A DNA stretch of 64,000 bases from a virus (Duplodnaviria; Heunggongvirae; Uroviricota; Caudoviricetes): positions 1-64,000 of the IMG/VR virus record IMGVR_UViG_3300025467_000526. One strand, written 5' to 3'. Below the pieces are notes generated by a model. It worked only from the letters and a program-made list of their open reading frames with translations. It did not search any database and was not told where the DNA came from. The position numbers were made by a program, and so were the translations under genes. Numbering within the stretch: the first letter of the stretch is position 1; every line of letters starts with the position of its first letter. This document shows, in pieces, positions 1 through 64,000 of this stretch.

Positions 1-117
1 GTTTGCGTTGAACAAACTGACTTTGCTCCTATACTTTTTGAAGATGTTATAAAGCGTATTAAAGAAGAAGGTGGTGAAGTAGGGTTTAGAAACGGTAACT
101 TTACAAAAGCTGACTAA
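1..117 (+). CDS. 3' end of an upstream gene (partial, function unknown)
   Basis: Open frame 1 from window start to TAA at 115-117 (…EDVIKRIKEEGGEVGFRNGNFTKAD*), followed by a terminator hairpin. Confidence 0.3.
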   Translation, partial: VCVEQTDFAPILFEDVIKRIKEEGGEVGFRNGNFTKAD

Positions 118-131
118 TAAGTTAGCGTTTT

Positions 132-157
132 ATAGGGCCTTAGGGCCCTATTTTTTT
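132..157 (+). terminator. Rho-independent terminator
   Basis: ATAGGGCC-TTAG-GGCCCTAT forms a perfect 8-bp GC-rich stem, followed by TTTTTTT. Confidence 0.6.
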
Positions 158-180
158 GACTATCCGTTCTGTGCATTTTA

Positions 181-187
181 ATAAATA
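181..187 (+). promoter_or_regulatory. T4-like late-promoter-like motif (ATAAATA) upstream of a fibre gene
   Basis: tAATAAATAc lies about 28 nt upstream of ATG 215. The same motif class recurs before other structural genes. Confidence 0.3.
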
Positions 188-214
188 CACTATAGATATA
201 ACGGAGACAGCACA

Positions 215-2194
215 ATGTCGCTACAAATTAGACGCGGAACTGATGCCACTAGACAAACCATAATTTTTGATCAGGGCGAAATCACTTGGACTACTGATAC
301 AAATAAATTGTTTGTTGGTGACGGCAGTACTGCTGGCGGTATCAATGTAATCGCAAGTGCCGCAGGTACAGGATTAACTTGGAATTCAACAACAAACACA
401 CTTAATTTTACTGCTAGCGGATTAGGAATTCAAACAAATCAAGTTAGTGAATCGAGCGGAGGCCCGCTATACTTCACAACAGCCCGTGCCCAAGCGGCTG
501 CCGCGTCTATGTTTACTGCTATTGGTACAGCTACAGTTACCGGAACTATTACCGGTACTACTTCTCCAAATCAAGTTACAGTAAGCAGTACAACTGGAAT
601 GACCGCATTGATTCCATTTACAGTGAGCGGAAACTCTGGAGTAACCGGAGGTTTAGGAAACGGTACTTATTATATTGTATCTGTAGTTGATTCAACACAT
701 ATTACAGTTGCAAGCAGTTTAGCAAACGCACAAGCTGGTACTACCGTTACAACACTAACTACAGCCACTATGCCAGGCGGAGTAAATTTCTCAGCTGGTG
801 GTGGTTCAGCAGGTGATGTAACATTTGTGTATAATCAAGCGGCTGGTACTATGAGTGCCAACGTTAGTTTAAATGCTACTGGAATTAGTTCTTTGTATCA
901 AGATACTAATCCTACATTAGGAGCTAATTTAACGCTAAACGGATTTAATATAACTGGAACAGGTAATGTAAGTGTTACTGGTAACATTTCTGGCTCAGGT
1001 ACACTAGGTGCTGGAAATACAACCGTTACTGGAACATTAGCTGTTTCTAGTACATCGACATTTACTGGTGCGGCAACATTTAACAACAAGATTAGAATCA
1101 ATGGTGCATATATTAGTATTGCACAAGGTGAGAATTCTGTATTTTTACAAAATACAAGACTTACTGTTATTTCCGACACAACCGATACCGACACAGGTAT
1201 CAACATTTTAGGTTCAAGTACTGGTAGTGCAACTGCTACTGGACTTGCATTTGCTACAAGTCGTGGTACAAGTAGTGCTCCATCTGTTGTTCAAACAGGC
1301 GATGTTTTATCAGCTATTACTGCAACCGTATATAATGGTTCCAGTTATGTTGGATCTGGTTATGTAAGTTTCTTTGTTGATTCGGTATCTGTACCTACGG
1401 GCGGTGTTAGTGTTCCTACTAAATTATTATTCTTAACAGCTACTGGTTATAATACTCCCAGTACCATAATAAGTTCAGGTTACTATAATCAAATTTCAAG
1501 CAATGGTGTTTTAACAAGTCCACAAATTAAAGCAGTCAATAGTATCCAACTTACATCGAGTGGCGGTGCTATTTCATCGTCAACAACATATACATCTATA
1601 TCAGGCGCAAGTGTAATAGCCGCGGCAACATACTCCAACGTAATCCAATCAGCAACTAGCGGTACAGGTGCTGGTGCAGTATTTACAATTATCAAAACAG
1701 GTCCAGGAACAACATATACCGGTGTTACTAGTATTACTATGGTTCAGCCAGGTATTGGTTATAACATTGGGGATACCATAACAATTCCTGGTACATCATT
1801 AGGCGGCACTAGTCCTGGTAACGATTTAGTGTTTACTTTGGCAACATACGTTGTAAACGGAGTTGGTTATAGCACAGGTTCAGGCGGTACTGTAACTCAG
1901 TCAACCAGCAAAGCAACTGGCGTTACATTAAATAAACCAACTGGTACTATTGTACTAAACAATGCAAGTTTAGCGGCAGGTGCTGTTGTTAGTTTCACAT
2001 TTACTAATGGTAATTTAAACAGTAACGATATGGTTGTAATTAATCACAGTAGTGGCGGAACATTGGGTGCGTATAGTTTTGCAGTAACTCCTGCGTTAGG
2101 TTCATGTACAGTTTATGTACGTAATAATACAGCAGGCGCACTAGCCGAAGCATTAACACTACAATTTGCAGTTATCAAATCAGCAGTAGCTTAA
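215..2194 (+). CDS. tail-fibre-like structural protein with an Mtd_N-like N-terminal domain
   Basis: 659 aa, strongly T/S/G/A/N/V-rich. The N-terminus LQIRRGTDATRQTIIFDQGEITWTTDTNKLFVGDGSTAGG matches the RRGT…GE…TDT.KL.vGDG.T pattern of phage tail-fibre N-terminal domains. A GGAG RBS sits 8 nt upstream. Confidence 0.6.
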   Translation: MSLQIRRGTDATRQTIIFDQGEITWTTDTNKLFVGDGSTAGGINVIASAAGTGLTWNSTTNTLNFTASGLGIQTNQVSESSGGPLYFTTARAQAAAASMFTAIGTATVTGTITGTTSPNQVTVSSTTGMTALIPFTVSGNSGVTGGLGNGTYYIVSVVDSTHITVASSLANAQAGTTVTTLTTATMPGGVNFSAGGGSAGDVTFVYNQAAGTMSANVSLNATGISSLYQDTNPTLGANLTLNGFNITGTGNVSVTGNISGSGTLGAGNTTVTGTLAVSSTSTFTGAATFNNKIRINGAYISIAQGENSVFLQNTRLTVISDTTDTDTGINILGSSTGSATATGLAFATSRGTSSAPSVVQTGDVLSAITATVYNGSSYVGSGYVSFFVDSVSVPTGGVSVPTKLLFLTATGYNTPSTIISSGYYNQISSNGVLTSPQIKAVNSIQLTSSGGAISSSTTYTSISGASVIAAATYSNVIQSATSGTGAGAVFTIIKTGPGTTYTGVTSITMVQPGIGYNIGDTITIPGTSLGGTSPGNDLVFTLATYVVNGVGYSTGSGGTVTQSTSKATGVTLNKPTGTIVLNNASLAAGAVVSFTFTNGNLNSNDMVVINHSSGGTLGAYSFAVTPALGSCTVYVRNNTAGALAEALTLQFAVIKSAVA

Positions 2195-2210
2195 TAAATT
2201 ACTAGTCACA

Positions 2211-2237
2211 AATAGGACCTTCGGGTCCTATTTTTTT
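2211..2237 (+). terminator. Rho-independent terminator (UUCG tetraloop)
   Basis: AATAGGACC-TTCG-GGTCCTATT followed by TTTTTTT. Same design as the terminator at 132..157. Confidence 0.65.
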
Positions 2238-2248
2238 CTAAATACAAG

Positions 2249-3352
2249 ATGAATAAAGTTATCAAAATTGTTTCTAATCAAAAAGACAATATATTAGAAG
2301 TTCGTTGGATGGTCAATAATGTTTGCAACTATAATTGCAGGTACTGTTGGCCGGGTAGCCACGATGGCAGTTTTAAAAGTCCTGAAAACATTGATCAAAT
2401 TATTGATAATTTTGATCACATGTTTACATATTATAAAACACACTTAAACAAGACACGTTTCCATTTAAAAGTCGGGGGAGGCGAACCTACACTTTGGAAA
2501 GACTTAGGATACTTTATTGAACAACTTAAAAAAAGACACAACATATATTTTACAGTAATTTCAAATGGGTCACGTACACTACGTTGGTGGAAAGAATACG
2601 GACATTTAATAGACAATGCTACACTAAGTTATCACGTAGCAGAAGCAAATCCAGATCACATGATAGCTGTAGCAGATACGCTTTATGAATTAGGTAAGAA
2701 GACCAGCGTCAAAGTATTAATGGATCCTAACCTGTGGGATGAAAGTGTTCGTGTGTTAGAGTATATGAAGACCAGCAAACACAGTTGGTTTTTAACTGCG
2801 ACTGAAGTTATTGAACCCGAGCATGTTGCATCAAATGTGATTGAAATTGTGGACGAAAATAAAAAACGTTACACACCAGAACAACGTAGTTATTTTAAAA
2901 ATGCTTTAAAACGTATGCCTGGTTGGTCATGGATATTCAAAAATATTAAATTATTGATAGGTGGTGAAATAAAATTGTTTGAAAGTACCGCTTATTTAGA
3001 CAACGGCACTACTATTAAAGCTAGGCCAGAAACTTATATTTTGAACGGATGGAATAATTTTAAAGGATGGAGTTGTAATATTGGATTGGAAAGTGTCTAC
3101 ATACATTGGGACGGCGAAGTAGTAGGATCATGCCAGGAAACATTATATGGGTTAGATTATCGTTATAACATCTTAGACAGCAATTTTGTACAAAATTTTC
3201 ACCCAGATTTAAAACCTATTGTGTGTAATCAAAATAATTGTTTCTGCGGAACAGAAACACATATATCAAAGTTTGATCTTAGTAAGCGGGATATCAGCGG
3301 CACAGGTACAGAAGTTTCGATCACAGATGACAGGGTTATCAGGCACCACTAG
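2249..3352 (+). CDS. radical SAM enzyme, paralog family A
   Basis: CNYNCRYC (CxxxCxxC), GGGEPT motif, and a C-terminal Cys cluster GWSCNIG…IHWDGEV…C…CNQNNCFCG shared with 3266..4156 and 20891..21856. Confidence 0.7.
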   Translation: MNKVIKIVSNQKDNILEVRWMVNNVCNYNCRYCWPGSHDGSFKSPENIDQIIDNFDHMFTYYKTHLNKTRFHLKVGGGEPTLWKDLGYFIEQLKKRHNIYFTVISNGSRTLRWWKEYGHLIDNATLSYHVAEANPDHMIAVADTLYELGKKTSVKVLMDPNLWDESVRVLEYMKTSKHSWFLTATEVIEPEHVASNVIEIVDENKKRYTPEQRSYFKNALKRMPGWSWIFKNIKLLIGGEIKLFESTAYLDNGTTIKARPETYILNGWNNFKGWSCNIGLESVYIHWDGEVVGSCQETLYGLDYRYNILDSNFVQNFHPDLKPIVCNQNNCFCGTETHISKFDLSKRDISGTGTEVSITDDRVIRHH

Positions 3353-4156
3353 AGTTCCTTGATAAATGTTACCCAAACTACCGCCTACTCGGCACGTAGC
3401 ACGATGTACTTCTCCATCCCAATTTATCATTAGGCTTTCTATACCTGCGTTACATGACCAGTCTTTGTATTTGTTAAAATGCAGTTTGATAATATCATTG
3501 GCATGTATTTTCTTATCATCATCTATAACACAGTTTGCTTCTACTGTAGCTTCATATTCTTTAACCCATTCTAAGTCTTCTGCATTGTATCGCATGTCAT
3601 CGAACAAATCGTGATCACCTTGCGTCCAACGAACTCTACGAACAGCATGAGGGATATTACTTGCGGACAACGCACCTGCAATGTATCTAGTACGTTTCAT
3701 ATGGTCTTGATGTGCCATGACATGCACTAATATCTTTCCTGGGAATAGTTCTTTGGTGTTGACTATTGTATCTAATACACGTCTAACGTCATATTCCATG
3801 TGTACACTAAACACATATTGGTCAACACGTTGTTTACTATAAAATTCAAAGGGTAGCGTGCCGTTAGTTGTTACACTTATCCAACTGACTCCTTGATTCT
3901 TACAATAATTTATTAGCTCTTCAAATTTAGGATGTACAGTAGGCTCGCCACCTGTAAAACTTAAACGTATGGGTTTGTTTAATGCAACAAGTTTATCTAC
4001 AGTTGTTTTAAGAATTTCAATATCAGTATGCGGACTTGAGTTATCATGAATACTACTAGGGCAATAGCTACAATCGAAATTACAACGTTTGCCCAAATTC
4101 CATTCTATTTTAATAGTGTTTGGATGGTGCTCGTATAAACTGGTAACCTTAAACAT
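3266..4156 (-). CDS. radical SAM enzyme, paralog family A
   Basis: CNFDCSYC, FTGGEPT, and C-terminal DWSCNAG…INWDGEV…C…CDRNFCTC. Its 3' end overlaps 2249..3352 by 87 nt on the opposite strand. Confidence 0.7.
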   Translation of the reverse strand: MFKVTSLYEHHPNTIKIEWNLGKRCNFDCSYCPSSIHDNSSPHTDIEILKTTVDKLVALNKPIRLSFTGGEPTVHPKFEELINYCKNQGVSWISVTTNGTLPFEFYSKQRVDQYVFSVHMEYDVRRVLDTIVNTKELFPGKILVHVMAHQDHMKRTRYIAGALSASNIPHAVRRVRWTQGDHDLFDDMRYNAEDLEWVKEYEATVEANCVIDDDKKIHANDIIKLHFNKYKDWSCNAGIESLMINWDGEVHRATCRVGGSLGNIYQGTLVVPDNPVICDRNFCTCAADIPLTKIKL

Positions 4157-5420
4157 AATTCTTAAATTCCGGAGTTATGTCTATAAAACTTTGATTGCGT
4201 GTTACATCAAGTCTTTGATTAAAATCTATACAATCTTTCCACAAGTGACTTTCATCCTTTGCCATTAAAAAATTAATGTTGTCCTGTATTTGCCCTAGCG
4301 TATATTCCAACAGTCCGGGTGTTTCTTTTATTAGCTTAAAGTCTGCTACATGTTCTTTAATTGCCTGTAGTTTTGTAATAGCCAGTACTTGCAATTCTCT
4401 TGGCAATACTTGTGCAGATAATACATTGGGGTGTGTAACCCTATGAGTATGAAATATGATACCTAAGTCATCTAAAAAGTATTCTATTATTTTATCTAGC
4501 ACAAGTACATTGCTAACTTGTACAGTACATGCACCCACTACTCTTGTAATATTTGAAATTTTCTTTATTTCTTTGACGTTAGATATAACTTCTTGCCAAT
4601 CGCTGTTACCACGAATGTAATTGTAAACGTTGCCAATGCCGTCAAGAGAGACGTTAACGGCAACTGATCTAAAATAAGGCCAATAGTCATGAATTGTTCT
4701 TCCTTTATTAATTCCTAATGTTGTGCCATTAGTAGCATACTTTAGTTCTATTTGATGCCCGTAGGGTTTCAACATATCTAAAATTCTATAGTGCTGGGGA
4801 TCCATTAACGGTTCCCCGCCTGCAAACTCTACTCTTCTAAAATAAGGTAATAATTTTTCTAAATTATTCCACCATTCAGGATTATCTTGAAATTTATCTA
4901 AATAGGGTTTGCGTTCTAAATCATGTTGCTCTACAATAGCATACATGATATTGTTTTCTTTTTTATAAAATTCTTTAATTTCTGCCCAATCGTTCCAAGC
5001 AGTACTGTCCATAGGATGACACATACGGCATTTAAGATTACAAAGATTGTTTAGTTTAAGTTCCATTGTAGGAATCTCAAAAGGCATAGAATAATCACTA
5101 CGCATTTTTCCAACAGCATCAGGATACAGTTTAATACGTGCTTCTGGAATTTTTCCTCTCACATGACGTAACCGCAGACTTTCTACTCCTTGATCTTCTA
5201 GACTAAAACAAGGTTCACATTCAGGAGGACGATAGCCCGTAAGTACTTGTTTACGAATACGTTTCATAGTATCGTTATTCCAAATTTCTTCAAGTGATTG
5301 TTCTTGTATAAATCCAACAGGGTGACTACGACAGCAGGCACAGATAGCTCCATCCTCTCTGGTGGCTAATCCTGTAAATGGATGCATACAAAATGTTGGA
5401 GGATTAATGCTCTGCGACAT
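4149..5420 (-). CDS. radical SAM enzyme, paralog family B (N-terminal Cys-rich domain)
   Basis: CNLKCRMC, FAGGEPL, and N-terminal CMHPFTGLATREDGAICACC. Confidence 0.7.
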   Translation of the reverse strand: MSQSINPPTFCMHPFTGLATREDGAICACCRSHPVGFIQEQSLEEIWNNDTMKRIRKQVLTGYRPPECEPCFSLEDQGVESLRLRHVRGKIPEARIKLYPDAVGKMRSDYSMPFEIPTMELKLNNLCNLKCRMCHPMDSTAWNDWAEIKEFYKKENNIMYAIVEQHDLERKPYLDKFQDNPEWWNNLEKLLPYFRRVEFAGGEPLMDPQHYRILDMLKPYGHQIELKYATNGTTLGINKGRTIHDYWPYFRSVAVNVSLDGIGNVYNYIRGNSDWQEVISNVKEIKKISNITRVVGACTVQVSNVLVLDKIIEYFLDDLGIIFHTHRVTHPNVLSAQVLPRELQVLAITKLQAIKEHVADFKLIKETPGLLEYTLGQIQDNINFLMAKDESHLWKDCIDFNQRLDVTRNQSFIDITPEFKNYV

Positions 5421-6252
5421 ATCTTATTAAAGGGCTTACGCCCACAGGTTGATTATCTTTCAATGCTAGATAAATGCTTTTGGTTGGTGTTAAATTAAAA
5501 TCTTTACAAATTTTATTATACACATCTCCGTACTTTTTCCATAAGTAATCTGGCTCTAGCTGTTTAATGAAATGTAAACCAATCATGGCAGGGGCACGAA
5601 GGTTCATACTAAAGTCGTTCATTATGGTAATAGCGTCTGGGGTTGTTTCTTTAGTCCAACGTAATCCAATTCTATTCCAACCTAGTCCTAGTCCTTTACT
5701 TAAACTTATAGCGACCGACTTAATTGCTGGATGAGATACATCAAAGTCAATTCCGCGACAGCAAGTATACCAAGCGCCGTCCACATGTACACTAATACCT
5801 TTGTCTCCCGCTTCATCTAATATCTCCTTCATGTTTGCGTGTACATCTCCTGTACTAGGAAATGGCATGGCTATAATAAGAGGAATACCTTCTTTTAACA
5901 ATCCTACTTGTGTATCCCAATTGCCTAACCTGTGATGGTATCTGTAATCACCTTGCAGTATTTGAGGCTGGCATTGCATGTATATTGAATCGATAAATTG
6001 TGTACACCCATTAATAATATCTACTCGATTAAAATTATCTAAACCTGTTATATTATTAAGTTTGGATCTTAATACCCAATCAGTCATTTCTTTTTTAAAT
6101 TGTGTATATAACAAATCGCTTATTTCGTATCCCCATCTGTGAGGTAATAGCTCCTCTATTAGGGTTTCAATATGCTTATCAGATAATGGCTGCGGTCTTT
6201 CAATTTCCAAATATTCTTCTGAGTATGCCGGGGCAATTTTAAAACGATTCAT
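5404..6252 (-). CDS. PLP-dependent aminotransferase-fold protein (class I/II-like, short)
   Basis: ISLSKGLGLGWNRIGL matches the class I/II aminotransferase PLP-lysine signature (S-x-S-K-x2-G-L-x-G-x-R-I-G). An upstream VHVDGAWY resembles the DEAY motif. At 282 aa it is shorter than typical aminotransferases. Confidence 0.5.
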   Translation of the reverse strand: MNRFKIAPAYSEEYLEIERPQPLSDKHIETLIEELLPHRWGYEISDLLYTQFKKEMTDWVLRSKLNNITGLDNFNRVDIINGCTQFIDSIYMQCQPQILQGDYRYHHRLGNWDTQVGLLKEGIPLIIAMPFPSTGDVHANMKEILDEAGDKGISVHVDGAWYTCCRGIDFDVSHPAIKSVAISLSKGLGLGWNRIGLRWTKETTPDAITIMNDFSMNLRAPAMIGLHFIKQLEPDYLWKKYGDVYNKICKDFNLTPTKSIYLALKDNQPVGVSPLIRYVAEH

Positions 6253-6261
6253 GAAATATTT

Positions 6262-7707
6262 ATGTATGCACTTAATAAGGTTAAATATTTCATGGATAAA
6301 ATATTTTGGTTACAGCCGGAGGATTCTCAGTTAGGCAAGTGGCAACGTCAATTGGAAGACGTTTCAAAAAGTCATAGTTTTTGTGTACTGCCCTGGATAC
6401 ATTTGGCAACTCGTCCGAATGGCGATATGCGTATATGCTGTGTTGCAAACGCATCGGGTGCGGATACAGGCGACTATACTGTTGGCTTAGTTAAGATGGA
6501 AGATGGCAAGCCTGCTAACTTTGCACACAATTTGCCAACTGAAGCGTTCAATAACGACTATATGAAATCAGTGCGTAAGACTATGTTGGAAGGAAAAATT
6601 CCCGCAAGTTGTACCAAATGTTTTAAAGAAGAACAACAAGGTATTGCCAGTAAACGTATTTGGGAAACAGGTACATGGTTTAAAGAAGGTATAGATATCC
6701 CAGAACTTATTGCTCAAACTAAAGAGGATGGATCAGTTCCTTATAAATTACAATACTTAGATTTAAGATTGGGACATACTTGTAACTTAAAGTGTGTCAT
6801 GTGTAGTCCACACGATAGTAGTATGTGGGTACCCGAACATAAAAAAGTATTTCCAATTTTTGCCAGCCCCTTAATTAAAAAACAAATGAGTTGGGAGCAA
6901 ACAGAGTTTAACAACACATGGCATGAAAATCCCAAGTTCTGGGAAGAAGTCTACGATCAAATTCCTAACATCAAACAACTGTACTTTGCCGGGGGAGAAC
7001 CATTACTCATTAAAGAGCATCGCAGATTCTTAGAAGAGATTGTTGCTAGGGGATATGCCAATAAAATTATCTTACGATACAACACAAACGGCACCCTCAT
7101 TAATCAAGATATTATCAACCTGTGGAGTAAGTTCCTTAAAGTTAAAGTTGGATTTAGTTTGGATGGTATGGAAACTCGTGGGCATTATATTCGCTACCCG
7201 TTAGACTGGGATACCATTGTGCAAAATTTGCACACACTAGATAATGCTCCAGATAACATACAAACTAACATTGCACTTGCAGTACAGATACTAAACATCA
7301 AACACGTTCCTGATTTTATTAAATGGAAAGTTAAGAGTAACTTCAAAAAGATTAACATGGATACTAATGCGTCCGGACAAGTTATGGGAGGCGGACTAGT
7401 AGGTGTACACTTGTTATGGATTCCTACATGGTTAAGTCTGCGTGTACTTCCTAAAGAAGACAAAGCAGAAGTGCGTCAACTATTTGCAGATTTACAAGAA
7501 TGGTTATGGAAGAACTATACACAGGACAAAGAATTTTGGGAAACTAATCCTTACGGATGGAAACGTTGGGAAGGTATATTAGATTGGATGGACGCAGAGG
7601 ATCATACTAACTTGCTTCCTGACTTTAAAGAATATATAATGACTATGGATCAGCAACGTGCTACTGATTTTAAAAAGACATTTCCAGAGCTAGCTCACTT
7701 AATATGA
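6262..7707 (+). CDS. radical SAM enzyme, paralog family B
   Basis: CNLKCVMC, FAGGEPL, and N-terminal CVLPWIHLATRPNGDMRICC. The start may instead be ATG 6292, because only 9 nt separate it from the divergent gene. Confidence 0.7.
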   Translation: MYALNKVKYFMDKIFWLQPEDSQLGKWQRQLEDVSKSHSFCVLPWIHLATRPNGDMRICCVANASGADTGDYTVGLVKMEDGKPANFAHNLPTEAFNNDYMKSVRKTMLEGKIPASCTKCFKEEQQGIASKRIWETGTWFKEGIDIPELIAQTKEDGSVPYKLQYLDLRLGHTCNLKCVMCSPHDSSMWVPEHKKVFPIFASPLIKKQMSWEQTEFNNTWHENPKFWEEVYDQIPNIKQLYFAGGEPLLIKEHRRFLEEIVARGYANKIILRYNTNGTLINQDIINLWSKFLKVKVGFSLDGMETRGHYIRYPLDWDTIVQNLHTLDNAPDNIQTNIALAVQILNIKHVPDFIKWKVKSNFKKINMDTNASGQVMGGGLVGVHLLWIPTWLSLRVLPKEDKAEVRQLFADLQEWLWKNYTQDKEFWETNPYGWKRWEGILDWMDAEDHTNLLPDFKEYIMTMDQQRATDFKKTFPELAHLI

Positions 7708-8375
7708 TTACTAAATTAACATGGACATGCCCAGATGGGCTTATTGAACAAGCATTAAAAGAATGTCCAGTGACAGGCGAAGGCACAGTACTAAACGAGC
7801 CAACAGGCGATTTCTTTTATGACGGTTGGAAAATCAAAGATCATTATAAAGACACTCCGTGGAAACAAGTATTAGATACATTACCTGTGACCATAGGCCA
7901 AGCACGTATTATTAAATTAGAACCTGGAGATACATATCAAGCACATGCGGATATCGACAATCGTTGGCATTTAAATTTAACCGGCGAGCAGTCATACCTT
8001 ATTGACTTAGATAAGAAAGTTATGCACGAATGTGTTAGAGATAACTGTTGGGCTTATATGGATGCAAGTTGTAGACACGTTGCTTCTAATTTTGGAGCTA
8101 GATCTCGTTTACAACTTGTAGTAAGAGAACCATTACGACGTAGTAGCCAACCTGTAGATTTAGTTTCCGTAATGATTGGACCAGCCTATGAACAACATCA
8201 GTTTAGATACAAATTTGATAACTTGGTTAGTCCTTTCTTAAATCATGCTGATAAAAATTATAAATTAGCAGATTTTGCTCATACTACATTTAGTTTGACG
8301 TTTAAATTAGAAAGAGAACTGCTTGATGAACTTAAACAGCTTCTTACCGCAGATTACAAATTAACTATTCTTTGA
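7704..8375 (+). CDS. hypothetical protein
   Basis: 223-aa ORF with an ATGA stop/start overlap with the upstream gene. No recognisable motif. Confidence 0.5.
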   Translation: MITKLTWTCPDGLIEQALKECPVTGEGTVLNEPTGDFFYDGWKIKDHYKDTPWKQVLDTLPVTIGQARIIKLEPGDTYQAHADIDNRWHLNLTGEQSYLIDLDKKVMHECVRDNCWAYMDASCRHVASNFGARSRLQLVVREPLRRSSQPVDLVSVMIGPAYEQHQFRYKFDNLVSPFLNHADKNYKLADFAHTTFSLTFKLERELLDELKQLLTADYKLTIL

Positions 8376-9374
8376 ACAAGTATTAACACAAGTAAGACAC
8401 TTTTTATCAGACCAAAGGTCTGGTAAGTTGTTCCATAAGTTATCTGTTAAGACTTCTGTAATAGGAGCATCGTATAAATTTGGAACTGTCAGTTTGTTAA
8501 GATGTTGTTTAGTTGTGTATATAGATATATTTCTAAGAGCATTGATGACTGTGATTTCAGTTAAAGGTTCTTCTACATAATCAGATCCTAAATAACTGCA
8601 TGGAAACAAGTTACCTCTACAGTCTACAAATACTTCATTTAAGTTAACACATTTAGGATCAATAACAGATTTAGCTACTACATCATCTCGTACTGCACTA
8701 TCTAATAATTTTTCTAAAGGTTCTGTTACTTTTGTATTTTTAGAAGGTTGTAAGTTATAGACAAACTTGTTATGATTATCAAAGACTGGAAAATTAACAA
8801 CACTATAAAACCTAGTTGTGTGTCTAAACTGTATTTGCGATACTCCTATTCCTAATAAAAATTTTTCAAGTTCTTCTACATCATCCTCGTTGTGTGCAAA
8901 CACAAGACTGTTTATATTTGCTTTACCGCCAGCCGCAACAAACGCTTTGATATTTTCTATAACTTTATCAAAATCTGTATTACGTCTATACAGCTCGTGC
9001 TTGCCTTTAAATCCGTCTACTGCAAAAGTAACTTCGTTTATATATTGTGCTAACTCTGCCCACCATTCAGGTTTACGTAAACTACCGTTGGTATGCATAG
9101 CCGAATAGATATCAGGATTTGACTCTTTGATATATTTGTAAATCTCAAGGCAATCTGTAGCAAATGCCGGATCACCGTAATTACCTGAACTATAAAAGTT
9201 AGTAAGTGTTTGTAAAAACTCCGGTGGAAACCATTGCTTAAAATCTTCAATACCAATTTCAGTATTTTTAATAAATGGACGAGTAGAGTACCCGTTATGA
9301 TTGCGGGCACACATAGGACAAGCGGCTTGGCACTTGTCTGTCAGTTCTATATGTAGTCTTTTAACTTTATACAA
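8361..9374 (-). CDS. radical SAM enzyme, paralog family C (SPASM/twitch-like C-terminal Cys cluster)
   Basis: CQAACPMC, GNYGDP, and C-terminal C…CRGNLFPC…CLTCVNTC. Paralogous to 19887..20903 (shared WWAELA…DG…LYR block). The ORF track begins at 9407. I prefer a TTG start at 9374, which aligns with the paralog N-terminus (MYKLTDI vs LYKVKRL) and reduces the overlap with the upstream gene to 8 nt. Confidence 0.6.
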   Translation of the reverse strand: MYKVKRLHIELTDKCQAACPMCARNHNGYSTRPFIKNTEIGIEDFKQWFPPEFLQTLTNFYSSGNYGDPAFATDCLEIYKYIKESNPDIYSAMHTNGSLRKPEWWAELAQYINEVTFAVDGFKGKHELYRRNTDFDKVIENIKAFVAAGGKANINSLVFAHNEDDVEELEKFLLGIGVSQIQFRHTTRFYSVVNFPVFDNHNKFVYNLQPSKNTKVTEPLEKLLDSAVRDDVVAKSVIDPKCVNLNEVFVDCRGNLFPCSYLGSDYVEEPLTEITVINALRNISIYTTKQHLNKLTVPNLYDAPITEVLTDNLWNNLPDLWSDKKCLTCVNTCSKNS

Positions 9375-10599
9375 TCCAGTCTCCTGCTTGATGCCAGCTT
9401 GGCACATTCAACTCCGATAAAGGAATTAGTTGCATACCTTGTTTAAAATTAGGAGCAAACGCAAATCCAGTTGCGGCTCTATCACAAAAGCAAACGTATG
9501 CGTTTGGTATATGGTTATTAATCTTTTCAAGGATTTGATTTTCTTTGTATAGTCTATACGTAAGAGGAGCAAACGCCATAGTGCCTTCATAGCAAAATAT
9601 ATTTGATAAATTTATCATTGTAGTTTGATTAGGATCTAAAAAACTTATATCAACAGTTTGTCCAAGTAAATCTAGTAATATAAATTCGTATGTAATATTA
9701 GGACGTTGTATTGAATGTTCTTTCCAATAGTCTAATGCACGTTGATTATAATCGTACAAAAATACTTTAACAGGATCTGTCATATGTAAATGATCAATCC
9801 ACCATGTACCGCTAGCGGGTGTAAACAACTGAGTTATTGTTCCTTTTAATTCCAGAGATTCTTCTGGAATAAATTCATTGCTACTGGTATGCACAAAGGT
9901 ACTAGAACAATAGTGTTGTCTATAGTATAACCATTCAGATTCTTTTAAAAAATCTTTGTAGCTTTCTGGATAATAATGTTTTTTATTTTTTCGAATTTCA
10001 TTATTAAACACAAGGATAGGAATGTTGTTTTCAAGTGCAACTGAAATTATATGCCATCCATGTGCTTTATGATTATATTGCGATTCGGTATTTCCTGCGT
10101 TTATCCAAGTTGGTGTGTAATCATCGTGTATGTTTTGAAGGCTACGTACAGGTTTCACTTGTATATGTTTACTACCAAGTTCTTGTTGTCCAACAGCTGG
10201 ACATCCTAATCTTTTGTAGACATCTAAATTAATAATGTAGCATTGATGATGCAGTTCATAATATGCATCTCCTCTATCCAATACATGCCCGGCAACTATA
10301 AATTCTGTTTTAACTAGTTCCTTAACATTATCAAAAAAACTTTCGCCGTTAATAAACTCTGTACCTGGCGAATACACAACGGCATATTTGTATCTAGATT
10401 GTACAGCATAATTTATTATTTCATCTTCATAATGGGATACTAGTACATCGAACCCTTTAGTTGTTATATTGCTTATAGTGTAATCTGCAATATTTTTAAT
10501 AACTTCTCTAATTGATAATGGATGATAGGTGTGGATGTTATCTACACAACAAAACACTATTTCATTATTATGTTTAGATTTAAATTTAGTTACGCTCAT
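9367..10599 (-). CDS. hypothetical protein
   Basis: 410-aa ORF in an operon-like overlap chain. No motif recognised. Confidence 0.5.
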   Translation of the reverse strand: MSVTKFKSKHNNEIVFCCVDNIHTYHPLSIREVIKNIADYTISNITTKGFDVLVSHYEDEIINYAVQSRYKYAVVYSPGTEFINGESFFDNVKELVKTEFIVAGHVLDRGDAYYELHHQCYIINLDVYKRLGCPAVGQQELGSKHIQVKPVRSLQNIHDDYTPTWINAGNTESQYNHKAHGWHIISVALENNIPILVFNNEIRKNKKHYYPESYKDFLKESEWLYYRQHYCSSTFVHTSSNEFIPEESLELKGTITQLFTPASGTWWIDHLHMTDPVKVFLYDYNQRALDYWKEHSIQRPNITYEFILLDLLGQTVDISFLDPNQTTMINLSNIFCYEGTMAFAPLTYRLYKENQILEKINNHIPNAYVCFCDRAATGFAFAPNFKQGMQLIPLSELNVPSWHQAGDWIV

Positions 10600-11296
10600 A
10601 ACTTCTTACTAGTAATTCGCAAAACTCCTGTCTACGACTTCCTGTAATTCCATGTATAATTAAATGTGTTCTTGGAGTAGAACTATTGTTGATAACAGAA
10701 TGATAGTTGCTAATATTAACTAAAATAATTTTTCCTTCTTTCCAAGGAACTGTACCTTTATCTTTTAACGTCATATAACATTCTGCTGGATGTATAATAG
10801 CAATGTTTATAGGTAACAATATTTCCAACGGATCAAATGAAGAAGGCATACTGGTCAAATCAAAATCACAATGCGGAGCAATATTCCCTCCTGCACTAAC
10901 TTCCATGAAGCGTACACGAGCTAATTTTTCAAAAGGAAATTTTTCACAAAACTCTTTTATACTAGGAGTTAACGGACTAATACTAGTCCACTGGTATTCT
11001 TCCTTATCAACATAGTGATCCCATGTTTTTGTTTTATCAACGTCTATTCCATGTATACAACAACTACGCCATCCATTATGTGATTCTAAATCTGTATCTC
11101 TGTGCGGAACTAGGTACTGAGAACAAGACTGTGCTTCTTTTTGCCACTCGGTAATATCAAATGTTAAATCTAATTCTATCCATGCAGAATTTAATAAGAT
11201 CCATTGTGCTTGTTGATCAATAGTCAAACCATTAGGAATAGGTTGTTTGATCCAAGTTGCATCTTTATTATATTTGTAAAAATTTTGTGCGTTCAT
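10586..11296 (-). CDS. hypothetical protein
   Basis: 236-aa ORF whose stop overlaps the upstream gene start (ATGA). Confidence 0.45.
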   Translation of the reverse strand: MNAQNFYKYNKDATWIKQPIPNGLTIDQQAQWILLNSAWIELDLTFDITEWQKEAQSCSQYLVPHRDTDLESHNGWRSCCIHGIDVDKTKTWDHYVDKEEYQWTSISPLTPSIKEFCEKFPFEKLARVRFMEVSAGGNIAPHCDFDLTSMPSSFDPLEILLPINIAIIHPAECYMTLKDKGTVPWKEGKIILVNISNYHSVINNSSTPRTHLIIHGITGSRRQEFCELLVRSYERN

Positions 11297-12528
11297 AGGA
11301 AATCGAATAGTTTTTTATATTCTGTTTTTCTAGTAGTATCATATAGCTCTAACACTCGTGTACGTTCAGCAACCACCGCATCGAAATCTTCTGCTTGGGC
11401 AAATAAAAACTTATCTATATTTTGCAAGTAGTTGACTACATTACTATTTTCTTTAAATATTTTGTAATCAAGTTGTAACATTGTTTTTACACGGCTGACA
11501 ATTTGTTCTTTTAACTCTACTGGCAAATATGCTATAGAAAAATAAACTGGGTCTGCAACAAAATTAAAACTGATAGGCAATTTATCTTTCAAATGAGCAT
11601 AGCGTTCAAATTCTGCCATAATTGTTTCTATATCAAAAATATTAAAAATACTAAATGTTACTGAAATTTCAGTTTTAATAATATTGTTCTTTAATAAAGT
11701 TTCAAAGTTGTGTTTAAACTCGTAGAACTTTGCAGGGAATCTGATATAGTGAAATTTATCCGAATCCACGTGATCAAAACTGCAAGTAAGATATACTGAT
11801 TTAAATTGTTCTAATCTATCTATGAGTCCTTGCTCTACGCTAGATAAGTTTGTAATGATTTCAAGTTCAACTGATTTAGAATATCCTCGTTCGACTAGCT
11901 TATCTATAATCTCAAATGTAACAGGATTAATCAAAGGCTCTCCGCCCACTAATCTAATTTTATCTAAGTTTTTGAGAATAGGTTCTAAATTTTTAAAGAT
12001 TATATCGCAATTATCTTTATCAAATCTGTACTGTTGTTTTTCGTTTTTAAATTCTACTTCAATCCATTCTAGCATACTGGGTAGTTGTATATCGTTGGCC
12101 TGCCATAGTTTTATTTCTGTTTCGTGCATTGAACTAGATAACTGACAACACATGATGCATTTTAAATTACACAGATTACCTAACTTAAAATCAAACAACT
12201 TGGGAGGCAATGAATAGCTTCCATCATCTGACATATGAGCAACCATGCCGTCTATGTTTACATTCCTATTTTCATTCTTACGCATCGAATATCCATTGTC
12301 TTTTTCCATGCGCCAGCAAGAATCACAATTAGGATTTTTAACACCGTTGACTAAGTCTAATCTTAATTGTTTATAGTAGTCGCTATTCCAAACAACATCT
12401 GCCGAGTCCGTTTGAATATTTGGGCCAAAACCAAAACTATCACAGCACACTCGGTAATCTCCACTGTTTGTATTGCTCATCATAGTAAACGGCAGTACAC
12501 AAATTGTATCTTTAGAATATATCATCAA
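11293..12528 (-). CDS. radical SAM enzyme, paralog family B
   Basis: CNLKCIMC, VGGEPL, and N-terminal CVLPFTMMSNTNSGDYRVCC. Confidence 0.7.
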   Translation of the reverse strand: MMIYSKDTICVLPFTMMSNTNSGDYRVCCDSFGFGPNIQTDSADVVWNSDYYKQLRLDLVNGVKNPNCDSCWRMEKDNGYSMRKNENRNVNIDGMVAHMSDDGSYSLPPKLFDFKLGNLCNLKCIMCCQLSSSMHETEIKLWQANDIQLPSMLEWIEVEFKNEKQQYRFDKDNCDIIFKNLEPILKNLDKIRLVGGEPLINPVTFEIIDKLVERGYSKSVELEIITNLSSVEQGLIDRLEQFKSVYLTCSFDHVDSDKFHYIRFPAKFYEFKHNFETLLKNNIIKTEISVTFSIFNIFDIETIMAEFERYAHLKDKLPISFNFVADPVYFSIAYLPVELKEQIVSRVKTMLQLDYKIFKENSNVVNYLQNIDKFLFAQAEDFDAVVAERTRVLELYDTTRKTEYKKLFDFL

Positions 12529-12568
12529 CTATTTATAGTGGGTGTTAACTGCCCGATAAATATTGCCT

Positions 12569-13213
12569 ATGTGGACACATTACTATAAACTAGACGAATT
12601 TGGAAAACCCTGCCATGCTCAAATGAGTTACGAACCTTTGATTAATAAAGAACGTAACGTATTCTGCATGAATTTTGATCCTAATAATTCTTATCAAGAC
12701 TACATAAACAAAGTCGGGTTTATTCCAGAAATAGTTCATGAGCTATTTGATCGTGAAGTTAAGTATCTTACCAAGTTTCAAAAATACAGTTGGGCTCCTG
12801 AAGTATTAGATATAGAAGGTAACAAAATATACATTCGCTGGTATGACAACACATGTAATGATATAATTAATACTGGCAATACATTACCGCCTAATTGGAA
12901 AGATCAGCTAACACATATCATACATGATCAGTTAGATGAACATGTTTATAAAATAACACAATACCCACATTGCTTTTATGTAGACAACACCAGCACATTA
13001 CACACATTTGATTTGCATGCCTGTTTTGATTTTGACGACTATATGATGCCCTGGAGCAAACTTAAAGGCGTAATACACGGAAGTAGCGAAGGAAGAATTG
13101 CAGAAGTACAGTCTGAGGATATGGTTAATATGCGAGATATGTTTTTAAATAGTTTACGTACACATATCAAATGGCCTGATAATTACCTAAATGAAATTTA
13201 TAAATTATTATGA
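12569..13213 (+). CDS. hypothetical protein
   Basis: ORF track starts at TTG 12563. ATG 12569 is the more likely start. Confidence 0.45.
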   Translation: MWTHYYKLDEFGKPCHAQMSYEPLINKERNVFCMNFDPNNSYQDYINKVGFIPEIVHELFDREVKYLTKFQKYSWAPEVLDIEGNKIYIRWYDNTCNDIINTGNTLPPNWKDQLTHIIHDQLDEHVYKITQYPHCFYVDNTSTLHTFDLHACFDFDDYMMPWSKLKGVIHGSSEGRIAEVQSEDMVNMRDMFLNSLRTHIKWPDNYLNEIYKLL

Positions 13214-13725
13214 TTAAATGGAAACCAATCGTCGATACGCTATTACTGCTTGACGGTGAGCATGTGTCCTTAAAACATACCAACAACATACCTGTTGGCA
13301 ATCCGCATTTTGTCGAAATTATGAAACAATTAGAATCTGCCAAATATGATTTTAGTTCTGTAGATTGGATCGATTATTATCCTAGTGTACATTTCGATAA
13401 CACCTGTGTCGATGAATTTAGTAAATTAGTAGACCATAAAATATGTAGAGCTTGGATTAGTCGTGTCGACCCAGGAAAAAATGCACCTTGGCATTGGGAT
13501 GTAGACGACCAAGAAACAGAGTTTTTAAAATTAGGTAAGTTAAAGAGATGGACTTGTTTTATAACTGAACCCAAAGTTGGGCATAGTTTAATTATTGGCA
13601 ATAAAGGATTTTACAATGAACCTGCTGGCACTATATATGAATGGCCTAATTACAGAGAATGGCATTGTGCCGCTAACTGTGGTATGGAGCCACAATTCTT
13701 ATTTCATTTTTTAGGATTTAAATAA
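13210..13725 (+). CDS. hypothetical protein
   Basis: 171-aa ORF with an ATGA overlap with the upstream gene. Confidence 0.45.
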   Translation: MIKWKPIVDTLLLLDGEHVSLKHTNNIPVGNPHFVEIMKQLESAKYDFSSVDWIDYYPSVHFDNTCVDEFSKLVDHKICRAWISRVDPGKNAPWHWDVDDQETEFLKLGKLKRWTCFITEPKVGHSLIIGNKGFYNEPAGTIYEWPNYREWHCAANCGMEPQFLFHFLGFK

Positions 13726-14567
13726 TCCTGTGGTATATAGTTAAAAGAAGATCTATGTAACAGACGTTTGTCTATACTTTGAAATTCTAAACGTCTGTGA
13801 ATTCCAAACACCATATCTGCAAGAACAATATCGCCATCTTGCCAATCATGCGAGTAAATATATTTGTCTTGTGTAATATGTTTTGCAAGTTTGTCAATGA
13901 TAGGTTGGCTTTGTTCTTCAGTCATGCCTTTAAAATAAAACATTTGCAAATACGGAAAGAATATTCCTTTCCTACCTTGACGGTTTTCTCTTATAATACT
14001 AGGAGTGTATTCTTCGTTTATAAACTTACCAGGCATGTGTTCTAACGCAGGAGATAATCTTTCAGCGTCGTGACCAAACACTCCTTGTAAATCTTTAATT
14101 TCATCAAATAATTCTGGAGTCAAATCATCGTATGCTAGGAAGTTATTTGTCCATTGTGTTATAGAACCCGTAGTACCTTCTATCCCTCTCAAGTACACAA
14201 TTAACTTACTTGCAGGACTTGCCGGGCCATTACAATGCCATTTTAATTCCGCCGGGTGCCCAAAGATTCCAGTCTTGCCATCTTTAACTATACGTCCGGT
14301 CACAGGAATTAATTTGCATTCACTATCAGGAATCACACACTTACCAATGGTTTCTGATTCGGGTGGTTTATCGTATGTTTCCACTTCGTGAAACAAGTTA
14401 ATAAACTTTAGTTCATCTTTCATTGTAATGTTAGTTCTAGGGATCACTACCAGGGTGTTAGAATCAAGTAGTCGACAAATTTCATTTGCATCTTCTTGAG
14501 TTGGATTTATAAGATCAATTTCGTCAACTATTACAGTCCACCCATTTTCGTGTATATGATATTTCAT
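13704..14567 (-). CDS. TauD/TfdA-family Fe(II)/2-oxoglutarate dioxygenase-like protein
   Basis: C-terminal YSHDWQDGDIVLADMVFGIHRR resembles the TauD signature (W.xGD…WDNR…HR). Length 287 aa, similar to TauD. Confidence 0.5.
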   Translation of the reverse strand: MKYHIHENGWTVIVDEIDLINPTQEDANEICRLLDSNTLVVIPRTNITMKDELKFINLFHEVETYDKPPESETIGKCVIPDSECKLIPVTGRIVKDGKTGIFGHPAELKWHCNGPASPASKLIVYLRGIEGTTGSITQWTNNFLAYDDLTPELFDEIKDLQGVFGHDAERLSPALEHMPGKFINEEYTPSIIRENRQGRKGIFFPYLQMFYFKGMTEEQSQPIIDKLAKHITQDKYIYSHDWQDGDIVLADMVFGIHRRLEFQSIDKRLLHRSSFNYIPQDYLNPKK

Positions 14568-15370
14568 TAATAATTTTCCAAGTTGTCAATGCCTAACTTT
14601 TTACGAAACTCTTCCGTAAACTTACCGTCAATTCGTAAACCATAGCTTTGTCGCATAATACGATCACCGCCGTGCCAATCTTGATCATTCCACCATGCGG
14701 CACGACAATTGATATAATGTTTGTTTTTAGTTTCTGGATCCCATAGATAAAAAGGTCTTTCTAAATTAGGACGAATATGAATAAACTCGTTGCGATGTGG
14801 ACTATAACCTTTTGGTCCTTGTTCTCCGCTCAAATCTCTATGTTCCCAACTGATACCGTCGGCATCGCATACAAAAAATATTACACGGCCGATATGTTCA
14901 AAGATACCGTTGGTAATAGTTTGCTCTACCCATTTAACTACATTAGGGAAATACTTTGCTTCTTCTGTTAGTTTACGCGGTGCAGTCCTGTCATCCCAGG
15001 AACCTTCTTCCCACAAAAAATAGTAAGTGTAAGGATCGTATGCACCCATGGCAATTTTAAGATAACGAGTAAAGATGTTTCTTTGCTTGTATTTCTTAAA
15101 GTCTTTATAATATTCCATTCCTTTTAGTTTGATAGGATTATCATCTGGTAACGATAAAAATTCTTCCATAGCTTTGTAAATTGGTTTCCAATGCATGATA
15201 TAACTCATGTCTGCAATATCAAAGCCTGGTTTCATCCAAGTGCCTTCTTTAGCAAACTCCATTGCGTCGGCAAAGCCTTCGTGTATTTCTTGTTGTAGTG
15301 CGTCAAACCCTTGCATGTCTAAATGTGGCGACATATCAAAATAAGGAATATTATTAATGCCTTTAATCAT
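14567..15370 (-). CDS. hypothetical protein, paralog of 15367..16164; possible cupin/2OG-oxygenase fold
   Basis: Shares N-terminal GIN..P..DMS..LD, central YYFLWEEGSWDD and C-terminal blocks with the neighbouring gene. Carries HRD…H…RxS-like residues (WEHRD, DWHGGDRIMRQS). Confidence 0.4.
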   Translation of the reverse strand: MIKGINNIPYFDMSPHLDMQGFDALQQEIHEGFADAMEFAKEGTWMKPGFDIADMSYIMHWKPIYKAMEEFLSLPDDNPIKLKGMEYYKDFKKYKQRNIFTRYLKIAMGAYDPYTYYFLWEEGSWDDRTAPRKLTEEAKYFPNVVKWVEQTITNGIFEHIGRVIFFVCDADGISWEHRDLSGEQGPKGYSPHRNEFIHIRPNLERPFYLWDPETKNKHYINCRAAWWNDQDWHGGDRIMRQSYGLRIDGKFTEEFRKKLGIDNLENY

Positions 15371-16164
15371 AAATTTAATTCCTTTTTCATAGCATCTGTA
15401 AAATATCCGTCAACACGTAGTGACCAAGCGGGTGCAATATGTCTAACTGCCGAATGCCATTCTTTTGCATTAAACCAGCATGCCCATGAATTAGCAAAAT
15501 ACTTGTCTTTGTTATCAGCATCGAATACATAGAAAGGTCTACTAGTGTCAGAACGTAAATGTATAAAATGAGGTAATTGATCAATATCATCATGCACCTT
15601 ATCTAACGGCAACCGCAAGTCACTGTCTGGTGCTAGGTCATAATGTTCTACAGTTCTTCCATCATGCTCAACGTAAAATATACATACCCGGAATATACTA
15701 TCAAACATTGTTCCAATTAAAGAATTTGCCCATGCCATCACTGAAGGAAACTTTTCTGCAAGCTCGGGTAGTTTAGCATCGGGCATAGTTGTGCCGCCAA
15801 AGTTTTCATTTGTAGTTAAGTAAAAAACACGAAGTGGATCATACACTCCGTATTTTGATTTAAAAAATCTAATTAGTTTATTTCTAGAAGTTACGTTATC
15901 TAGATTATTGTGCCACTGCTTTGCTTTAGAGTCATCTGTAATATCTGGATCTTTCAAGAAATCCTTTAATCCGTCCGGAATAGTTTTCCAGTCTTGCGGA
16001 TTAGTTGAGTTAGGATGATTTTCAATATCAATCCATATACCTTCAAATGCATCTAACTTGGTTTCTGCAAGCCCAGCTATAATTTCAGGTTCAAGTTTTT
16101 GAAACGCTTCTCTATCTAAGAAACGACTCATGTCTACTATTGGCTGACCGTTAATCCCTCGCAT
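15367..16164 (-). CDS. hypothetical protein, paralog of 14567..15370
   Basis: Start trimmed to the internal Met (MRGINGQPIVDMSRFLD) that aligns with the paralog N-terminus (MIKGINNIPYFDMSPHLD). The ORF track extends to 16221. Confidence 0.4.
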   Translation of the reverse strand: MRGINGQPIVDMSRFLDREAFQKLEPEIIAGLAETKLDAFEGIWIDIENHPNSTNPQDWKTIPDGLKDFLKDPDITDDSKAKQWHNNLDNVTSRNKLIRFFKSKYGVYDPLRVFYLTTNENFGGTTMPDAKLPELAEKFPSVMAWANSLIGTMFDSIFRVCIFYVEHDGRTVEHYDLAPDSDLRLPLDKVHDDIDQLPHFIHLRSDTSRPFYVFDADNKDKYFANSWACWFNAKEWHSAVRHIAPAWSLRVDGYFTDAMKKELNL

Positions 16165-16846
16165 ATATTTGTTTTGCCTTTTTAATAAAATCTTCTGGAT
16201 ACATATTACTAAAACAATCAAATGTAAGTTGTTGTATTACGTTTAACGGATATTTTGTATTCCAATCTAAATTAATAGAATCTGTATATTTTTTTAACTG
16301 TTCTTGTCTTTGTAAACTAATGTGACTTTGTACACTTGCAATGGATAAATCGGGTTCATTGCTACTGTAAGTAAAAAAATAGTTGATGCTTTTTAGTTTG
16401 CCATCTACAATAAAATAACTGCTTGGGTGCATACTGTACTTGTACCAGCCTCTGTCTTTGTGTGCTTGGATAATGGCTAGCATTTGATCCTGCCAGTCTG
16501 GTAGTATTTCATTAAACGAACAATTACGGTCTAAACTTTGTTGCCAAAAATCAACACCACCAATTTCTAAATAAATTTTACGTTCTGGAACATTTACTTC
16601 TTTAATTGCTGGAACCATGTCTGGATTATGCCAAGCCATGTTGCTAATGAAGTGCAATTCTCGATTCCATTTTTCATCCATTAGTTCTTGGTCAATTACT
16701 TGATTCTTACCCTGGTGATATTCGGAATCATTATGATACCACATACAAAATGTTTTACTATCACTACTAATTAAACTAGTATAGATTAAGTTATTTCTAC
16801 AAGGTTCTTCACCTGGTACGCGATTGTAATAGTATTCAAACTGCAT
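16151..16846 (-). CDS. hypothetical protein
   Basis: 231-aa ORF, first gene of the minus-strand run. Confidence 0.45.
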   Translation of the reverse strand: MQFEYYYNRVPGEEPCRNNLIYTSLISSDSKTFCMWYHNDSEYHQGKNQVIDQELMDEKWNRELHFISNMAWHNPDMVPAIKEVNVPERKIYLEIGGVDFWQQSLDRNCSFNEILPDWQDQMLAIIQAHKDRGWYKYSMHPSSYFIVDGKLKSINYFFTYSSNEPDLSIASVQSHISLQRQEQLKKYTDSINLDWNTKYPLNVIQQLTFDCFSNMYPEDFIKKAKQIYARD

Positions 16847-16907
16847 AAAATCTCCCTATAGCTCTATTTATTTTCTGCCCTTAACTCTACAACATAAATA
16901 TTGTACT

Positions 16908-17984
16908 ATGAAAATTACAAAAATACCCGGCTTAGGAAGATTCGGAATCTTTATCGATGATGTAGACTTTACTACAATGTCAGATGACCAGTGGTTAGAA
17001 ATCGGACAACTGCATTTACAAAACTTAGTTACAATCATACGAGACTGTAACATGCCTTGGGAAACTCAACCAGACTGGTGTGAAAAGTTTGGTCCCAGAC
17101 GCAGTGGAGTACGCTACCATATGGAAAAGAAGTATGGTCAACAATGGAATTGGTTATTCAAAGAAGCACAAGCAAATAATCCTATTATTAGTGAATTGGA
17201 TCGAGAACGTATACAAGCTATTGCCAAAGTACAGTATCAAACTCCAGGCGGAAAAAGTTTCATGAAAGTGAGTGGAGCCAAGGATGAACACGGTAATGCA
17301 CTTGGGATGTTTGCAGAAGGCGAATTACTATGGCATAGTAACGAATCGGGTACGCTGACATTTACTCCGGGCGTTGCATTGTTGGGTGTGCAGAACATGA
17401 TAGGATCTGCTACAGGATTTATCACAACTACTGATTATTATGAAAATGTAAGCAATGCATTTCGTAGCGAATTAGATGAAATGATACTGTTACATAGATT
17501 TATCCCGGGTGCTATTAATCCAGGTCTACGTGCAGATCAAGATGAAATCATGCATGCCAATATGTGTCCAGAAGACGATACCGAAATACCAATGACCATT
17601 TTAAGTCCAGGTGGTATCAAAGGACTGCATTATAGTATTAATACTGCTTATAGTATTAAGGGCATGAGCAAAGAATCCAGCGATGAAATATTTGCTATGA
17701 TTAACAAAGAATTATTTGTAGACAAATACATCTATGATCACTGGTATCAAAGTGATCACGACTTGTGTTTGTTTGACAACAGTATTACATTACACAGAAG
17801 ATTAGGCGATATCAAAGAACGTGTGTGCCATCGTGTCCCACATGACTACACTAAATTACATAGCAACTTTTGGCAGCCTTATAGCCAACCAGATGTTGCT
17901 GATCAATTCGAAAAAGAAATTCTTTACTATGTTGATTTATGCAAGGTTAGAGGATACAGAATGCCTGACGGAAGTTTGTCTTGA
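16908..17984 (+). CDS. TauD/TfdA-like dioxygenase-fold protein
   Basis: C-terminal HWYQSDHDLCLFDNSITLHRR matches the pattern of the TauD C-terminal motif. An earlier LWHSNES lies where HxD would be. The metal ligands are not fully canonical. Confidence 0.45.
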   Translation: MKITKIPGLGRFGIFIDDVDFTTMSDDQWLEIGQLHLQNLVTIIRDCNMPWETQPDWCEKFGPRRSGVRYHMEKKYGQQWNWLFKEAQANNPIISELDRERIQAIAKVQYQTPGGKSFMKVSGAKDEHGNALGMFAEGELLWHSNESGTLTFTPGVALLGVQNMIGSATGFITTTDYYENVSNAFRSELDEMILLHRFIPGAINPGLRADQDEIMHANMCPEDDTEIPMTILSPGGIKGLHYSINTAYSIKGMSKESSDEIFAMINKELFVDKYIYDHWYQSDHDLCLFDNSITLHRRLGDIKERVCHRVPHDYTKLHSNFWQPYSQPDVADQFEKEILYYVDLCKVRGYRMPDGSLS

Positions 17985-18592
17985 ATCCGTATGCCGTTGA
18001 AAATACATACCACGTAATTTATCACGAAACATGTGATGAGTTCGAACGTGTACGCAGTATCTGTTTAGAAGAGAATAATTGGTTACAGAAAAATTATACT
18101 CAAGAAAAATTAGTTATAGAAGATCATAGTGGTTATGTTGTAGTATATCAGAAAGAAACTAACAAACCTATTATCATGGCAGGTGCATATAATGGCATGT
18201 TTCCTTCTAACGTAGCTCGATTAGCCAACAGATTATATTTGTTTCCAGAATTTCGTTGCGGTAGACACAACATGATAGAATCTTACAAACTTCATCATGA
18301 ACGTATAGTTAAGCCTTTAATGGCTATTAACGATTACAATCTGTATGTTATCACTATGCAAAATCGTACTCGTGGAAACAAGGGGTGGTGGAGTCGTTGG
18401 AAAAAAATGATGCAAGAATCCAGCAATAATATGTGGACTGAAGCAGATGGCTATTTGCAAACATGTCCATGGCTTGTTCAAAAGTGTTGTCAAAATTTTG
18501 TTTATACAGAATTAAAAAAAGGTACATTTAAAGAATGGAACCCAAAAATTATAACCGAGGCGGAATGGCAAGTATTGCCTGAAGGTACATGA
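17981..18592 (+). CDS. hypothetical protein (probable TTG start)
   Basis: 203-aa ORF. The first in-frame ATG is far downstream, so TTG 17981, overlapping the upstream stop, is the likely start. Confidence 0.4.
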   Translation: MNPYAVENTYHVIYHETCDEFERVRSICLEENNWLQKNYTQEKLVIEDHSGYVVVYQKETNKPIIMAGAYNGMFPSNVARLANRLYLFPEFRCGRHNMIESYKLHHERIVKPLMAINDYNLYVITMQNRTRGNKGWWSRWKKMMQESSNNMWTEADGYLQTCPWLVQKCCQNFVYTELKKGTFKEWNPKIITEAEWQVLPEGT

Positions 18593-19323
18593 CATTAAAC
18601 AAAAAGTTACGAACCTTACAATTTTTAAATCTTTTCTTATCTATCGTAGGATTGTGTTATTATGGGTTTGATTACTTGTTGTTGAGTTATCTAGTTTTTG
18701 TTTTGTTATGCCCTATTGGAATTAGTGCAGGGTTACATAGATACTTTACACACAAGTCTTATAAAACATCTAAGTTCTGGGAAAGAACTATGTTGCTGTT
18801 AAGTGTATATGCTACTGTAGGTAGCAGTATAGCTTGGGTCGGTGTTCACAGAGCACATCATACATTTACCGACAAACCCTACGACCCGCATAGTCCAGCT
18901 GATGGAGTATTCAAAGCATGGACTGGTATAGGGCATACTGAAACTAAGATCCCAGTTAGTTTTGTAAAAGATCTATTAAGAGATCCGTTACATAGATTTA
19001 TACACGATAATTATTTTAAAATTTTATTGATTCCAGTAATTGCATTATTTCTGTATAGTCCAATGCTCGGAGTTTTTTTATATGCTATACCTGCAACTCT
19101 GGCGCTACAAACAACTAGCATAGTTAATGTACTAGGACACACACAAGGATATCGCAGTTACAATACTGACGATTGCAGTAGCAATAGTTGGATTGCTAAC
19201 ATTCTTAGTTTAGGAGAAGGATGGCATAATAACCATCATCATTATCCCAGCAATTTTAGTTTAACAGAACGTTGGTGGGAATGGGATTTAATTGGCGAAT
19301 TTATAGAGGCAATTCGCCTATAA
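18589..19323 (+). CDS. membrane fatty-acid (acyl-lipid/acyl-CoA delta9-type) desaturase-like protein
   Basis: Three His boxes match the stearoyl-CoA/DesC-type desaturase pattern: HRYFTH, HRAHHTF…DPHSP, and GEGWHNNHHHYP. The N-terminus is hydrophobic. Confidence 0.6.
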   Translation: MTLNKKLRTLQFLNLFLSIVGLCYYGFDYLLLSYLVFVLLCPIGISAGLHRYFTHKSYKTSKFWERTMLLLSVYATVGSSIAWVGVHRAHHTFTDKPYDPHSPADGVFKAWTGIGHTETKIPVSFVKDLLRDPLHRFIHDNYFKILLIPVIALFLYSPMLGVFLYAIPATLALQTTSIVNVLGHTQGYRSYNTDDCSSNSWIANILSLGEGWHNNHHHYPSNFSLTERWWEWDLIGEFIEAIRL

Positions 19324-19897
19324 TCATATAGCGGGTATACATCTGTGTTTCTAACTCACCGGACCATATGACATCAAGTTTACTTTGTTCTTCAAAATGT
19401 TGTAAACTAGTAGAAGTTCTAATGTGTTCTGGTAACTCATAATTGTTGCCTTGCAACACAATCAAACTATCTTTTCTAAGACCCGACAACCATAGCTCGT
19501 AATCTTCTTGAGTGATATGTTCACAGCTAGTATTAATAACAACATCAGCCTCGCTAGGCACGTTTATCATATTAGCATGGATGAATTCAAACCTGCCCTG
19601 TATATGTTCAATCTTGTTCATCATCTCGGATATAGATTTACAGTTTATATCTAAATCTATATTGTTAATTTTTTCAACAGTCATTCCACTTTGAAATATC
19701 ATACTGGCTAGAGTACCTACCCACCCTGCGTATATGTCAATATTAACAGGCTGATCAATTTCTAATTTCAAATGTTCTATCAGCCATTCTTTACTTTTAA
19801 TTTGTCCGCGCCAAAACGCTTCTAAAGTTTGACTTGGATTGTCGCTATCTCTTATAGCACACATCCAATAATGTAAATGTTCTGTATCAATTAGCAT
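19301..19897 (-). CDS. hypothetical protein, possible SAM-dependent methyltransferase fold
   Basis: NIDIYAGWVGTLA is a weak glycine-rich motif-I-like segment, followed by an acidic DVVIN. The assignment is weak. Confidence 0.3.
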   Translation of the reverse strand: MLIDTEHLHYWMCAIRDSDNPSQTLEAFWRGQIKSKEWLIEHLKLEIDQPVNIDIYAGWVGTLASMIFQSGMTVEKINNIDLDINCKSISEMMNKIEHIQGRFEFIHANMINVPSEADVVINTSCEHITQEDYELWLSGLRKDSLIVLQGNNYELPEHIRTSTSLQHFEEQSKLDVIWSGELETQMYTRYMIIGELPL

Positions 19898-20903
19898 TAA
19901 ACTGTGTTCCTAACTTGTCGAACTTGCCGCATTGTTTGGCACATTCATAAACTGGGTCGTTAGCCCAGGTGTTTTCAATACGATTAAAATAACCCGAATT
20001 GAAAATGTCCTCTAAAGATTGTTCATGTAGATTAGGAAACTCTCCAATCTTGTCCATATAATCGATACGAGTATATTGTTTATGTAATTTTTCTTTAAAG
20101 TCCATCCAGCAACACGGACCGACATTACCAGACGCCGCAACATAAATTTGTTTGTATTTGACTGCCTTGCAAGTAATAACACAAGAACTTTTGTCTACCA
20201 CTTGATCCATAGGCATATCTTTTGCATACTTTAAAACTTCTGGAAGTATTTCTTCAGTTTTGGTACTTGGCAATAAATGATACAATGTCTTGCCTGAATC
20301 ATCTAATACTGGAAATTTAATATCAGTAAATCGAGTTGTGTGTTTTACTTGGAATAAATTAAATCCTAACTGGGCAGACAGACGGCGACATGCTTCTACT
20401 TGATGCTCATTGTGTTTGAACACCAGCATGTGCCAATCTGCATGGCCACCTGCTTGTATGAATGCAGTTGCATTTTTTATAATTCTGTTCCAATCTGTGT
20501 CTATTCTATAAAGAGAATGAGTGTCTTCTAATCCGTCAATACCAAATACTACTCTAATATCTAATTTAGCTAACTCTGCCCACCATTGAGTACTTCTAGC
20601 ACTGCCGTTTGTATGCATACTCAAACGTATATTAGGATTAGTTGTTCTGAGGTACTGAAAGATTGCCAAACAATCTTCTGCAATGATAGGATCACCCAAG
20701 TTGCCGCACATGAATAAACTATCTAGTTGACAGATAAAATCTTTACTGAACCATTTTTTAAATGTATCTAAATCTATTTCCACTAATGTCATGAGCGGAT
20801 TCAATGTGCCGCCGTTGATACGCCTTGGGCACATAGGGCAACGTGCTTGACATTTAGTAGTTACTTCTAAGTGTATATCTCGTATGTCTGTTAGTTTATA
20901 CAT
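19887..20903 (-). CDS. radical SAM enzyme, paralog family C (SPASM/twitch-like)
   Basis: CQARCPMC, GNLGDP, and C-terminal C…CCWMDF…C…CAKQC. Confidence 0.65.
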   Translation of the reverse strand: MYKLTDIRDIHLEVTTKCQARCPMCPRRINGGTLNPLMTLVEIDLDTFKKWFSKDFICQLDSLFMCGNLGDPIIAEDCLAIFQYLRTTNPNIRLSMHTNGSARSTQWWAELAKLDIRVVFGIDGLEDTHSLYRIDTDWNRIIKNATAFIQAGGHADWHMLVFKHNEHQVEACRRLSAQLGFNLFQVKHTTRFTDIKFPVLDDSGKTLYHLLPSTKTEEILPEVLKYAKDMPMDQVVDKSSCVITCKAVKYKQIYVAASGNVGPCCWMDFKEKLHKQYTRIDYMDKIGEFPNLHEQSLEDIFNSGYFNRIENTWANDPVYECAKQCGKFDKLGTQFNAN

Positions 20904-21856
20904 TTTGGTATTTTGCTGTCTGCACTACTTACGCAACGAGGCGTTGAACATATACGAGGTGCGGAAAACAAAGTAAATTTTTCTATCGTACCTAATGGCT
21001 CATCCCGACAACTATAAGCTCTTTTAACTTCAGTACCTTTTATTATAACACTTTGATAGCCTGCATTGCAAGTCCAATTGGTAAAACTATTGAACCCTAA
21101 TGCGTTGAATCGTTCTGCTTGATCTATAAAATAATTCTGATTACCGTCGGTTAACCTGATTTGATATCCTTCCTGCTGTTCAAAGTCATTTTGCATTATA
21201 GTAAGCATATCAGGAGTATAGCCTTCTACAATAGCAGTAGCAGTATCATTGCTTTGTGGTTTGAGAGTTACGTTGATTCCACGAGCACGAAGGCGTTCAC
21301 AGCGAGCCAATGTTTCATAAAACACACTGGGAACCATTACTTGATTAACTGTTACATGTACCTGTTCATACATTAACTGTAAACATTTGTCTCCAAACTC
21401 TTGCTCTCTAGCATGTTCTGCGTGAAAACTGGCAGTGATACTTCTTCGCTGTAGGCAGTCTGTAACATCGCTCCAATGCTTCCACCATTTTGATCCTGGA
21501 CTTAAATTAGTTGTCATATGGATACTTTGGTACGGGCTTTCGGTTTCGTCCAAATGTTTGATCAAATTGAGCAAATCTCGATAAGCAGTCGGCTCACCTC
21601 CGCTGAAGCTCCAGTGGAATTCTTCAAATCCATTTATCCTAGCCTGGCGTTTGATTTCATCTATAACGGATTTATACACTTCTAAGGTTTGGTGATCCGG
21701 TTGATCGCTTCTAGCGTAGGGCCAACAGTAGGAACATTTATAGTTACAAAATCTACCCAGGATCCAACTAATGTTAAATAATGGACGATCCAACATAGAT
21801 TGTTGTCCAAAACGTTGTATTTTTGCGAAAGGTATAGTTGAGAATTGCATTGACAT
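20891..21856 (-). CDS. radical SAM enzyme, paralog family A
   Basis: CNYKCSYC, FSGGEPT, and C-terminal NWTCNAG…C…C.TPRC. Confidence 0.7.
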   Translation of the reverse strand: MSMQFSTIPFAKIQRFGQQSMLDRPLFNISWILGRFCNYKCSYCWPYARSDQPDHQTLEVYKSVIDEIKRQARINGFEEFHWSFSGGEPTAYRDLLNLIKHLDETESPYQSIHMTTNLSPGSKWWKHWSDVTDCLQRRSITASFHAEHAREQEFGDKCLQLMYEQVHVTVNQVMVPSVFYETLARCERLRARGINVTLKPQSNDTATAIVEGYTPDMLTIMQNDFEQQEGYQIRLTDGNQNYFIDQAERFNALGFNSFTNWTCNAGYQSVIIKGTEVKRAYSCRDEPLGTIEKFTLFSAPRICSTPRCVSSADSKIPKCIN

Positions 21857-21879
21857 TATTTACACATGGTGCTATAATT
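21851..21879 (+). promoter_or_regulatory. consensus sigma70-type promoter for the tRNA-like gene
   Basis: TTGACA (21851-21856), exact 17-nt spacer, TATAAT (21874-21879). The predicted transcription start at about 21886 coincides with the first base of the tRNA-like acceptor strand. Confidence 0.6.
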
Positions 21880-21885
21880 AACAGG

Positions 21886-21998
21886 CAGACGTGAGTGTAA
21901 CTGGTAAACCTCCTCCTAGTAAGCTGACCCCCAGCTGAACGGAGGGCAAGGGTCTAGCTCTTAGAGCGACTTTGGAAGTTCGAATCTTCCCGTCTGTA
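21886..21998 (+). tRNA. tRNA-like RNA gene (113 nt, atypically long; identity undetermined)
   Basis: The 3' end is canonical: T-arm GGAAG-TTCGAAT-CTTCC, then acceptor strand CGTCTGT, discriminator A and encoded CCA. The only 5' partner is GCAGACG at 21886-21892 (7 bp including one G-U). A long variable-arm-like hairpin GCTC-TTA-GAGC is present. The D-arm folds poorly. A CCTCC/GGAGG helix encloses an extra AGCTG-ACCCC-CAGCT hairpin. This could be a type-II tRNA with an insertion or intron, or a tRNA-like element. Confidence 0.45.
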
Positions 21999-22028
21999 CC
22001 ATTGTTAACTAATAGAAAGAAGTTTAAA

Positions 22029-22352
22029 ATGAAAAAGATTGTAATTGCAACATTGATGTTTATTAGCACTAGTGTATTTGCGTACAACGATGATCCTGCA
22101 GAATTGTTTTCTACAGCTTCCAATGTCACCACTGAATCCAAAATCAAATGGGTATCGGTAAATGATGTTACGGCTCAATGCAATAGAGAACGTAGTGCCA
22201 AAGGACAAGCAGGGTTCAATGCTAAATTAAAAGCCTGTAGTTTTTGGGACGACAATCACACATCCTGTACTATCATTACAGGTAAAAATGTTAACATGCA
22301 TACCATTGGACATGAAATGCGTCATTGTTTTCAAGGCGATTGGCATCAGTGA
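22029..22352 (+). CDS. small secreted protein with a C-terminal HExxH zinc-metalloprotease-like motif
   Basis: Start moved to ATG 22029, giving MKKIVIATLMFISTSVFA-YN, a signal peptide with an AXA-type site. HEMRHC lies 11 aa before the stop. The track's longer ORF (21972) would run through the tRNA-like gene. Confidence 0.5.
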   Translation: MKKIVIATLMFISTSVFAYNDDPAELFSTASNVTTESKIKWVSVNDVTAQCNRERSAKGQAGFNAKLKACSFWDDNHTSCTIITGKNVNMHTIGHEMRHCFQGDWHQ

Positions 22353-22750
22353 GAAATTTAGAAGAAGAAATTTGGCGCGATGATGAGATCCTAAACAAGA
22401 TCCGTACTCGCGACGACTATGCTCAAAATGTCTATGCGGCATTTTGTAATATGCGTTGGTGCCCTAGAGAACTAGTTCCAGCATTAAGACAAGATGACAA
22501 AAAAGACTTGTGGCATTGTAGTTGGAGAAGTGCTGGCGGCTTAGTTGCAGATTGGCAAGGTAAGGGCGGAGACTATATGGACTGGTACTGTTCCGGTATT
22601 AGAGGCGGTTTGAGTATCGACGGTAAAGAAGATGCCGAGTATTTTGAACGTACTAAGTATGTGTCCGAAGGTGTTATCACTGAAGAAGTTGAAAAAGACT
22701 TTAACCGTTTGGGCTGGTTTCCGGTTCCTTGGGACGATGACGAAGATTGA
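22325..22750 (+). CDS. hypothetical Cys/Trp-rich acidic protein
   Basis: 141-aa ORF that overlaps the previous gene by 28 nt in another frame. The start is uncertain (ATG 22325 or GTG 22349). Confidence 0.4.
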   Translation: MFSRRLASVRNLEEEIWRDDEILNKIRTRDDYAQNVYAAFCNMRWCPRELVPALRQDDKKDLWHCSWRSAGGLVADWQGKGGDYMDWYCSGIRGGLSIDGKEDAEYFERTKYVSEGVITEEVEKDFNRLGWFPVPWDDDED

Positions 22751-22764
22751 GAGTAAATAATACT

Positions 22765-22935
22765 ATGACACATTGGACTGTAACTTTAGAAGAAACAGAT
22801 GATGGAAGTGGGGATTTAATTTTGCCATTTCCTGAAGATTTTTTAAAGGCCGTTGGATGGCAAGAAGGAGATACACTTGAGTGGAAAGATAATGGAGACG
22901 GATCCTGGATCCTTGAAAAAGTAAAAGATGAGTAA
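22765..22935 (+). CDS. small hypothetical protein
   Basis: ATG 22765 (MTHWTVTLEETDDG…) is preferred over the upstream TTG 22747 used by the ORF track. Confidence 0.4.
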   Translation: MTHWTVTLEETDDGSGDLILPFPEDFLKAVGWQEGDTLEWKDNGDGSWILEKVKDE

Positions 22936-23149
22936 AAAAGAAGATGTAATTGAATTAACTGGACTAGTCAAGGAAGTGTTGCCTGGTAACATGTTCAGAG
23001 TAGAAGTAAACAATATGCCCGAATTATTACTTTGCTATATGGGCGGCAAACTCAAACAACATAAAATTAGAATCATAGAAGGCGACAATGTTAAATTGGA
23101 AGTTAGCCCATATGATTTAACCAAAGGTCGTGTAACTTACCGACTTTGA
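22928..23149 (+). CDS. infA: translation initiation factor IF-1 homolog (S1-like OB fold)
   Basis: The 73-aa protein MSKKEDVIELTGLVKEVLPGNMFRVEVNNMPELLLCYMGGKLKQHKIRIIEGDNVKLEVSPYDLTKGRVTYRL aligns along its full length with bacterial IF-1 (…[20 protein letters not shown]…[32 protein letters not shown]…). Confidence 0.8.
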   Translation: MSKKEDVIELTGLVKEVLPGNMFRVEVNNMPELLLCYMGGKLKQHKIRIIEGDNVKLEVSPYDLTKGRVTYRL

Positions 23150-23174
23150 CATGTGCTTTATTGTATGCTATAAT
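23146..23174 (+). promoter_or_regulatory. consensus sigma70-type (early-like) promoter
   Basis: TTGACA, 17 nt, TATAAT, all exact. It lies inside the long form of the downstream ORF, which argues for a CDS start at 23205. Confidence 0.65.
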
Positions 23175-23204
23175 ATTCACATATTAACTCGTACAGTGAG
23201 CGAC

Positions 23205-23885
23205 ATGGAACATAAAACTTTTCCTACACAGCAAGTATTAGAATTGGCCTGTGCCGCACAAAGAATTAACGGTGAGTACCTTAAAGTACCTGAGGCTGTT
23301 TATGCCAATGATGGAGTTTATATGTACACCAAACAGGCTAACAAAACTCTAATGCTTTATACACTGGATACCAGAATGGTTATCCCTGATACTAAAGTGC
23401 TCAAAATTGAATCTGAAGATATTACTCGAGCAGAAGAAATTCGTAGTTACTACAAAAGATTAATGTTTGCCGCAATCGACGGCGAGAACGAATTCCTTAC
23501 AAAAATTAATTCCTTACTGAGCGGTGATACAGTTAAAGAAAATGAATTTGGTTGGATTGCTTGTCTGCCTAGTGTACAGGCCAAAGATAAGATGCACAAT
23601 GAAGTTAAAAAGATTTCACGTCAAGTTGACGAAGGATTTTTAGGAAGTCCTGGAGATCGTTTGGCAGATTTAGATTGTGAAATTCTTGAGGTAATTAAAT
23701 CAAAGAACTTTGACGGATGGAACATCTGTGCTATAATAAACAATAAAATGGCAAGTTGGATGAGTCAAACAGAACTGAAACGTGGACCATGCGTCATTGT
23801 CAAAGCAAAAGTAAAAGATAACAGCAAACACTGGAAACATGGAAACGATGAGACCAGACTTAACTATGTAAAGGCGGCACAATAA
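23205..23885 (+). CDS. hypothetical protein
   Basis: Start set at ATG 23205 (MEHKTFPTQQ…), downstream of the consensus promoter. The ORF track starts at 23151. Confidence 0.5.
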   Translation: MEHKTFPTQQVLELACAAQRINGEYLKVPEAVYANDGVYMYTKQANKTLMLYTLDTRMVIPDTKVLKIESEDITRAEEIRSYYKRLMFAAIDGENEFLTKINSLLSGDTVKENEFGWIACLPSVQAKDKMHNEVKKISRQVDEGFLGSPGDRLADLDCEILEVIKSKNFDGWNICAIINNKMASWMSQTELKRGPCVIVKAKVKDNSKHWKHGNDETRLNYVKAAQ

Positions 23886-24058
23886 TGGCGGGTACAGCGA
23901 AATCGGTTTACTTAACAATTACCAAAAAAAGTAGTTATAAGACAGAATTTACCAAAGTATTCTTTGATGCTAAAGCATACAATGAATATGTAAAGACAGA
24001 TGAGTTCAAAGCCAAATGGCCTAAAGAAGAGTTTACTATTACCAAAGAGGTATACTAA
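23885..24058 (+). CDS. small hypothetical protein (57 aa, not in ORF track)
   Basis: MAGTAKSVYLTITKKSSYKTEFTKVFFDAKAYNEYVKTDEFKAKWPKEEFTITKEVY. TAATG overlaps occur at both ends (23885 and 24058), which is typical of translational coupling. Confidence 0.4.
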   Translation: MAGTAKSVYLTITKKSSYKTEFTKVFFDAKAYNEYVKTDEFKAKWPKEEFTITKEVY

Positions 24059-24312
24059 TGGGTAAGGCAAAACATAAACCCTATCAATGGATTGATGGTG
24101 AAACTGCTGATCGCATTACTAGTCTTAACTTAAAGGACTATCGTGCTTATCTTAAAAAAGAACTAAAACAGTGGAAGAAGAATCCTAAAACAGAATCTAA
24201 CCCAGATGGCTATTGGTTGCATCCAGATGACATAGTAACTAATATGCGTACCATTGAAGCATTAGATTTAATTATCAGTCACTTTCCAGAAACATCGGAT
24301 GAAATAAAATGA
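24058..24312 (+). CDS. hypothetical protein
   Basis: 84-aa ORF in a coupled gene chain. Confidence 0.45.
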   Translation: MGKAKHKPYQWIDGETADRITSLNLKDYRAYLKKELKQWKKNPKTESNPDGYWLHPDDIVTNMRTIEALDLIISHFPETSDEIK

Positions 24313-24536
24313 GCAGATACACTACAGTTTATAAAGAAGTCGAGATTGATGTTGACTTAGACGATTTCGATGATGAGGATATTTTAGAAGAAATGGAAAA
24401 ACGTGGACTTGCAGTCGGAGCCAGTGGCGATGGTCGCGAACTGCTCACTGCCATTTGGCTCAAACGTAGACAAGGACAAGACTACCAAACAGAGTTGGAT
24501 CAACTAATTTACAACGGATTGGGGAAAATTATATGA
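24309..24536 (+). CDS. hypothetical acidic protein
   Basis: 75-aa ORF with an ATGA overlap. Confidence 0.45.
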   Translation: MSRYTTVYKEVEIDVDLDDFDDEDILEEMEKRGLAVGASGDGRELLTAIWLKRRQGQDYQTELDQLIYNGLGKII

Positions 24537-25138
24537 AACGAGAACTAGACGAATACCTATGTAAGGTATATCCAAAGATGATGGTTAATCGTGACAAGTC
24601 AATGCAGGAGACTTGTATGTGCTGGGGCTTTGAATGTGGAGATGGTTGGTTCCAGATTCTCAATCAGCTTATGGGTAATATTCAGCATCACATTGATTGG
24701 AAGATTAGACAACGTGAAGTCGCTATCAAATTTAATAAGATGGCTGAACAACTCAAAGCCGGTGACTCTACATTATTCGACGAGGATATGAAAGACATGC
24801 TAAATCGAGATTACGTAGAAAAACGTAAGCAAGAACTTATCAAAGATCCCCCGCGTGAAATTCCCGCAGAAGTTCCGCAAGTAACTCTGGATCAAGTTAA
24901 AGAAAAGTTTGGCACCCTACGCTTCTACTACACAGGCGGTGATGAATACATTCGCGGACTTGTTGACATGGCAGAATCAATGTCAGGCGTAACTTGCGAA
25001 GAATGTGGCAAGCCCGGAACACAGACCCCAGGTGGTTGGATCAAGACAGTGTGTGTAGAACATGGCGGTCAGGATTTTGATACTCCGGAAGAAGAATTGG
25101 AAGAAAATAAATTACTCAAAGAAGGATTCGAGCAATGA
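24533..25138 (+). CDS. hypothetical protein with Cys clusters (possible zinc-binding)
   Basis: Contains CMCWGFECGDGW and CEECGKPG…CVEHG. Confidence 0.45.
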   Translation: MKRELDEYLCKVYPKMMVNRDKSMQETCMCWGFECGDGWFQILNQLMGNIQHHIDWKIRQREVAIKFNKMAEQLKAGDSTLFDEDMKDMLNRDYVEKRKQELIKDPPREIPAEVPQVTLDQVKEKFGTLRFYYTGGDEYIRGLVDMAESMSGVTCEECGKPGTQTPGGWIKTVCVEHGGQDFDTPEEELEENKLLKEGFEQ

Positions 25139-25734
25139 TTACTATGAAAGAATGGATGGAGTTGGTAGGCTATAAAATCACTGAAGGTGGTGATTATGGT
25201 TGGGCTTGTTATGGTCCTAACTCATATCAACTATCTAGTTGGAATGGTATCCACGGCAAAGGTGGATACAGTTTTAACATTGTATTCAGTACTAAGACTC
25301 AAAAGGTCTATGAAGTTTCAGTATGCGACTATACCAATGATCGTGCTTATCGTATGATTGCCGAGGACAAGCAGAAAAAATATGCCAAAGAAGCTAAACG
25401 CAATTTTATTAATTTAAATGAAGCATGGGACAATATCGAGTATGTTGACTTAGAAGTGGATGACGATTTCATTCAAAAATGCCTAGCTATCAAAGCAGGA
25501 GAAGAATACAGCACAGATATAAGCATTCCCCTGGACTTGCCAGACGACTTGCTGATGTTTGCATTCAAGGCCGCACATACTGAGAATATGACGTTCAATG
25601 ACTGGATGAATAAGATGCTTAAAGACTTTATTGACAAAGTTGAAAAAGGCGAGTATAATAAAGAGGATGTTAAAAAGTTTAAAAATGAACACCCTGAATA
25701 TCATTTTGGGGAAGAAATAAACGAGGAAGAATAA
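25135..25734 (+). CDS. hypothetical protein
   Basis: 199-aa ORF with an ATGA overlap. Confidence 0.45.
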   Translation: MITMKEWMELVGYKITEGGDYGWACYGPNSYQLSSWNGIHGKGGYSFNIVFSTKTQKVYEVSVCDYTNDRAYRMIAEDKQKKYAKEAKRNFINLNEAWDNIEYVDLEVDDDFIQKCLAIKAGEEYSTDISIPLDLPDDLLMFAFKAAHTENMTFNDWMNKMLKDFIDKVEKGEYNKEDVKKFKNEHPEYHFGEEINEEE

Positions 25735-25995
25735 ATGAGCGAAACTGTTTTATGTAAAGATTGTAAACATGCAAAATGGAATCCATTGAAATTACATACA
25801 TGGTACTGCCATCGAGAATTAGTTCCAGAAAGTACTAAAGAAAATTTTGTTACAGGACATAAAGTTACTCCGGCATACTATCCTAGTTGCAGTATGGAAA
25901 GACTTAGTTCTAGTCCTTGTGGCAAGTCTGGAAAGTTTTGGTCTCCTAAAAATAAAAAGGATTTGTTTAAATTAATTAAACATGTAAGCGTATGA
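25735..25995 (+). CDS. hypothetical Cys-rich protein
   Basis: Contains CKDCKH…CH…C…C spacing. Confidence 0.4.
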   Translation: MSETVLCKDCKHAKWNPLKLHTWYCHRELVPESTKENFVTGHKVTPAYYPSCSMERLSSSPCGKSGKFWSPKNKKDLFKLIKHVSV

Positions 25996-26852
25996 GAATC
26001 AAACTAGTCAGTGATCTCCATTTAGAGTTCAGTGACATCAACATTCAAAATGATCAGGACTATGATGTACTGATCCTTGGTGGCGATATTATGATCGCAC
26101 AGGATCTCCACGACCATCCTGAGCTTAGTAATACTGCCGATCAACGGGCTATTGCCAATGGCACCGGCTTGGGTCGTAGACAAGAACGTGCTCAACGGTT
26201 CCGTGACTTTCTAAAGCGTTGCAGTTTTCAGTTTCCACATGTAATCTATATTATGGGTAACCATGAATTCTACAATGGAAAGTTCTATGCAGGTATTGAC
26301 TACATGCGTGAAGAGTGCGCCAAGTTTCCCAACATCTATATGCTGGAACAGGACACTAAAATTATCGATGATGTAGTGTTTGTTGGTGGTACGCTGTGGA
26401 CCAACATGAACCGGCGTGATCCATTAACCATGCATGCTATTGAAGGTATGATGAACGATTTTCGTATCATTCGTAACGACTACAGAAGCTATGCTCCTAT
26501 GAGTGCGTTGGATGTCGCTCACAGACACGATAAGACTCTTGCCTACATCAAGCTGATTGTCGAAGAACATAAGGACAAAAAGTGTGTTGTGGTCGGGCAT
26601 CATAGTCCAAGTTTCCAAAGTGTACACGAACAGTATGCTCATGAGACACTCATGAACGGTGGCTATCATAGTGATCTAAGTGAGTTCATTTTGGATCACC
26701 CACAGGTCGTGTTGTGGACACATGGACATACACATTGTCCTTTCGATTATAAGATTGGAGAGACTAGAATTGTTTGTAATCCACGTGGTTACGAAAACGA
26801 TGGTTACAGCGAAGACACAGGTTGGAACCCTAATATTTTATTGGAGATTTAA
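25992..26852 (+). CDS. calcineurin-like metallophosphoesterase
   Basis: Motifs SDLHLE (DxH), GGDI (GDxx), GNHEF (GNHE), GHHSP and GHTH (GHxH) are present. Confidence 0.65.
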   Translation: MRIKLVSDLHLEFSDINIQNDQDYDVLILGGDIMIAQDLHDHPELSNTADQRAIANGTGLGRRQERAQRFRDFLKRCSFQFPHVIYIMGNHEFYNGKFYAGIDYMREECAKFPNIYMLEQDTKIIDDVVFVGGTLWTNMNRRDPLTMHAIEGMMNDFRIIRNDYRSYAPMSALDVAHRHDKTLAYIKLIVEEHKDKKCVVVGHHSPSFQSVHEQYAHETLMNGGYHSDLSEFILDHPQVVLWTHGHTHCPFDYKIGETRIVCNPRGYENDGYSEDTGWNPNILLEI

Positions 26853-26853
26853 T

Positions 26854-27018
26854 ATGGCAGAAGAAATTGTAACAACTACTGTAGCTGAAATGCTACGAGT
26901 AACTGGTAATAATACCAACGACTTTATGCAACAAGTTGCAGAGCATATTGAAAAATTAGAAGATGCAGTAAAACAATTACAGGCTCGTGTGCAAGAGCTA
27001 GAGGAAGGTGTTAAATGA
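26854..27018 (+). CDS. small coiled-coil protein (54 aa)
   Basis: ATG 26854 gives MAEEIVTTTVAEML…LQARVQELEEGVK. The track's 26680 start lies inside the previous gene. Confidence 0.35.
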   Translation: MAEEIVTTTVAEMLRVTGNNTNDFMQQVAEHIEKLEDAVKQLQARVQELEEGVK

Positions 27019-27437
27019 TTGATTGTCTAATAATGGGCGATAGTATTGCTGTAGGTACTGCCCAGGTACGCCCCGAGTGTGTATCATATGCTACAGGTGG
27101 ACTTAATAGTTATCAATGGCTTAATAAGAATGTTGGCAAGAGTCCGTTTGAAGCCAAAACTGTAATTATTAGTCTTGGATCAAATGATCACAAATATATT
27201 AAGACTGAAGAGGAACTACGTACTATTCGTAGACTGACTAAAGCTGATAGAGTGTTTTGGATCATGCCTGCTGGTAATAATCCTAAAAGTGAAGTAAGTA
27301 TCCAAGCAATTATGCAGACTGTTAGTATTGTTGCCAAGGAGTTTGGAGATACTGTAATTACCAATAATCAATTACAGCCAGACCATATCCACCCTAATGC
27401 ACTTGGTTATAAAAGAATTGCAGAGCAAACAAAATGA
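27015..27437 (+). CDS. SGNH/GDSL-family hydrolase-like protein (short)
   Basis: GDSIAVG (block I), GSNDH (GxND) and DHIHP (DxxH) are present. At 140 aa it is shorter than typical SGNH hydrolases. Confidence 0.5.
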   Translation: MIDCLIMGDSIAVGTAQVRPECVSYATGGLNSYQWLNKNVGKSPFEAKTVIISLGSNDHKYIKTEEELRTIRRLTKADRVFWIMPAGNNPKSEVSIQAIMQTVSIVAKEFGDTVITNNQLQPDHIHPNALGYKRIAEQTK

Positions 27438-27853
27438 AAATTGGACTTAGTTATAGTCGATGCGTTAGAGACATTGTCGATGGAGTAGTAGACATTGACG
27501 ATGTTCTCATCATTATTAGCCGTACAGATTTTGATCCTAGAAATGATGTACAATGGGAGAGTATTTGGCAAGGATATCACGAGCCCTATGGTTTGAGTAA
27601 TCCTGAATGGGTAGCTTATCAAGCTGAGGACGAAGACCGATTTCGAAGTGTTAGCATCGAATTACTAGAAACTGGTAAACTACACCAGCCACGTCAATTT
27701 GGAGCACACCCTAGTCGCCGTCCAGAAATTTGGCTAGAAGCTGTATTACCCAATAGTGAATTGGAAAAGAATCCTACAGCCAAAAAGGCTTTTGAAAAGT
27801 TCAAAACTATAGCTGGACTTTCGAGCGTCGAATTAGATGACAAATACCGCTAA
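27434..27853 (+). CDS. hypothetical protein
   Basis: 139-aa ORF with an ATGA overlap. Confidence 0.45.
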   Translation: MKIGLSYSRCVRDIVDGVVDIDDVLIIISRTDFDPRNDVQWESIWQGYHEPYGLSNPEWVAYQAEDEDRFRSVSIELLETGKLHQPRQFGAHPSRRPEIWLEAVLPNSELEKNPTAKKAFEKFKTIAGLSSVELDDKYR

Positions 27854-27865
27854 CTCGTTTATAAT
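27837..27865 (+). promoter_or_regulatory. near-consensus sigma70-type promoter
   Basis: ATGACA, 17 nt, TATAAT, lying ahead of the lipoprotein gene cluster. Confidence 0.5.
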
Positions 27866-27895
27866 ACTCATATAGTAACTAAACGAAAGTTCAAA

Positions 27896-28153
27896 ATGAA
27901 GTATGCATTATTGCTGTCAGCGTTATTGCTTACGGCTTGTGTAGACGAAGATAAGTCCCTAACTTACCAACAGTTGCGGGACTATCCTGTTGATTGCAGT
28001 TTGAAAGATCAACAGTTGCAACAACTTAAAACTATCCAAACAAAATTAAACTTTGATCAAGATCCTGACAAACTCAGCGAACCCGATCGTGTCTATAATA
28101 GTCGCTTAAAAGCCACAATTTGGTGGTATGCTTACAGTTGCGAGCAATCATGA
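27896..28153 (+). CDS. small lipoprotein
   Basis: MKYALLLSALLLTAC carries a lipobox (LTAC). Confidence 0.5.
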   Translation: MKYALLLSALLLTACVDEDKSLTYQQLRDYPVDCSLKDQQLQQLKTIQTKLNFDQDPDKLSEPDRVYNSRLKATIWWYAYSCEQS

Positions 28154-28497
28154 AAAAAATACTATTCTTAATGCTTTTGGTGAGTCAGCTGGCAGTTGCC
28201 AACGAATGTAAAACTACCACAGTTACTATTGAGAAAGACGGCAAAGTCAGTAACGAAACTGCTACTATTTGTAAAGAAACTGGAGGAGTCGACCTACGAG
28301 TTAAAATCGGTGATACCATTTTGGAAAGCGAAGTCAACGAATCTGCTGTCAAAAAGTATTTTAAGTACAACGGACATAAATGTCGATTGTTTGAAGAATC
28401 TGGAGTAGTTGATAAAAAAATTAAAGACTATTTTGGTGTTATTTGTCAGGTAGATCCAAAAGATGAAAACAACTGGATCGTAGTTGACAAGTGGTAA
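28150..28497 (+). CDS. small secreted protein
   Basis: Start at ATG 28150 gives MKKILFLMLLVSQLAVA-NE, a signal peptide. The ORF track starts at 28120. Confidence 0.5.
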   Translation: MKKILFLMLLVSQLAVANECKTTTVTIEKDGKVSNETATICKETGGVDLRVKIGDTILESEVNESAVKKYFKYNGHKCRLFEESGVVDKKIKDYFGVICQVDPKDENNWIVVDKW

Positions 28498-28512
28498 TTG
28501 TTATAGTATAAT
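28484..28512 (+). promoter_or_regulatory. consensus sigma70-type promoter
   Basis: TTGACA (inside the 3' end of the upstream CDS), 17 nt, TATAAT. Confidence 0.6.
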
Positions 28513-28547
28513 ATAGACATGTTCAACAAACATAGAAAGGCAATAGT

Positions 28548-28679
28548 ATGAAAGGCGTTATTTTAGGCATTGTTTTAACTTTGGCAGTTTTGTATCCTGC
28601 GGTTACTAAGAATTTGTTTGGTACTGCTGTAGATACTACTAATGCTATTGTTATAACTACATTGGAGAAAACAAAATGA
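28548..28679 (+). CDS. small membrane protein (43 aa, not in ORF track)
   Basis: MKGVILGIVLTLAVLYPAVTKNLFG… has a GAAAGG RBS upstream and an ATGA overlap with the next gene. Confidence 0.35.
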   Translation: MKGVILGIVLTLAVLYPAVTKNLFGTAVDTTNAIVITTLEKTK

Positions 28680-28798
28680 AAACATTGTTTGCATTGATTT
28701 TAGTTTCGGCCCTTGCCGCTTGCTCGACTGTAGCAGGCATTGGTAAGGATATTCAATCGTCCGCAGAATGGACAAAAGAACAAATGGGTGGAAAATAA
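28676..28798 (+). CDS. entericidin-like small lipoprotein (40 aa, not in ORF track)
   Basis: MKTLFALILVSALAACSTVAGIGKDIQSSAEWTKEQMGGK matches the entericidin EcnA/B architecture: a lipobox LAAC, then xGxGxDI. Confidence 0.5.
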   Translation: MKTLFALILVSALAACSTVAGIGKDIQSSAEWTKEQMGGK

Positions 28799-28932
28799 TG
28801 AATTCATTTTTTAATCACGGAATGATGTATTTTTGGACTGACGTGTCTGTATTATTTGTGCTAGGTGGTATCTTATATGCAGTCTACGGATTTATTAAAG
28901 GCTTTATTGGCGGACTCCGCGGAAAGAATTAA
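28798..28932 (+). CDS. small membrane protein (44 aa, not in ORF track)
   Basis: MNSFFNHGMMYFWTDVSVLFVLGGILYAVYGFIKGFIGGLRGKN has one transmembrane segment and a TAATG overlap with the preceding gene. Confidence 0.35.
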   Translation: MNSFFNHGMMYFWTDVSVLFVLGGILYAVYGFIKGFIGGLRGKN

Positions 28933-28933
28933 T

Positions 28934-29485
28934 ATGAAAAAATCTTTACTACTAGTACCAATTGTTGCTATGCTGGCGGCTTGTGGTACAACTGATCCTT
29001 ATCAAAAGCGAGCTGACAATGAACGTGAACGTCAAGAACGTTATGTCGAACGAGCTTTGAGTAAAGCACCAGACTGGATGACTAAACTACCTCTCAGTAA
29101 TAGTGCAGTATTTGAATCTGGTACCGCTGTAAGCTCAGACTTCAGTATGAGTGATATCAAAGCCAAAGCAGATGCATTTGCAAAGATTTGTATGACCGCT
29201 GGTGGTACTGCTAACCAGCGTACTAAGATTTATCGTACAGACAGCGAAGTGACTAGTACAGAGCTTAGTGAATCAGCTATTCGCATGAGTTGTAAGGATG
29301 TAGACTTAACTGGTGTAGAAGTTCGTGAAGTCAAGCGTGTAGCAGAAGGTACACGGTTCCGTACTTATGTATTAGTGGCCTTGCCAACAGGTGATGCTAA
29401 TATTTTGCGTAAGGCTAAAGAAGCCGCAAAACAACGCGAGTTCGCGGCAAGTCGCCAAGAACAAGCATTTAAAGAAATGAATTAA
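28934..29485 (+). CDS. lipoprotein
   Basis: Start at ATG 28934 gives MKKSLLLVPIVAMLAAC, a lipobox. The track's 28865 start is upstream. Confidence 0.5.
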   Translation: MKKSLLLVPIVAMLAACGTTDPYQKRADNERERQERYVERALSKAPDWMTKLPLSNSAVFESGTAVSSDFSMSDIKAKADAFAKICMTAGGTANQRTKIYRTDSEVTSTELSESAIRMSCKDVDLTGVEVREVKRVAEGTRFRTYVLVALPTGDANILRKAKEAAKQREFAASRQEQAFKEMN

Positions 29486-29493
29486 GGAAAAAT

Positions 29494-30426
29494 ATGTTCA
29501 CAATCGTTGTTGGGGTATTATTTGGTATTGTAGTCTTAGTGGGCCTTGGCCTAGTTGATTATAACAACAAAACCAATTATGAAAACGCAGTTGCTTATGC
29601 CAAGCGTATCAAGGAAGATACAGACAGTATCAAAGCACATCCAAGTATGCTCAAACGTCTTTGGGTGTTGTCTTTGTTACCTGTAATCTTGTTTACAGCA
29701 TTTGAGTCATTTACAATCGTACCAGCAGGTTACATTGGTGTACAGGTTACGCTAGGAACTGTTAATCCAGAAACACTGAGTGAAGGTTTGCATTTTGTAA
29801 ACCCAATCAGTCAGGTTAAGGAAGTTGAAGTTCGTGTTGTAAAAGCGGACTTGAAAGGTGCTCAAGCAGGTACTAAAGACTTGCAGGTTGTGCATACAGA
29901 CATCGTAGTTAACTATCGTATTGATGGTGCCAAGGCCGCTACTATGTACAAAGAGTTTGGTTTGGATTTAGAAAACAAGATCCTGTTGCCAGCTATTAAC
30001 GAATCATTCAAAGCTACCACTGCCCACTATAACAGTGAAGAATTGGTAACCAAGCGTGATGAGGTAAGTGCGGCTATCCATACTGAACTACAGAATAAAG
30101 TAGGCAAGTACGGTTTGGATATCAGTGAAATCAGTTTGGTTAACTTTGGATTCAGTCAAGAATATCAAGCGGCTGTTGAACAGAAAGTTATTGCTACACA
30201 GAACAAGCAAAAGGCTGAACAAGACTTGGCTCGTATCAAAGTAGAAGCTGAACAACGTATTGCACAAGCGGATGGTGAAGCTAAGGCTATTGCTATCCAA
30301 GCACAGGCTATCCAATCTAACGGTGGCGTACAATATGTTCAGTTGCAGGCAATTGAAAAGTGGGACGGCAAGTTGCCTAGTACAATGGCAAGTGGCGCAG
30401 TTCCATTCTTGAACTTGGGCAAGTAA
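29494..30426 (+). CDS. SPFH/band-7 (prohibitin/HflC-like) membrane protein
   Basis: N-terminal transmembrane segment, GLHFVNPISQVKEVEVR, and an Ala/Glu/Gln-rich coiled-coil tail (…EQDLARIKVEAEQRIAQADGEAKAIAIQAQAI). Confidence 0.7.
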   Translation: MFTIVVGVLFGIVVLVGLGLVDYNNKTNYENAVAYAKRIKEDTDSIKAHPSMLKRLWVLSLLPVILFTAFESFTIVPAGYIGVQVTLGTVNPETLSEGLHFVNPISQVKEVEVRVVKADLKGAQAGTKDLQVVHTDIVVNYRIDGAKAATMYKEFGLDLENKILLPAINESFKATTAHYNSEELVTKRDEVSAAIHTELQNKVGKYGLDISEISLVNFGFSQEYQAAVEQKVIATQNKQKAEQDLARIKVEAEQRIAQADGEAKAIAIQAQAIQSNGGVQYVQLQAIEKWDGKLPSTMASGAVPFLNLGK

Positions 30427-30427
30427 T

Positions 30428-30907
30428 ATGAAATTGTTTGACCGCACCGGAGGACATTGGCTCTTCTGGAGCGGTCTTCTTTATCTTAGTGTAACCGTAT
30501 TGGTTGCTCTTAGTCCTTACAGAGACTATACTATGCTTGTAGAGTTGGTATGGCTTGTTATGGTAGCTTTACCGTTAGTATGTAATCCGCTGGCTCGCTG
30601 GCTTAACATGAGAGAGAATCATATGTTAGATAAATTATTTTTTAAGAAACCTAGTAACGTAGTTCCATTTCCTAAAGAGCCTGAACACGGTGGCGGAGAT
30701 GGTGGCGGTTATACTCCCGAACCAAAGAAACCTGCCGTAACTTATTATAGTCTAGGAATGAACAGTGATAACAGGCTAGAGTTCAAAATGGGCTATAGTG
30801 CTATTACTATGAATCATGGCGGTATTACTAATTTGATTGAGCAGTTAAAGACTTTCCAAAAACAACTTGCTGAATATGAAGGCATAGAGGAAGAAGAAAA
30901 TGCATGA
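30428..30907 (+). CDS. membrane protein, possible partner of the SPFH protein
   Basis: Two predicted transmembrane helices, immediately downstream of the SPFH gene (1-nt gap). Confidence 0.45.
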   Translation: MKLFDRTGGHWLFWSGLLYLSVTVLVALSPYRDYTMLVELVWLVMVALPLVCNPLARWLNMRENHMLDKLFFKKPSNVVPFPKEPEHGGGDGGGYTPEPKKPAVTYYSLGMNSDNRLEFKMGYSAITMNHGGITNLIEQLKTFQKQLAEYEGIEEEENA

Positions 30908-31055
30908 ATGGTTTATCCGCAACCAACCTAAGATTGCCATGTTCGTTGCCGGCTGGTGTTGTCTAGCGGCTATCGATTGTTTTTCAAAGGGAGACGATTT
31001 GTGGGCATTGGTTAATGCTGTGTTAGTTTATGTAAACATAAGGTTGGCAAAATGA
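30900..31055 (+). CDS. small membrane protein (51 aa, not in ORF track)
   Basis: MHEWFIRNQPKIAMFVAGWCCLAAIDCF… overlaps the stops and starts of both neighbours. Confidence 0.3.
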   Translation: MHEWFIRNQPKIAMFVAGWCCLAAIDCFSKGDDLWALVNAVLVYVNIRLAK

Positions 31056-31504
31056 TTAGAGAATTTATAAACATTATAGAAACAATGGAAGGTATTACTG
31101 ACGATTGGTTCAAGACAGGATCATTTGAAACATTCAAAAATCCTACGCCTATCCATTATAAAACTGCTATTGCTCCAGGTACTAGTGAAACCTTAGAAGG
31201 TCCGGTAGACTATCTAGCTGGTGATAAAATTATTACTGGGCCTAAAGGCGAGCAATATCCAGTGAGTCCTGCAAAATTTGCAGAATATTATGATGACAAC
31301 AAAGACGGTACTGCTACTCCCAAGAAAATTCATAAACATGCTAAACTGGCAGATCACGACGGTTCGGTAGTGTTAAAATATAATGGGCAATCACTAGCGT
31401 ATAAGGCAGGTGAAGACTATATTGTTCGTCATGATGCCGGTGACTACGGTGTAGTAAAGAAAGATATTTTTAATCAAACATACGATACATCAAATGCTGT
31501 ATAA
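31052..31504 (+). CDS. hypothetical protein
   Basis: 150-aa ORF. Confidence 0.45.
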   Translation: MIREFINIIETMEGITDDWFKTGSFETFKNPTPIHYKTAIAPGTSETLEGPVDYLAGDKIITGPKGEQYPVSPAKFAEYYDDNKDGTATPKKIHKHAKLADHDGSVVLKYNGQSLAYKAGEDYIVRHDAGDYGVVKKDIFNQTYDTSNAV

Positions 31505-31709
31505 TGAAATTGAACTAATGGAAATGGCTCAAGACTACGAAGCCATAGAGCATCAAGCTATACAAGATGCAGAAGAATTGCGCCAGCTACGCGATGGCGA
31601 ACGTATTATAGTGCCTGTAGATATCGAACATGCACGTACCATGTTTAAATTGGCTAGTTTTTATCTCAGCCAACATGACAAAGAATTTACACTAACAATG
31701 GAGATATAA
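31494..31709 (+). CDS. hypothetical protein
   Basis: 71-aa ORF. Confidence 0.4.
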   Translation: MLYNEIELMEMAQDYEAIEHQAIQDAEELRQLRDGERIIVPVDIEHARTMFKLASFYLSQHDKEFTLTMEI

Positions 31710-32080
31710 TGAACCCATTCCGCGATCAAGAAAAATTTATGAAGGCATGCGATCAAACAACAGACGATTGGAATGTTTCCCAGTTCAATTTATATGTTAA
31801 TTTGATTGAAGAAGAACTTGGCGAATTAAAAGTTGCCATTAACGATTGTGATAGCACAGAAGTTTTAGATGCATTAACAGATATTTTAGTTGTTACTATC
31901 GGTGCCGCACACAGTATGGGTGCCGACATCGAAGGTGCTTGGCGAGAAGTTATGGGTACCAACTTTGCTAAAATTGATAAAGAAACTGGACTTGTGCGTA
32001 AGCGTGAAGACGGTAAGGTATTAAAGCCAGTCGGGTGGGTTCCACCAAATTTAGAACCATTTACAAAGAAAAATGTATAA
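31709..32080 (+). CDS. mazG: MazG-like nucleoside triphosphate pyrophosphohydrolase
   Basis: LIEEELGELKVAIND (EExGE motif) followed by a second helical acidic block. Confidence 0.6.
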   Translation: MNPFRDQEKFMKACDQTTDDWNVSQFNLYVNLIEEELGELKVAINDCDSTEVLDALTDILVVTIGAAHSMGADIEGAWREVMGTNFAKIDKETGLVRKREDGKVLKPVGWVPPNLEPFTKKNV

Positions 32081-32211
32081 GTTAAGATATTATTCAACAA
32101 CAGGCGATATGCTCGTTAAATATTTTGCAACAATTAACGAAGCATTGCATTATTCGGTATATAGTATACCGTTTCAAAGTTTTTATGGAATTGATAAAAT
32201 AGAGGAAAACA

Positions 32212-32802
32212 ATGCCTAATTTAGTACCGATGGTAATCGAGCAAGAAGCTCGAGGTGAACGCAGTTATGATATTTACAGTCGCTTGCTCAAGGACCGTAT
32301 CGTTATGTTGGATACAGATGTAAACGAACATTCAGCAAGTTTAATCGTAGCCCAGCTACTATTTTTAGAAAGTCAAGGTAATGAAGATATTAACTTCTTT
32401 ATCAACAGTCCCGGCGGTGTGGTTACAGCGGGCATGGCTATTTACGATACTATGCAATTCATTAAGCCTGACGTTAGCACCATCGTCATGGGTCAAGCCT
32501 GTAGTATGGGAAGTTTGCTTGCTACTGCTGGTGCTCCTGGCAAGCGTAAAATGCTACCAAACGCTAGACACATGATTCACCAACCTAGTGGTGGTGCTGG
32601 TGGACAAGCTACAGACATGGAAATCCAAGTAAAAGAAATCCTAAAAATGAAGCAAAATCTTACCCAACTATATGTTAACCATAATAGTAAGGGCAAGACG
32701 TTTGATGAGTTTTATACAGCTATGGAACGGGATAACTTTATGAGTGCCCAAGAAGCACTAGATTTTGGATTGATTGACGAAATCGTGACAAAACGCCCAT
32801 AA
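32212..32802 (+). CDS. clpP: ATP-dependent Clp protease proteolytic subunit ClpP
   Basis: Active-site Ser in [10 protein letters not shown] and His in HMIHQPSGG. The whole protein aligns with the ClpP family. Confidence 0.85.
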
Positions 32803-32833
32803 AGTGTGTATATAATTGGGTTTCATAGTATAG

Positions 32834-32841
32834 TATAAATA
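32834..32841 (+). promoter_or_regulatory. T4-type late promoter motif TATAAATA
   Basis: Exact TATAAATA 20 nt upstream of ATG 32862. Confidence 0.3.
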
Positions 32842-32861
32842 GCTATGTCTAGGAGTGTGCT

Positions 32862-33587
32862 ATGGCCCAACTACCGTTTGATTGGTCTAAACTTGATAGA
32901 AGTTCTTTATACTCTATGTTCTACTCACTTAACAGTGAAATAGTAGGCAAAGATTTATCTCCCAGCCAAATTCAAAAGCGTATTAATAGGCATGTTAAGC
33001 AGTACTTACCGATAAAACTTAAAAAGTGCATACATGCTCCGACCACAATGGGTTGTATTTTTTTGGGCGGAGTCTACTATAGTGGACTGGATAAAAAGGG
33101 TAAACCTGCAATAGAAGTTAATTTCAATTTTAATCCAGACCAGACCAAAATAAAACTTACCCAATATCGTTTCAAACGTATGGCTTTTCGTTTTGCCGAT
33201 GTTGTTCTACACGAAGTTGTACACATGCGACAGTTTCGTGCTAGAAATTTTAAAACTATTCCTGGATACCAAAGTACAGCAGAATTAAACAAAACTCGTA
33301 AAGAACAGGAATACTATGGTGATACAGATGAAATGGGAGCTCATGCGTTCAATACTGCCTGTGAACTAATTGATCGTTTTGGATACGATCCTAACAATAT
33401 TGGCAAATATTTAGATTCCGATATTTGCCGTAGACATAAAAACTCAACTTGGAATAGTTATTTAAAAGCATTTAACTACAACCACAATCATCCAATTATA
33501 CGCAGAATGAAAAACTTAATTCTACGTAATTTAGAAAATGCCTACGAAGGCAAACCATTTAGAACTAACCTCTGGTTGACTTATTGA
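32862..33587 (+). CDS. hypothetical protein with an HExxH motif (possible zincin-like peptidase)
   Basis: VLHEVVHMRQF. No further family assignment is possible. Confidence 0.4.
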   Translation: MAQLPFDWSKLDRSSLYSMFYSLNSEIVGKDLSPSQIQKRINRHVKQYLPIKLKKCIHAPTTMGCIFLGGVYYSGLDKKGKPAIEVNFNFNPDQTKIKLTQYRFKRMAFRFADVVLHEVVHMRQFRARNFKTIPGYQSTAELNKTRKEQEYYGDTDEMGAHAFNTACELIDRFGYDPNNIGKYLDSDICRRHKNSTWNSYLKAFNYNHNHPIIRRMKNLILRNLENAYEGKPFRTNLWLTY

Positions 33588-33604
33588 TAATTACTCTGTA
33601 TAAT
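33576..33604 (+). promoter_or_regulatory. near-consensus sigma70-type promoter
   Basis: TTGACT, 17 nt, TATAAT, upstream of the ligase gene. Confidence 0.6.
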
Positions 33605-33636
33605 ACAAACTTATACAAATAATTATTGGAGTCTTT

Positions 33637-34956
33637 ATGAGTCGTTGTGCTAGTCATATTTGGGATTTGGAAAGTCATCCTAGTCGTCTAAACAAAGAAG
33701 CCATCATTGAAGCTATTGCCCTAGAAGGCAATAATGAATTTTTTGAAGGTTGCAGGCTTGCACTAGATCCAATGATTACTTTTGGACTTAAACAAATACC
33801 GGAGAAACAAGATGAAGATGGGCCTGGGTTACCTTGGGATAGTTTTACTCTCGCTCTTACTGGTTTCACTACTCGCAATGTCACCGGTAATACAGCAAGG
33901 ACTATGATCGAAACTATGATGAAATCAGCCACCAAGAAAGAATGGAATGGCTGGTATCGTCGTATCCTTATTAAAGACTTACGCTGTGGCGTAAGCGAAA
34001 AGACTATCAACAAAGTAGTGGAAAAGAATTATCCTAACTACGCCATTCCTGTATTTGCTTGTCAACTTGCTCATGACAGTGCCAATCATGAAACCAAAGT
34101 TGCTGGTCTCAAAATGGTTGAAGTTAAATTAGACGGTGTTCGAGTTATTACAGTTGTGCGGGTAGATGGTCGGGTAGATATGTTTAGTCGCAATGGTAAA
34201 GAACTTGTAAATTTTCCACATATTGCAGAACAGATTAGTGCTGTAGTTAAAAAGAATCCTCCACCATTTGATTTGATTTTAGATGGTGAAATCATGTCTA
34301 GCAGTTTCCAAGACTTAATGAAACAAGTACATCGCAAGAGTGATGTACAGGCAAATGACGCCATATTATATTTGTTTGATTTTTGTCAACTGGCACACTT
34401 TGAAGCAGGTAGTAGTGATTATCCGCAGTATGTTCGTAGTAAAATGGTATCTACATGGGTAGACGAACATGAAGAAGAATTGCCCAATGTGAAATATGTA
34501 ACATTCGAAGAAGTCAATTTGGACACGGATGATGGACAAAAACGATTTAAAGAAATTAATGCACAGGCTATTGCAGGTGGATATGAAGGTATTATGATTA
34601 AAGATCCGCATGCACCTTACGAATGCAAGCGAACAGTTAGTTGGTTAAAAATGAAACCATTCATTGAAGTCAGCCTGGCAGTAACCGCAGTAGAAGAAGG
34701 TACAGGTAAAAATGTAGGTAAATTAGGTGCATTTGTATGCGAAGGTGAGGATGATGGTAAACTTATTAAAGTCAACGTTGGCTCAGGATTCACTGATAAT
34801 GACCGCGATTCTTTTTGGTCCGATCGTGGTAGCCTGCTTGGTAATATTGTTGAAGTTCGTGCTGATGCGGTTACTCAAAATCAAGACGGATCATACAGTC
34901 TAAGATTTCCACGTTTTAAAGGATTTAGAGGATTTACAGCTGGTGAAAAAATTTAA
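33637..34956 (+). CDS. ATP-dependent DNA ligase
   Basis: Motif I EVKLDGVRV (KxDG), motif IV EGIMIKD, and motif V WLKMKPF. Confidence 0.75.
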   Translation: MSRCASHIWDLESHPSRLNKEAIIEAIALEGNNEFFEGCRLALDPMITFGLKQIPEKQDEDGPGLPWDSFTLALTGFTTRNVTGNTARTMIETMMKSATKKEWNGWYRRILIKDLRCGVSEKTINKVVEKNYPNYAIPVFACQLAHDSANHETKVAGLKMVEVKLDGVRVITVVRVDGRVDMFSRNGKELVNFPHIAEQISAVVKKNPPPFDLILDGEIMSSSFQDLMKQVHRKSDVQANDAILYLFDFCQLAHFEAGSSDYPQYVRSKMVSTWVDEHEEELPNVKYVTFEEVNLDTDDGQKRFKEINAQAIAGGYEGIMIKDPHAPYECKRTVSWLKMKPFIEVSLAVTAVEEGTGKNVGKLGAFVCEGEDDGKLIKVNVGSGFTDNDRDSFWSDRGSLLGNIVEVRADAVTQNQDGSYSLRFPRFKGFRGFTAGEKI

Positions 34957-35203
34957 CATGAATCGTTTTACAAAAATTTCGTGTGCTCTATTAGCCGTAG
35001 TAGTGGCAATTATATGTTGGCCTGAACCAGGTGAGGATGTCATTACTCGAAAATTCTGTGCGTACGGCGAAACTTATGTTGAATTTGAACACGGCGGTAA
35101 AATTTGGGGTACTACATTTTTAAATGAAAATGGTAAACCTCTTAGTTGTACAGAAGATGAAATTAAGGCGGAACCAGTAAATTCATGGAAGAGCACTATT
35201 TAA
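34943..35203 (+). CDS. small secreted/membrane-anchored protein
   Basis: Hydrophobic N-terminus FTKISCALLAVVVAIICWP. Confidence 0.4.
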   Translation: MKKFNMNRFTKISCALLAVVVAIICWPEPGEDVITRKFCAYGETYVEFEHGGKIWGTTFLNENGKPLSCTEDEIKAEPVNSWKSTI

Positions 35204-35784
35204 ATTCCCAAAACAATTTTATCATGGGGTGGTATACTGACCTAACAGTATGCGATCGTCTTATAGAGTTACATAAAACAAGTTCAAATTTAAGTCCAGG
35301 ATTGTACGGTGCAAACAAAGAAGTTGACAAGTCTAAAAAAGATTCAATCGATTTAATGTTGCCGCCGGGGCAAGTTCCGTATTATTATTTGAAGCATTTA
35401 TTCAAATGTTTGAACGCATACTATCAAAAATATCCTCATTCTAAAATCGATGCGGTTGACATGATAGAGTCAACACAAGTACAATATTATGCTCCAGGCG
35501 GCGGTTTTAAAGCATGGCATTTAGAACGAGAAGGATTAGATTGGCCTATTGTAACAAGACATTTAGTCTTTATGACTTATTTGAATACAGTAGATGATGG
35601 AGGCGGTACAGAATTTTTGTATCAAGGAATGAAAATTAAGGCTGAAAAAGGATTAACACTTATTTGGCCACCTGATTGGACTTTTACTCACAGAGGTGAA
35701 ACTAGTCCTACACAAGAAAAATATATTATAACTGGATGGTTTAACATGAAAACTTATACTTTAGAAAGGAATAGAAATGCGTAA
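35185..35784 (+). CDS. 2OG-Fe(II) oxygenase, prolyl-4-hydroxylase-like
   Basis: WHLEREG (HxE/D), TYLNTVDDGGGTEF, and distal H…R in TFTHRGETSP…ITGWF. Confidence 0.6.
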   Translation: MEEHYLNSQNNFIMGWYTDLTVCDRLIELHKTSSNLSPGLYGANKEVDKSKKDSIDLMLPPGQVPYYYLKHLFKCLNAYYQKYPHSKIDAVDMIESTQVQYYAPGGGFKAWHLEREGLDWPIVTRHLVFMTYLNTVDDGGGTEFLYQGMKIKAEKGLTLIWPPDWTFTHRGETSPTQEKYIITGWFNMKTYTLERNRNA

Positions 35785-36604
35785 TTATTGGTCATGTACA
35801 AAATTTGCAGACTGGGTTCGTGGCACTAAAAAACTAAGTGCCGCTACTAGTGAAGACTGGGACGAATGGCGTACCACTGCTAAAATGCGACATAACTTTC
35901 GCTACTGGGTCGCAGAAGAATTGCTTGACAATATTCAAGGCTTTTTTCTTTACATACCGGACAGACTAAATGACATCCGTTACTACATCAACAATCGTTG
36001 GGTTAGTAAGAGTCATGCTCTTACTGCCCACCCTCGTGATATCCGCCCTGGCCGTTGGAGTGACGTTGGTAATCGTTTTCTTCCATGTTTGTTTAACGAA
36101 CTTGTGGACTTTGTTGAAATCGAACAAGCGTGGCATTATGTAATGTGGAACAGCGAAGAACAGAAGAAATATAATGTTCCCTGGTATCGCAGTGGTTGGT
36201 TACGCTGGCGTACTTGGCGTTGCCCAGAAGCAGGACTTGCTTACTTAGATTGGGCTAGTACTCTTACTAACGAAGAGTTTCTTGACGATGACCAGAAGCA
36301 CGAAGCCGTTCCAACTTTCCAAGCCAATAATGCTAAGGAAATTAAAGAGCTGTATCTTTGGTGGACTACTGTGTATCGTAATCGACCAGAACCAATGGAG
36401 GCAAGCGGCTGGAGTGCTTATTGTGAAGCCGCACGTCTAGCCAATAGTGGCCGTCTAAGTTTTGGCAAAGAAAAAAGTCCTGAGCTTGCCGAGATGAGTC
36501 GTGTTGCTATGGACAAAATGCACAAGATGGAAGAGGCTTACGAGGCCGAAGATGAAGCTATGATGATTCGTCTTATCAAAGTGCGTCAAGGCCTATGGAC
36601 TTAA
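35777..36604 (+). CDS. hypothetical Trp-rich protein
   Basis: 275-aa ORF. Confidence 0.45.
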   Translation: MRNYWSCTKFADWVRGTKKLSAATSEDWDEWRTTAKMRHNFRYWVAEELLDNIQGFFLYIPDRLNDIRYYINNRWVSKSHALTAHPRDIRPGRWSDVGNRFLPCLFNELVDFVEIEQAWHYVMWNSEEQKKYNVPWYRSGWLRWRTWRCPEAGLAYLDWASTLTNEEFLDDDQKHEAVPTFQANNAKEIKELYLWWTTVYRNRPEPMEASGWSAYCEAARLANSGRLSFGKEKSPELAEMSRVAMDKMHKMEEAYEAEDEAMMIRLIKVRQGLWT

Positions 36605-37971
36605 TTCGAAATATAAAAAAATCTGTGCAAGATAGAAAATTAAAACACGTTAAACACGACTTGGATAAGATTGGTCCAGGTATGTGTCTGGCCAAATGGA
36701 AACAAGTAACTGTACACCTGCCTACCGGTCATACCCATAGTTGCCATCATCCTAAAACTCACGTAATTCCTATTGAGGAAATTAAACGTAATCCTAGTGC
36801 ATTACACAATACAGAATATAAAAAAGAATTGCGTAAACAAATGATGACTGGTACTCGTCCTAGTGAATGTCAGTACTGCTGGAACGTAGAAGATAAGACC
36901 GATGCGTTCAGTGATAGAACATACAAAAGTGCAGACGAGTGGGCATTACCTTATTTTAAAGAAGTTATAGACGCAGGGTGGGAAAAAGATATTAATCCCA
37001 GTTATTTAGAAATTAGTTTTAGTTACGGATGTAATTTTAAATGTAGTTACTGTAGTCCAGAAATTAGCAGTAAATGGATGGAAGAAATACAACAGTTTGG
37101 CGGATACCCTACACATTTAAATTATAATCATTTAAAGATGTTTGAAGATGATCATAAAATGCCAATACCTGAAAGAGAAGAAAATCCTTATGTAGATGCG
37201 TTTTGGCAATGGTGGCCCGAATTATATCCTAATTTGCATACCTTCCGCATTACAGGCGGCGAGCCTTTAATGACTAAACATACTTTCAAAGTGTTAGACT
37301 ATATCATTGATAATCCTAATCCTAATTTAGAATTGGGCATTAACAGTAACTTAGGTGTTCCAAAAAAACTTATAGACGAATTTATTAAAAAGATAAAAGT
37401 CATACATGAGAAAAATGCTGTTAAATCTTTAACAATTTATACAAGTTGCGAAGCACAAGGAGTCCAAGCCGAATATATAAGATTTGGTTTGAACTATACC
37501 GAATGGCTTGATAACTGTAATTTATTGTTAAGCGAAAGCCCTAATACTAGATTAATTGTAATGTCAACATACAATGCATTATCAGTTAATTCTTATACAG
37601 GGTTTTTGACAGACTTTTTGGAATTAAAGAAGAAGTATGTGACTAGCAAAAGATGGGTAGGTATTGATATTCCTTATTTGCGTAATCCGGAATGGATGAC
37701 TGTTGGTATGCTTACAGAAGATTTCCTACCAATCACATTGTCAAGTTTAGAATATATGAAAGTAAACAAAGGATACTATACTGATTATGAAATTGATCGT
37801 ATGCAACGAGTATATGAACTTTTCGAATCTTTACTTGCTAGTCCGATGAAAGGTTTAGAAATTTGGAGAAGAGACTTTTACAAGTTTGTAAACGAGCACG
37901 ACAGACGCAGAGGAACCAATTTCTTACAAGCATTTCCCGAAATGGAAAAGTTCTATCAGCTATGTAAGTAG
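36595..37971 (+). CDS. radical SAM enzyme, paralog family B (4th copy, outside the island)
   Basis: CNFKCSYC, ITGGEPL, and N-terminal C…P…C spacing (GMCLAKW…HSCHHP). Confidence 0.65.
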   Translation: MDLIRNIKKSVQDRKLKHVKHDLDKIGPGMCLAKWKQVTVHLPTGHTHSCHHPKTHVIPIEEIKRNPSALHNTEYKKELRKQMMTGTRPSECQYCWNVEDKTDAFSDRTYKSADEWALPYFKEVIDAGWEKDINPSYLEISFSYGCNFKCSYCSPEISSKWMEEIQQFGGYPTHLNYNHLKMFEDDHKMPIPEREENPYVDAFWQWWPELYPNLHTFRITGGEPLMTKHTFKVLDYIIDNPNPNLELGINSNLGVPKKLIDEFIKKIKVIHEKNAVKSLTIYTSCEAQGVQAEYIRFGLNYTEWLDNCNLLLSESPNTRLIVMSTYNALSVNSYTGFLTDFLELKKKYVTSKRWVGIDIPYLRNPEWMTVGMLTEDFLPITLSSLEYMKVNKGYYTDYEIDRMQRVYELFESLLASPMKGLEIWRRDFYKFVNEHDRRRGTNFLQAFPEMEKFYQLCK

Positions 37972-37994
37972 GTACTAACTTACCAATTTTACAG

Positions 37995-38023
37995 TTGACA
38001 GCTAAGTAGTTCGAAGCTATAAT
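37995..38023 (+). promoter_or_regulatory. consensus sigma70-type promoter
   Basis: TTGACA, 17 nt, TATAAT, all exact. Confidence 0.65.
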
Positions 38024-38054
38024 ATATACATGTTAAACAAAGCAGGAGCAGAAA

Positions 38055-39245
38055 TTGGCAAAGACAGCAACTAAAACTCGCGTTACCAAAAAGCAGGTAA
38101 CTGCACATCGCACACGAGCTGTGAAAGATCACAGTCCAGTTTGGGACGATGTTGAGAAAATGACAGCTGAACAATTTCAGCGTCACTGGCACAATGCTAT
38201 GAGCTATTACCGTTTGGAATTTAGCGGTAAAGATTTGAAGCCTGCGGTTATCAAATGGATGACTGATACTGGTTGTACCAAAGCTGACATTACAGCTTTT
38301 AAGAAAACCAAAGATAATCGTTGCAACACTACAATGGGTGCCATTGCAAGTTGTTTGTTACGTGGTATGCCATCTATTCGTGCAGACTTTAATCAAGGTC
38401 GAGACACAAGTGCATGGTTGCGTGAGCAGATTGTAGAAGTAATTGAAGCTGGCAAGAACGACAAAGACGAAGACGAAGTGATTACAGACAAGCCTGTAGT
38501 AGTTCAGCCTTCAATTCAAGAGCGTGTCAAAGAAGCCGCTTATCGAATGACTGAAGAATTGGAAGACGCTATTGAAGGCTTCCAAACAGATCCAGAAAAC
38601 TTTGATCCAAAAGCGTTCAAAGTGCTTAACTTGCTCAAGGGCAAACAAGTCAAAGCCGCACATGCTAGACTTATTAAAACCCTCTACAGCAGGGATTTAG
38701 CTGAACTGGAGGAGTTGGCATCCGGCAAAGCAGACGAGCAGTTACGTGAGGGCTATGCCCATCGTAGTAAGAAGCAAATCAAGAATTTGATTGCTTTTTA
38801 CCAAGAAATCATGAGTGCTTGCGATATGCTTGCTCAAGAAGCCAAAGTTAATCGTGCGCCACGTGCTCGTAAAACACAGCCAAAAGAGAAGGTTGTTGCC
38901 AAAATGAAGTACATGAAGAGCAATGAACCTTTGAAATTAGTTAGTATCAACCCGACAGACATTATTGGTGCTAAGGAACTTTGGATCTTTAACACTAAGA
39001 CTCGTAAATTGGGCAAGTATGTAGCCTCCGAATTCAACGATTTGGGTGTTAAAGGAACTACAATTACAGGATTTGATGAATTCAAAAGCATCCAAAAGAC
39101 TGTACGTAAACCCGAAGACAAGCTGAAAGAGTTCAAAGCCGCAGGCAAAGTACAACTACGCAAGTTTTTGGAAGATATTAATGCTACAGACACTAAAATG
39201 AATGGACGCATTAATGAGGATACAGTACTGTTAAAAGTACAATAA
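38055..39245 (+). CDS. hypothetical Lys/Glu-rich protein (TTG start)
   Basis: 396-aa ORF. There is no in-frame ATG near the 5' end. An AGGAG RBS lies 7 nt upstream of TTG 38055. Confidence 0.45.
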   Translation: MAKTATKTRVTKKQVTAHRTRAVKDHSPVWDDVEKMTAEQFQRHWHNAMSYYRLEFSGKDLKPAVIKWMTDTGCTKADITAFKKTKDNRCNTTMGAIASCLLRGMPSIRADFNQGRDTSAWLREQIVEVIEAGKNDKDEDEVITDKPVVVQPSIQERVKEAAYRMTEELEDAIEGFQTDPENFDPKAFKVLNLLKGKQVKAAHARLIKTLYSRDLAELEELASGKADEQLREGYAHRSKKQIKNLIAFYQEIMSACDMLAQEAKVNRAPRARKTQPKEKVVAKMKYMKSNEPLKLVSINPTDIIGAKELWIFNTKTRKLGKYVASEFNDLGVKGTTITGFDEFKSIQKTVRKPEDKLKEFKAAGKVQLRKFLEDINATDTKMNGRINEDTVLLKVQ

Positions 39246-39291
39246 TCCTTTTTCGAAACGTGGATAAATACTTAAAAGAGAGTGTTTATCC

Positions 39292-40710
39292 ATGGCCTAC
39301 GAAATTAATGATCATTTAGAAGTTACCGGTAATGTACAAGTCGAACAAAATTTGACAGTTGCAGGTACTATTACAACCAACACATTTAATGTTCAAAACC
39401 TAGTTACTCCTAACGGTTCTTTAGCTTCAGTGGGGCAATGGAATTATGGAACAGAAAACGAACTAAACGGCAAAGGGTTTAGTTGGGGTTATAGTGGCGG
39501 TCTTACTCAATTAATTTATCGTAGTGGCGGACGTTTATGGACTAATAGCAATATAGATTTGCAACAAGGATCTAGCTATAACATTGACAACATTCCTGTA
39601 ATAACTGCCAGTGCATTAGGTAGTACTATTACCAGCAGTAACTTACAACAATTAGGTGTTTTAAAATCCTTACAGGTATCAGGATACACAAGTTTAGGCG
39701 GATTTGCTTTTATCGATAATAGTTCAGATCGCATTGGTCTTGGAACAGCAGAACCAACAGACTCTATCAGTATTTTAACAAATGGTGTTCAATTAGATAT
39801 CGGTAGCAGAGAATTAGGCAAAGGTTCTATTGGTACTTTTACCAGTAGTGATTTCCAAATCCTTACAGATAATTTACCGCGTATTACAGTTAAATCAACT
39901 GGTGTAGTTAATATCGGCGATCCAGTAAACGGTGGCGGAGTATTGAACGTATACGGTACAGTATATGCACAAAGTATTCAAACTGACACACGTATTACTC
40001 GTAGCAGTCCTTTACAGTTTAATGCTAGCACAGATAATGCAATTTATGGTCTAGGTTTAACATGGACTGGTACTGGGCAAACACGTCAGCTAATCATGAT
40101 GAGTAGTCCAGATCGTTTATGGACTAGTGAAAGTTTTGATATCGGACCAAGTCAAAGTTACTATATCAACGGTGTTGTTGCACTACAAGCAAATGGTTTA
40201 GGTTCTGGAATTGTTAATAGTAATTTACAAGGACTAGGCGTATTAAGAAGTCTTGAAGTTGCAGGAACAACTACATTAAACACAACAACTTCCAAACAAT
40301 TAACTCTAGTCGATTCGCTTGGCGGATCACAATCTTTACAATTAACTAGCAGTGGAATTTTAGGCACAAATAATTTTTCATTCAAACTGGGCAGCCAAAA
40401 AATTATTAGTGTAGACACAGAACAACTTACTATTGGTGATCCTGTTCTTCAAAATAATGCTGTTCGTGTATTTGGTCCATTGAGTATCAATATCAATACT
40501 CCAGATCCTACACTACAGTTTAGTGTTAATGGAGATGTTAATATTGGAGGCAAACGTTTTACCAATGGTGGAATGGCTCCTACTACAGGAATATATCATC
40601 TTGGAGATATCTGTTGGAACATTGCTCCAGTACCAGGTGGACATATTGGCTGGGTGTGTATTGCAAGTGGTACACCAGGACAGTGGGCATCATTTGGACA
40701 GATAGGTTAA
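39292..40710 (+). CDS. structural (fibre/baseplate-like) protein
   Basis: 472 aa, G/S/T/N-rich. Preceded by a GGATAAATAC…AAAAGAGAG late-type leader. Confidence 0.45.
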   Translation: MAYEINDHLEVTGNVQVEQNLTVAGTITTNTFNVQNLVTPNGSLASVGQWNYGTENELNGKGFSWGYSGGLTQLIYRSGGRLWTNSNIDLQQGSSYNIDNIPVITASALGSTITSSNLQQLGVLKSLQVSGYTSLGGFAFIDNSSDRIGLGTAEPTDSISILTNGVQLDIGSRELGKGSIGTFTSSDFQILTDNLPRITVKSTGVVNIGDPVNGGGVLNVYGTVYAQSIQTDTRITRSSPLQFNASTDNAIYGLGLTWTGTGQTRQLIMMSSPDRLWTSESFDIGPSQSYYINGVVALQANGLGSGIVNSNLQGLGVLRSLEVAGTTTLNTTTSKQLTLVDSLGGSQSLQLTSSGILGTNNFSFKLGSQKIISVDTEQLTIGDPVLQNNAVRVFGPLSININTPDPTLQFSVNGDVNIGGKRFTNGGMAPTTGIYHLGDICWNIAPVPGGHIGWVCIASGTPGQWASFGQIG

Positions 40711-40719
40711 TCAATACTA

Positions 40720-40747
40720 TTGACCTTACACTATAAAAGTGTATAAT
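40720..40747 (+). promoter_or_regulatory. sigma70-type promoter
   Basis: TTGACC, 16 nt, TATAAT. Confidence 0.5.
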
Positions 40748-40820
40748 TATATTATGCGGACTTAGGCATTCATCCCGCAATATAAACTCTGCATGTCATT
40801 GCTACTTTTAGGAGAAGACA

Positions 40821-41348
40821 ATGGCAAAATTTTACTCAACAAAAACATACGGTAACGACCGTGGCTTATCATGCTGTTTTAGACAATGGCGTGCCACACA
40901 TAGTCACTGCTCATTATTGCATGGATACTCAATTGGTATCAAATTAATCTTTGAATGTGATACATTGGACGAAAAGAACTGGGGTATGGACTTTGGCGGA
41001 CTCAAGGAATTTAAGGCGTGGGCAGACTATATGTTTGATCATACCACTGTAATTGCCGAAGATGATCCATTGCTAGATAGATTCAAACTAATGGCAGGTT
41101 GGAGTTCCAATCCAGAACATGATAACAATCCAGAACGTGTACAAGTAGAGCCCTATCGTAGATCGGGTGTATGCGATTTACGCATTGTACCCGGTGTGGG
41201 TTGCGAACTATTTGCTAAAATGTGCTATGACAAAATGGCAGATTTATTGGTAAATGGCAACCATCGTTATCCATTAAACCCTAGTGTTCGAATTAAGAGT
41301 GTAGAAGTGTTTGAACATGCTGGTAATTCGGCTACATACGAAGGCTAA
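40821..41348 (+). CDS. QueD / 6-pyruvoyl-tetrahydropterin-synthase-fold protein
   Basis: SHCSLLHGYSI corresponds to the PTPS/QueD C-x3-HGH zinc motif, with the last His replaced by Tyr. GMDFGGLKEFK and FDHTTV align with E. coli QueD GWIIDFAELK and LDHHYLN. Confidence 0.55.
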   Translation: MAKFYSTKTYGNDRGLSCCFRQWRATHSHCSLLHGYSIGIKLIFECDTLDEKNWGMDFGGLKEFKAWADYMFDHTTVIAEDDPLLDRFKLMAGWSSNPEHDNNPERVQVEPYRRSGVCDLRIVPGVGCELFAKMCYDKMADLLVNGNHRYPLNPSVRIKSVEVFEHAGNSATYEG

Positions 41349-41357
41349 TCAAAGAGT

Positions 41358-41386
41358 TTGACTCTATAAGGACATAGTGTTATAAT
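41358..41386 (+). promoter_or_regulatory. consensus sigma70-type promoter embedded in a palindrome
   Basis: TTGACT, 17 nt, TATAAT. Confidence 0.65.
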
Positions 41387-41407
41387 ACACTATGTCCATT
41401 TTTATTG
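41370..41407 (+). terminator. hairpin plus T-run overlapping the -10 element (candidate terminator or operator)
   Basis: Perfect 11-bp inverted repeat GGACATAGTGT-[TATAAT]-ACACTATGTCC, followed by ATTTTTATT. Confidence 0.45.
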
Positions 41408-41417
41408 ATTACACATT

Positions 41418-42443
41418 ATGAAACGTATCGGCTTTGCCTGCAAATGGATCGACCATCCAGAACAAACTGAAGGTATCAAAGCTAACGATGATGCCAAACA
41501 GTACAATACTGGCGGTACTACAGTTACTTGGTTAAATAAACAGACAACAGAAGTAGCAGAACAAAAGCTATGGGACCTAATGGTTCAGAATATCGAATCT
41601 ACCCGAAAACTTGTAACTAGAGTAGGAACTTTGAATGAACATTTACGTATGGTCCGTATTAGTAGTGATATTTTACCTGTATATACTCAAGCTGACTGGA
41701 GTTATTTTTGGCGTCGTGCTGACGTCGTGGACTACTGCGAGCGGCACTTTAGAGAAGTTGGTGATGTTGCTCGTGAGCACAATGTTAGGTTGTCTTTTCA
41801 TCCTGGCCAGTTTACTGTCTTGGCAAGTGATAATCCAGGCATTGTTGGCCGCTCTATAGAGGAGTTTGAATATCATGCGGATATGGCACGATACATGGGC
41901 TACGGTAAAACCTTCCAGGATCTTAAAATCAATGTACACATCTCGGGTAAACAAGGTCCCGAAGGTATTAGACGTGCCTACAAGCTACTCTCACCCGAAG
42001 CCCGCAATACCATTACTATTGAAAATGAAGAAAACTCATGGGGGTTAAATGATTGTCTTACTATTAGCGATATCGTTCCTATTGTGCTCGATATTCACCA
42101 TCACTGGATTCGCGAAGGGGAGTATATCTCTTCGACAGACGATCGCGTTAAGCGTGTTGTGGATAGTTGGCGTGGTGTGCGGCCTACTTGTCATTATTCA
42201 GTCAGTCGAGAAGATTATCTTGTGGACCATGACCAATCTACCGCACCTGTTCATGCCCAACTCCTTCTAGACGGATACAAAAAACAAAAGCTCAGAGCTC
42301 ATTCAGACTTCTACTGGAACACAGCAACGAATGAATGGGCTTTGAGCTTTTTGAATTCGCACGATATTATGTGCGAGTCTAAAGGCAAGAATTTAGCTAG
42401 TCGTGCTCTATACGAGCAAGCTAAAAGTCTTACTCTGCTTTAG
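41418..42443 (+). CDS. UV DNA damage endonuclease (UvdE/UvsE family)
   Basis: RLSFHPGQFTVLAS and KINVHISGKQG align with the UvdE SFHPNQFTLFTS and INIHIGGAYG blocks. Confidence 0.65.
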   Translation: MKRIGFACKWIDHPEQTEGIKANDDAKQYNTGGTTVTWLNKQTTEVAEQKLWDLMVQNIESTRKLVTRVGTLNEHLRMVRISSDILPVYTQADWSYFWRRADVVDYCERHFREVGDVAREHNVRLSFHPGQFTVLASDNPGIVGRSIEEFEYHADMARYMGYGKTFQDLKINVHISGKQGPEGIRRAYKLLSPEARNTITIENEENSWGLNDCLTISDIVPIVLDIHHHWIREGEYISSTDDRVKRVVDSWRGVRPTCHYSVSREDYLVDHDQSTAPVHAQLLLDGYKKQKLRAHSDFYWNTATNEWALSFLNSHDIMCESKGKNLASRALYEQAKSLTLL

Positions 42444-42699
42444 GCTTACGAGGAGCACGTGGCTTCTTAACTTTAGTTTCTGGCAAGTAATCGGAACGCT
42501 CTTCGATTAATTGTTTGGTTGTTTTAGTTTTTTTAGCCGCAGGCTTTTTCTTAGCGGGTGTTGGTGCTGGAATAGACTCTAGCATTGCACGAGTAATATC
42601 GTCAGCTACCGGTTTAGTTGGTGTTTCTAATTTATAAGGTACTTCAGTTTCTACTTTTTTTGGTTTTAAAGCAAAAATCTTTTTGATAAATTCTCTCAT
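42430..42699 (-). CDS. small lysine-rich basic protein (possible DNA-binding)
   Basis: C-terminal KKKPAAKKTKTTKQ…KVKKPRAPRKPKAE. Confidence 0.45.
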   Translation of the reverse strand: MREFIKKIFALKPKKVETEVPYKLETPTKPVADDITRAMLESIPAPTPAKKKPAAKKTKTTKQLIEERSDYLPETKVKKPRAPRKPKAE

Positions 42700-42711
42700 A
42701 ATAATCTCCTG

Positions 42712-43644
42712 TTGATTATTTATTTACTATATAACAATATGCAAAAACTTCCCCTTGTTACTGTGACTTGTGCTAGAGACTTAGCATTGCTCGAATTACA
42801 AGCACAAAGTATCTACAAGCATTTAACACCAGGACATGATGTTTATATAGTAGTAAACGAAGCAGATCCTAGTGAATGGCAATCGATATTTGACGAAAAG
42901 ATTAAACACTACTATACTCATCAATACCTACATACTTACTATAGGCATGAATTCGATGCACCGTGGGCCAGTTGGCGCCCAGGAATGACTAATCAATGGT
43001 CAAGCGGTTGGGAAACACAACAAATTCTAAAATTAGCTATCGCAAAACAAATAGCTAACCCAGGATATTTTGTCTTAGATACGCAAAATTTTTTAATCCA
43101 TCCGTGGTCTTGCTCCATAGAAAATGAAAAACTTCCTTATAGAAGTGGCAAATTTGTCATGCCTATCGAAACCTGGGATGCTTACGCAACAGCATTAGAT
43201 ACCGATATCGGATATCCAACCGACGATACGCTGTCTATATGTACTCCAATTTTTTTAAACACACATTTGGTATTGTCTTTAATAGAATATTTTAAAGGTC
43301 TTGCAGAATTTTCAAAATGGTTTAAATCTACCCGTAATAAAAGCGAATTTATTCTATATCTATTGTGGGCAGAAAAAAATGGCGGACTAGATAAATTTCA
43401 TTATAAAGTCAATGACTGGGGTAATCCTATGCTCAGGGATGGTCCAAACTTTGACGCAGATTTTGAATATTTCGTTGGGTTTATTGGACAGCATAAACCG
43501 CACGTATGGGTTAGTGCTAATCACAGGAGCTGGGGAGATATGAATGATTTTCAATATCATGCAGTATGTTCTAAACTTAAAGAATACGGATTAGAGCCTA
43601 ACTTTGCAGAATACAGAAAAGATTACTTAACAAAATACAGATAA
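42712..43644 (+). CDS. hypothetical protein
   Basis: 310-aa ORF. Confidence 0.45.
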   Translation: MIIYLLYNNMQKLPLVTVTCARDLALLELQAQSIYKHLTPGHDVYIVVNEADPSEWQSIFDEKIKHYYTHQYLHTYYRHEFDAPWASWRPGMTNQWSSGWETQQILKLAIAKQIANPGYFVLDTQNFLIHPWSCSIENEKLPYRSGKFVMPIETWDAYATALDTDIGYPTDDTLSICTPIFLNTHLVLSLIEYFKGLAEFSKWFKSTRNKSEFILYLLWAEKNGGLDKFHYKVNDWGNPMLRDGPNFDADFEYFVGFIGQHKPHVWVSANHRSWGDMNDFQYHAVCSKLKEYGLEPNFAEYRKDYLTKYR

Positions 43645-43651
43645 ATATACC

Positions 43652-44209
43652 ATGTACAATTTTATCAAGCATATTACTTTAAATGAAGGTCATACTCCTA
43701 AAACTCTAGTTCAAACTAAGTTACCCTATGCCAAGGATGATTTAGAGCCCAGTATAAGCGAAGATACTATTAACTATCATTATGGAAAATTGTACAAAGC
43801 CTATGTTACACGATTTAACGATGGTGAAGGCGATCCAGATTTTAATGAAGCAGGTGCTTTTTTACACGATATATACTTTACACAATTTCAAAGACCTACC
43901 CGATCCAACAACCCCGATGGATCTGCGGGTGAGTTTATTACCAAACATTTCAAAACATTTGATAAATTTACCGATGCTTTTGAAAAAGAAGCTATGAAAA
44001 TACAAGGTAGTGGATGGGTATATCTAGCCCGTGATGGCAAGATTAAAACAATTAAAAATCACGAAATTAAGATGGACATTATACTGTTGGTTGATTGGTG
44101 GGAACACTCATTTCAATTTGATTACGGAAGTGACAAAAAATCATATCTCAATAACCAGTGGAAAATTATGAACTGGAATATTATCTCAAGTAGGATTGGT
44201 TTGGCCTAG
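43652..44209 (+). CDS. Fe/Mn superoxide-dismutase-like protein (partly divergent metal site)
   Basis: KLPYAKDDLEPSISEDTINYHYGKLYKAY aligns with the SOD N-terminus [35 protein letters not shown] aligns with WNHTFYW. VDWWEHSFQFDY aligns with DVWEHAYY (Asp/His ligands). Confidence 0.5.
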   Translation: MYNFIKHITLNEGHTPKTLVQTKLPYAKDDLEPSISEDTINYHYGKLYKAYVTRFNDGEGDPDFNEAGAFLHDIYFTQFQRPTRSNNPDGSAGEFITKHFKTFDKFTDAFEKEAMKIQGSGWVYLARDGKIKTIKNHEIKMDIILLVDWWEHSFQFDYGSDKKSYLNNQWKIMNWNIISSRIGLA

Positions 44210-44228
44210 GGTAGAATAAATATACGAT

Positions 44229-44516
44229 ATGAAAACTATTAGAGATTACGTTAGATTAATTGAAAATATAGAAGCAGAAGGTTTCACTCAAGCCCATGCG
44301 GACGCAAACCGCCTTAAGCTTCAACAAGAAAAAGAAAGACAAGAACAGCACAGACAAGAAAAAACTCTAGCTAGATTTTCTTTACCTTTTAGGCCTGCTA
44401 ATGCGTTTGTAGTAGACGGACAAGGAAACAAAGTAGTACAATGTATCAATTCTGAAGATGCTGTTGAAGTATGTTTAGCATTAAACACAAAATTTGCTCA
44501 CGGTTTTAAACGTTAG
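44229..44516 (+). CDS. hypothetical protein
   Basis: 95-aa ORF. Confidence 0.4.
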   Translation: MKTIRDYVRLIENIEAEGFTQAHADANRLKLQQEKERQEQHRQEKTLARFSLPFRPANAFVVDGQGNKVVQCINSEDAVEVCLALNTKFAHGFKR

Positions 44517-44551
44517 CTCTAGAGTTGGTCTAGAAAATAAATAATATTACT

Positions 44552-45364
44552 ATGAAAATCTGGGAACTGTTAGACGAGGGTGTAAACGATCAATTCTTAT
44601 ATCACGGAGTGCCAGACGGTCCTACTATGATGAAGATATTAAAAAGTGGTGCTTTAAAACCTCAAGAGCCCTTTGACTTTGATCAAGACATGGATCAAGA
44701 AAATGGTGAAGAATCTATTCCACGCATAAGTCTAACTCGTAATCAATACTTGCATTTTCCCTACGGGCATGGTGTGGCTCAATTTGTTATAGATAAAAAT
44801 GCTTTACGTAAGCACGGCTACAAAGTAGTACCTAAGGTAGGTGCTATGATGCATTACAAATACGAAACTGAAGAACAGGTATATAAACCTATACCTATTC
44901 AGGCTCCATTTATAGTTGAAATACAATACGATCCTGACTTAAAAATCCCCAGAGGTTTTTTTGATCACGCTAAAACAATGGGTGTTAAAATTTCTCCGTG
45001 GCGCAAGGAAGGGCAAAATCCCCTAGCTAAACCGCCTGCTGATACTGGACCCCAACCGCAGAACGATTATACAGATCCGTCAAAATTAAAAATACACAAT
45101 AATGGATATACCAGTGGTAATCCTCCAAAGAAAACCGAACCCACTGAGTGGTATGTAGGTTATAATCGACCAGGTGGATTTATTGATATGATAGGCCAGC
45201 GAAGTAAAGATAAATCATATATACAAAAACTTTACCCGCAACTCAAAGATAGAGTTGCTAAGAAATTAGATTTTTCTGGATTACTCCCAGCTGATCAATA
45301 TAGAAAAGAATGGAAACGTGGATACAGTCAAGTACATCCAGGCGACAAGGATTGGCAAAGCTAA
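44552..45364 (+). CDS. hypothetical protein
   Basis: 270-aa ORF. Confidence 0.45.
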   Translation: MKIWELLDEGVNDQFLYHGVPDGPTMMKILKSGALKPQEPFDFDQDMDQENGEESIPRISLTRNQYLHFPYGHGVAQFVIDKNALRKHGYKVVPKVGAMMHYKYETEEQVYKPIPIQAPFIVEIQYDPDLKIPRGFFDHAKTMGVKISPWRKEGQNPLAKPPADTGPQPQNDYTDPSKLKIHNNGYTSGNPPKKTEPTEWYVGYNRPGGFIDMIGQRSKDKSYIQKLYPQLKDRVAKKLDFSGLLPADQYRKEWKRGYSQVHPGDKDWQS

Positions 45365-45648
45365 AATTGGCCTAGCGTCTTAAGGCTACTTACTGGCATG
45401 TCCCATACTTTGCGAGCTTCAACACCCTTTGATTGAGCAAATTTCTTAGCGTCGCAACAGCCACATACATGATAATAATTGTTGTTTAATCGCTTAGGAT
45501 CCATGCTTCCTTTGTCTCGATTAAACACTTCGTGACAAGCATCGCACCTAAACACTACTACACGTTTTTTGCGGTTATAAGTATGCACAGTACCTCTTTT
45601 ACCGGTACGTACATAGAAGTTTTCACGAAATTCAGTTCCGATATACAT
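45361..45648 (-). CDS. hypothetical zinc-ribbon-like protein
   Basis: Contains CDACH…CGCC. Confidence 0.4.
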   Translation of the reverse strand: MYIGTEFRENFYVRTGKRGTVHTYNRKKRVVVFRCDACHEVFNRDKGSMDPKRLNNNYYHVCGCCDAKKFAQSKGVEARKVWDMPVSSLKTLGQF

Positions 45649-45707
45649 ACTCTTATTTACATTAAGGTTATAAAAAGCCTTTGATAAATATCATATCGAG
45701 GGCTATT

Positions 45708-58536
<12,829 letters not shown>

Positions 58537-58537
<1 letters not shown>

Positions 58538-58914
58538 TGACACAACAAATAATCAATTTAGGAAATACAGCCAACGATGGTACTGGAGATCCTCTACGAA
58601 CAGCATTTACAAAAATAAATGCAAACTTTACCGATCTCTATTCTAACATACATTCAACTCAAATAGTTACTACTAGTTCTTATACCGCAACTAGTTCTGA
58701 TTATTACATTGGAGTTAATTATGCTGGGCCAGTAACTATTACTTTACCCAGCGTGAGCAATGGATTTCAATTGGTGATTAAAGACGAAAGCGGACGATCT
58801 TCAACTAATCCAATTACAATCGTAGGCACTATAGACAACAACACAAACATAATACTGGCAGCTAATAACGGAGCTTTGACTCTAATATACAGATCAGGAT
58901 GGAGATTAATCTAA
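58537..58914 (+). CDS. small fibre-module protein sharing the fibre N-terminal motif
   Basis: MTQQIINLGNTANDGTGDPLRTAFTKINANFTDLY. The ATGA start overlaps the stop of the giant gene. Confidence 0.5.
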
Positions 58915-60120
58915 ATGACATACATAATAAACAATGCATTAGCCAATGCACAAATTAACAGTCACAACAGACTACGTATTACCGATTATCAATCTATTTG
59001 GTTCAATACATTTCAGTTTAGTAAAGAAACAGACAACTGGGACGAAGCTACAGTTACTGGCGGCAGTGCTACATGGAACAGCGCCAACAGTGGAGTGGAT
59101 ATGGCCACAACTACAGCCAGTGGTGCTAGTATTATTAGACAAACACAAAGGGTTATCCCTTACATTCCGGGTCGCCCTGCACAGCTTAATCAGCAGATCA
59201 AGTTTTCAACCCCAATTGCCAACTTGACTCAGCGTGTTGGCTTGTTCGATGAAAATAACGGATTTTTCTTTGAACTAGTAGGCGCCAGCACATTCAATTT
59301 TGTAATTAGAACCAGCACCAGCGGCTCAATGCAAGAAACAAGGATAGCCAGATCCAGCTGGAACGGCGACAAGTTAGATGGCACAGGTGCCAGTGGTATC
59401 ACTCTTGACTTAACTAAACAACAACTGATCAGTTTCGATTACGAATGGTATGGTGTCGGTGCTGTTACACTAGGGTTTATTGTCAACGGTTCTATCATAA
59501 ACTGTCATACTTATTATACTGCCAACATACAAACTACTGTTTGGTGTAGCACTCCTTTCCTTCCTATTAGATTAGAACTATTCAATACAGGTACAACCGC
59601 AAGTTCAAGCACAATGCGTCAAGGATCAAACAGCGTTACTTGTGACGGACCATTTAGCCCTAACCTAGGTGCCAGCAACAGTTTCGCTACATCTACGCCT
59701 ATTACATTATCGCTTGGTACATACCTACCTATTATCAGTGTTAGACTGCAAAGTACAGCACTCAACGGTGTTTTGAGACCTACCTATCTAACCACAGGTG
59801 CTACTACTGCCGCAGGTGCAGTCGTAGTGTGTGCATACAGAATTATTAAAAATGGTACGCTAACAGGTCCTTCTTGGAACAATAGTGTAAACACAGGTAG
59901 CTTTGCACAAACGGACAGTGCTTCTACGGCTATAAGTGGCGGAACAATTATCAAACAGGCAATCGCGCCAGGCACGGCTGAAGATATCAGTAATATTGCT
60001 TTCCAACTAGGTCGTCAAAGTCTAGGAACTGTTAGCGATACTTATACTATCGCTATCGCACAATTATCAACAGGTACACAATACGGTCAAGCCAGTATGC
60101 AGTGGATTGAAAGCAGATAA
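58915..60120 (+). CDS. hypothetical structural or assembly protein
   Basis: 401-aa ORF between fibre genes. Confidence 0.45.
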   Translation: MTYIINNALANAQINSHNRLRITDYQSIWFNTFQFSKETDNWDEATVTGGSATWNSANSGVDMATTTASGASIIRQTQRVIPYIPGRPAQLNQQIKFSTPIANLTQRVGLFDENNGFFFELVGASTFNFVIRTSTSGSMQETRIARSSWNGDKLDGTGASGITLDLTKQQLISFDYEWYGVGAVTLGFIVNGSIINCHTYYTANIQTTVWCSTPFLPIRLELFNTGTTASSSTMRQGSNSVTCDGPFSPNLGASNSFATSTPITLSLGTYLPIISVRLQSTALNGVLRPTYLTTGATTAAGAVVVCAYRIIKNGTLTGPSWNNSVNTGSFAQTDSASTAISGGTIIKQAIAPGTAEDISNIAFQLGRQSLGTVSDTYTIAIAQLSTGTQYGQASMQWIESR

Positions 60121-60166
60121 TATACAGTAGTCTAATACGGTAAATATATAAAAGAGAGCGGCAAAT

Positions 60167-62299
60167 ATGACAACATTACAACTAATCAACACTGGAACCT
60201 ATGCAAATGACGGTACAGGTGACGATTTATTAACCGCGTTTAACAAAGTTAATGCAAATTTTACACTATTACAAACAGATTCAGGTGTTGCTGGTGCGGC
60301 TAATCTTGGTACAGGTGTTGGCATCTGGGCTGACAAAAACTTACTAAATTTAGAATTTAAAAGTTTAACCAGTACCGGTGGTAGTGTTGGAATTACTAGT
60401 ACTGCTACTACAGTTAATTTAGAATCAACTACTAAATTAGTAAATGATACTTCACCTATTGCAGGTGGTAATATTAATTTAAATAGTTATAATATCTCTA
60501 ACGGTGATGCTCAAACTACAATCTACGGTTATGATCCTCGTGTAGATAGTGTATTACTTGAATTACTAATGGACACAAACAACTTAACCGTTGACATGGG
60601 TTCTTTTAGTGCTCCTACTGGATACGAAACTAACCCAGTAACACAACGTACAAGTGGTGGTAGCGGTGGTTACAAATGGGACTTTGGTGCTAATTTCACT
60701 TCAATAAACAATAAAATTAATTTTGGAAACTATACAGCAGGAGATCCTATTCAAGATGCCAAGGATCATCAAGTAACATTAACTGGAAATCTTAGCCTAG
60801 CTGGTAGTCATAATTTAACTTTAACTGTCACAGCTAATACACAACTAACTTTACCCACTAGTGGTACATTGGCATCAACTGCTAGTAACTTAGGGCAGTT
60901 TGCTACTACGACCAGTACTGGATTATTTAATGTAATGGCAGATCCAACTGGGTCAGGTGGTAGTCTTGTATTTGCATCTAGTCCTACAATTACTTCTCCA
61001 ACTATTGCTGGACATGCAACTATCGAAGGAGTAACTTCAACAGGTGCAACAGGCACAGGTAATTTTGTATTTTCTTCAAGCCCAACATTATATAGTGCAA
61101 GTTTAACAGGTACTCCAGTTATAGGAGGTACAAGCGTTACAGGTTCGACTGGTACAGGTAATATTGTATTTGCAACTAGTCCAAGTTTTACGACTCCAAA
61201 TATCGATGGTGCTACTGCTACTAGTATTACTGCGGCTAATAGTACTTTTAATTTTGTTACTACAGCAACTACTATTAATATTGGTGCAAGTACAGGCACT
61301 ACTACAGTTAATAATAATTTGACCGTTACAGGAAACTTAACTGTTAACGGAACTACAACAAGTGTCAATACTGAAACAGGTACTGCTATATCGGCGTCAG
61401 CTGGATTTGTATCAACTGGAACTTTTACTAGTTCATATACTGGTGGTATCATTGTTGATTATGTTTCAGGTTCAAGCCTGGGCCGTATAAGTGTTGGCAG
61501 CGGCGCTGGCATAACATTCTATAATAATGCTAACAATACCAGGGTAGCTCTATTGGCCATAGACCAATATGGTAACACGACTCCATCTGGTGCTATATTG
61601 TTCAGTTCAGCTACTATAGTGGCGGCTGGATCTAATCAAGGTACTGCTACAGCAATTACGGCAGATAACACTTATATATCAAGTGGGACAGGCGGAGTAG
61701 TTTTACCTACTGCCATAGTTGGTAGAGAAATTTCAATTACAAATAACACAGCTAGTGCTATCAATGTTTATCCAGGAAGTGGAGCAAGTATTGAAAATAG
61801 TTCAGTTAACATACCTACATCATTACCTGCATACGCTACACTAGGCCTTGCCGCAAAAAGTACTACTAATTGGTGGGCAATACAACCAGTTTATAATAGC
61901 GGAACAAATATAAGTGTTACGCAAAGTGCTAACGGTTCTGTAACTTGGAATACTGTTGCAAGTCCAACATTTACTAATATTACACAAACTGGTTTAGAAA
62001 TTACTCCAGCAAATTACATCACAGTTAATTCTAGTACAACTTACGCATTGAGCACCACAGTTACTGATAATATTTTAATAATTGGTGCATCTGGATTAAC
62101 TGCAACTGTAACTTTCCCAAGTTCAGGTTTAATCGATGGACAACGTTTGCGTATAGCAGTGCAAGGAACTTATAGTGTAACACTAGCAGTTACCGCAGGA
62201 CCTACATTAATTGGATCGGCGGCTGGTACTGTTAACCAATCTACATCAATTATCTACATTTATAGAGCAAGCAATACCTCATGGTACAGAATACAATAA
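60167..62299 (+). CDS. tail-fibre-like protein sharing the N-terminal motif
   Basis: MTTLQLINTGTYANDGTGDDLLTAFNKVNANFTLL, T/S/G-rich. Preceded by a GTAAATATATAAAAGAGAG leader. Confidence 0.6.
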   Translation: MTTLQLINTGTYANDGTGDDLLTAFNKVNANFTLLQTDSGVAGAANLGTGVGIWADKNLLNLEFKSLTSTGGSVGITSTATTVNLESTTKLVNDTSPIAGGNINLNSYNISNGDAQTTIYGYDPRVDSVLLELLMDTNNLTVDMGSFSAPTGYETNPVTQRTSGGSGGYKWDFGANFTSINNKINFGNYTAGDPIQDAKDHQVTLTGNLSLAGSHNLTLTVTANTQLTLPTSGTLASTASNLGQFATTTSTGLFNVMADPTGSGGSLVFASSPTITSPTIAGHATIEGVTSTGATGTGNFVFSSSPTLYSASLTGTPVIGGTSVTGSTGTGNIVFATSPSFTTPNIDGATATSITAANSTFNFVTTATTINIGASTGTTTVNNNLTVTGNLTVNGTTTSVNTETGTAISASAGFVSTGTFTSSYTGGIIVDYVSGSSLGRISVGSGAGITFYNNANNTRVALLAIDQYGNTTPSGAILFSSATIVAAGSNQGTATAITADNTYISSGTGGVVLPTAIVGREISITNNTASAINVYPGSGASIENSSVNIPTSLPAYATLGLAAKSTTNWWAIQPVYNSGTNISVTQSANGSVTWNTVASPTFTNITQTGLEITPANYITVNSSTTYALSTTVTDNILIIGASGLTATVTFPSSGLIDGQRLRIAVQGTYSVTLAVTAGPTLIGSAAGTVNQSTSIIYIYRASNTSWYRIQ

Positions 62300-62311
62300 C
62301 TGGAGTAATTG

Positions 62312-64000
62312 ATGTTAAACATCTGGACTAAACCTTCAGGATATACTTTTACAAATAGTGGTCAACCATTTCAAGAACAAGTTTCTTTAAATGTAGCATT
62401 GCCCGTTAGCTCAACCACAGGTATAACATTTACCATAATTTCGGGAAGTTTACCAGGCGGTGTTTCTATTATCGGTAGTTCATTAGTAGGAAATCCTTAC
62501 ATTGTTAATTCTGCAACAACATATACTTTTTGTATAAGAGCTAGTAGCAGTAACGGTATTGCAGATAGAACTTTTAACATGATAGTTAACGGTGCTAATC
62601 CTCCTGAATTTGTAACACCTGCTGGAGAATTACCAGTAGGTCCTAGACAACAATTATATGCATTAGACGGCACGTATGTAAATTATCAGATAGAAGCATT
62701 TGATCTTAATACATCAATTGGTGGTAGTTTAAAATATTTTATAGCAACAGGAGATGGATCACTTCCACCGGGGCTTACTCTTAGCAACGATGGTGTAATA
62801 AGTGGATATATTAAACCTCAAGAAATATTAACACCTGCCGCTGGTACTGGCGAGTTTGATCAAGCAGATTTTGATATCGGTGCTTATGATTTTGCATTAA
62901 TACCCACTGACGGTTTTGACAGTTATCAATTTGACGATGTATTTTTTGATTATAATTTACCAAGCGTATTACCTAAAAGTTTAAATGCCAATTATCAATT
63001 TAGAGTCACAGCTACCGATGGTATCAACTATGCTCAAAGAATTTTTAATATTTTTGTCGTGGGCGATGATCAATTTCGTGCAGACAGTACAAGTACTAAT
63101 AGGTTTTCAGACGGATTCACCGCAGACTCGACTTTTTTAAGAACACCTGTTTGGTTAAGTAATACTAGTTTAGGTATTTTTAGAGCTAATAATTATCTCA
63201 CAGTTCCTGTATTATTATATGATAACACTGATATTATATTTCGATTAGAAACAACTAATTGCGAAGTATACGCAGTAAGTAAACAAATTCTAATCAGTGA
63301 TAACGCCTTAAATAGTTATTTTGTCACTGTGACAAATTTATCAAGTGTTCCTGTAATTGGACAATATTTTACATTAGACAACTATCTCAATGGTGCTACT
63401 AGTCAAACTTATCAAATTTCTGCCGTCAATCAAGTAACTGCTCCTATTACTGGAACATTGACTAATGGTAGCAAAATAATAACTGGCATCAACTATGCGT
63501 TTATTAATGAATTGACTATTGGTGCAACTATTGACGGCGGCGGTATTCCTGTTAATAGTACCATTGTTCAAATTGCTGTAAACAGTAATGTTAGTCCAAA
63601 TACTATTACAGTTACAATGAATAATAATGCAACTGTTTCTACCACTGCCAGTATTAATGTCGGCATTGCAGGTTATTATCGTTTAACAATAACAACTCCA
63701 TTGGCTATAGCCATACCAAATTTTACAGCATTTTATATTGGATCACTAAGTCAATTACCTAAGGGTACACAATTTGATGTTGAAACAGGAGAGATATACG
63801 GTCGCGTTCCATATCAACCTGCTATCACCGAAACTTATGCTTTTACTATAACAGCTACTAGATTTAGTGCCAATATAGTTGATCAAGTTATTAACCACAA
63901 AACTTTTAATATTACAATTTTAGGTAGTATTAATCGTCAAATAACCTGGACTAGTCCAAGTAATTTAGGAACTATACCTGCAAACTATGTATCTACATTG
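62312..64000 (+). CDS. structural protein with putative Ig-like (He_PIG/cadherin-like) repeats, 3'-truncated by the window edge
   Basis: Open frame from ATG 62312 to the window end. Carries SLPGGVSIIGSSLVGNPY and SLPPGLTLSNDGVISGYIKP (LPxGL…G.IsG pattern). Confidence 0.5.
   Translation, partial: MLNIWTKPSGYTFTNSGQPFQEQVSLNVALPVSSTTGITFTIISGSLPGGVSIIGSSLVGNPYIVNSATTYTFCIRASSSNGIADRTFNMIVNGANPPEFVTPAGELPVGPRQQLYALDGTYVNYQIEAFDLNTSIGGSLKYFIATGDGSLPPGLTLSNDGVISGYIKPQEILTPAAGTGEFDQADFDIGAYDFALIPTDGFDSYQFDDVFFDYNLPSVLPKSLNANYQFRVTATDGINYAQRIFNIFVVGDDQFRADSTSTNRFSDGFTADSTFLRTPVWLSNTSLGIFRANNYLTVPVLLYDNTDIIFRLETTNCEVYAVSKQILISDNALNSYFVTVTNLSSVPVIGQYFTLDNYLNGATSQTYQISAVNQVTAPITGTLTNGSKIITGINYAFINELTIGATIDGGGIPVNSTIVQIAVNSNVSPNTITVTMNNNATVSTTASINVGIAGYYRLTITTPLAIAIPNFTAFYIGSLSQLPKGTQFDVETGEIYGRVPYQPAITETYAFTITATRFSANIVDQVINHKTFNITILGSINRQITWTSPSNLGTIPANYVSTL

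Follow-up and report, generated by a model that had tools for sequence, protein, structure and literature searches.

The window analysed here, the whole stretch of 64,000 nucleotides, comes from an uncultured T4-like aquatic phage (its virion protein is 41-46% identical to the cyanomyovirus counterparts), and it raises the question of what a phage does with an island crowded with radical-SAM enzymes and whether the genes of this island serve one pathway. A sequence-only reading had placed such an island at 2249-21856, and this could be confirmed: 22 closely packed genes, transcribed in eight blocks of alternating direction, include eight for radical-SAM enzymes, and a ninth lies at 36595-37971. 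The enzyme inventory proved correct by profile and fold matches, with two TauD dioxygenases, two or three AspH-type cupins, a fatty-acid desaturase, a PLP fold-type-I protein and a class-I methyltransferase fold; no glycosyltransferase was detected in the island. The gene directly preceding the island start encodes a fibre protein with an Mtd_N domain, and the left edge carries a hairpin:

2210..2233, + strand: terminator-like hairpin 3' of the fibre gene (10-bp stem, then a T run)

The core of the island is carried by 80 viral contigs with stable neighbourhoods, and occurrence was counted in the 33 viral loci having at least 8 kb of flank on each side. All 22 genes had been taken as one unit; this holds for a conserved core of approx. 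9 to 13 genes, while the rest is lineage-specific. Nine genes travel together in nearly all viral relatives, the radical-SAM genes 20891, 19887, 6262, 2249, 3266 and 4149 (named by their first coordinate) with 19301, 5404 and 7704. Genes 6262, 4149, 7704 and the 19887 type were present in 33/33 full-flank loci, 19301 and 20891 in 32/33, 5404 in 28/33, and 3266 and 2249 in 27/33; the accessory genes were variable, and the number of radical-SAM genes per locus ranged from 5 to 9 (n=33). The module genes rank among the best conserved of the viral loci, gene 6262 being approx. 70-85% identical in the relatives, as compared with 46-93% in the case of 23151 and 25992, which flank the module. None of the GenBank phages in the collection searched carried the core.

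The CxxxCxxC and GGEP signatures had been read as radical-SAM motifs, and the canonical core was indeed found in all nine genes:

2249..3352, + strand: small group B radical-SAM enzyme, core gene (PF04055, 51 bits; CNYNCRYC at 26, GGEP at 77)
3266..4156, - strand: group B radical-SAM enzyme, core gene (PF04055, 53.7 bits)
4149..5420, - strand: N-terminal-twitch (NF033640) radical-SAM enzyme, core gene (329.7 bits, cut-off 170)
6262..7707, + strand: N-terminal-twitch radical-SAM enzyme, core gene (NF033640, 402.9 bits)
8361..9407, - strand: group C radical-SAM enzyme, second copy of the 19887 type (PF04055, 52.7 bits)
11293..12528, - strand: N-terminal-twitch radical-SAM enzyme, accessory paralogue (NF033640, 284.8 bits)
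19887..20903, - strand: group C radical-SAM/SPASM enzyme, core gene (PF04055, and SPASM at residues 245-325)
20891..21856, - strand: group B radical-SAM enzyme, core gene, right edge of the island (PF04055, 44.7 bits)
36595..37971, + strand: ninth radical-SAM enzyme, N-terminal-twitch, displaced from the island (NF033640, 334 bits)

SPASM/twitch-type domains were detected in 9/9 of these enzymes, four of which are of the N-terminal-twitch type. The product of 2249 ends in a Cys-rich SPASM/twitch-like tail, and in that of 4149 the SPASM Pfam match spans residues 11-71. The six core enzymes form three new subfamilies, all with auxiliary-cluster domains of the SPASM/twitch type. Within the module, 6262 shows the highest conservation (4103 database clusters matched at E<=1e-10, the best 120 all with at least 77% identity); the relatives' copies of 3266 are 54-78% identical. 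The 19887 type occurs in 1-3 copies per locus, and 8361 and 19887 share 37% identity. The supposed link of the ninth paralogue to the island was borne out, since a 36595-type gene lies within or adjoining the module in the relatives L003, L004, L049, L050 and L067. No match at viperin level was obtained.

The core is completed by three further genes:

5404..6252, - strand: short PLP fold-type-I protein (class I/II aminotransferase/C-S lyase-like)
7704..8375, + strand: AspH-type cupin, Fe/2OG oxygenase-like (PF05118, 23.6 bits, cut-off 22.6)
19301..19897, - strand: class I SAM-methyltransferase fold (AF2 model, pLDDT 92.7; Foldseek)

The PLP protein resembles class I/II enzymes handling amino acids, and H81, D83 and H125 of the cupin are invariant. 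The model of 19301 matched NRMT/NTM1, DnrK and nicotianamine synthase (Foldseek E ~1e-10).

The remaining genes of the island are accessory:

9367..10599, - strand: protein of unknown fold, without family match
10586..11296, - strand: AspH-type cupin (PF05118, 49.4 bits; 6 viral loci)
12563..13213, + strand: protein-kinase-like fold (family profile against PDB: TTK kinase E 7e-7, Bud32 E 0.015)
13210..13725, + strand: short cupin related to 7704 (hhalign E 2.4e-5, probability 76%)
13704..14567, - strand: TauD/TfdA-family Fe/2OG dioxygenase, rare (PF02668, 83.7 bits; 2/80 loci)
14567..15370, - strand: HxD...H...R protein, frequent (H177, D179, H233, R246 invariant; 17/33 loci)
15367..16221, - strand: paralogue of 14567 (32% identity, E 7e-42)
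16151..16846, - strand: second protein-kinase-like fold protein (common family alignment with 12563)
16908..17984, + strand: TauD/TfdA-family dioxygenase, rare (PF02668, 54.2 bits)
17981..18592, + strand: unknown protein, desaturase companion (adjoins a desaturase homologue in L055 and L060)
18589..19323, + strand: membrane fatty-acid desaturase-like di-iron protein (PF00487, 57.1 bits)

The hhalign comparison of 13210 with 7704 aligned the PGxxxxHxD and H motifs, H95, D97 and H152 being invariant in 13210. The 14567 protein gave neither a PDB nor a Pfam match, the desaturase-like protein has three His boxes (HRYFTH, HRAHH, HNNHH), and the kinase-like paralogues 12563 and 16151 lack the HRD catalytic aspartate. 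Presence varies between relatives for the lineage-specific additions, namely the TauD genes, the desaturase pair and the 8361-11293 block: among the 80 viral loci, TauD genes were counted in 2, the desaturase in 6 and 9367/10586 in 6-7. Relatives carry other extras, namely a B12-radical-SAM enzyme, a halogenase, an aminotransferase and, inside the module in 18/33 loci, a QueC-like PP-loop ATPase, whose gene is absent from our 64,000-nt window.

Most of the core could also be found in chromosomal contigs of Bdellovibrionota, up to 3 Mb in length, where orthologues of 6262 (45-50% identity), 20891 (45-49%), 19887 (35-46%), 19301, 5404 and 3266 stand in matching neighbourhoods. These clusters differ from the island by added GT2, carbamoyltransferase and DxD (fam37) proteins and by fused domain architectures, and they hold 3-6 tandem N-twitch paralogues. 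The 19301 homologues are fused to an additional N-terminal domain, and 10586-like cupins to 9367-like proteins (L084:2395-4596, L125:6057-8273, L091:19337-21319). The latter fusion ties neighbouring island genes together and, judged from sequence, a functional tie between the 9367 protein and cupin 10586 is predicted. Among the extra families next to the bacterial clusters, the most frequent ones are GT2 (three families), carbamoyltransferase and an FAD protein of the amine-oxidase type; one operon of L097 contains or adjoins a GT2, a QueC-like PP-loop protein and an AspH-like cupin. TauD genes and the desaturase were absent from the bacterial modules. Like the phage module, these N-twitch clusters, members of NCBIfam NF033640, are uncharacterised.

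The reading that we prefer, held tentatively and at rather less than even confidence, is that the island consists of a single conserved module, biosynthetic or tailoring in function, with lineage-specific additions, and that it performs a multi-step radical and oxidative pathway on one substrate, a sugar- or amino-acid-derived block or a surface glycoconjugate. The families and folds of the enzymes, the joint inheritance of the core and its occurrence in bacteria are shown; we infer the single pathway, the chemistry of its steps and their order, the class of substrate and what the module is for. The absence of a conserved short ORF from the viral and bacterial modules means that the substrate is not a peptide encoded by the cluster. 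The core enzymes would act one after another on a single substrate which, being encoded outside the cluster, would have to exist in phage-infected cells and Bdellovibrionota alike. Several hydrogen atoms would be abstracted by the radical-SAM enzymes at unactivated carbons, which may lead to dehydrogenation, epimerisation, methylation or the formation of C-C or C-X bonds. A group resembling an alpha-amino acid would be the target of the PLP enzyme, with the methyltransferase capping the product. The variable AspH-type and TauD oxygenases and the kinase-like proteins, and in relatives the PP-loop ATPase, B12-radical-SAM enzyme, halogenase and aminotransferase, would diversify this product. The building block would be destined for a surface glycoconjugate, either on the infected cell's envelope or on a virion fibre.

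The neighbourhoods of the bacterial modules, with GT2 and carbamoyltransferase genes, resemble sugar tailoring. BtrN, BlsE and MoaA, twitch enzymes acting on sugars or small molecules, share with the island enzymes one auxiliary cluster and small-molecule-type contexts; however, their twitch domain is C-terminal, and it is N-terminal in 4/9 of the island-type enzymes. The profiles matched BlsE and MoaA weakly, the similarity being confined to the common core, and membership of these families was unsupported. An IscA-type carrier had been noted elsewhere in the window; the match was verified, and the window also encodes ClpP and a superoxide dismutase:

45708..46031, + strand: IscA-type (A-type) Fe-S carrier (PF01521, 79.5 bits)
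43652..44209, + strand: Fe/Mn superoxide dismutase (Sod_Fe_C and Sod_Fe_N matches)

The carrier likely has a support function and the dismutase possibly protects Fe-S enzymes; together with ClpP they would supply and protect the Fe-S clusters.

It is rather unlikely that the module matures a large protein other than a precursor peptide (a tail fibre, another virion protein or an envelope protein of host or prey), which could undergo radical cross-linking or epimerisation, Asp/Asn hydroxylation, methylation and possibly glycosylation. The SPASM/twitch-type domains of all nine enzymes, the AspH-type cupins, the kinase-like fold and the top fold matches of the methyltransferase, the protein N-terminal methyltransferases NRMT/NTM1, are consistent with such a role, and so are the best named NCBIfam matches, weak ones, among which are families annotated as anaerobic sulfatase maturase, tungsten-enzyme maturase or 'metalloenzyme maturase'. 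However, all named family matches fall far under their cut-offs, and the kinase-like proteins lack the catalytic aspartate. Also in favour, the island begins directly after an Mtd_N fibre gene, in L015 a fibre-like gene likewise adjoins the module, and in pelagimyophages 'cassettes related to radical SAM proteins' lie within the hypervariable host-recognition island (Zaragoza-Solas et al. 2020, PMC7029224). Such islands of pelagimyophages and cyanomyophages also adjoin fibre genes in cyanomyophage-like T4 phages; the radical-SAM part of our window, in contrast, is a conserved core and not variable filler. The fibre adjacency is not kept, as the window's fibre has no homologue among the 80 viral loci, and no candidate substrate protein is co-conserved with the module in phages or bacteria.

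Hypermodification of nucleic acid, yielding a complex base on phage DNA against restriction or on RNA, e.g. the adjacent tRNA-like RNA, appears improbable. The strong conservation of the module is typical of genes that a phage cannot lose, the structured, anticodon-less tRNA-like RNA is always the direct divergent neighbour of the 20891-type gene, the QueC-like gene recurs in relatives, and in L135 a 36595-type enzyme lies amid dCMP deaminase, ThyA-like, DHFR and DegT genes. An analogy to thymidine hypermodification had been proposed: the clusters of M6, ViI and PaMx11 (Lee et al. 2021, PMC8989533) likewise combine phage radical-SAM and PLP enzymes in one multi-step tailoring pathway, as inferred for the island. 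They have a single radical-SAM enzyme as against 8-9 here, and the analogy fails on their hallmarks, the 5-hmdU DNA kinase and the aGPT-Pplase (amino-acid:DNA transferase), both absent from the island. DpdA/TGT, QueD, FolE and other deazaguanine hallmarks were also not found there, QueE equivalogs scored 17-36 bits against cut-offs of 206-260, and the PP-loop gene is missing from the window. Moreover, the bacterial modules stand beside glycosyltransferases, without restriction-type partners or the tRNA-like RNA.

Sactipeptide, ranthipeptide, PQQ and mycofactocin clusters contain radical-SAM/SPASM maturases, often several, with hydroxylases or methyltransferases, and the island shares with them the enzymes with auxiliary Fe-S domains. 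A RiPP pathway with its precursor encoded elsewhere in the genome is nevertheless very unlikely. No precursor had been evident at first reading, and 80 viral and 20 bacterial loci yielded no conserved short ORF within the module or close to it; RRE/PqqD domains, leader peptidases and transporters are missing from the island, and the RiPP maturase equivalogs all scored far under their cut-offs. The RiPP-like interpretation was thus not upheld. Least probable of all is that the genes share no pathway and form a hyperplastic region of unrelated auxiliary metabolic genes gathered by duplication or transfer: the variable TauD, desaturase and 8361-11293 genes, the alternating transcription blocks and the hypervariable islands documented in cyanophages and pelagimyophages (PMC3037559, PMC7029224), such hyperplasticity being described for 2OG-Fe(II) oxygenase-rich regions of T4-like cyanophages, fit this for the accessory genes, but not for a nine-gene core kept together in phages and bacterial chromosomes, nor for the domain fusion.

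The earlier interpretation is, overall, partly supported. Its statement that no described phage pathway has this composition stands for the function; many radical-SAM genes in such phages had, however, already been noted (PMC5332604, PMC7029224). The T4-like marine viral genome TARA_ERS488813_N000010 has 12 radical-SAM genes and an A-type Fe-S carrier, and a general 'Fe-S-related metabolism' was suggested from the gene counts (Nishimura et al. 2017, PMC5332604). Like the window, genomes of this type combine an IscA-type carrier with many radical-SAM genes, with ClpP and with further genes related to Fe-S; that study defined neither a module nor gene families, nor a counterpart in bacteria, nor a function. 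An AspH-type hydroxylase is a core gene of the pelagimyophages (PMC7029224). No described pathway matches the enzyme set, and where earlier papers noted many radical-SAM genes and assigned no function, a core can now be recognised that many related phages share with predatory Bdellovibrio-type bacteria.

The window derives from a T4-like phage, judged by its phage ligase, endonuclease, fibre and virion-protein families, and one of its virion structural proteins is 41-46% identical to the Synechococcus cyanomyovirus counterparts. The island at 2249-21856, whose genes are named here by their start coordinates, had been described as 22 tightly coupled genes; 22 ORFs were indeed counted, in eight transcription blocks of alternating direction with intergenic gaps of at most 61 bp. 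The features at its edges were the following:

2210-2233, terminator-like hairpin at the left island edge, downstream of the fibre gene with an Mtd_N domain
21850-21878, sigma-70 promoter of perfect consensus at the right island edge, directed away from the island
21885-21998 (+), tRNA-like RNA, served by the promoter 21850-21878

The T4 late-promoter motif TATAAATA was rarer than chance (2 observed vs 10 expected) and no enrichment of sigma-70-like sites was found. With T4-like virion proteins, a fibre gene immediately upstream and accessory variation from locus to locus, the region has the features of the hypervariable islands of T4-like cyano- and pelagimyophages; in contrast to those islands, its radical-SAM core is not variable. 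Megablast of the island plus the next 24 kb against 50,697 GenBank phage records gave zero matches. Elsewhere in the window, immediately 3' of the IscA-type gene, a giant ORF of 4167 amino acids (46034-58537, +) probably encodes a virion or fibre protein of exceptional size.

Relatives were collected by scanning IMG/VR with the 6262 protein, which returned 80 viral contigs of 56-99% identity and sizes up to 353 kb, including one independent contig at 99% identity. Mapping all the island proteins onto these 80 loci revealed a recurring order: 20891, 19887-type (1-3 copies), 19301, 6262, 2249, 3266, 4149, (PP-loop ATPase), 5404, 7704, 12563-type, 13210-type, 14567, 16151. Occupancy was counted over the 33 viral loci having at least 8 kb of flank on each side. 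The radical-SAM genes 6262, 4149 and 19887-type and the cupin gene 7704 were present in 33/33, the methyltransferase gene 19301 and the radical-SAM gene 20891 in 32/33, the PLP-protein gene 5404 in 28/33, and the radical-SAM genes 3266 and 2249 in 27/33; each of these loci carried 5-9 radical-SAM genes. By its recurrence, the core appears to behave as one functional unit. The remaining genes are add-ons: the TauD genes were found in 2/80 viral loci, the desaturase gene and 17981 in 5-7, and the block 8361-9367-10586-11293 in a handful. The relatives carry further add-ons, which are not in the window:

QueC-like PP-loop ATPase (18/33 loci)
B12-binding radical-SAM enzyme
SGNH hydrolase
2OG-FeII_Oxy_5 protein
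class III aminotransferase
Trp-halogenase-type enzyme
DxD protein of family fam37

The sequence-only reading had claimed eight radical-SAM enzymes with CxxxCxxC and GGEP signatures, and a ninth at 36595..37971. Pfam and NCBIfam bore out the eight and the ninth, CxxxCxxC was present in 9/9, and all nine belong to the superfamily; the GGEP signature held for 7/9 only. Eight enzymes scored 33-54 bits with PF04055 (gathering cut-off 29.5), while 36595 remained under the cut-off with 28.4 bits and passed NF033640, the NCBIfam model "twitch domain-containing radical SAM protein" (N_Twi_rSAM; curated cut-off 170 bits). The nine sort into three paralogue groups:

Group A: 4149, 6262, 11293 and 36595, full-length NF033640 members with an N-terminal Cys-rich auxiliary domain
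Group B: 2249, 3266 and 20891, small enzymes with the C-terminal tail CxAG...DG...C...CxC
Group C: 8361 and 19887, with a C-terminal SPASM match in 19887

The group A proteins match NF033640 from end to end (4149, 329.7; 6262, 402.9; 11293, 284.8; 36595, 334.4 bits), and 4149 and 11293 each have an N-terminal SPASM match in Pfam. The other five scored 30-57 bits and are non-members; in groups B and C the radical-SAM core begins 13-37 residues from the N-terminus. The gene 36595 is displaced from the island in the window; since genes of its type lie within or adjoin the module in several viral relatives, it belongs with the island. A possible DxD partner of this enzyme, 35777-36604, was considered and rejected, having no detectable similarity to fam37.

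Profiles of groups B, C and the N-twitch enzymes (those with an N-terminal twitch domain) matched only the generic core of PDB entries (anSME, viperin, GDGT-MAS, NifB, BlsE, MoaA, SkfB; E 1e-4 to 1e-6); no solved radical-SAM structure is close to the window enzymes. By tblastn, no orthologues of 4149, 6262 or 20891 were found in the 50,697 GenBank phage records, only matches of 22-30% identity, among them in a Ralstonia jumbo phage. In the protein database 6262 matched 4103 clusters at E<=1e-10; the best 120 of the 4103 had identities of 77% or more, came without exception from metagenomes and bore no specific name. Viperin/pVip identity was rejected, the best NF038283 score being 53 bits against a cut-off of 180. 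The top scorers were the group B enzymes, aligned only over about the first 70-110 profile positions, that is, the shared cluster-binding core; the matches of 6262, 4149 and 8361 were longer, yet ended near position 155-159 of ~260, and none extended into the C-terminal, nucleotide-binding part of the profile. PADLOC gave only partial pVip matches, confined to the shared radical-SAM core, and these were likewise discarded as evidence of viperin or of a defence system.

The two proposed TauD/TfdA-like dioxygenases were recovered with PF02668 (13704, 83.7 bits, aligned over positions 14-265 of the 267-position profile; 16908, 54.2 bits), and both were far under the cut-offs of the substrate-specific equivalog models of the family. 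AspH-type cupins were recognised in 10586 and 7704 (PF05118, 49.4 and 23.6 bits; cut-off 22.6). The HxD...H metal triad is invariant in the 7704 family (H81, D83, H125), of which 13210 is a short relative detected at profile level only. The di-iron desaturase-like membrane protein also stood: 18589 matches PF00487 with 57.1 bits (cut-off 29.7) and carries the His boxes HRYFTH, HRAHH and HNNHH. Its assignment as DesA was rejected (90 bits vs a cut-off of 400). Profile searches gave no family for the HxD...H pair 14567/15367, for 9367 or for 17981, and hhalign found no relation of the 14567 family to the AspH-like 7704 family.

What had been called a possible methyltransferase, 19301, has a class I SAM-methyltransferase fold in its AF2 model (pLDDT 92.7), with more than 1000 PDB methyltransferase matches (best E 1.9e-10). 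A loop with G58 and G61 and an NTSCEH motif are conserved in this predicted SAM-methyltransferase. It matched 3724 protein-database clusters, and the 120 listed were all without Pfam domain and unnamed or "hypothetical"; the same was true of the 120 listed among the 1174 clusters matched by 5404. The latter protein has the fold, the Schiff-base lysine and the pyridine-nitrogen-binding aspartate of PLP fold-type-I enzymes and resembles an amino-acid enzyme more than a sugar aminotransferase; its family profile gave only a weak motif match among the PDB sequences (E 0.19). Nothing useful was obtained from PDB-sequence profile searches with the 19301, 14567, fam37 and fam9 families. The pair 12563 and 16151 appears to share a protein-kinase-like fold, and the family profile matches the catalytic region of TTK kinase (E 7e-7). 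The family does not conserve the HRD aspartate, its sole invariant residues being Y23, W112, K130 and P135, and the two proteins may be pseudokinases or atypical small-molecule kinases.

The IscA-type Fe-S carrier noticed earlier is present in the window, alongside an Fe/Mn superoxide dismutase and ClpP. These three plausibly serve Fe-S supply and protection, and the dismutase and ClpP may help to maintain the Fe-S enzymes. Such a role agrees with the A-type carrier and up to 12 radical-SAM genes noted in T4-like marine viral genomes (PMC5332604). The dismutase is encoded at 43652-44209, and ClpP and a DUF6492 protein at 32212-32802 and 42712-43644.

The tRNA-like RNA has a 7-bp acceptor stem, a T arm, a long variable-arm hairpin and an encoded ACCA, and is without an anticodon loop. 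In place of an anticodon arm it has an invariant stem, ACCUCCUCC/GGAGGG, in which an anti-Shine-Dalgarno-like strand pairs with an SD-like one; the tip of this stem varies and in the viral locus L042 is only a UUCG tetraloop. Compensatory changes were seen in 11/29 pairs among 15 homologues. The Rfam tRNA model gave 24 bits, under its gathering cut-off of 29, and ARAGORN did not detect the RNA. Its place in the viral loci checked is near the 20891-type gene on the opposite strand (~30 nt apart in the viral locus L017 and in the window); in the bacterial loci described below it was not found. It may, among other possibilities, be a decoy, carry an aminoacyl group or have a role related to translation. 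Three small ORFs were observed on the same flank:

22029-22352 (+), small secreted protein with a signal peptide and an HExxH zinc-protease motif (HEMRH); family fam15, kept in 24 viral loci
22765-22935 (+), small AbrB/MazE-like (SpoVT-type) ORF by eye; family fam23, kept in 13 viral loci
22928-23149 (+), 73-aa ORF reading like IF-1 (S1-fold, MSKKEDVIELTGLVKEVLPGNMFRVEV...); family fam16, kept in 23 viral loci

The IF-1-like ORF is close to the tRNA-like RNA with its SD/anti-SD stem. A similar family to fam23, fam24, occupies the flank of 22765-22935 in 11 further viral loci.

A bacterial counterpart was found when one genome per GTDB species was scanned with the N-twitch alignment (one short peptide pattern), which gave at least 80 loci. 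Among the matches listed, MAGs of Bdellovibrionota (Bdellovibrionales, Bacteriovoracaceae, Halobacteriovoraceae) made up the overwhelming majority, and the family often formed 3-6 tandem paralogues in these predators. The contigs reach 3 Mb and the neighbouring genes are ordinary chromosomal ones. In 20 loci, among the matches listed, a 20891-type gene adjoins an N-twitch radical-SAM gene, and 18/20 also have a 19887-type gene. Identities to the window proteins were 44-50% for the 6262 orthologue where present, 35-46% for the 19887-type and mostly 44-49% for the 20891-type, with only ~25% in two loci. Frequent companions are a 19301-like methyltransferase, at times fused to an additional N-terminal domain, the DxD protein fam37, a 3266-like enzyme and a 5404-like PLP protein (24-40%). 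Three Bdellovibrionota proteins of 660-738 amino acids join a 10586-like cupin to a 9367-like domain; since such fusions are Rosetta-stone evidence, 9367 and 10586 are likely to be functionally linked:

L084, 2395-4596, fusion protein of the 10586-9367 type
L125, 6057-8273, fusion protein of the 10586-9367 type
L091, 19337-21319, fusion protein of the 10586-9367 type

Beside the bacterial modules, the extra genes met most often encode GT2 glycosyltransferases (three families), a carbamoyltransferase of NodU/CmcH type and a protein of FAD amine-oxidase type. In the bacterial locus L097 a GT2 gene follows the 20891-like gene in one operon, and adjoining genes encode an AspH-like cupin and a PP-loop protein resembling QueC. 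N-twitch enzymes were also met in an ACP/ketosynthase lipid-type cluster of Paenibacillus and with ACP and GT1 in Poseidonocella. The contig L135 of a "Fischerella" MAG (18955 bp) is phage-like, with three fibre-like and two GT-like genes; it has the order fam37, 36595-type radical SAM, dCMP deaminase, fam37, along with DegT-like aminotransferase, ThyA-like and DHFR genes, so that the type of the ninth paralogue is met here in another setting, unlike the first.

Since no substrate is encoded with the core in phages or bacteria, the substrate is expected to be a metabolite or cell component of universal occurrence. The reading we tentatively favour is a multi-step radical and oxidative route to a modified surface glycoconjugate: the core would tailor a sugar- or amino-acid-derived unit by several radical and oxidative steps, and the unit would then be displayed on the glycoconjugate. 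PF05118 also holds the lipid A hydroxylase LpxO, and twitch-type enzymes such as BtrN and BlsE have sugar substrates; an envelope or glycan target would agree with both facts. The reading is favoured because GT2 and carbamoyltransferase genes neighbour the bacterial modules, because the DxD protein fam37 pairs with N-twitch enzymes, and because the phage module lies in a fibre-associated hypervariable island, a kind of island held to remodel the host surface (PMC7029224).

A serious rival, although an unlikely one on balance, is that the module modifies a fibre or envelope protein, with which the SPASM domains, the AspH cupins, the kinase-like fold and the NRMT-like methyltransferase matches are consistent. 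Modification of nucleic acid is less probable still, as the hallmarks of both relevant pathways were not found in the island. The analogy with thymidine hypermodification that had been offered did not hold: its hallmarks are a 5-hmdU DNA kinase and aGPT-Pplase (PMC8989533), and neither the kinase (P-loop) nor an aGPT-Pplase/amino-acid:DNA transferase was found among the 22 island proteins. A 7-deazaguanine (preQ0/archaeosine-type) cluster was rejected as well, with QueE equivalog scores of 17-36 bits vs cut-offs of 206-260; QueC, QueD, FolE and DpdA/TGT had no match in the island, and the QueC-like PP-loop gene of relatives is not in the window.

RiPP-like tailoring, suggested by the sequence-only reading, failed on both precursor gene and RRE. 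That no precursor peptide is evident was borne out: none was found, the island, with intergenic gaps of at most 61 bp, has no space for such a gene, and no conserved ORF under 100 aa was found inside the module in 80 viral or in 20 bacterial loci. Pfam and NCBIfam searches of the 22 island proteins gave no RRE/PqqD-like domain, and the scores with RiPP maturase equivalogs were all far under the cut-offs. A classical RiPP cluster is thus rejected, and a RiPP with a remotely encoded precursor, against which the RRE and maturase results equally speak, is very improbable. The least probable reading makes the island, recurring core included, a mosaic with no single pathway.

In the literature searched, no functional study of such phage radical-SAM sets was found, just two observational mentions; many radical-SAM genes in such phages have been reported in both, without function (PMC7029224, PMC5332604). 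New as far as the literature was searched are the definition of a conserved core, three radical-SAM subfamilies without characterised members, the minimal PLP protein and the methyltransferase that accompany them, the link by domain fusion and the Bdellovibrionota counterpart. Going beyond the favoured glycoconjugate reading, one may speculate, with some doubt, that the core is an undescribed radical-SAM pathway (three new subfamilies together with a methyltransferase and a minimal PLP enzyme) common to widespread uncultured aquatic T4-like phages and predatory Bdellovibrionota, and that it gives a novel surface or virion modification for attacking Gram-negative cells. In a more extreme variant the target would be phage DNA or the neighbouring tRNA-like RNA that has no anticodon. 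That product and pathway are categorically new is possible, if rather doubtful.

Radical-SAM enzymes catalyse some of the hardest reactions of biology, and phage-encoded ones of known function are, to our knowledge, few. The present module, with 5-9 such enzymes per locus, is highly conserved in viral contigs from many metagenomes and recurs in predatory bacteria, and its best-conserved enzyme, 6262, matches thousands of metagenomic protein clusters. Its study is tractable, since the minimal set of 6262, 20891, 19887, 19301 and 5404 can be co-expressed and screened. Once the product is identified, new enzyme chemistry will probably come to light in three radical-SAM subfamilies, including the N-twitch family which NCBI annotates without function, and with it a new means for abundant aquatic phages to remodel themselves or the cells they infect.

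What the first reader, a model, noticed from the sequence alone, without database searches (positions are those of the whole stretch)
2249..37971. Three distinct paralogous radical-SAM families, including a four-member family with an N-terminal C-x-x-P…CC domain
Family A (2249..3352, 3266..4156, 20891..21856) shares CN(Y/F)(N/D/K)C(R/S)YC and a C-terminal (W/N)W(S/T)CNxG…C…C-x3/4-C-x-C cluster. Family B (4149..5420, 6262..7707, 11293..12528, 36595..37971) shares CN(L/F)KC(R/V/I/S)(M/Y)C and an N-terminal CxxP(F/W)…(D/G)…CC module. Family C (8361..9374, 19887..20903) shares CQA(A/R)CPMC, a GDP variant of the GGEP motif, and a SPASM/twitch-like C-terminal Cys cluster. The auxiliary Cys clusters imply extra Fe-S centres. 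Repeated in-genome duplication suggests diversification toward different substrates or positions on one substrate.
Basis: seen in the sequence. Interest (0 to 1): 0.7.

Follow-up and report, generated by a model that had tools for sequence, protein, structure and literature searches.

The report
Nine radical-SAM enzymes in a phage island
A large uncultured freshwater phage carries nine iron-sulfur "radical SAM" enzymes from three old families inside an island of oxidative tailoring genes, and it shares this set with predatory Bdellovibrio-type bacteria, where the genes sit among sugar-transferring enzymes, so the set most likely builds or decorates unusual sugars.

Summary

- **Family B** (four members) is the curated NCBIfam family NF033640, an N-terminal twitch radical SAM (285-403 bits, cutoff 170). 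No member has a known function.
- **Families A and C** match no specific curated model. A is a C-terminal twitch type: four invariant extra Cys, and BlsE is the closest solved fold. C is a partial SPASM/twitch type with a conserved G-x-x-G-D-P.

"Repeated in-genome duplication" is not supported for A and B. The window paralogues share 22-27% identity, yet each has its own phage orthologues (55-85%) and its own Bdellovibrionota relatives (up to 45-50%). Only C1/C2 could be a duplication within the phage lineage.

The island is conserved in more than 100 viral contigs of up to 353 kb.

Function is inferred, not shown. Three lines point to sugar or glycan tailoring:
- glycosyltransferase-rich bacterial neighbourhoods;
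- fusions of the family A domain to GT2;
- a Bacteroidales polysaccharide locus holding five family B copies.

Spatial clustering of the extra cysteines could not be measured.

The parts
2249..3352 (+). A1: family A radical SAM with a C-terminal twitch-like Cys cluster (C276, C295, C326, C331, C333)
   Evidence: PF04055 E 2.4e-13. It is 22-24% identical to A2 and A3 over the full length. Cys columns are conserved. Orthologues in related phages are variable, median 40% identity.
3266..4156 (-). A2: family A radical SAM. CX3CX2C at 25-32; invariant extra Cys at 235, 255, 278 and 283 (285 is 71% conserved)
   Evidence: AF2 model pLDDT 80. Best Foldseek PDB hit is BlsE 7vob, TM 0.60, E 8e-9, followed by MoaA, EpeE and SkfB. 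More than 2000 homologues. Found in 139 of 160 viral loci.
4149..5420 (-). B1: N-terminal twitch radical SAM (NF033640)
   Evidence: NF033640 at 329.7 bits against a cutoff of 170, full length. Pfam SPASM on residues 11-71. Found in 130 of 160 viral loci.
5404..6252 (-). Probable PLP-dependent (fold-type I aminotransferase-like) protein, overlapping B1 by 17 nt
   Evidence: Invariant D158, S183, K186 and R194 in 21 homologues. The profile gives only weak PDB hits to aminotransferases 3if2 and 3g7q, E about 0.3. It lies next to B1-like genes in Bdellovibrionota loci. This assignment is an inference.
6262..7707 (+). B2: N-terminal twitch radical SAM (NF033640), the most conserved member
   Evidence: NF033640 at 402.9 bits. 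Found in 153 of 160 viral loci, median 72% identity. Bdellovibrionota orthologues are 45-50% identical in 35 loci.
7704..8375 (+). Cupin of the Asp/Arg beta-hydroxylase type
   Evidence: PF05118 E 5e-5. Found in 112 viral loci. A weak homologue lies in the Bdellovibrio GT2 cluster of L183.
8361..9407 (-). C1: family C radical SAM with a partial SPASM/twitch C-terminus (C253, C263, C270 ... C337, C340, C344)
   Evidence: PF04055 E 7.5e-14. It is 37% identical to C2. It is an accessory gene, found in 18 viral loci, with 727 homologues.
9367..10599 (-). Unknown 410-aa protein that travels with the family B arrays
   Evidence: No Pfam hit. Homologues lie in Bdellovibrionota loci L161 and L166, next to family B genes.
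10586..11296 (-). Asp/Arg beta-hydroxylase-like oxygenase
   Evidence: PF05118 E 5.7e-13. Homologues lie in Bdellovibrionota array loci.
11293..12528 (-). B3: N-terminal twitch radical SAM (NF033640), an accessory member
12563..13725 (+). Two unknown island genes: 12563-13213 (paralogue of 16151-16846) and 13210-13725
   Evidence: No Pfam hit. Found in 72 and 93 viral loci respectively. Paralogy shown.
13704..14567 (-). TauD-family Fe(II)/2OG dioxygenase
   Evidence: PF02668 E 2.7e-23.
14567..16846 (-). Three unknown island genes: 14567-15370 and 15367-16221 (32% identical paralogues) and 16151-16846
   Evidence: No Pfam hit. Paralogy shown.
16908..17984 (+). TauD-family Fe(II)/2OG dioxygenase
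   Evidence: PF02668 E 2.5e-14.
18589..19323 (+). Membrane protein of the fatty-acid desaturase family
   Evidence: PF00487 E 3e-15. Homologues lie in Bdellovibrionota loci L180 and L194.
19301..19897 (-). Conserved 198-aa protein, possibly a methyltransferase, overlapping C2 by 11 nt
   Evidence: No Pfam or PDB profile hit. Found in 142 viral loci and in 12 Bdellovibrionota loci beside the B2/A3/C2 set. The function is a guess from a G-x-G-like motif.
19887..20903 (-). C2: family C radical SAM with a SPASM-type C-terminus (C245, C264, C265, C321, C325 conserved)
   Evidence: PF04055 plus PF13186 SPASM at 32.4 bits on residues 245-325. Cys conservation. Bdellovibrionota orthologues are 35-41% identical, and lie within 300 nt of the A3 orthologue in 18 loci.
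20891..21856 (-). A3: family A radical SAM, overlapping C2 by 13 nt
   Evidence: Found in 118 viral loci at 58-86% identity. Bdellovibrionota orthologues are 44-50% identical in 27 loci.
35185..36604 (+). 2OG-Fe(II) oxygenase (35185-35784) and an unknown 275-aa protein (35777-36604). Their ORFs overlap each other and B4, suggesting one operon
   Evidence: PF13640 E 1.7e-7. ORF coordinates.
36595..37971 (+). B4: divergent N-terminal twitch radical SAM (NF033640), lying outside the main island
   Evidence: NF033640 at 334.4 bits. Its N-terminal Cys set is C31, C50, C92, C95, with His in place of the second Cys of CC. Bdellovibrionota orthologues are 44-46% identical and lie next to GT2 genes.

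Best explanation
The nine genes are working radical-SAM enzymes of the SPASM/twitch class. Each has the SAM-cleaving [4Fe-4S] site plus, by homology, at least one auxiliary [4Fe-4S] cluster. In family B that cluster sits in an N-terminal twitch domain; in families A and C it sits in a C-terminal one.

They belong to three old families and are not recent copies of one another. Together with a PLP-enzyme-like protein, cupin and TauD-type Fe/2OG oxygenases and a small conserved protein, they form a tailoring cassette. The cassette is conserved across an abundant lineage of large uncultured aquatic phages and is shared, gene for gene, with Bdellovibrionota.

The most likely job is radical chemistry on sugars or glycans: hydrogen abstraction from a sugar carbon, leading to oxidation, epimerisation, deoxygenation, decarboxylation or methylation. 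The different paralogues would act at different positions or on different intermediates.

The product would be an unusual sugar. It could decorate a surface structure, possibly the phage's own fibres, or it could remodel the host envelope.

Shown here: the family assignments, the cysteine conservation, the orthology pattern, and the gene-neighbourhood and fusion links to glycosyltransferases.

Inferred only: the number of clusters, the substrate, the reaction and the target.
For: Enzyme class:
- Pfam and NCBIfam hits.
- CX3CX2C, GGEP or GxxGDP, and the extra Cys are 87-100% conserved in 160-277 homologues per family.
- The AF2 models show a beta-hairpin between the first and second auxiliary Cys (B3: C10, strands 16-19 and 24-26, C28/29, then C68xxC71. 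A2: C235, strands 241-244 and 250-252, C255, then C278x4C283). From my own knowledge, this matches the twitch-domain layout described for BtrN.

Conservation:
- A2, B1, B2, A3, a C2-type gene and 19301-19897 occur in 118-153 of 160 viral loci.
- Related contigs reach 353 kb.

Shared module:
- 25 Bdellovibrionota loci carry B2, A3 and C2 orthologues together, and A3 and C2 lie within 300 nt of each other in 18 of them.
- NJ trees put each A and B paralogue with its own bacterial relatives.

Glycan link:
- In the isolate Bdellovibrio sp. HCB2-146 the orthologues lie among six GT2-type glycosyltransferase genes (five clear GT2 hits, one weak), an FtsJ-like methyltransferase and a membrane protein, next to a 1355-aa fibre with a Peptidase_S74 domain.
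- GT2 homologues are present in about a dozen such loci.
- The family A domain is fused to GT2 in P0254, P0341 (five GT2 domains), P0306 and P0389 (with GNAT). It is fused to a sulfotransferase-like domain in P0347 and to a family-B-type enzyme in P0365.
- A Bacteroidales locus has five family B copies alongside a carbamoyltransferase, a PglD-like sugar N-acetyltransferase and an ABC-2 exporter pair.
- Related phage islands add Sulfotransfer_2 and GDSL-like genes.
Against: - No glycosyltransferase and no nucleotide-sugar synthesis gene was recognised in this window's island.
- GT2 genes accompany the bacterial set in only about a dozen of roughly 40 Bdellovibrionota loci.
- Asp/Arg beta-hydroxylase-type and TauD-type oxygenases more often act on proteins, peptides, lipids or small acids than on sugars.
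- The genome scan used a single back-translated pattern (CNLKCI[MT]C), so the Bdellovibrionota dominance may be exaggerated.
- The ten fused proteins were picked by length, not at random, and their source organisms are unknown.
- No member of families A, B or C has a known reaction.
- The closest solved structures share only the core fold, at 12-20% identity.
Confidence: 0.5

Rival explanations
1. Peptide or protein modification. The radical-SAM enzymes and the hydroxylases modify a ribosomal peptide (RiPP-like) or the phage's own Thr/Ser/Gly/Asn-rich fibre proteins, for example by epimerisation, cross-linking or hydroxylation.
For: - SPASM/twitch enzymes are best known as peptide maturases, and EpeE, SkfB, CteB and anSME are among the structural neighbours.
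- Asp/Arg beta-hydroxylase-type genes are in the island.
- The island begins right after an Mtd_N fibre gene. Fibre-like genes flank it in 6-7 related loci. In three Bdellovibrio loci the cluster abuts a Peptidase_S74 fibre.
Against: - No RRE/PqqD-type peptide-recognition domain was detected in any of the nine.
- The island is tightly packed and has no room for small precursor ORFs.
- All scores against specific peptide-maturase models are far below their cutoffs.
- The fusions are to glycosyltransferases, not to peptidases or transporters.
Confidence: 0.2
2. One reading: the families grew by repeated duplication inside this genome, followed by divergence toward new substrates.
For: - There are several members per family in one genome.
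- C1 and C2 cluster together relative to the bacterial sequences.
- Other island genes also come as paralogous pairs.
Against: - A and B paralogues are only 22-27% identical, while their phage orthologues are 55-85% identical and their bacterial relatives up to 45-50% identical.
- Each A and B paralogue sits in a separate clade that contains bacterial sequences.
- Bdellovibrionota genomes hold the same distinct subtypes, and arrays of up to nine family B genes.
Confidence: 0.1
3. Lipid or lipid A remodelling. The cassette alters membrane lipids of the infected cell by radical C-H chemistry together with hydroxylases of the same Asp/Arg beta-hydroxylase family as LpxO (family membership of LpxO is from my own knowledge) and a desaturase.
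For: - A fatty-acid desaturase-family gene and PF05118 cupins are in the island.
- The lipid-acting radical-SAM enzyme GDGT-MAS appears among the distant hits.
Against: - The desaturase is an accessory gene, found in 12 of 160 loci.
- The GDGT-MAS hits cover only the generic core and score far below the cutoff.
- No acyltransferase or lipid-carrier gene was found.
Confidence: 0.08
4. Nucleotide or DNA base hypermodification. The enzymes build a modified base or nucleoside for the phage genome.
For: - From my own knowledge, radical-SAM and PLP enzymes occur in phage DNA hypermodification and 7-deazaguanine pathways.
- A PTPS/QueD-like gene lies at 40821-41348.
- There are weak generic hits to the QueE PHROG and TIGRFAM models.
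Against: - QueE model scores are 17-36 bits against cutoffs of 206-260.
- No gene of the kind these pathways need (from my own knowledge: QueC, FolE, DpdA/TGT, or a base hydroxymethylase or kinase) was recognised among the window proteins scanned.
- The same set sits in bacterial chromosomes among glycosyltransferases and a membrane protein.
Confidence: 0.07

Closest known systems
NCBIfam NF033640 (N_Twi_rSAM, twitch domain-containing radical SAM protein)
   Same: B1-B4 match the model end to end at 285-403 bits against a cutoff of 170. They have the N-terminal half-SPASM Cys pattern followed by CX3CX2C and GGEP.
   Different: The family is defined by sequence only, and I found no characterised member. 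B4 replaces the CC pair with C-H and lacks the C-x-x-P motif. Four diverged subtypes in one phage has not been described.
BlsE (cytosylglucuronate decarboxylase, PDB 7vob) and other twitch enzymes acting on sugars (BtrN, SpeY, AbmM)
   Different: Identity is only 12-20%. TIGR04466 (BlsE) scores 17-28 bits against a cutoff of 400. Family B carries its auxiliary domain at the N-terminus rather than the C-terminus. No reaction can be transferred.
SPASM-domain peptide maturases and anSME (PF13186; CteB, SkfB, EpeE/YydG, anSMEcpe)
   Same: Pfam SPASM hits on B1, B3 and C2. These enzymes appear among the nearest structures.
   Different: Only four or five conserved extra Cys are present, not the seven of a full SPASM domain. 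There is no RRE domain and no precursor peptide. All specific maturase models score far below their cutoffs.
DesI/DesII-type logic in deoxysugar biosynthesis (a PLP aminotransferase paired with a radical-SAM enzyme); comparison recalled from my own knowledge
   Same: B1 overlaps a PLP-enzyme-like gene, and the pair recurs in Bdellovibrionota.

Membership tests
Radical SAM superfamily (PF04055) | CX3CX2C cluster-binding motif near the start of a partial TIM barrel | tested here: met
   All nine have CX3CX2C. The motif Cys are 93-100% conserved in the family alignments. PF04055 E is 2e-6 to 4e-14, and eight of nine score above the gathering cutoff.
Radical SAM superfamily (PF04055) | SAM-binding GGE(P) motif | tested here: met
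   GGEP is invariant in families A and B. Family C has G-x-x-G-D-P, with both G at 160/160, D at 154/160 and P at 158/160.
NF033640 N-terminal twitch radical SAM | Full-length match above the curated cutoff (170 bits) | tested here: met
   B1 329.7, B2 402.9, B3 284.8 and B4 334.4 bits, each covering model positions 1-3 to 392-398 of 398. Families A and C score only 30-57 bits.
NF033640 N-terminal twitch radical SAM | N-terminal half-SPASM Cys set placed before the radical-SAM core | tested here: met
   C-x17/18-C(C)-x37-56-C-x2-C is 87-99% conserved in 225 homologues. PF13186 hits cover residues 11-71 of B1 and 10-72 of B3. B4 keeps four Cys, with His replacing the second Cys of CC.
Twitch-domain radical SAM (one auxiliary [4Fe-4S], BtrN/BlsE/MoaA-like): family A | C-terminal Cys, beta-hairpin, Cys, then a CxnC set ligating one cluster | tested here: inconclusive
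   Four Cys are invariant (A2 C235, C255, C278, C283) in 277 homologues. The hairpin lies between the first two in the model. The nearest folds are twitch enzymes. However, this region has pLDDT 48-67, and Cys-Cys distances could not be measured because coordinates are not exposed.
Full SPASM domain (two auxiliary clusters) | Seven-Cys motif CX9-15GX4C ... CX2CX5CX3C ... C | tested here: not met
   Family C conserves five extra Cys (C2: 245, 264, 265, 321, 325). C1 has six in a different spacing. Families A and B conserve four or five. C2 does pass the PF13186 cutoff (32.4 bits against 21.5).
RiPP radical-SAM maturases | RRE/PqqD-like leader-binding domain and a nearby precursor peptide | tested here: not met
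   No such domain appears among the Pfam hits at E up to 0.01 for any of the nine. Specific maturase models score 15-49 bits against cutoffs of 265-850. The island genes abut or overlap, leaving no precursor-sized gaps.
Prokaryotic viperin (NF038283) | Score above the 180-bit cutoff over the whole model | tested here: not met
   It is the top NCBIfam hit for A1 and A2, but scores only 51-53 bits and covers only the N-terminal third of the model.
QueE (TIGR03963, TIGR03365) | Score above the 206-260-bit cutoffs | tested here: not met
   Scores are 17-36 bits.
STM4011 family (NF038073) | Score above the 200-bit cutoff | tested here: not met
   A2 scores 47 bits, although the match is nearly full length (residues 23-285 on model positions 10-253 of 278). 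A3 scores 38 bits. This is the closest curated relative of family A, but family A is not a member.

The most novel reading that the evidence does not exclude
An abundant lineage of large freshwater phages carries a self-contained, multi-enzyme radical-SAM pathway that makes a highly modified sugar and attaches it to the virion's own adhesive fibres. Predatory Bdellovibrionota would use the orthologous pathway on their phage-like prey-recognition fibres. That would be a shared 'predator' trait for decorating attachment organelles. It would also give family B (NF033640), family A and family C their first assigned chemistry.
Probability: 0.12. Interest if true: 0.8.

Novelty: new variant of a known kind. 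Interest (0 to 1): 0.55.

Why it matters
Single radical-SAM genes are known in phages. I found no description of nine in one phage island, drawn from three uncharacterised subfamilies and conserved across more than a hundred related viral contigs (literature searches).

The link to Bdellovibrionota glycosyltransferase clusters and the domain fusions give a concrete, testable lead for three families with no known reaction. Family A alone has 654 cluster representatives at E of 1e-30 or better. A cultured bacterium, Bdellovibrio sp. HCB2-146, is available in which the orthologues can be knocked out.

The case also shows that several family members in one genome need not mean local duplication.

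Tried and rejected
- **Cultured-phage relatives.** Megablast of 24 kb against cultured-phage records found nothing. tblastn of B2 found only 23-30% matches. PHROGs gave only weak generic radical-SAM hits. No cultured relative could therefore be named.
- **Sequence search of PDB.** B2 returned only chance antibody hits. C2 returned only NifB at E 0.27.
- **Cysteine distances.** The afdb50 fold library was not installed.
- **Unknown island proteins.** PDB profile searches for 19301-19897 gave nothing, and for 5404-6252 only E of about 0.3. Pfam found nothing for 9367-10599, 12563-13725, 14567-16846, 17981-18592 or 35777-36604.
- **Fibre proteins.** The C-terminus of the 4167-aa fibre and the other fibres gave no Pfam hit.
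- **Literature.** Searches found no paper on NF033640 function, on radical-SAM islands in large phages, or on these Bdellovibrio genes. A 2025 paper on a new aquatic jumbo-phage lineage with Bacteroidota hosts (PMC12619734) could not be tied to this window.
- **Rejected assignments.** Viperin, QueE, MoaA, BlsE and the named peptide maturases were all rejected on curated score cutoffs.
- **tRNAs.** None in the window.

Full report
**What is in the sequence**

The region is densely coded on both strands. All nine match Pfam Radical_SAM.
- A1, A2, A3: 22-25% identity over the full length, E 1e-16 to 1e-20.
- B1-B4: 23-27% identity, E 1e-16 to 1e-49.
- C1, C2: 37% identity, E 1e-80.
- Between families only the cluster-binding motif region matches.

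The quoted motifs are present. Small corrections:
- The longest ORF for C1 runs to 9407. This is also the gene call on public contigs.
- A3 lacks the last Cys of the C-x-C pair.
- B4 departs from the family B N-terminal motif, with C-x-x-K-W and C-H.

**What the three families are**

Family B is a known curated family. All four members match NCBIfam NF033640, 'twitch domain-containing radical SAM protein', end to end at 285-403 bits against a cutoff of 170. Pfam places a SPASM-type match on residues 11-71 of B1 and 10-72 of B3.

Families A and C reach no specific curated model. Their best NCBIfam hits are generic and far below cutoff. For family A these are viperin at 51-53 bits against 180 and STM4011 at 47 bits against 200. 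For family C they are assorted SPASM maturases at 47-57 bits against cutoffs of 170-625.

I built family alignments from ORFs in related viral loci and counted conserved cysteines:
- Family A (277 sequences): the radical-SAM triad plus four invariant C-terminal Cys (A2 C235, C255, C278, C283). A fifth is 71% conserved.
- Family B (225 sequences): five N-terminal Cys at 87-99% plus the triad.
- Family C (160 sequences): the triad plus five C-terminal Cys at 89-100%.

GGEP is invariant in A and B. G-x-x-G-D-P is nearly invariant in C. This level of conservation across sequences that are otherwise 25-85% identical argues for working enzymes with at least one auxiliary cluster each.

**Structure**

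AF2 gave a confident model for B3 (pLDDT 90.1) and a fair one for A2 (pLDDT 80, with the Cys-rich tail at 48-67). In both models a beta-hairpin lies between the first and second auxiliary Cys, and a CxnC pair follows. From my own knowledge, this is the layout described for the twitch domain of BtrN.
- For A2, Foldseek against PDB puts BlsE first (TM 0.60, E 8e-9), followed by MoaA, EpeE/YydG, SkfB, SpeY and BtrN.

No solved structure is close by sequence.

**Where the window comes from**

- B2 and A2 each have more than 80 relatives at 56-99% identity in IMG/VR viral contigs. One 33-kb contig is 99% identical, and others reach 265-353 kb.
- A2 has more than 2000 homologues in the large protein collection, and the best 120 are all 66-85% identical.
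- The window also encodes fibre-like proteins, including an Mtd_N protein and a 4167-aa giant. It further encodes ClpP, an ATP-dependent ligase, UvdE, an Fe/Mn superoxide dismutase and a PTPS/QueD-like protein.
- Cultured-phage collections hold nothing close.

This is an abundant, uncultured lineage of large phages.

Across 160 related loci there is a core cassette: A2, B1, the 5404-6252 gene, B2, the 7704-8375 cupin, 19301-19897, a C2-type gene and A3 occur in 91-153 loci. C1, B3, 9367-10599, 10586-11296, both TauD genes and the desaturase are accessory, found in 2-18 loci.

**Were the paralogues made by duplication in this genome?**

For A and B, no.
- A profile-guided scan of one genome per species returned 80 bacterial and archaeal loci, most of them Bdellovibrionales, Bacteriovoracaceae or Oligoflexia.
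- In these loci B2 has orthologues at 45-50% identity, A3 at 44-50%, B4 at 44-46%, C2 at 35-41% and B1 at up to 43%.
- Twenty-five loci carry B2, A3 and C2 orthologues together. In 18 loci A3 and C2 lie within 300 nt of each other, as in the phage, where they overlap by 13 nt.
- Other loci hold arrays of up to nine family B genes with A2-like, PLP-like, cupin and 9367-10599-like genes.
- In neighbour-joining trees every A and B window paralogue falls in its own clade with its phage orthologues and bacterial sequences, and that clade excludes the other window paralogues.
- C1 and C2 group together against the bacterial clade, so they could be an old duplication within the phage lineage.

Caveats: the scan used a single peptide pattern, so the taxon distribution is biased. 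The trees are distance trees without support values.

**What the cassette probably does**

Nothing here is biochemically shown. Three independent lines point to sugar or glycan chemistry.

1. In the isolate Bdellovibrio sp. HCB2-146, the C2, A3, B2 and B4 orthologues are interleaved with other genes. These are six GT2-type glycosyltransferase genes (five clear GT2 hits, one weak), an FtsJ-like methyltransferase and a DUF2142-like membrane protein. The cluster lies next to a 1355-aa fibre protein with a Peptidase_S74 domain. GT2 homologues occur in about a dozen such loci.
2. A profile search of 1.84 billion cluster representatives finds 654 family A relatives at E of 1e-30 or better. I checked ten long relatives:
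   - Four carry GT2 domains. One of these has five GT2 domains plus TPR repeats, and another adds a GNAT domain.
   - One carries a sulfotransferase-like domain.
   - One is a fusion of a family-B-type enzyme with a family A domain.
3. A Bacteroidales locus has five family B genes alongside a carbamoyltransferase, a PglD-like sugar N-acetyltransferase and an ABC-2 permease/ATPase pair.

Related phage islands also add Sulfotransfer_2, GDSL-like and further radical-SAM genes. BlsE as the nearest fold for both A and B fits the same picture.

The B1-adjacent gene 5404-6252 keeps an Asp, a Ser-x-x-Lys and an Arg eight residues after the Lys. By my recollection this is the arrangement in class I aminotransferases. 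Its PDB profile hits are not significant, so this remains a lead.

**Against the sugar reading**

- This window's island has no recognisable glycosyltransferase or nucleotide-sugar gene.
- The GT2 association is partial.
- The accompanying hydroxylases are of types better known from protein, lipid or small-acid substrates.

A peptide or protein target, including the fibres themselves, is the main rival. It is weakened by the absence of RRE domains and precursor-sized ORFs. Lipid and nucleotide targets are less likely still, for the reasons given under the rival explanations.

**Verdict**

One family is already curated but uncharacterised. The other two are uncurated twitch or partial-SPASM subfamilies. 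The 'in-genome duplication' story is wrong for A and B.

The new point is that these nine genes are part of an old, multi-family tailoring cassette that large aquatic phages share with Bdellovibrionota, and that it is most likely tied to glycan modification.

Noticed in passing
window 3266-3352: A1 (+ strand) and A2 (- strand) converge, and their ORFs overlap by 87 nt. The last ~29 codons of A1 may therefore not all be real coding sequence.
   Followed up: no
window 215-2194, 39292-40710, 46034-58537, 58537-58914, 60167-62299: There are several fibre-like proteins. 215-2194 has an Mtd_N domain. 46034, 58537 and 60167 share an N-terminal 'NDGTGD.LR.AF.K.N.NF' motif. One is a 4167-aa giant rich in Thr, Ser, Gly and Asn. 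The radical-SAM island starts 55 nt after the first fibre gene.
   Followed up: partly
window 2249-21856, 35185-37971 and 43652-44209: Oxygen-requiring enzymes (two PF05118 cupins, two TauD, one 2OG-FeII_Oxy_3, one desaturase) and a superoxide dismutase lie in the same window as nine oxygen-sensitive radical-SAM enzymes. Whether they act under different oxygen conditions is unknown.
   Followed up: no
window 12563-13213 / 16151-16846, 14567-15370 / 15367-16221, 13704-14567 / 16908-17984: Three further paralogous pairs lie in the island, at 24%, 32% and 27% identity. The first two pairs have no recognisable domain.
   Followed up: partly
L099:15599-17239, L072:8810-9910, L127:4616-5242, L025:441-1307, L061:3158-3931: Islands of related phages carry tailoring genes that this window lacks. 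These are a 546-aa radical-SAM enzyme with a long N-terminal extension (47 loci) and a Zn_ribbon_HMPTM plus radical-SAM protein (18 loci). There are also a Sulfotransfer_2 protein (13 loci), a PP-loop-like protein (69 loci) and GDSL-like proteins. The lineage as a whole therefore has at least five radical-SAM types.
   Followed up: partly
L076:3506-5440; L162:8984-9694; L174:9187-9909: An unannotated N-terminal motif (D-I-x-F-I-S ... N-W ... F-P-x-A-K-R-V/I-H-G-V-K-G) is shared by a 644-aa phage island protein with a weak GT2 hit and by small Bdellovibrionales proteins next to the B2 orthologue.
   Followed up: no
L189 (MAG labelled Crocinitomicaceae) and P0110 (MAG labelled Bacteroidota): Short contigs binned into Bacteroidota MAGs carry genes 69-79% identical to window genes (P0110 to A2, L189 to B2). 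L189 also shows the phage's gene order. They look like phage contigs binned with a possible host. This hints at a Bacteroidota host, even though the gene set is shared with Bdellovibrionota.
   Followed up: no
window 40821-41348, 41418-42443, 32212-32802, 33637-34956, 29494-30426, 42712-43644: Other cargo in the window: a PTPS/QueD-like protein, the UV endonuclease UvdE, ClpP, an ATP-dependent DNA ligase, an SPFH/Band-7 protein and a DUF6492 protein.
   Followed up: partly
L166, L165, L173, L161 (Bdellovibrionota MAGs): Single bacterial loci hold five to nine family B genes within about 20 kb, some fused in tandem or to TPR repeats. This is a far larger local expansion than in the phage.
   Followed up: partly

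Follow-up and report, generated by a model that had tools for sequence, protein, structure and literature searches.

Protein or peptide modification is the best-known role of the AspH-, P4H-, kinase-like and SPASM/twitch radical-SAM families; the substrates of LpxO and OlsC are lipids, lipid A and ornithine lipids respectively. In the literature, viral tauD genes count as auxiliary metabolic genes (AMGs) of the sulfur cycle. Human AspH is an active Fe/2OG hydroxylase that has no carboxylate ligand, its iron site comprising two His and a water (PMC13168262).

Positions 13,704–17,984 of an uncultured aquatic phage, within a window of 64,000 nucleotides (the whole stretch of DNA that was analysed), hold a genuine cluster of Fe/2OG oxygenase-type genes. 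The four open reading frames that the first-pass annotation had placed there (A, B, C and E; Table 1) are all present, and identical contigs from metagenomes, for which genes had been called independently, show the same boundaries, including those of the 265-residue C. A fifth gene within the interval, D, was absent from that annotation. The interval comprises two divergent operons, one on the minus strand (D-C-B-A) and one on the plus strand (E, 17981 and a desaturase-like gene); in both, the ends of neighbouring genes overlap by 1–14 nt, and translation is therefore probably coupled. The phage is large, tailed and uncultured, and its affiliation is uncertain; one virion protein is 42–46% identical to Synechococcus phage proteins, and the DNA ligase is closest to those of SPO1-like phages.

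Of the at least 4–5 oxygenases proposed for the phage in the first-pass annotation, the P4H-type gene is confirmed by Pfam. The total was too low, since two Asp_Arg_Hydrox genes and a cupin raise it to approximately eight oxygenase/cupin genes; the window also encodes nine radical-SAM genes, and every enzyme type is present in two to four paralogs. One uncharacterised gene lies between the P4H-type gene and the radical-SAM gene listed in Table 1.

Table 1 Coordinates and assignments of the genes and control elements discussed
Feature	Coordinates	Strand	Assignment	Details
A	13704..14567	-	TauD/TfdA superfamily, 287 aa	final gene of operon D-C-B-A
B	14567..15370	-	DSBH Fe/2OG-oxygenase-like, virus-only, 267 aa	H177-R-D179, H233, R246
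C	15367..16164	-	diverged B paralog, 265 aa	H-Y-D (VEHYD), distal His (EWHS), Arg (SLRVDG)
D	16151..16846	-	protein-kinase-like fold (predicted), 231 aa	opens operon D-C-B-A; paralog of 12563-13213
Divergent control region	16847..16907		61 bp	two ATAAATA elements
ATAAATA, D side	16865-16871	-		18 nt upstream of D start
ATAAATA, E side	16894-16900	+		7 nt upstream of E start
E	16908..17984	+	TauD/TfdA superfamily, 358 aa	opens operon E / 17981-18592 / 18589-19323
FA-desaturase-like gene	18589-19323	+		third gene of E operon, after 17981-18592
D paralog	12563-13213	+	kinase-like half of second kinase-like plus cupin module	outside the interval
Small cupin	13210-13725	+	HxD...H	H95, D97, H152; 4-nt overlap with 12563-13213
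AspH/LpxO-type oxygenase-like	7704..8375	+	H-A-D...H	Pfam Asp_Arg_Hydrox E-value 5.2e-5, 23.6 bits against cutoff 22.6
AspH/LpxO-type oxygenase-like	10586..11296	-	H-C-D...H	Pfam Asp_Arg_Hydrox E-value 5.7e-13
P4H-type 2OG-Fe(II) oxygenase	35185..35784	+		Pfam 2OG-FeII_Oxy_3 E-value 1.7e-7, 32.5 bits against cutoff 27
N-terminal-twitch radical-SAM gene	36595-37971			NCBIfam N_Twi_rSAM E-value 1e-99

TauD-like proteins with an HxN motif

The profile scores of A and E with Pfam TauD (PF02668) are 83.7 bits (E-value 2.7e-23) and 54.2 bits (E-value 2.5e-14), respectively, against a cutoff of 27, and the terminal blocks that had been read as TauD-type are present (DWQDGD...GIHRR in A and HWYQSD...TLHRR in E). 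The two proteins are similar to each other (E-value 8e-15), and the best PDB sequence matches of A are RdpA and TfdA. The Pfam matches, the similarity of A to E, that of B to C and the match of the P4H-type gene all lie well outside what chance would give.

The metal motif of both proteins is non-canonical. In A it is composed of H111-C-N113 (HxN), with the distal His H257, the 2OG-binding R268 and the substrate-anion R272; the corresponding residues of E are H143-S-N145, H296, R305 and R309. In profile alignments, N113 of A falls on D101 of TauD and on the Asp of TfdA, and further residues of A fall on TauD H99, T126, H255 and R266 and on their TfdA equivalents. Loss of the 2-His-1-carboxylate triad had been named beforehand as grounds for refuting the assignment, and in both TauD-like proteins the triad fails at the carboxylate, which is replaced by Asn; both His are kept. 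The 2OG-binding Thr/Arg and the substrate-anion Arg (R-x-x-H/Y-R) are intact in A and E, with S135, T137, R268 and R272 matching TauD, and W110, H111, S135, T137, H257, R268 and R272 (A numbering) are invariant among 19 diverged phage sequences.

Because HxN is shared by 71 of 78 homologs from phages and 40 of 43 from databases, and is likewise found in the cultured phage P-HM1, it is, as a sequence feature, a signature of the clade and not an error. All 42 E-type phage homologs carry it; across 121 sequences, Asp or Glu at the Asn position is rare, and Ala or Gly never occurs there. Judged from these alignments, the carboxylate-free 2-His-1-Asn site in a TauD scaffold adds a new variant of the active site to a superfamily already known. 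With both Fe-binding His, the 2OG-binding Thr/Arg and the anionic-substrate Arg kept, and Asn at the position of the Asp ligand, A and E would, by analogy with human AspH, work as oxygenases with a site of two His (plus Asn or water), and would not be taurine dioxygenases; Asn at the ligand position could also mean that activity is lost or changed. A conserved natural HxN in an otherwise intact TauD scaffold represents an unusual first coordination sphere, and the clade provides a ready-made test of the role of the third ligand in Fe/2OG chemistry.

A virus-restricted oxygenase family and its kinase-like partner

B and C are paralogs, as had been proposed (32% identity, BLASTP E-value 2e-43), and contain the motifs quoted for them, WEHRD and DWHGGDRIMRQS in B and TVEHYD in C. 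Aligned with the B family, C retains the HxD...H...R motif (HYD, H, R). Among 60 diverse members of the B/C family, H177 is present in 59 and D179 in 54 (with one E and four H), and H233 is present in 57 and R246 in 56 (with three K); the positions of the conserved residues are compatible with strands II, VII and VIII in the predicted barrel. Of the checks named in the first-pass annotation, those on fold and triad favour the assignment of B and C: a DSBH fold is predicted, and HxD...H...R, a putative metal site, is kept across the family.

No Pfam profile, including Asp_Arg_Hydrox (PF05118), matches B or C above threshold, and only one of the 60 family members has a weak match to Asp_Arg_Hydrox (E-value 8.9e-4); an hhalign probability of 75.8% between B/C and Asp_Arg_Hydrox suggests remote homology. 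The family profile has no match among PDB sequences. Homologs of B/C (957) and of D (2769) are abundant, essentially virus-restricted and missed by Pfam, and neither B nor D is found in any of 50,697 deposited phage genomes. B/C are a new family, absent from domain databases, inside a known oxygenase superfamily. From their predicted fold and conserved residues, they would be Fe(II)/2OG hydroxylase-type enzymes, distant kin of the AspH/LpxO type. In B, Fe(II) would be bound by H177, D179 and H233, and the C5-carboxylate of 2OG by R246; O2-driven decarboxylation of 2OG would lead to a ferryl species and to oxidation of a C–H bond. A second B-like copy is uncommon among related loci. Nothing points to a free amino acid as the substrate of B.

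D is predicted to adopt a bilobal protein-kinase-like fold and is similar to its paralog 12563-13213 (E-value 1e-10). The families of the two proteins contain no nearly invariant Asp, and the residues conserved in at least 90% of members are N19, Y22, Y43, R62, E63, P79, P116, W118, Q121, K136, P141 and P217. With residue roles in D assigned by eye from predicted secondary structure, members of the D subfamily have Asn (N155) as the DFG-equivalent residue, and those of the 12563 subfamily Asp. D does not fit an active protein kinase, for which a conserved beta3 Lys, catalytic-loop Asp and Asn, and DFG Asp would be expected as a set. The linkage sample comprised 79 other viral loci carrying a B orthologue; 76 of these also encode a D-family protein, its gene being at most 1.5 kb away in 54. 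D is the conserved partner of B, and is probably an ATP-using or substrate-binding accessory subunit.

The families of the D paralog and the adjacent small cupin adjoin in 30 distinct contexts. In the cupin family H95, D97, R113, H152 and N156 are invariant, and its best PDB match is a beta-hydroxylase (7v4f, E-value 0.0034), with the motifs aligned.

Gene modules, expression and target class

In the same sample, a radical-SAM gene is present in 70 of the 79 loci and another DSBH/cupin gene in 71. The earlier suggestion that the oxygenases act in the same pathway as the radical-SAM enzymes is not borne out in the form given; the association, with both in 70 loci, is only correlative, and the genes are shuffled between loci in modules of two or three. 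The 10586-11296 family adjoins the 9367-10599 family in 30 contexts, the desaturase and 17981 pair lies beside D-B in approximately 15 loci, and TauD-like genes of the A type adjoin desaturase-like genes in jumbo contigs (L090-L100). TauD-like genes are found in tandem, with up to three diverged copies in an array, and also share operons with genes of the kinase-like and AspH-like types. B/C, D and the radical-SAM paralogs make up a recurrent shuffled island, present in at least 115 viral contigs. PADLOC defence-system models match none of 10 island proteins.

The element ATAAATA resembles the T4 late promoter, the core of which is TATAAAT (PMC3037559). It is depleted in the window (13 copies observed against 32.8 ± 6 expected), and all 13 copies are positioned 4–30 nt upstream of an ATG, several at just 4–8 nt. 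Almost all of them head operons, including D-C-B-A, the E operon and the tail-fibre-like genes that adjoin the island. At other loci, ATAAATA lies upstream of only approximately 12% of D/B homologs, against a background of 1.9%. Both this low share and the short spacing of several copies count against the explanation given below.

The explanation that we favour, with moderate confidence, is one of shuffled, late-expressed hydroxylase modules acting alongside radical-SAM enzymes on a common target class. The oxygenases and radical-SAM enzymes would constitute a paralog-rich toolkit, transcribed along with the virion genes under T4-late-type promoters, that oxidatively tailors this class, most likely protein or peptide, for example virion fibres. 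Protein or peptide is our guess, to which we lean because of the usual roles of the AspH-, P4H-, kinase-like and radical-SAM families and the tail-fibre-like neighbours. Counting against this explanation, the island has no room for a precursor-peptide ORF, its only gaps longer than 40 bp being of 54, 61 and 115 bp, and the window contains no collagen-like repeats. A bolder proposal, possible but doubtful, is that the TauD-like proteins are a widespread natural 2-His-1-Asn class with non-canonical chemistry and, with B/C, the kinase-like partners and the nine radical-SAM enzymes, form a late pathway to a heavily modified product (virion protein, peptide or surface lipid) without cellular counterpart.

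The desaturase-like neighbours of the TauD-like genes and the lipid-acting LpxO/OlsC-type kin of AspH favour a lipid target instead. In this case the AspH/LpxO-like proteins (including B/C), the TauD-like proteins and the membrane desaturase-like protein would hydroxylate or desaturate membrane lipids or lipopolysaccharide of the host envelope, with a change of the cell surface late in infection that might, for example, exclude other phages. Two genes match Asp_Arg_Hydrox, to which LpxO belongs, and B/C are its distant relatives; E, 17981 and the FA_desaturase gene share a single operon with overlapping ends, both desaturase linkages described above point the same way, and Rio-type small kinase-like folds are similar to lipopolysaccharide core kinases. 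Host-surface alteration has also been proposed for comparable hypervariable marine myophage islands (PMC7029224). Nevertheless, searches of the island for domains of glycosyltransferases, acyltransferases or lipid-binding proteins detected none, and the sequences of A, B, C and E have no visible predicted membrane segment; we regard envelope remodelling as conceivable and rather unlikely. An auxiliary metabolic role, in which A and E are taurine or sulfonate dioxygenases releasing sulfite, or nutrient scavengers, among neighbours that are unrelated cargo, accords with the names given to the family in databases and papers (taurine catabolism dioxygenase or tauD, a viral sulfur AMG) and with the sulfonate-binding Arg of TauD being kept in both proteins (R272 in A, R309 in E). 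It is quite improbable, however, as the taurine-dioxygenase equivalog (NCBIfam NF007104) scores 31.5 bits with A and 19.9 with E against a cutoff of 313, Asn takes the place of the Asp ligand throughout the clade, the closest solved relatives are phenoxyalkanoate dioxygenases rather than TauD, and tandem arrays and mixed operons are unexpected for a single catabolic step. Given a clade without the canonical iron ligand and scores this far below threshold, the sulfur-AMG reading of such genes needs revisiting.

The absence of the carboxylate from most homologs, with the remaining site invariant, also raises the possibility that A and E are not hydroxylases, and either bind an anion at the freed site (a halogenase-like transfer, in chloride- or bromide-rich water) or are non-catalytic binders of 2OG or metal. 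Fe/2OG halogenases use a bound anion as third ligand in place of Asp/Glu, and a D144G change has been described (10.1101/2024.09.19.613983). Asn, however, is as bulky as Asp, and its amide oxygen can ligate iron; known halogenases have Ala or Gly, which makes room for the halide. The few clade members that retain HxD or HxE suggest that either residue permits the same chemistry, and the strictly conserved His and 2OG-binding residues argue against a pseudoenzyme, which leaves this alternative unlikely. Manipulation of 2OG or nitrogen status, in which many 2OG-consuming enzymes mainly draw down or sense host 2-oxoglutarate, has been proposed for cyanomyoviruses with several 2OG-Fe(II) oxygenase genes (PMC3037559), and this window has approximately eight. 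For this phage it is very improbable: the conserved substrate-side residues of at least three distinct families, the obligate kinase-like partner, the co-occurrence with radical-SAM genes and the late-type promoters would all go unexplained, and the host need not be a cyanobacterium. For the late-expressed toolkit that we favour, the identity of the target would reveal the use of approximately 17 redox-tailoring enzymes late in infection by a large aquatic phage.

Comparison with known oxygenases and phage islands

B and C remain below any Pfam threshold for the AspH/LpxO type (PF05118), to which they add a helical N-terminal half of approximately 150 residues; they retain HxD, whereas human AspH has only the two His. 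L-proline cis-4-hydroxylase (4p7x) and proline 3-hydroxylase (1e5r) have a sequence identity of just 10–13% to B. Compared with Rio/Bud32-type small kinases and pseudokinases, D has neither a conserved catalytic-loop Asp nor a Pfam match.

A and E have the fold, the domain and the His, Thr and Arg residues of the TauD/TfdA family (E. coli TauD, TfdA, RdpA/SdpA and AtsK), the Asp of HxD being replaced by Asn throughout their phage clade, and E differs further in an insert of approximately 70 residues and a C-terminal extension. The Fe(II)/2OG halogenases (SyrB2, WelO5 and BesD/HalA) likewise naturally lack the carboxylate ligand in an otherwise intact site; they belong to other subfamilies and have Ala or Gly at the ligand position, rather than the Asn of A and E.

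At the level of the locus, there is a likeness to the hypervariable islands termed host recognition clusters in marine T4-like phages (pelagimyophages and cyanomyophages). Here too, a large variable island lies beside tail-fibre genes and a giant VrlC-like gene; no glycosyltransferases were found in this phage, and radical-SAM cassettes and Asp/Asn beta-hydroxylase genes are common to those islands and this window (PMC7029224). E is an orthologue of the taurine catabolism dioxygenase of cyanophages P-HM1, P-HM2 and MED4-213 (PHROG 24590, T4-GC447; E-value 6.8e-102 with the PHROG). PHM1_004 of P-HM1 is 45% identical to E, and the WHSNES and HRR motifs are common to both. In P-HM1, however, the gene stands alone among replication genes, whereas here E opens an operon within an oxygenase/radical-SAM island.

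Composition of the oxygenase cluster and the B/C family

The interval 13704-17984 contains five ORFs, whose boundaries are the same in independent gene calls on identical metagenome contigs; JGI 3300025411 and ENA ERZ27271940 are examples of samples in which the contig occurs. The first-pass annotation had described four oxygenase-like genes here, all of which are real and contain the quoted motifs, but it overlooked the fifth, the kinase-like gene D; its observation is confirmed and its interpretation supported in part. Genes D, C, B and A overlap successively by 14, 4 and 1 nt and therefore form one operon. Gene E is followed by 17981-18592 and then by an FA_desaturase-like gene (18589-19323), with a 4-nt overlap at each junction. 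Taken together, the genes add to a known superfamily one new family and one new variant of the active site.

Cluster genes, radical-SAM genes and ATAAATA elements in the window
Feature	Coordinates	Strand	Length	Type
A	13704-14567	-	287 aa	TauD-like
B	14567-15370	-	267 aa	B/C oxygenase family
C	15367-16164	-	265 aa	B/C oxygenase family
D	16151-16846	-	231 aa	kinase-like
E	16908-17984	+	358 aa	TauD-like
Radical-SAM	2249-3352			group 1
Radical-SAM	3266-4156			group 1
Radical-SAM	20891-21856			group 1
Radical-SAM	4149-5420			group 2, N-terminal twitch, NF033640
Radical-SAM	6262-7707			group 2, N-terminal twitch, NF033640
Radical-SAM	11293-12528			group 2, N-terminal twitch, NF033640
Radical-SAM	36595-37971			group 2, N-terminal twitch, NF033640
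Radical-SAM	8361-9407			group 3, SPASM type
Radical-SAM	19887-20903			group 3, SPASM type
ATAAATA	181-187
ATAAATA	6257-6263
ATAAATA	12530-12536
ATAAATA	12556-12562
ATAAATA	16865-16871
ATAAATA	16894-16900
ATAAATA	32835-32841
ATAAATA	39264-39270
ATAAATA	42717-42723
ATAAATA	43641-43647
ATAAATA	44216-44222
ATAAATA	44537-44543
ATAAATA	45684-45690

B and C share 32% identity along their entire length (E 2e-43) and have no match in Pfam, PHROGs, NCBIfam or PADLOC. A 60-sequence B-family profile retrieved nothing meaningful from PDB sequences, a Pfam search of 60 members gave one weak AspH match, and the longer relatives of B, including the 539-aa P0170, had no Pfam match; the N-terminus of P0170 was ruled out as a D fusion. 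The family comprises 957 proteins in a set of 5.8 billion, with no precomputed Pfam domain among those listed, forms 336 clusters among 50%-identity representatives, is carried by 115 IMG/VR contigs and is essentially virus-restricted. Neither B nor D had a tblastn match in 50,697 deposited phage genomes. A search of 185,579 species genomes with B alone found the family on a single 4.5-kb contig (L163, JBDNIA010000100.1), binned into a Crocinitomicaceae (Bacteroidota) MAG, and this homolog, which may point to a host or may have been misbinned, is too weak for host assignment.

The closest viral structures to B and C are AspH-like proteins. When compared using hhalign with the Pfam-confirmed AspH-like gene of the window (10586-11296), the B family aligned with a probability of 75.8% (E 2.3e-5), with HxD on HxD and distal His on distal His. 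Among 60 diverse family members, H177 is kept in 59, D179 in 54 (with one Glu and four His), H233 in 57 and R246 in 56 (with three Lys), and C has all four residues. This conservation bears out the earlier guess that B and C are oxygenases; they have a canonical site and appear to form a new and divergent lineage within the AspH-like portion of the superfamily. Other proteins listed for comparison with the family are a nucleoside-antibiotic beta-hydroxylase, proline 3-hydroxylase, PHDs, AlkB homologs and halogenases.

TauD-like proteins with an HxN motif

A and E, distant paralogs of each other (E 8e-15), both match Pfam TauD (E 2.7e-23 and 2.5e-14, respectively), as had been anticipated. Their closest solved relatives are phenoxyalkanoate dioxygenases, and alignment to TauD, TfdA and RdpA, both pairwise and by profile, matches five active-site residues. 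The proximal His, 2OG-binding Thr, distal His, 2OG-binding Arg and substrate-anion Arg are invariant in 19 diverged phage TauD-likes. The same alignments place an Asn at the Asp position of the HxD motif ('WHCNG' in A and 'WHSNES' in E); the triad put forward for the cluster thus holds in B and C but not in A and E. A survey of 159 viral loci gave 78 unique TauD-like ORFs, of which 71 have this HxN motif, 4 have HxD and 3 have HxE. HxN is present in 42/42 E-type sequences, in 40/43 database homologs of A (31-92% identity) and in the cultured Prochlorococcus phage P-HM1, and is a clade signature. No conserved acidic residue is found at positions neighbouring the Asn, and no description of HxN TauD enzymes was found in the literature. 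Human AspH is an active Fe/2OG hydroxylase with two His only and water at the third site (PMC13168262), and in Fe/2OG halogenases this site holds a bound anion (10.1101/2024.09.19.613983).

Recurrent arrays of up to three diverged tandem A-type genes occur in some related phages (L065:90-2594, L069:7-3219, L079 and L159), and HxN and HxD copies can be found together within a single array (HxD examples are 932-1762 'HHD' in L065 and 867-1730 'HSD' in L069). A-type genes also adjoin fatty-acid-desaturase-like genes in jumbo contigs without the B/D module (L090-L100; IMG/VR, 150-364 kb), a link independent of the island. In nucleotide searches of deposited phages, only the E gene was matched, in P-HM1, P-HM2 and MED4-213 (67% identity), and a search with a 24-kb flank gave no match.

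Kinase-like modules and the wider island

D is a paralog of 12563-13213. Its catalytic competence is doubtful because no Asp is conserved across the two subfamilies and the DFG-equivalent residue is Asn in D, as opposed to Asp in the 12563 subfamily. The next gene, 13210-13725, encodes a member of a small family in which H95, D97, R113, H152 and N156 are invariant; in the PDB it is closest to the cupin beta-hydroxylase 7v4f, and the motifs of the two align. The window therefore has two modules composed of a kinase-like gene plus an HxD...H oxygenase, with this second module paralleling D with B. Related viral loci, such as L010, L033 and L077, often carry 2-4 copies of the 13210 cupin family in tandem.

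Linkage was counted in 79 further viral loci that carry a B orthologue. Of these, 76 also have a D-family gene (within 1.5 kb in 54, of which 39 are divergent and 15 co-directional), 70 have a radical-SAM gene and 71 another DSBH/cupin gene; TauD_A-type and TauD_E-type genes occur in 10 and 9, respectively. Gene order is shuffled across related loci, and several pairs recur: B with D, 12563 with 13210, radical-SAM 3266 with radical-SAM 4149, 17981 with the desaturase-like gene that it accompanies, and 9367 with the AspH-like 10586 family, which it always adjoins. The 5404 family is found together with radical-SAM 4149 and 3266, and the 19301 family together with radical-SAM 19887 and 20891. 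These partner families (9367-10599, 5404-6252, 17981-18592 and 19301-19897) have no detectable domain or PDB relative, and family profiles of 9367-10599 and 17981-18592 had no match in the PDB.

Nine radical-SAM genes, which fall into three paralog groups, were identified with Pfam and NCBIfam, alongside two Asp_Arg_Hydrox genes, a P4H-type gene (35185-35784) and the desaturase-like gene, with each enzyme type in 2-4 diverged copies. The four NF033640-type proteins have a twitch/SPASM-like Cys domain at the N-terminus, and this type matched only the Ralstonia jumbo phage RsoM2USA among the 50,697 deposited genomes. The longest ORF of 11293-12528 begins at TTG 12528; an ATAAATA element followed by 'gttgATG' suggests that translation in fact begins one codon further on, at the ATG.

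The GC content of the island is 0.32-0.37 (0.32-0.34 in 8001-14000) versus 0.38-0.41 downstream (0.38-0.40 in the flanking phage genes, 24001-42000), which fits a separately evolving, exchangeable region. Searches for defence systems (PADLOC, 10 island proteins), tRNAs and Rfam families gave no match. At the island edge, the 126-aa ORF 21972-22352 has an N-terminus resembling a signal peptide (MKKIVIATLMFISTSVFA) and, near the other end, the HExxH-like C-terminal motif HEMRH, and may encode a secreted metallopeptidase-like protein. The small genes 22747-22935 and 22928-23149 have precomputed Pfam assignments, on identical contigs, to MazE_antitoxin (weak) and eIF-1a/IF1-like. Downstream, a single ORF of 4167 aa (46034-58537), preceded by an ATAAATA element, may encode a giant VrlC-like protein of structural type. 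The affiliation of this uncultured phage appears mixed: Synechococcus myovirus proteins share 42-46% identity with one virion protein, and the DNA ligase is closest to SPO1-like phages.

Probable late expression and candidate targets

ATAAATA, the T4 late promoter core (PMC3037559), is strongly depleted in the window (13 copies versus 32.8 +/- 6 expected), and all 13 copies lie 4-30 nt upstream of an ATG, nearly all heading operons. Copies are present at both sides of the 61-bp D/E gap and of the 12529-12562 gap; others precede the tail-fibre-like genes (215 and 39292) and the 5404 operon. For several copies the distance to the ATG is as short as 4-8 nt, and transcripts started from these would have a very short leader or none. 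From this arrangement we infer that the island is co-expressed late with the virion genes. In other loci, the exact element precedes approximately 12% of D and B homologs versus 1.9% background, so modest an enrichment that the late-promoter reading is firm in this window alone; the closeness of several copies to the start codon limits the support further.

The analysis establishes family and fold assignments, residue conservation and gene linkage; beyond these, we infer a mechanism in which the Fe(II) of B and C would be coordinated by H177, D179 and H233, with R246 binding 2OG, and a ferryl intermediate would serve to hydroxylate a C-H bond. In A and E, two His would hold the Fe, the third site would be taken by Asn or water, and a substrate with an anionic group would be held by R272 (A) or R309 (E); D would serve as an accessory subunit.

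Modification of proteins and peptides is what the AspH-, P4H-, kinase-like and SPASM/twitch radical-SAM families are chiefly known for. For this reason, and given the adjacent fibre genes and the late-looking promoters, the target that we tentatively favour is a protein or peptide, for example the virion fibres. The island has no intergenic room for a RiPP precursor gene and no collagen-like repeats were found in the window, and both points count genuinely against such a target. Lipid or LPS remodelling of the LpxO/OlsC type also fits, and is favoured by the repeated linkage of TauD-likes to desaturase-like genes.

Of the readings considered, a taurine AMG agrees least well with what was observed. 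E matches PHROG 24590, 'taurine catabolism dioxygenase' (E 6.8e-102), and is 45% identical to a P-HM1 protein of that name; a study treating viral tauD as a sulfur AMG gives the conserved residues as 'WH and H' only. Against the NCBIfam taurine-dioxygenase equivalog (cutoff of 313 bits), A and E score 31.5 and 19.9 bits, and neither is a taurine dioxygenase orthologue. A role in DNA hypermodification was rejected because no oxygenase falls by sequence in the nucleic-acid-acting TET/JBP or AlkB groups.

No description of this island was found in the literature. Hypervariable islands with radical-SAM cassettes and Asp/Asn hydroxylases adjoin tail-fibre genes in marine T4-like pelagimyophages and cyanomyophages, and the island of this phage is comparable to them (PMC7029224).

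Follow-up and report, generated by a model that had tools for sequence, protein, structure and literature searches.

The window, a stretch of 64,000 nt from a Caudoviricetes virus (positions 1 to 64,000 of IMG/VR record IMGVR_UViG_3300025467_000526), carries a gene for a tRNA-like RNA in which a closed hairpin stands in place of the anticodon loop. The sequence comparisons presented here document the fold of this RNA and how it is conserved, show that the anticodon loop has been lost, and establish both the geometry of the promoter and the restriction to phages. We tentatively propose, at slightly less than an even chance, that the gene encodes a non-decoding tRNA mimic descended from a class-II tRNA-Leu, which probably acts in trans as a decoy or competitor, or else as a leucine carrier.

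Architecture of the RNA gene and its promoter

The features of the locus are listed in Table 1. All elements named in a preliminary description of this DNA are present in the sequence, with small corrections to their coordinates: the TTGACA hexamer begins at 21850 rather than 21851, and the 113-nt span assigned to the gene corresponds to 21885-21997, which the discriminator A (21998) and an encoded CCA (21999-22001) extend to 117. The encoded CCA was absent from that description. The textbook pairing of the T arm (GGAAG-TTCGAAT-CTTCC) and of the acceptor strands (GCAGACG/CGTCTGT) was found as described, the latter including a G1.U72 wobble pair, as was a CCTCC/GGAGG helix enclosing an AGCTG-ACCCC-CAGCT hairpin. 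This helix forms the base of the anticodon-arm analogue (21911-21916 paired with 21941-21946). It is followed by an internal loop, UAGUA (21917-21921) opposite GAAC (21937-21940), and by the distal hairpin AGCUG-ACCCC-CAGCU at 21922-21936, leaving no anticodon loop. The D arm, previously called weak, indeed offers two to three possible pairs in any register and has an extra nucleotide after G9. The G+C content of the RNA is 53%, compared with approximately 38% for the window, and its single-sequence fold is only modestly better than those of shuffled sequences (z = -1.7).

Table 1. Coordinates of the RNA gene, its control elements and adjoining genes in the window.
Feature	Position	Strand	Remarks
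-35 hexamer TTGACA	21850..21855	+	12/12 consensus match together with the -10
Extended -10 TGc TATAAT	21870..21878	+	hexamer 21873-21878 ends 6 nt before RNA nucleotide 1
tRNA-like RNA	21885..22001	+	117 nt including encoded CCA; covariance model R1 129.7 bits
Acceptor stem 5' strand GCAGACG	21885..21891	+	7 bp with 21991-21997
D region UGAGUGUAACUGGUAAACC	21892..21910	+	stem weak or non-canonical
Anticodon-arm analogue	21911..21946	+	stem UCCUCC/GGAGGG; basal 6 bp 99.4% paired, 4 compensatory pairs
Long variable arm	21951..21971	+	4 + 4 bp, 2-nt bulge, UUA loop
T arm GGAAG-UUCGAAU-CUUCC	21974..21990	+	100% paired, 3 compensatory pairs (81 variants)
Acceptor 3' strand CGUCUGU + A + CCA	21991..22001	+	pairs with 21885-21891
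3' trailer and ribosome-binding region of next gene	22002..22028	+	A/U-rich
First downstream gene, 107-aa protein	22029..22352	+	signal-peptide-like N-terminus, C-terminal HExxH
Divergent radical-SAM gene	20891..21856	-	start codon abuts the -35; context only

The sigma70-type promoter, in which TTGACA and TATAAT are separated by 17 nt, was recovered as originally described. The accompanying claim that transcription starts at the 5' end of the RNA is strongly supported by the 82 distinct upstream flanks of its homologues: TTGAC is kept at a fixed offset in 80, the spacer is 17 nt in 80, and the predicted start coincides with RNA nucleotide 1 in 80. The -10 hexamer, also at a fixed offset, reads TATAAT in 51 flanks, TATACT in 23 and TACAAT in 4. 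The RNA is thus predicted to be a primary transcript from nucleotide 1. Its promoter is the leftmost of eight consensus promoters in the window, all on the + strand, where 1.3 would be expected by chance. No terminator-like site lies near the 3' end of the RNA, so that it would be co-transcribed with the downstream genes. At least five of the first six nucleotides after the CCA are A or T in 61 of 64 distinct trailers, and the next start codon lies 14-45 nt downstream of the RNA in the loci inspected, whichever gene follows.

Conservation of the fold and the fate of the anticodon arm

The family to which the RNA belongs, type A, comprises 81 distinct homologues of 94-119 nt from more than 120 viral contigs. 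A second, divergent subfamily, type B, lies inside phage tRNA arrays (26 contigs) and has the same promoter geometry, with the predicted start at nucleotide 1. In alignment A2 of the 81 type-A sequences, which was aligned to the structure of the covariance model and is biased in favor of that structure, 97.7% of cells are paired and 24 of 33 pairs change on both sides. This covariation was reached by none of 500 shuffles, and slid controls were 39-50% paired. An independent MAFFT alignment (A1) gave 97.2% paired cells and compensatory changes at 20 of 34 pairs. By these comparisons, the structure is under selection.

Every helix except the D stem covaries. Compensatory changes occur at 5 of 7 pairs in the acceptor stem (99.1% of cells paired) and at 7 of 8 in the variable arm (98.3%). 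The D stem holds G-C and U-A pairs without covariation, the one exception being columns 14/24 (U-A 19, G-U 41, C-G 1, G-G 20); type B has a proper GAGC/GCUC D stem. The T loop is TTCGAAT in 73 of the 81 type-A sequences, and the 3' end is ACCA in 80. A tRNA-Leu pseudogene, decaying behind a promoter by accident, might be expected to have a degenerate D stem, no anticodon loop and a sub-threshold tRNA score, all of which are found here. We consider this scarcely credible given the compensatory changes in every other helix across 81 variants, the invariance of the tertiary-interaction nucleotides, A73 and CCA, the conserved promoter offset, and the existence of two divergent subfamilies, on at least 120 and on 26 contigs.

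The invariant nucleotides include U8, A14, A15, G18, G19, U20 and A20a in the D region and U48, U54, U55, C56, A58 and A73 elsewhere. The determinants listed for E. coli leucyl-tRNA synthetase (LeuRS) are A15-U48, G18G19, A20a, U8:A14 and A73, and tRNA-Leu variants without the anticodon and variable arms are still charged (PMC9976931). By sequence, this identity set is present in full in the RNA, which thus probably carries the signals for leucine charging; recognition by LeuRS could nonetheless suffer from the weakness of the D stem and from the nucleotide added behind G9. The D loop finds a match in a bacterial tRNA-Leu(GAG) and resembles the tRNA-Leu loops of bacteria and of phage T4. Among ordinary tRNAs, model R1 scores two tRNA-Leu highest, that of T4 at 33.4 bits and that of locus L096 at 31.1 bits, in a ranking that is not uniform. 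Having no anticodon loop, the RNA carries no leucine anticodon (NAG or NAA).

Across the family, the distal part of the arm ranges from 14 to 36 nt and forms a closed hairpin, capped by a tetraloop in 50 of the 81 sequences, among them the stable types UUCG (24), CUUG (6) and GNRA (9). An anticodon-type 7-nt loop with U33 is absent from all 81 variants, the single 7-nt loop among them being AGCCAGG, which lacks U33 and is not anticodon-like. The base of the arm (U.G, C-G, C-G) is sequence-invariant. LeuRS identity does not account for this invariance, which suggests a partner of another kind. The arm segment ACCUCCU is identical to the 3' tail of 16S rRNA; an anti-Shine-Dalgarno function was rejected, since short variants do not preserve the GGAGG partner and the segment itself is part of a helix.

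The preliminary description had offered a type-II tRNA carrying an insertion or intron as one reading, and a tRNA-like regulatory or priming RNA as another. The first is contradicted by short variants that have no extra hairpin and still no anticodon loop, such as UCCGG-CAUG-CCGGG in L004 and UCCUCCC-UUCG-GGGAGGG in L076. The tRNA-like nature of the RNA and its type-II ancestry have held up.

Searches with Rfam and ARAGORN, both proposed in that description, bear on the same question. The Rfam tRNA model aligns end to end, at exactly 21885-21998, with 24 bits (E = 0.006 in a 261-nt search) and with the anticodon-arm region unaligned; this lies below the 29-bit threshold of RF00005, and ordinary tRNAs of locus L096 score 50-61 bits in the same search. 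At the gathering level, Rfam returned no match in the window or in eight other loci, and neither a group I intron nor a tmRNA was matched for the element. At the E-value level, chance matches to CRISPR-DR50 and snoZ175 also appeared. ARAGORN reported nothing in the window in its default, tmRNA, intron or mitochondrial modes. Relaxing its thresholds gave artefacts: a tRNA-Thr(agt) with a 21-nt intron at a lowered threshold, and at a strongly relaxed one a 221-nt "tmRNA" that runs through the promoter and has an unidentified tag. Some short variants are labelled tRNA-Pro(ggg) or tRNA-Arg(tcg) at default settings, with anticodon positions later than the 33-35 of ordinary tRNAs in the same loci.

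These calls, including that of the intron-bearing tRNA-Thr, are what would speak for a genuine decoding tRNA, be it a type-II tRNA whose intron or insertion is removed or one with an unusual anticodon loop. We regard this as highly improbable: the proposed anticodons differ among homologues and would require perfect tetraloop helices to open, the distal arm varies freely in length without ever presenting a 7-nt loop with U33, and the searches yielded no Rfam group I intron, no at-threshold tRNA and no ARAGORN call in default intron mode.

Distribution and genomic context

A pattern scan of 185,579 cellular species genomes gave no bona fide match. Seventy pattern matches in cellular genomes were attributed to chance, as R1 finds only ordinary tRNAs at those loci; the two of them in Omnitrophota have neither a T arm nor a paired acceptor. 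In a set of 50,697 cultured-phage records, no match was obtained by blastn with the locus, the RNA alone or a type-B RNA, or by tblastn with a conserved neighboring protein. No description of such an RNA was found in the literature searched. The earlier remark that the element is unusual for a phage thus holds with respect to Rfam families, cultured phages and the literature, and on these searches the family is phage-restricted. The carrier phages are uncultured. Some members come from genomes of 265-383 kb, and a virion protein of the phage in the window is 42-46% identical to those of T4-like cyanophages; the carriers are best read as T4-related jumbo phages.

The downstream partner of the RNA varies between loci and may be a signal-peptide protein, gene 2, a kinase, a small ORF (L087-type loci) or a tRNA. 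The gene for the 107-aa protein directly follows the RNA, in a co-transcribed context, in 72 of 90 loci. A homologue of IF-1 lies in the same transcription unit approximately 1 kb downstream in 66 of 90; in L087-type and type-B contexts, the 3.2 kb downstream contain none. Comparison of the conserved downstream genes with Pfam, PHROGs and PDB sequences revealed nothing relevant to tRNA, and none of the conserved neighboring genes was recognized as a tRNA-binding or transferase partner, a point against the mimic proposed here. One weak PDB match among the downstream genes was to a carboxypeptidase (E = 0.004).

On the other side of the promoter, loci fetched via the divergent radical-SAM gene contain the RNA in 72 of 80 cases, and six have upstream sequence without it; the radical-SAM gene is a frequent, not obligatory, neighbor. 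In the window, a large island of radical-SAM/SPASM enzymes, 2OG oxygenases and a desaturase adjoins the RNA. The island is missing from many RNA-bearing loci and looks like an insertion. In relatives, the RNA adjoins tRNA arrays and RNA-repair-type genes, which encode an Rnl1-type ligase, an AAA_33 kinase and phosphatases, and in some it lies beside a DUF2828/DUF7788 (Ro60-vWA-like) gene. The DUF2828 gene is widespread and highly conserved, usually lies 17-30 kb from the RNA, and is within 6 kb in only 16 of 80 DUF2828 loci. A Ro/Y-RNA-type pairing with DUF2828 is unsupported, given how widespread this gene is and its usual distance of 17-30 kb.

The constant position of the RNA raises the alternative of a cis-acting 5'-terminal module that caps early mRNAs (type A) or tRNA-array transcripts (type B) and either blocks 5'-end-dependent decay or, as tRNA-type punctuation, marks a cut site at which host 3'-processing enzymes would set the boundary of the downstream RNA. 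The start at nucleotide 1 in 80 of 82 flanks, and in the independent type B as well, would suit such a module, as would the missing terminator, the next gene following at 14-45 nt whatever its identity, and the leftmost position in a region of consensus promoters. That the RNA always occupies the extreme 5' end of a terminator-less transcript was counted against action in trans, since it fits action in cis equally. We nevertheless judge the cis reading unlikely. A protective hairpin has no need of A73, CCA, a G18G19/T-loop elbow, U48 or a covarying 8-bp variable arm, yet the family keeps them all; the downstream partner changes between loci; and one type-B subclade has no encoded CCA, so that its RNA must mature like a tRNA.

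The neighboring genes also bear on a role as an orthogonal carrier, in which the RNA, leucylated by host LeuRS and kept off the ribosome by its want of an anticodon, would supply leucine to a transferase that depends on aminoacyl-tRNA and modifies DNA, protein, a peptide or the cell envelope. Conservation of a complete LeuRS identity set and of CCA, with loss of the anticodon loop, is consistent with this proposal (PMC9976931), as is the radical-SAM/SPASM, 2OG oxygenase and desaturase island beside the RNA in the window. There is a precedent in Mom of phage Mu, which moves glycine from Gly-tRNA to DNA and so represents phage use of an aminoacyl-tRNA outside translation (PMC13219725). The proposal is distinctly unlikely, as neither a GNAT/Fem-type nor a cyclodipeptide-synthase-type enzyme, nor any other known user of aminoacyl-tRNA, was detected among the neighbors examined, and the island itself is missing from many RNA loci and appears inserted.

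The IF-1 linkage suggests a further group of readings, in which the RNA mimics a ligand of the ribosome or of translation factors by tmRNA-like entry into an empty A site, by sequestration of RelA, EF-Tu or the E site, or in cooperation with the phage IF-1; grouped with these is a function as an origin or primer RNA. In favor of these readings, the D arm is degenerate like that in the tRNA-like domain of tmRNA, and the cumulative GC skew of the window has its minimum near 22 kb. We find these readings very unlikely. No tmRNA was called by ARAGORN at default or by Rfam, G3.U70 is not the rule (A-U or G-C occupies position 3:70 in 78 of 81 sequences, the other 3 having G-U), SmpB was not seen, and the IF-1 linkage reflects synteny within one clade, being absent in L087-type and type-B contexts. 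Gene orientation switches at the skew minimum, which is therefore not separate evidence for an origin. The priming role put forward in the preliminary description found no support here, and a reverse transcriptase was not seen among the neighboring genes examined.

A proposed role and its known analogues

The expression, processing, charging and decoy role that we infer for the RNA would run as follows. Host sigma-70 RNA polymerase would start on nucleotide 1 at the consensus promoter, producing a 5'-triphosphate end that is already base-paired, so that an RNase P step would be unneeded. The RNA would be the first product of a rightward, presumably early, transcription region. It would then be freed by a cut in the A/U-rich trailer and trimmed to the encoded CCA like host tRNAs. 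What is kept of a tRNA is the acceptor/T minihelix, the D-loop/T-loop elbow, the long variable arm, A73 and CCA. Replacement of the anticodon stem-loop by a closed hairpin makes codon reading impossible and leaves no target for nucleases that cut in the anticodon loop.

Most likely the RNA would act in trans as a tRNA-shaped ligand, abundant and resistant to cleavage, that serves as a decoy for host proteins binding tRNA bodies or competes for them. Candidate targets are tRNA-directed defence enzymes and possibly LeuRS, and the RNA may itself be leucylated. Hosts commonly attack phages with tRNases, to which phages respond by supplying tRNAs (PMC11555353, PMC13434031). An RNA that distracted anticodon nucleases should have retained the loop that they recognize, so the decoy reading applies only to proteins that bind the body, elbow, variable arm or 3' end. 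Possible, if somewhat doubtful, is a formulation in which the RNA is an orthogonal tRNA chassis, leucylated by the host and barred from decoding, that either feeds a phage modification pathway dependent on aminoacyl-tRNA or acts as an uncleavable body decoy against tRNA-directed immunity.

The closest known analogue is RNAC of phage T4 (species 1 RNA, rnaC), which together with RNAD is annotated as a stable RNA of the tRNA region with unknown function (PMC3014915, PMC9697503). As folded here, RNAC has, like the element, a 7-position acceptor-like end stem, a canonical T arm (CCGGG-UUCGAAU-CCCGG) and extra hairpins with no anticodon arm. There is, however, no detectable homology: the R1 score, confined to the 3' 95 nt of rnaC, is 15.9 bits, less than for every well-scoring T4 tRNA. 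RNAC is also 139 nt long, has U.U mismatches in its acceptor stem, and shows neither an encoded CCA nor a D loop of the Leu type. Its gene closes a tRNA cluster instead of following immediately on a promoter that starts at nucleotide 1, and RNAC was reported as a late RNA (PMC9697503).

With class-II tRNA-Leu the element shares the acceptor stem, A73-CCA, the T arm, a D loop of the form AAYUGGUA(K)A, the long variable arm and the LeuRS set (PMC9976931). It differs in its longer variable arm (8 bp and a bulge), the absence of an anticodon loop in 81 variants, the weak D stem with the extra nucleotide after G9, and a score that falls short of the threshold set for the Rfam tRNA model. The tRNA-like domain of tmRNA comprises an acceptor stem, T arm, CCA and degenerate D arm without an anticodon, and is aminoacylated by a synthetase that ignores the anticodon (PMC3985003). 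These structural traits recur in the element; in contrast to tmRNA, it has no mRNA-like domain or credible tag frame, lacks the G3.U70 alanine identity, and is approximately 100 nt rather than approximately 360 nt long.

YrlA is a non-coding RNA with a tRNA-like module found among RNA-repair genes (Ro/Rsr and RtcB operons); its ends form the Ro-binding stem and the module is internal. This topology is reversed in the element, whose ends form the acceptor stem with CCA and which has no Rfam match. A likeness lies in the occurrence of the element, in some relatives, near Ro60-vWA-like DUF2828/DUF7788, Rnl1-type ligase, AAA_33 kinase and phosphatase genes, and a Ro/TROVE platform with a tRNA-like partner has been mentioned (PMC7824862).

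Two further comparisons concern the hairpin and the 5' end. The family swaps hairpins on a constant chassis, and many of its variants carry a minimal tetraloop-capped stem, in effect an "empty" scaffold. In the tRNA scaffold of Ponchon and Dardel (2007), the anticodon stem-loop is reportedly replaced by an arbitrary hairpin in an RNA that is stable and correctly processed in bacteria; the element, unlike that construct, is natural and leader-less. The leaderless tRNAs of Nanoarchaeum (Randau et al. 2008) are said to start at position 1 with a 5'-triphosphate and to undergo no RNase P processing. They share with the element the predicted start on tRNA position 1, but are normal decoding tRNAs of an organism without RNase P, whereas the element is a non-decoding mimic behind a bacterial-type promoter.

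Phage tRNAs are usually explained by codon usage or, recently, by the replacement of tRNAs destroyed by defence nucleases. A conserved and strongly promoted tRNA body that lacks an anticodon yet retains all determinants of charging and shape can serve neither purpose, and so points to phages using the tRNA fold outside translation. Abundant as the family is, it has been missed or mislabelled by tRNA finders and Rfam. It may inform the fifty-year-old question of what RNAC and RNAD do in T4, and it could supply a naturally optimised leaderless tRNA scaffold for RNA expression. If the RNA is indeed a chassis, its swappable hairpin would be a natural version of the laboratory "tRNA scaffold".

A tRNA-shaped gene behind a consensus promoter

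The preliminary description of positions 21851-21998, a tRNA-like gene starting directly behind a consensus promoter, was borne out with small corrections when 21600-22260 was read. The RNA is 117 nt long (21885-22001, +). RNAfold recovered its four-way shape, and its single-sequence fold energy lay modestly below that of shuffles (z = -1.7).

Features of the RNA gene, its surroundings in the window and individual fetched loci (L numbers; type B is a second, divergent subfamily)
Feature	Position	Strand	Remarks
Radical enzyme island, ~20 kb	2249-21856	both	oxidative/radical enzymes, 2OG oxygenases among them
-35 TTGACA	21850-21855	+	sigma-70 consensus
Extended -10 TGc-TATAAT	21873-21878	+	17-nt spacer from -35; promoter 12/12 vs sigma-70 consensus
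Acceptor 5' strand GCAGACG	21885-21891	+	starts six bases past -10; pairs with CGTCTGT
D region	between acceptor and arm	+	canonical loop AACUGGUA, weak stem
Internal arm		+	stem UCCUCC/GGAGGG, internal loop UAGUA/GAAC, hairpin AGCUG-ACCCC-CAGCU
UUU linker		+	one of four regions between acceptor 5' strand and T arm
Variable arm, 4+4 bp	21951-21971	+
T arm GGAAG-TTCGAAT-CTTCC	21974-21990	+	textbook form, adjoins 3' acceptor strand
Acceptor 3' strand CGTCTGT	21991-21997	+	pairs with 21885-21891
Discriminator A	21998	+	directly 3' of acceptor strand
Encoded CCA	21999-22001	+	directly after discriminator
Small protein, signal-peptide-like N-terminus and HExxH	downstream		72/90 loci, main clade
Unknown protein, 135-197 aa	downstream		76/90 loci, main clade
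IF-1 homologue (Pfam eIF-1a, 66.9 bits)	22928-23149	+	~1 kb downstream of the RNA, 66/90 loci
L345	1349-1447		type B; labelled tRNA by ARAGORN
L316	1819-1918		type B; labelled tRNA by ARAGORN
L310	3362-3473		type B
L327	1015-1127		type B
L354-L378			type B
L150	5928-6023		labelled tRNA by ARAGORN
L142	7818-7913		labelled tRNA by ARAGORN
L154	8519-8618		labelled tRNA by ARAGORN
L202	2444-2542		labelled tRNA by ARAGORN

Among 82 distinct upstream flanks, the -10 hexamer (TATAAT in 51, TATACT in 23, TACAAT in 4) stands at exactly -12 to -7 from nucleotide 1 of the RNA, and TTGAC lies 17 nt further upstream in 80. This constant offset predicts that transcription begins at the mature 5' end, which would carry a triphosphate and no RNase P leader. 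The window holds eight TTGACA-17-TATAAT consensus promoters, five of them perfect (21850, 23146, 25631, 28484 and 37995), all on the + strand between 21850 and 41386 against a chance expectation of 1.3; that of the RNA is the leftmost. The 21.8-41.4 kb stretch looks like an early region that the host's sigma-70 polymerase transcribes.

No terminator was found after the RNA. The trailer is A/U-rich, the next start codon follows at 14-45 nt regardless of gene identity, and in the window the RNA shares one transcription unit with the phage's homologue of translation initiation factor IF-1. One of two main rivals to the reading favoured below is that the RNA acts in cis, as a 5'-terminal module of primary transcripts; we regard this as unlikely.

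ARAGORN detected neither a tRNA nor a tmRNA in the entire 64 kb. The gene had been suggested to be a type-II tRNA with an insertion or intron; ARAGORN's intron mode, run locally, was empty at default stringency and returned a "tRNA-Thr(agt) with a 21-nt intron" at a lowered threshold only. The comparative data exclude an intron-containing tRNA, and likewise a tRNA pseudogene. Rfam 15 gave no gathering-level match. At E-value level the alignment to its tRNA model covers exactly 21885-21998 and scores 24 bits (threshold 29); it matches the acceptor, D loop and T arm and skips the anticodon arm. Some variants are called tRNA-Pro(ggg/tgg) or tRNA-Arg(tcg) by ARAGORN at defaults, with anticodon positions later than the 33-35 of ordinary tRNAs at the same loci; public phage annotations therefore probably list members of this family as tRNAs in error.

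Covariation and the internal arm

When 32 distinct sequences were aligned with MAFFT, 97.2% of cells were paired and both partners changed in 20 of 34 pairs; no shuffle out of 500 equalled this, and slid controls were 42-51% paired. With 81 distinct sequences these values become 97.7% and 24 of 33, in an alignment fitted to the model's own structure, which favours pairing figures. Covariation is seen in the acceptor and T stems, in the variable arm and at the base of the internal arm, the arm that stands where a tRNA has its anticodon arm. Across the 81 sequences the D stem shows no covariation apart from one possible pair, columns 14/24 (U-A 19, G-U 41, C-G 1, G-G 20). The structure is under selection, except where tRNA function most demands it.

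The distal part of the internal arm ranges freely from 14 to 36 nt. Tetraloops cap 50 of the 81 arms (UUCG 24, CUUG 6, GNRA 9, others), the remaining variants include extended helices, and a single variant has a 7-nt terminal loop, which is not anticodon-like. The family thus resembles a constant tRNA chassis on which one hairpin can be swapped for another. The motif G(U/C)AAC(A/G)AAC recurs at the arm tip in both subfamilies (L071, L110, L138, L113 and L161 in type A, the subfamily of the window RNA; L354 in type B). The internal loop UAGUA/GAAC of the window-type clade resembles the bulged-G (sarcin-ricin/loop E) consensus, AGUA/GAA. Both motifs may be protein-binding modules.

Homologues, a second subfamily and a leucine-type body

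Six IMG/VR contigs contain the exact 28-mer that covers the T arm, acceptor strand and CCA, and one of them (L004) carries a 94-nt version whose entire internal arm is UCCGG-CAUG-CCGGG. Viral relatives of the divergent radical-SAM neighbour number more than 588, and the RNA is present in 72 of 80 loci fetched through this gene. A D-region signature (GTGAGNGNAA..GGTANACCTC) matches at least 120 viral stretches; all newly fetched signature loci match our covariance model R1, full-length copies scoring 70-137 bits and a few being interrupted by the contig end. A search for the same pattern across 185,579 bacterial and archaeal species, with one genome per species, turned up 70 matches. These were rejected as homologues, R1 finding ordinary tRNAs only at those loci, and the two Omnitrophota matches proved on inspection to lack a T arm and acceptor pairing. 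No similar element was found in 50,697 cultured-phage records. This is a conserved, phage-restricted, structured RNA gene, tRNA-shaped and unable to decode.

Element-bearing contigs reach 265-345 kb, and a virion protein of the window is 42-46% identical to T4-like cyanophage proteins, which points to uncultured T4-related jumbo phages as the element's hosts. Full-text literature searches found no description of this RNA family; a large IMG/VR structured-RNA screen mentions tRNA-like candidates just generically (PMC10690425).

Type B was first met as divergent 41-65-bit matches upstream of DUF2828, and 26 contigs, up to 383 kb in size, carry its signature. It has a D arm proper (GAGC-AAAUAGGCAAA-GCUC), resembling that of tRNA-Leu(CAA) at L096, and shares with type A the CUCC...GGG arm start, the absence of an anticodon loop, the long variable arm and A73. 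The gene sits within tRNA arrays, between tRNA-Arg and, in three of the first four loci, tRNA-Ser(GCU); even there its own promoter, TTGAC-17-TATAAT, ends 6 nt before nucleotide 1. One subclade does not encode CCA and would need tRNA-type maturation of its 3' end. Two divergent lineages in two contexts thus keep the start at nucleotide 1, the Leu-like body and the lack of an anticodon.

Two unusual tRNAs of 94-101 nt combine a UAU (Ile) anticodon loop with a long class-II-like variable arm (L198 12423-12516, -; L327 323-423, +); ARAGORN labels one "tRNA-???". The tRNA-Ser(GCU) beside type B (L345 1454-1545; L310 3480-3574) has A73, not the usual bacterial G73; position 73 separates Ser from Leu identity in E. 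coli (PMC9976931).

Invariant in all 81 sequences are U8, A14, A15, G18, G19, U20, A20a, U48, U54, U55, C56, A58 and A73, and the 3' end is ACCA in 80. These positions are the LeuRS determinants in E. coli, whose enzyme ignores the anticodon and charges tRNA-Leu variants without anticodon and variable arms (PMC9976931). L004 and L198 have the D loop GGAAUUGGUAGAC, the one present in a bacterial tRNA-Leu(GAG). The best ordinary tRNAs under R1 are T4 tRNA-Leu (33.4 bits) and tRNA-Leu(UAA) of L096 (31.1 bits), in a ranking that is not uniform: in L198, two tRNA-Ser and an odd tRNA-Ile score above tRNA-Leu. From sequence we infer descent from a phage or host tRNA-Leu, and leucylation of the RNA is possible. 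The other main rival reading, an orthogonal leucine carrier serving a non-ribosomal transferase, has a precedent in Mu Mom, which uses Gly-tRNA (PMC13219725); we consider such a role improbable.

Among phage RNAs, RNAC/RNAD of T4 come closest as a precedent: they are small, annotated as stable, encoded in the tRNA region and of unknown roles (PMC3014915, PMC9697503). The ends of T4 rnaC (NC_000866 70908-71046; fold z = -4.6) form a 7-position acceptor-like stem beside a canonical T arm; two further hairpins are present and an anticodon arm is lacking, which makes rnaC a tRNA-like RNA. Its score under R1, only 15.9 bits, is too low to establish homology. The tRNA-like domain of tmRNA, YrlA, viral tRNA-like structures and laboratory tRNA scaffolds each share part of the logic, but at least one defining feature fails in each.

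Genomic neighbourhood and proposed role

Upstream context differs between loci. In the window, the unusually dense island encodes at least eight radical-SAM ORFs (four with SPASM), two TauD dioxygenases, a fatty-acid desaturase and two Asp/Asn beta-hydroxylase-like proteins. It looks like an inserted, hypervariable cargo region, because the window opens with the C-terminal end of a metallophosphoesterase (1-99) and relatives have no island between that gene and the RNA. A ninth radical-SAM ORF (36595-37971) lies beyond it, and a single 4167-aa ORF (46034-58537, +) precedes the virion structural genes. At 21848-21880 and homologous loci, the divergent radical-SAM gene has a start codon that adjoins or overlaps the -35 hexamer, and the promoter spacer AGTATTTAC is kept only where this gene is the neighbour. 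Its reverse complement, GTAAATACT, resembles a T4-type late promoter (TATAAATA), which would give a nearly leaderless late mRNA.

In island-less relatives, some members of the following set lie 5' of the RNA: DUF2828/DUF7788 (Ro60-vWA-like), a DSP phosphatase, the metallophosphoesterase, an AAA_33 kinase, an HD_4 protein, a T4-Rnl1-type RNA ligase and tRNA arrays. DUF2828 is widespread in these phages and strongly conserved (426 stretches; 87-100% identity among 80 loci kept). A Ro/Y-RNA-like pairing is not supported, as tight linkage is lacking: the RNA lies within 6 kb of DUF2828 in only 16 of the 80 loci, and 17-30 kb separate the two where one contig carries both.

The gene very probably encodes a non-decoding tRNA mimic, for which we infer early, high-level expression, tRNA-like 3' maturation and recognition by tRNA-binding proteins. 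We favour a mimic acting in trans because the target loop of anticodon nucleases is replaced by nuclease-resistant caps; because the RNA retains its body, elbow, variable arm and 3' end; because the element sits in the tRNA/RNA-repair neighbourhood of these genomes; and because tRNA-directed defence is common, as are counter-measures by phage tRNAs (PMC11555353, PMC13434031). A decoy role specifically is a tentative proposal: the RNA, possibly leucylated, would serve the phage as an uncleavable decoy or competitor for host tRNA-directed proteins.
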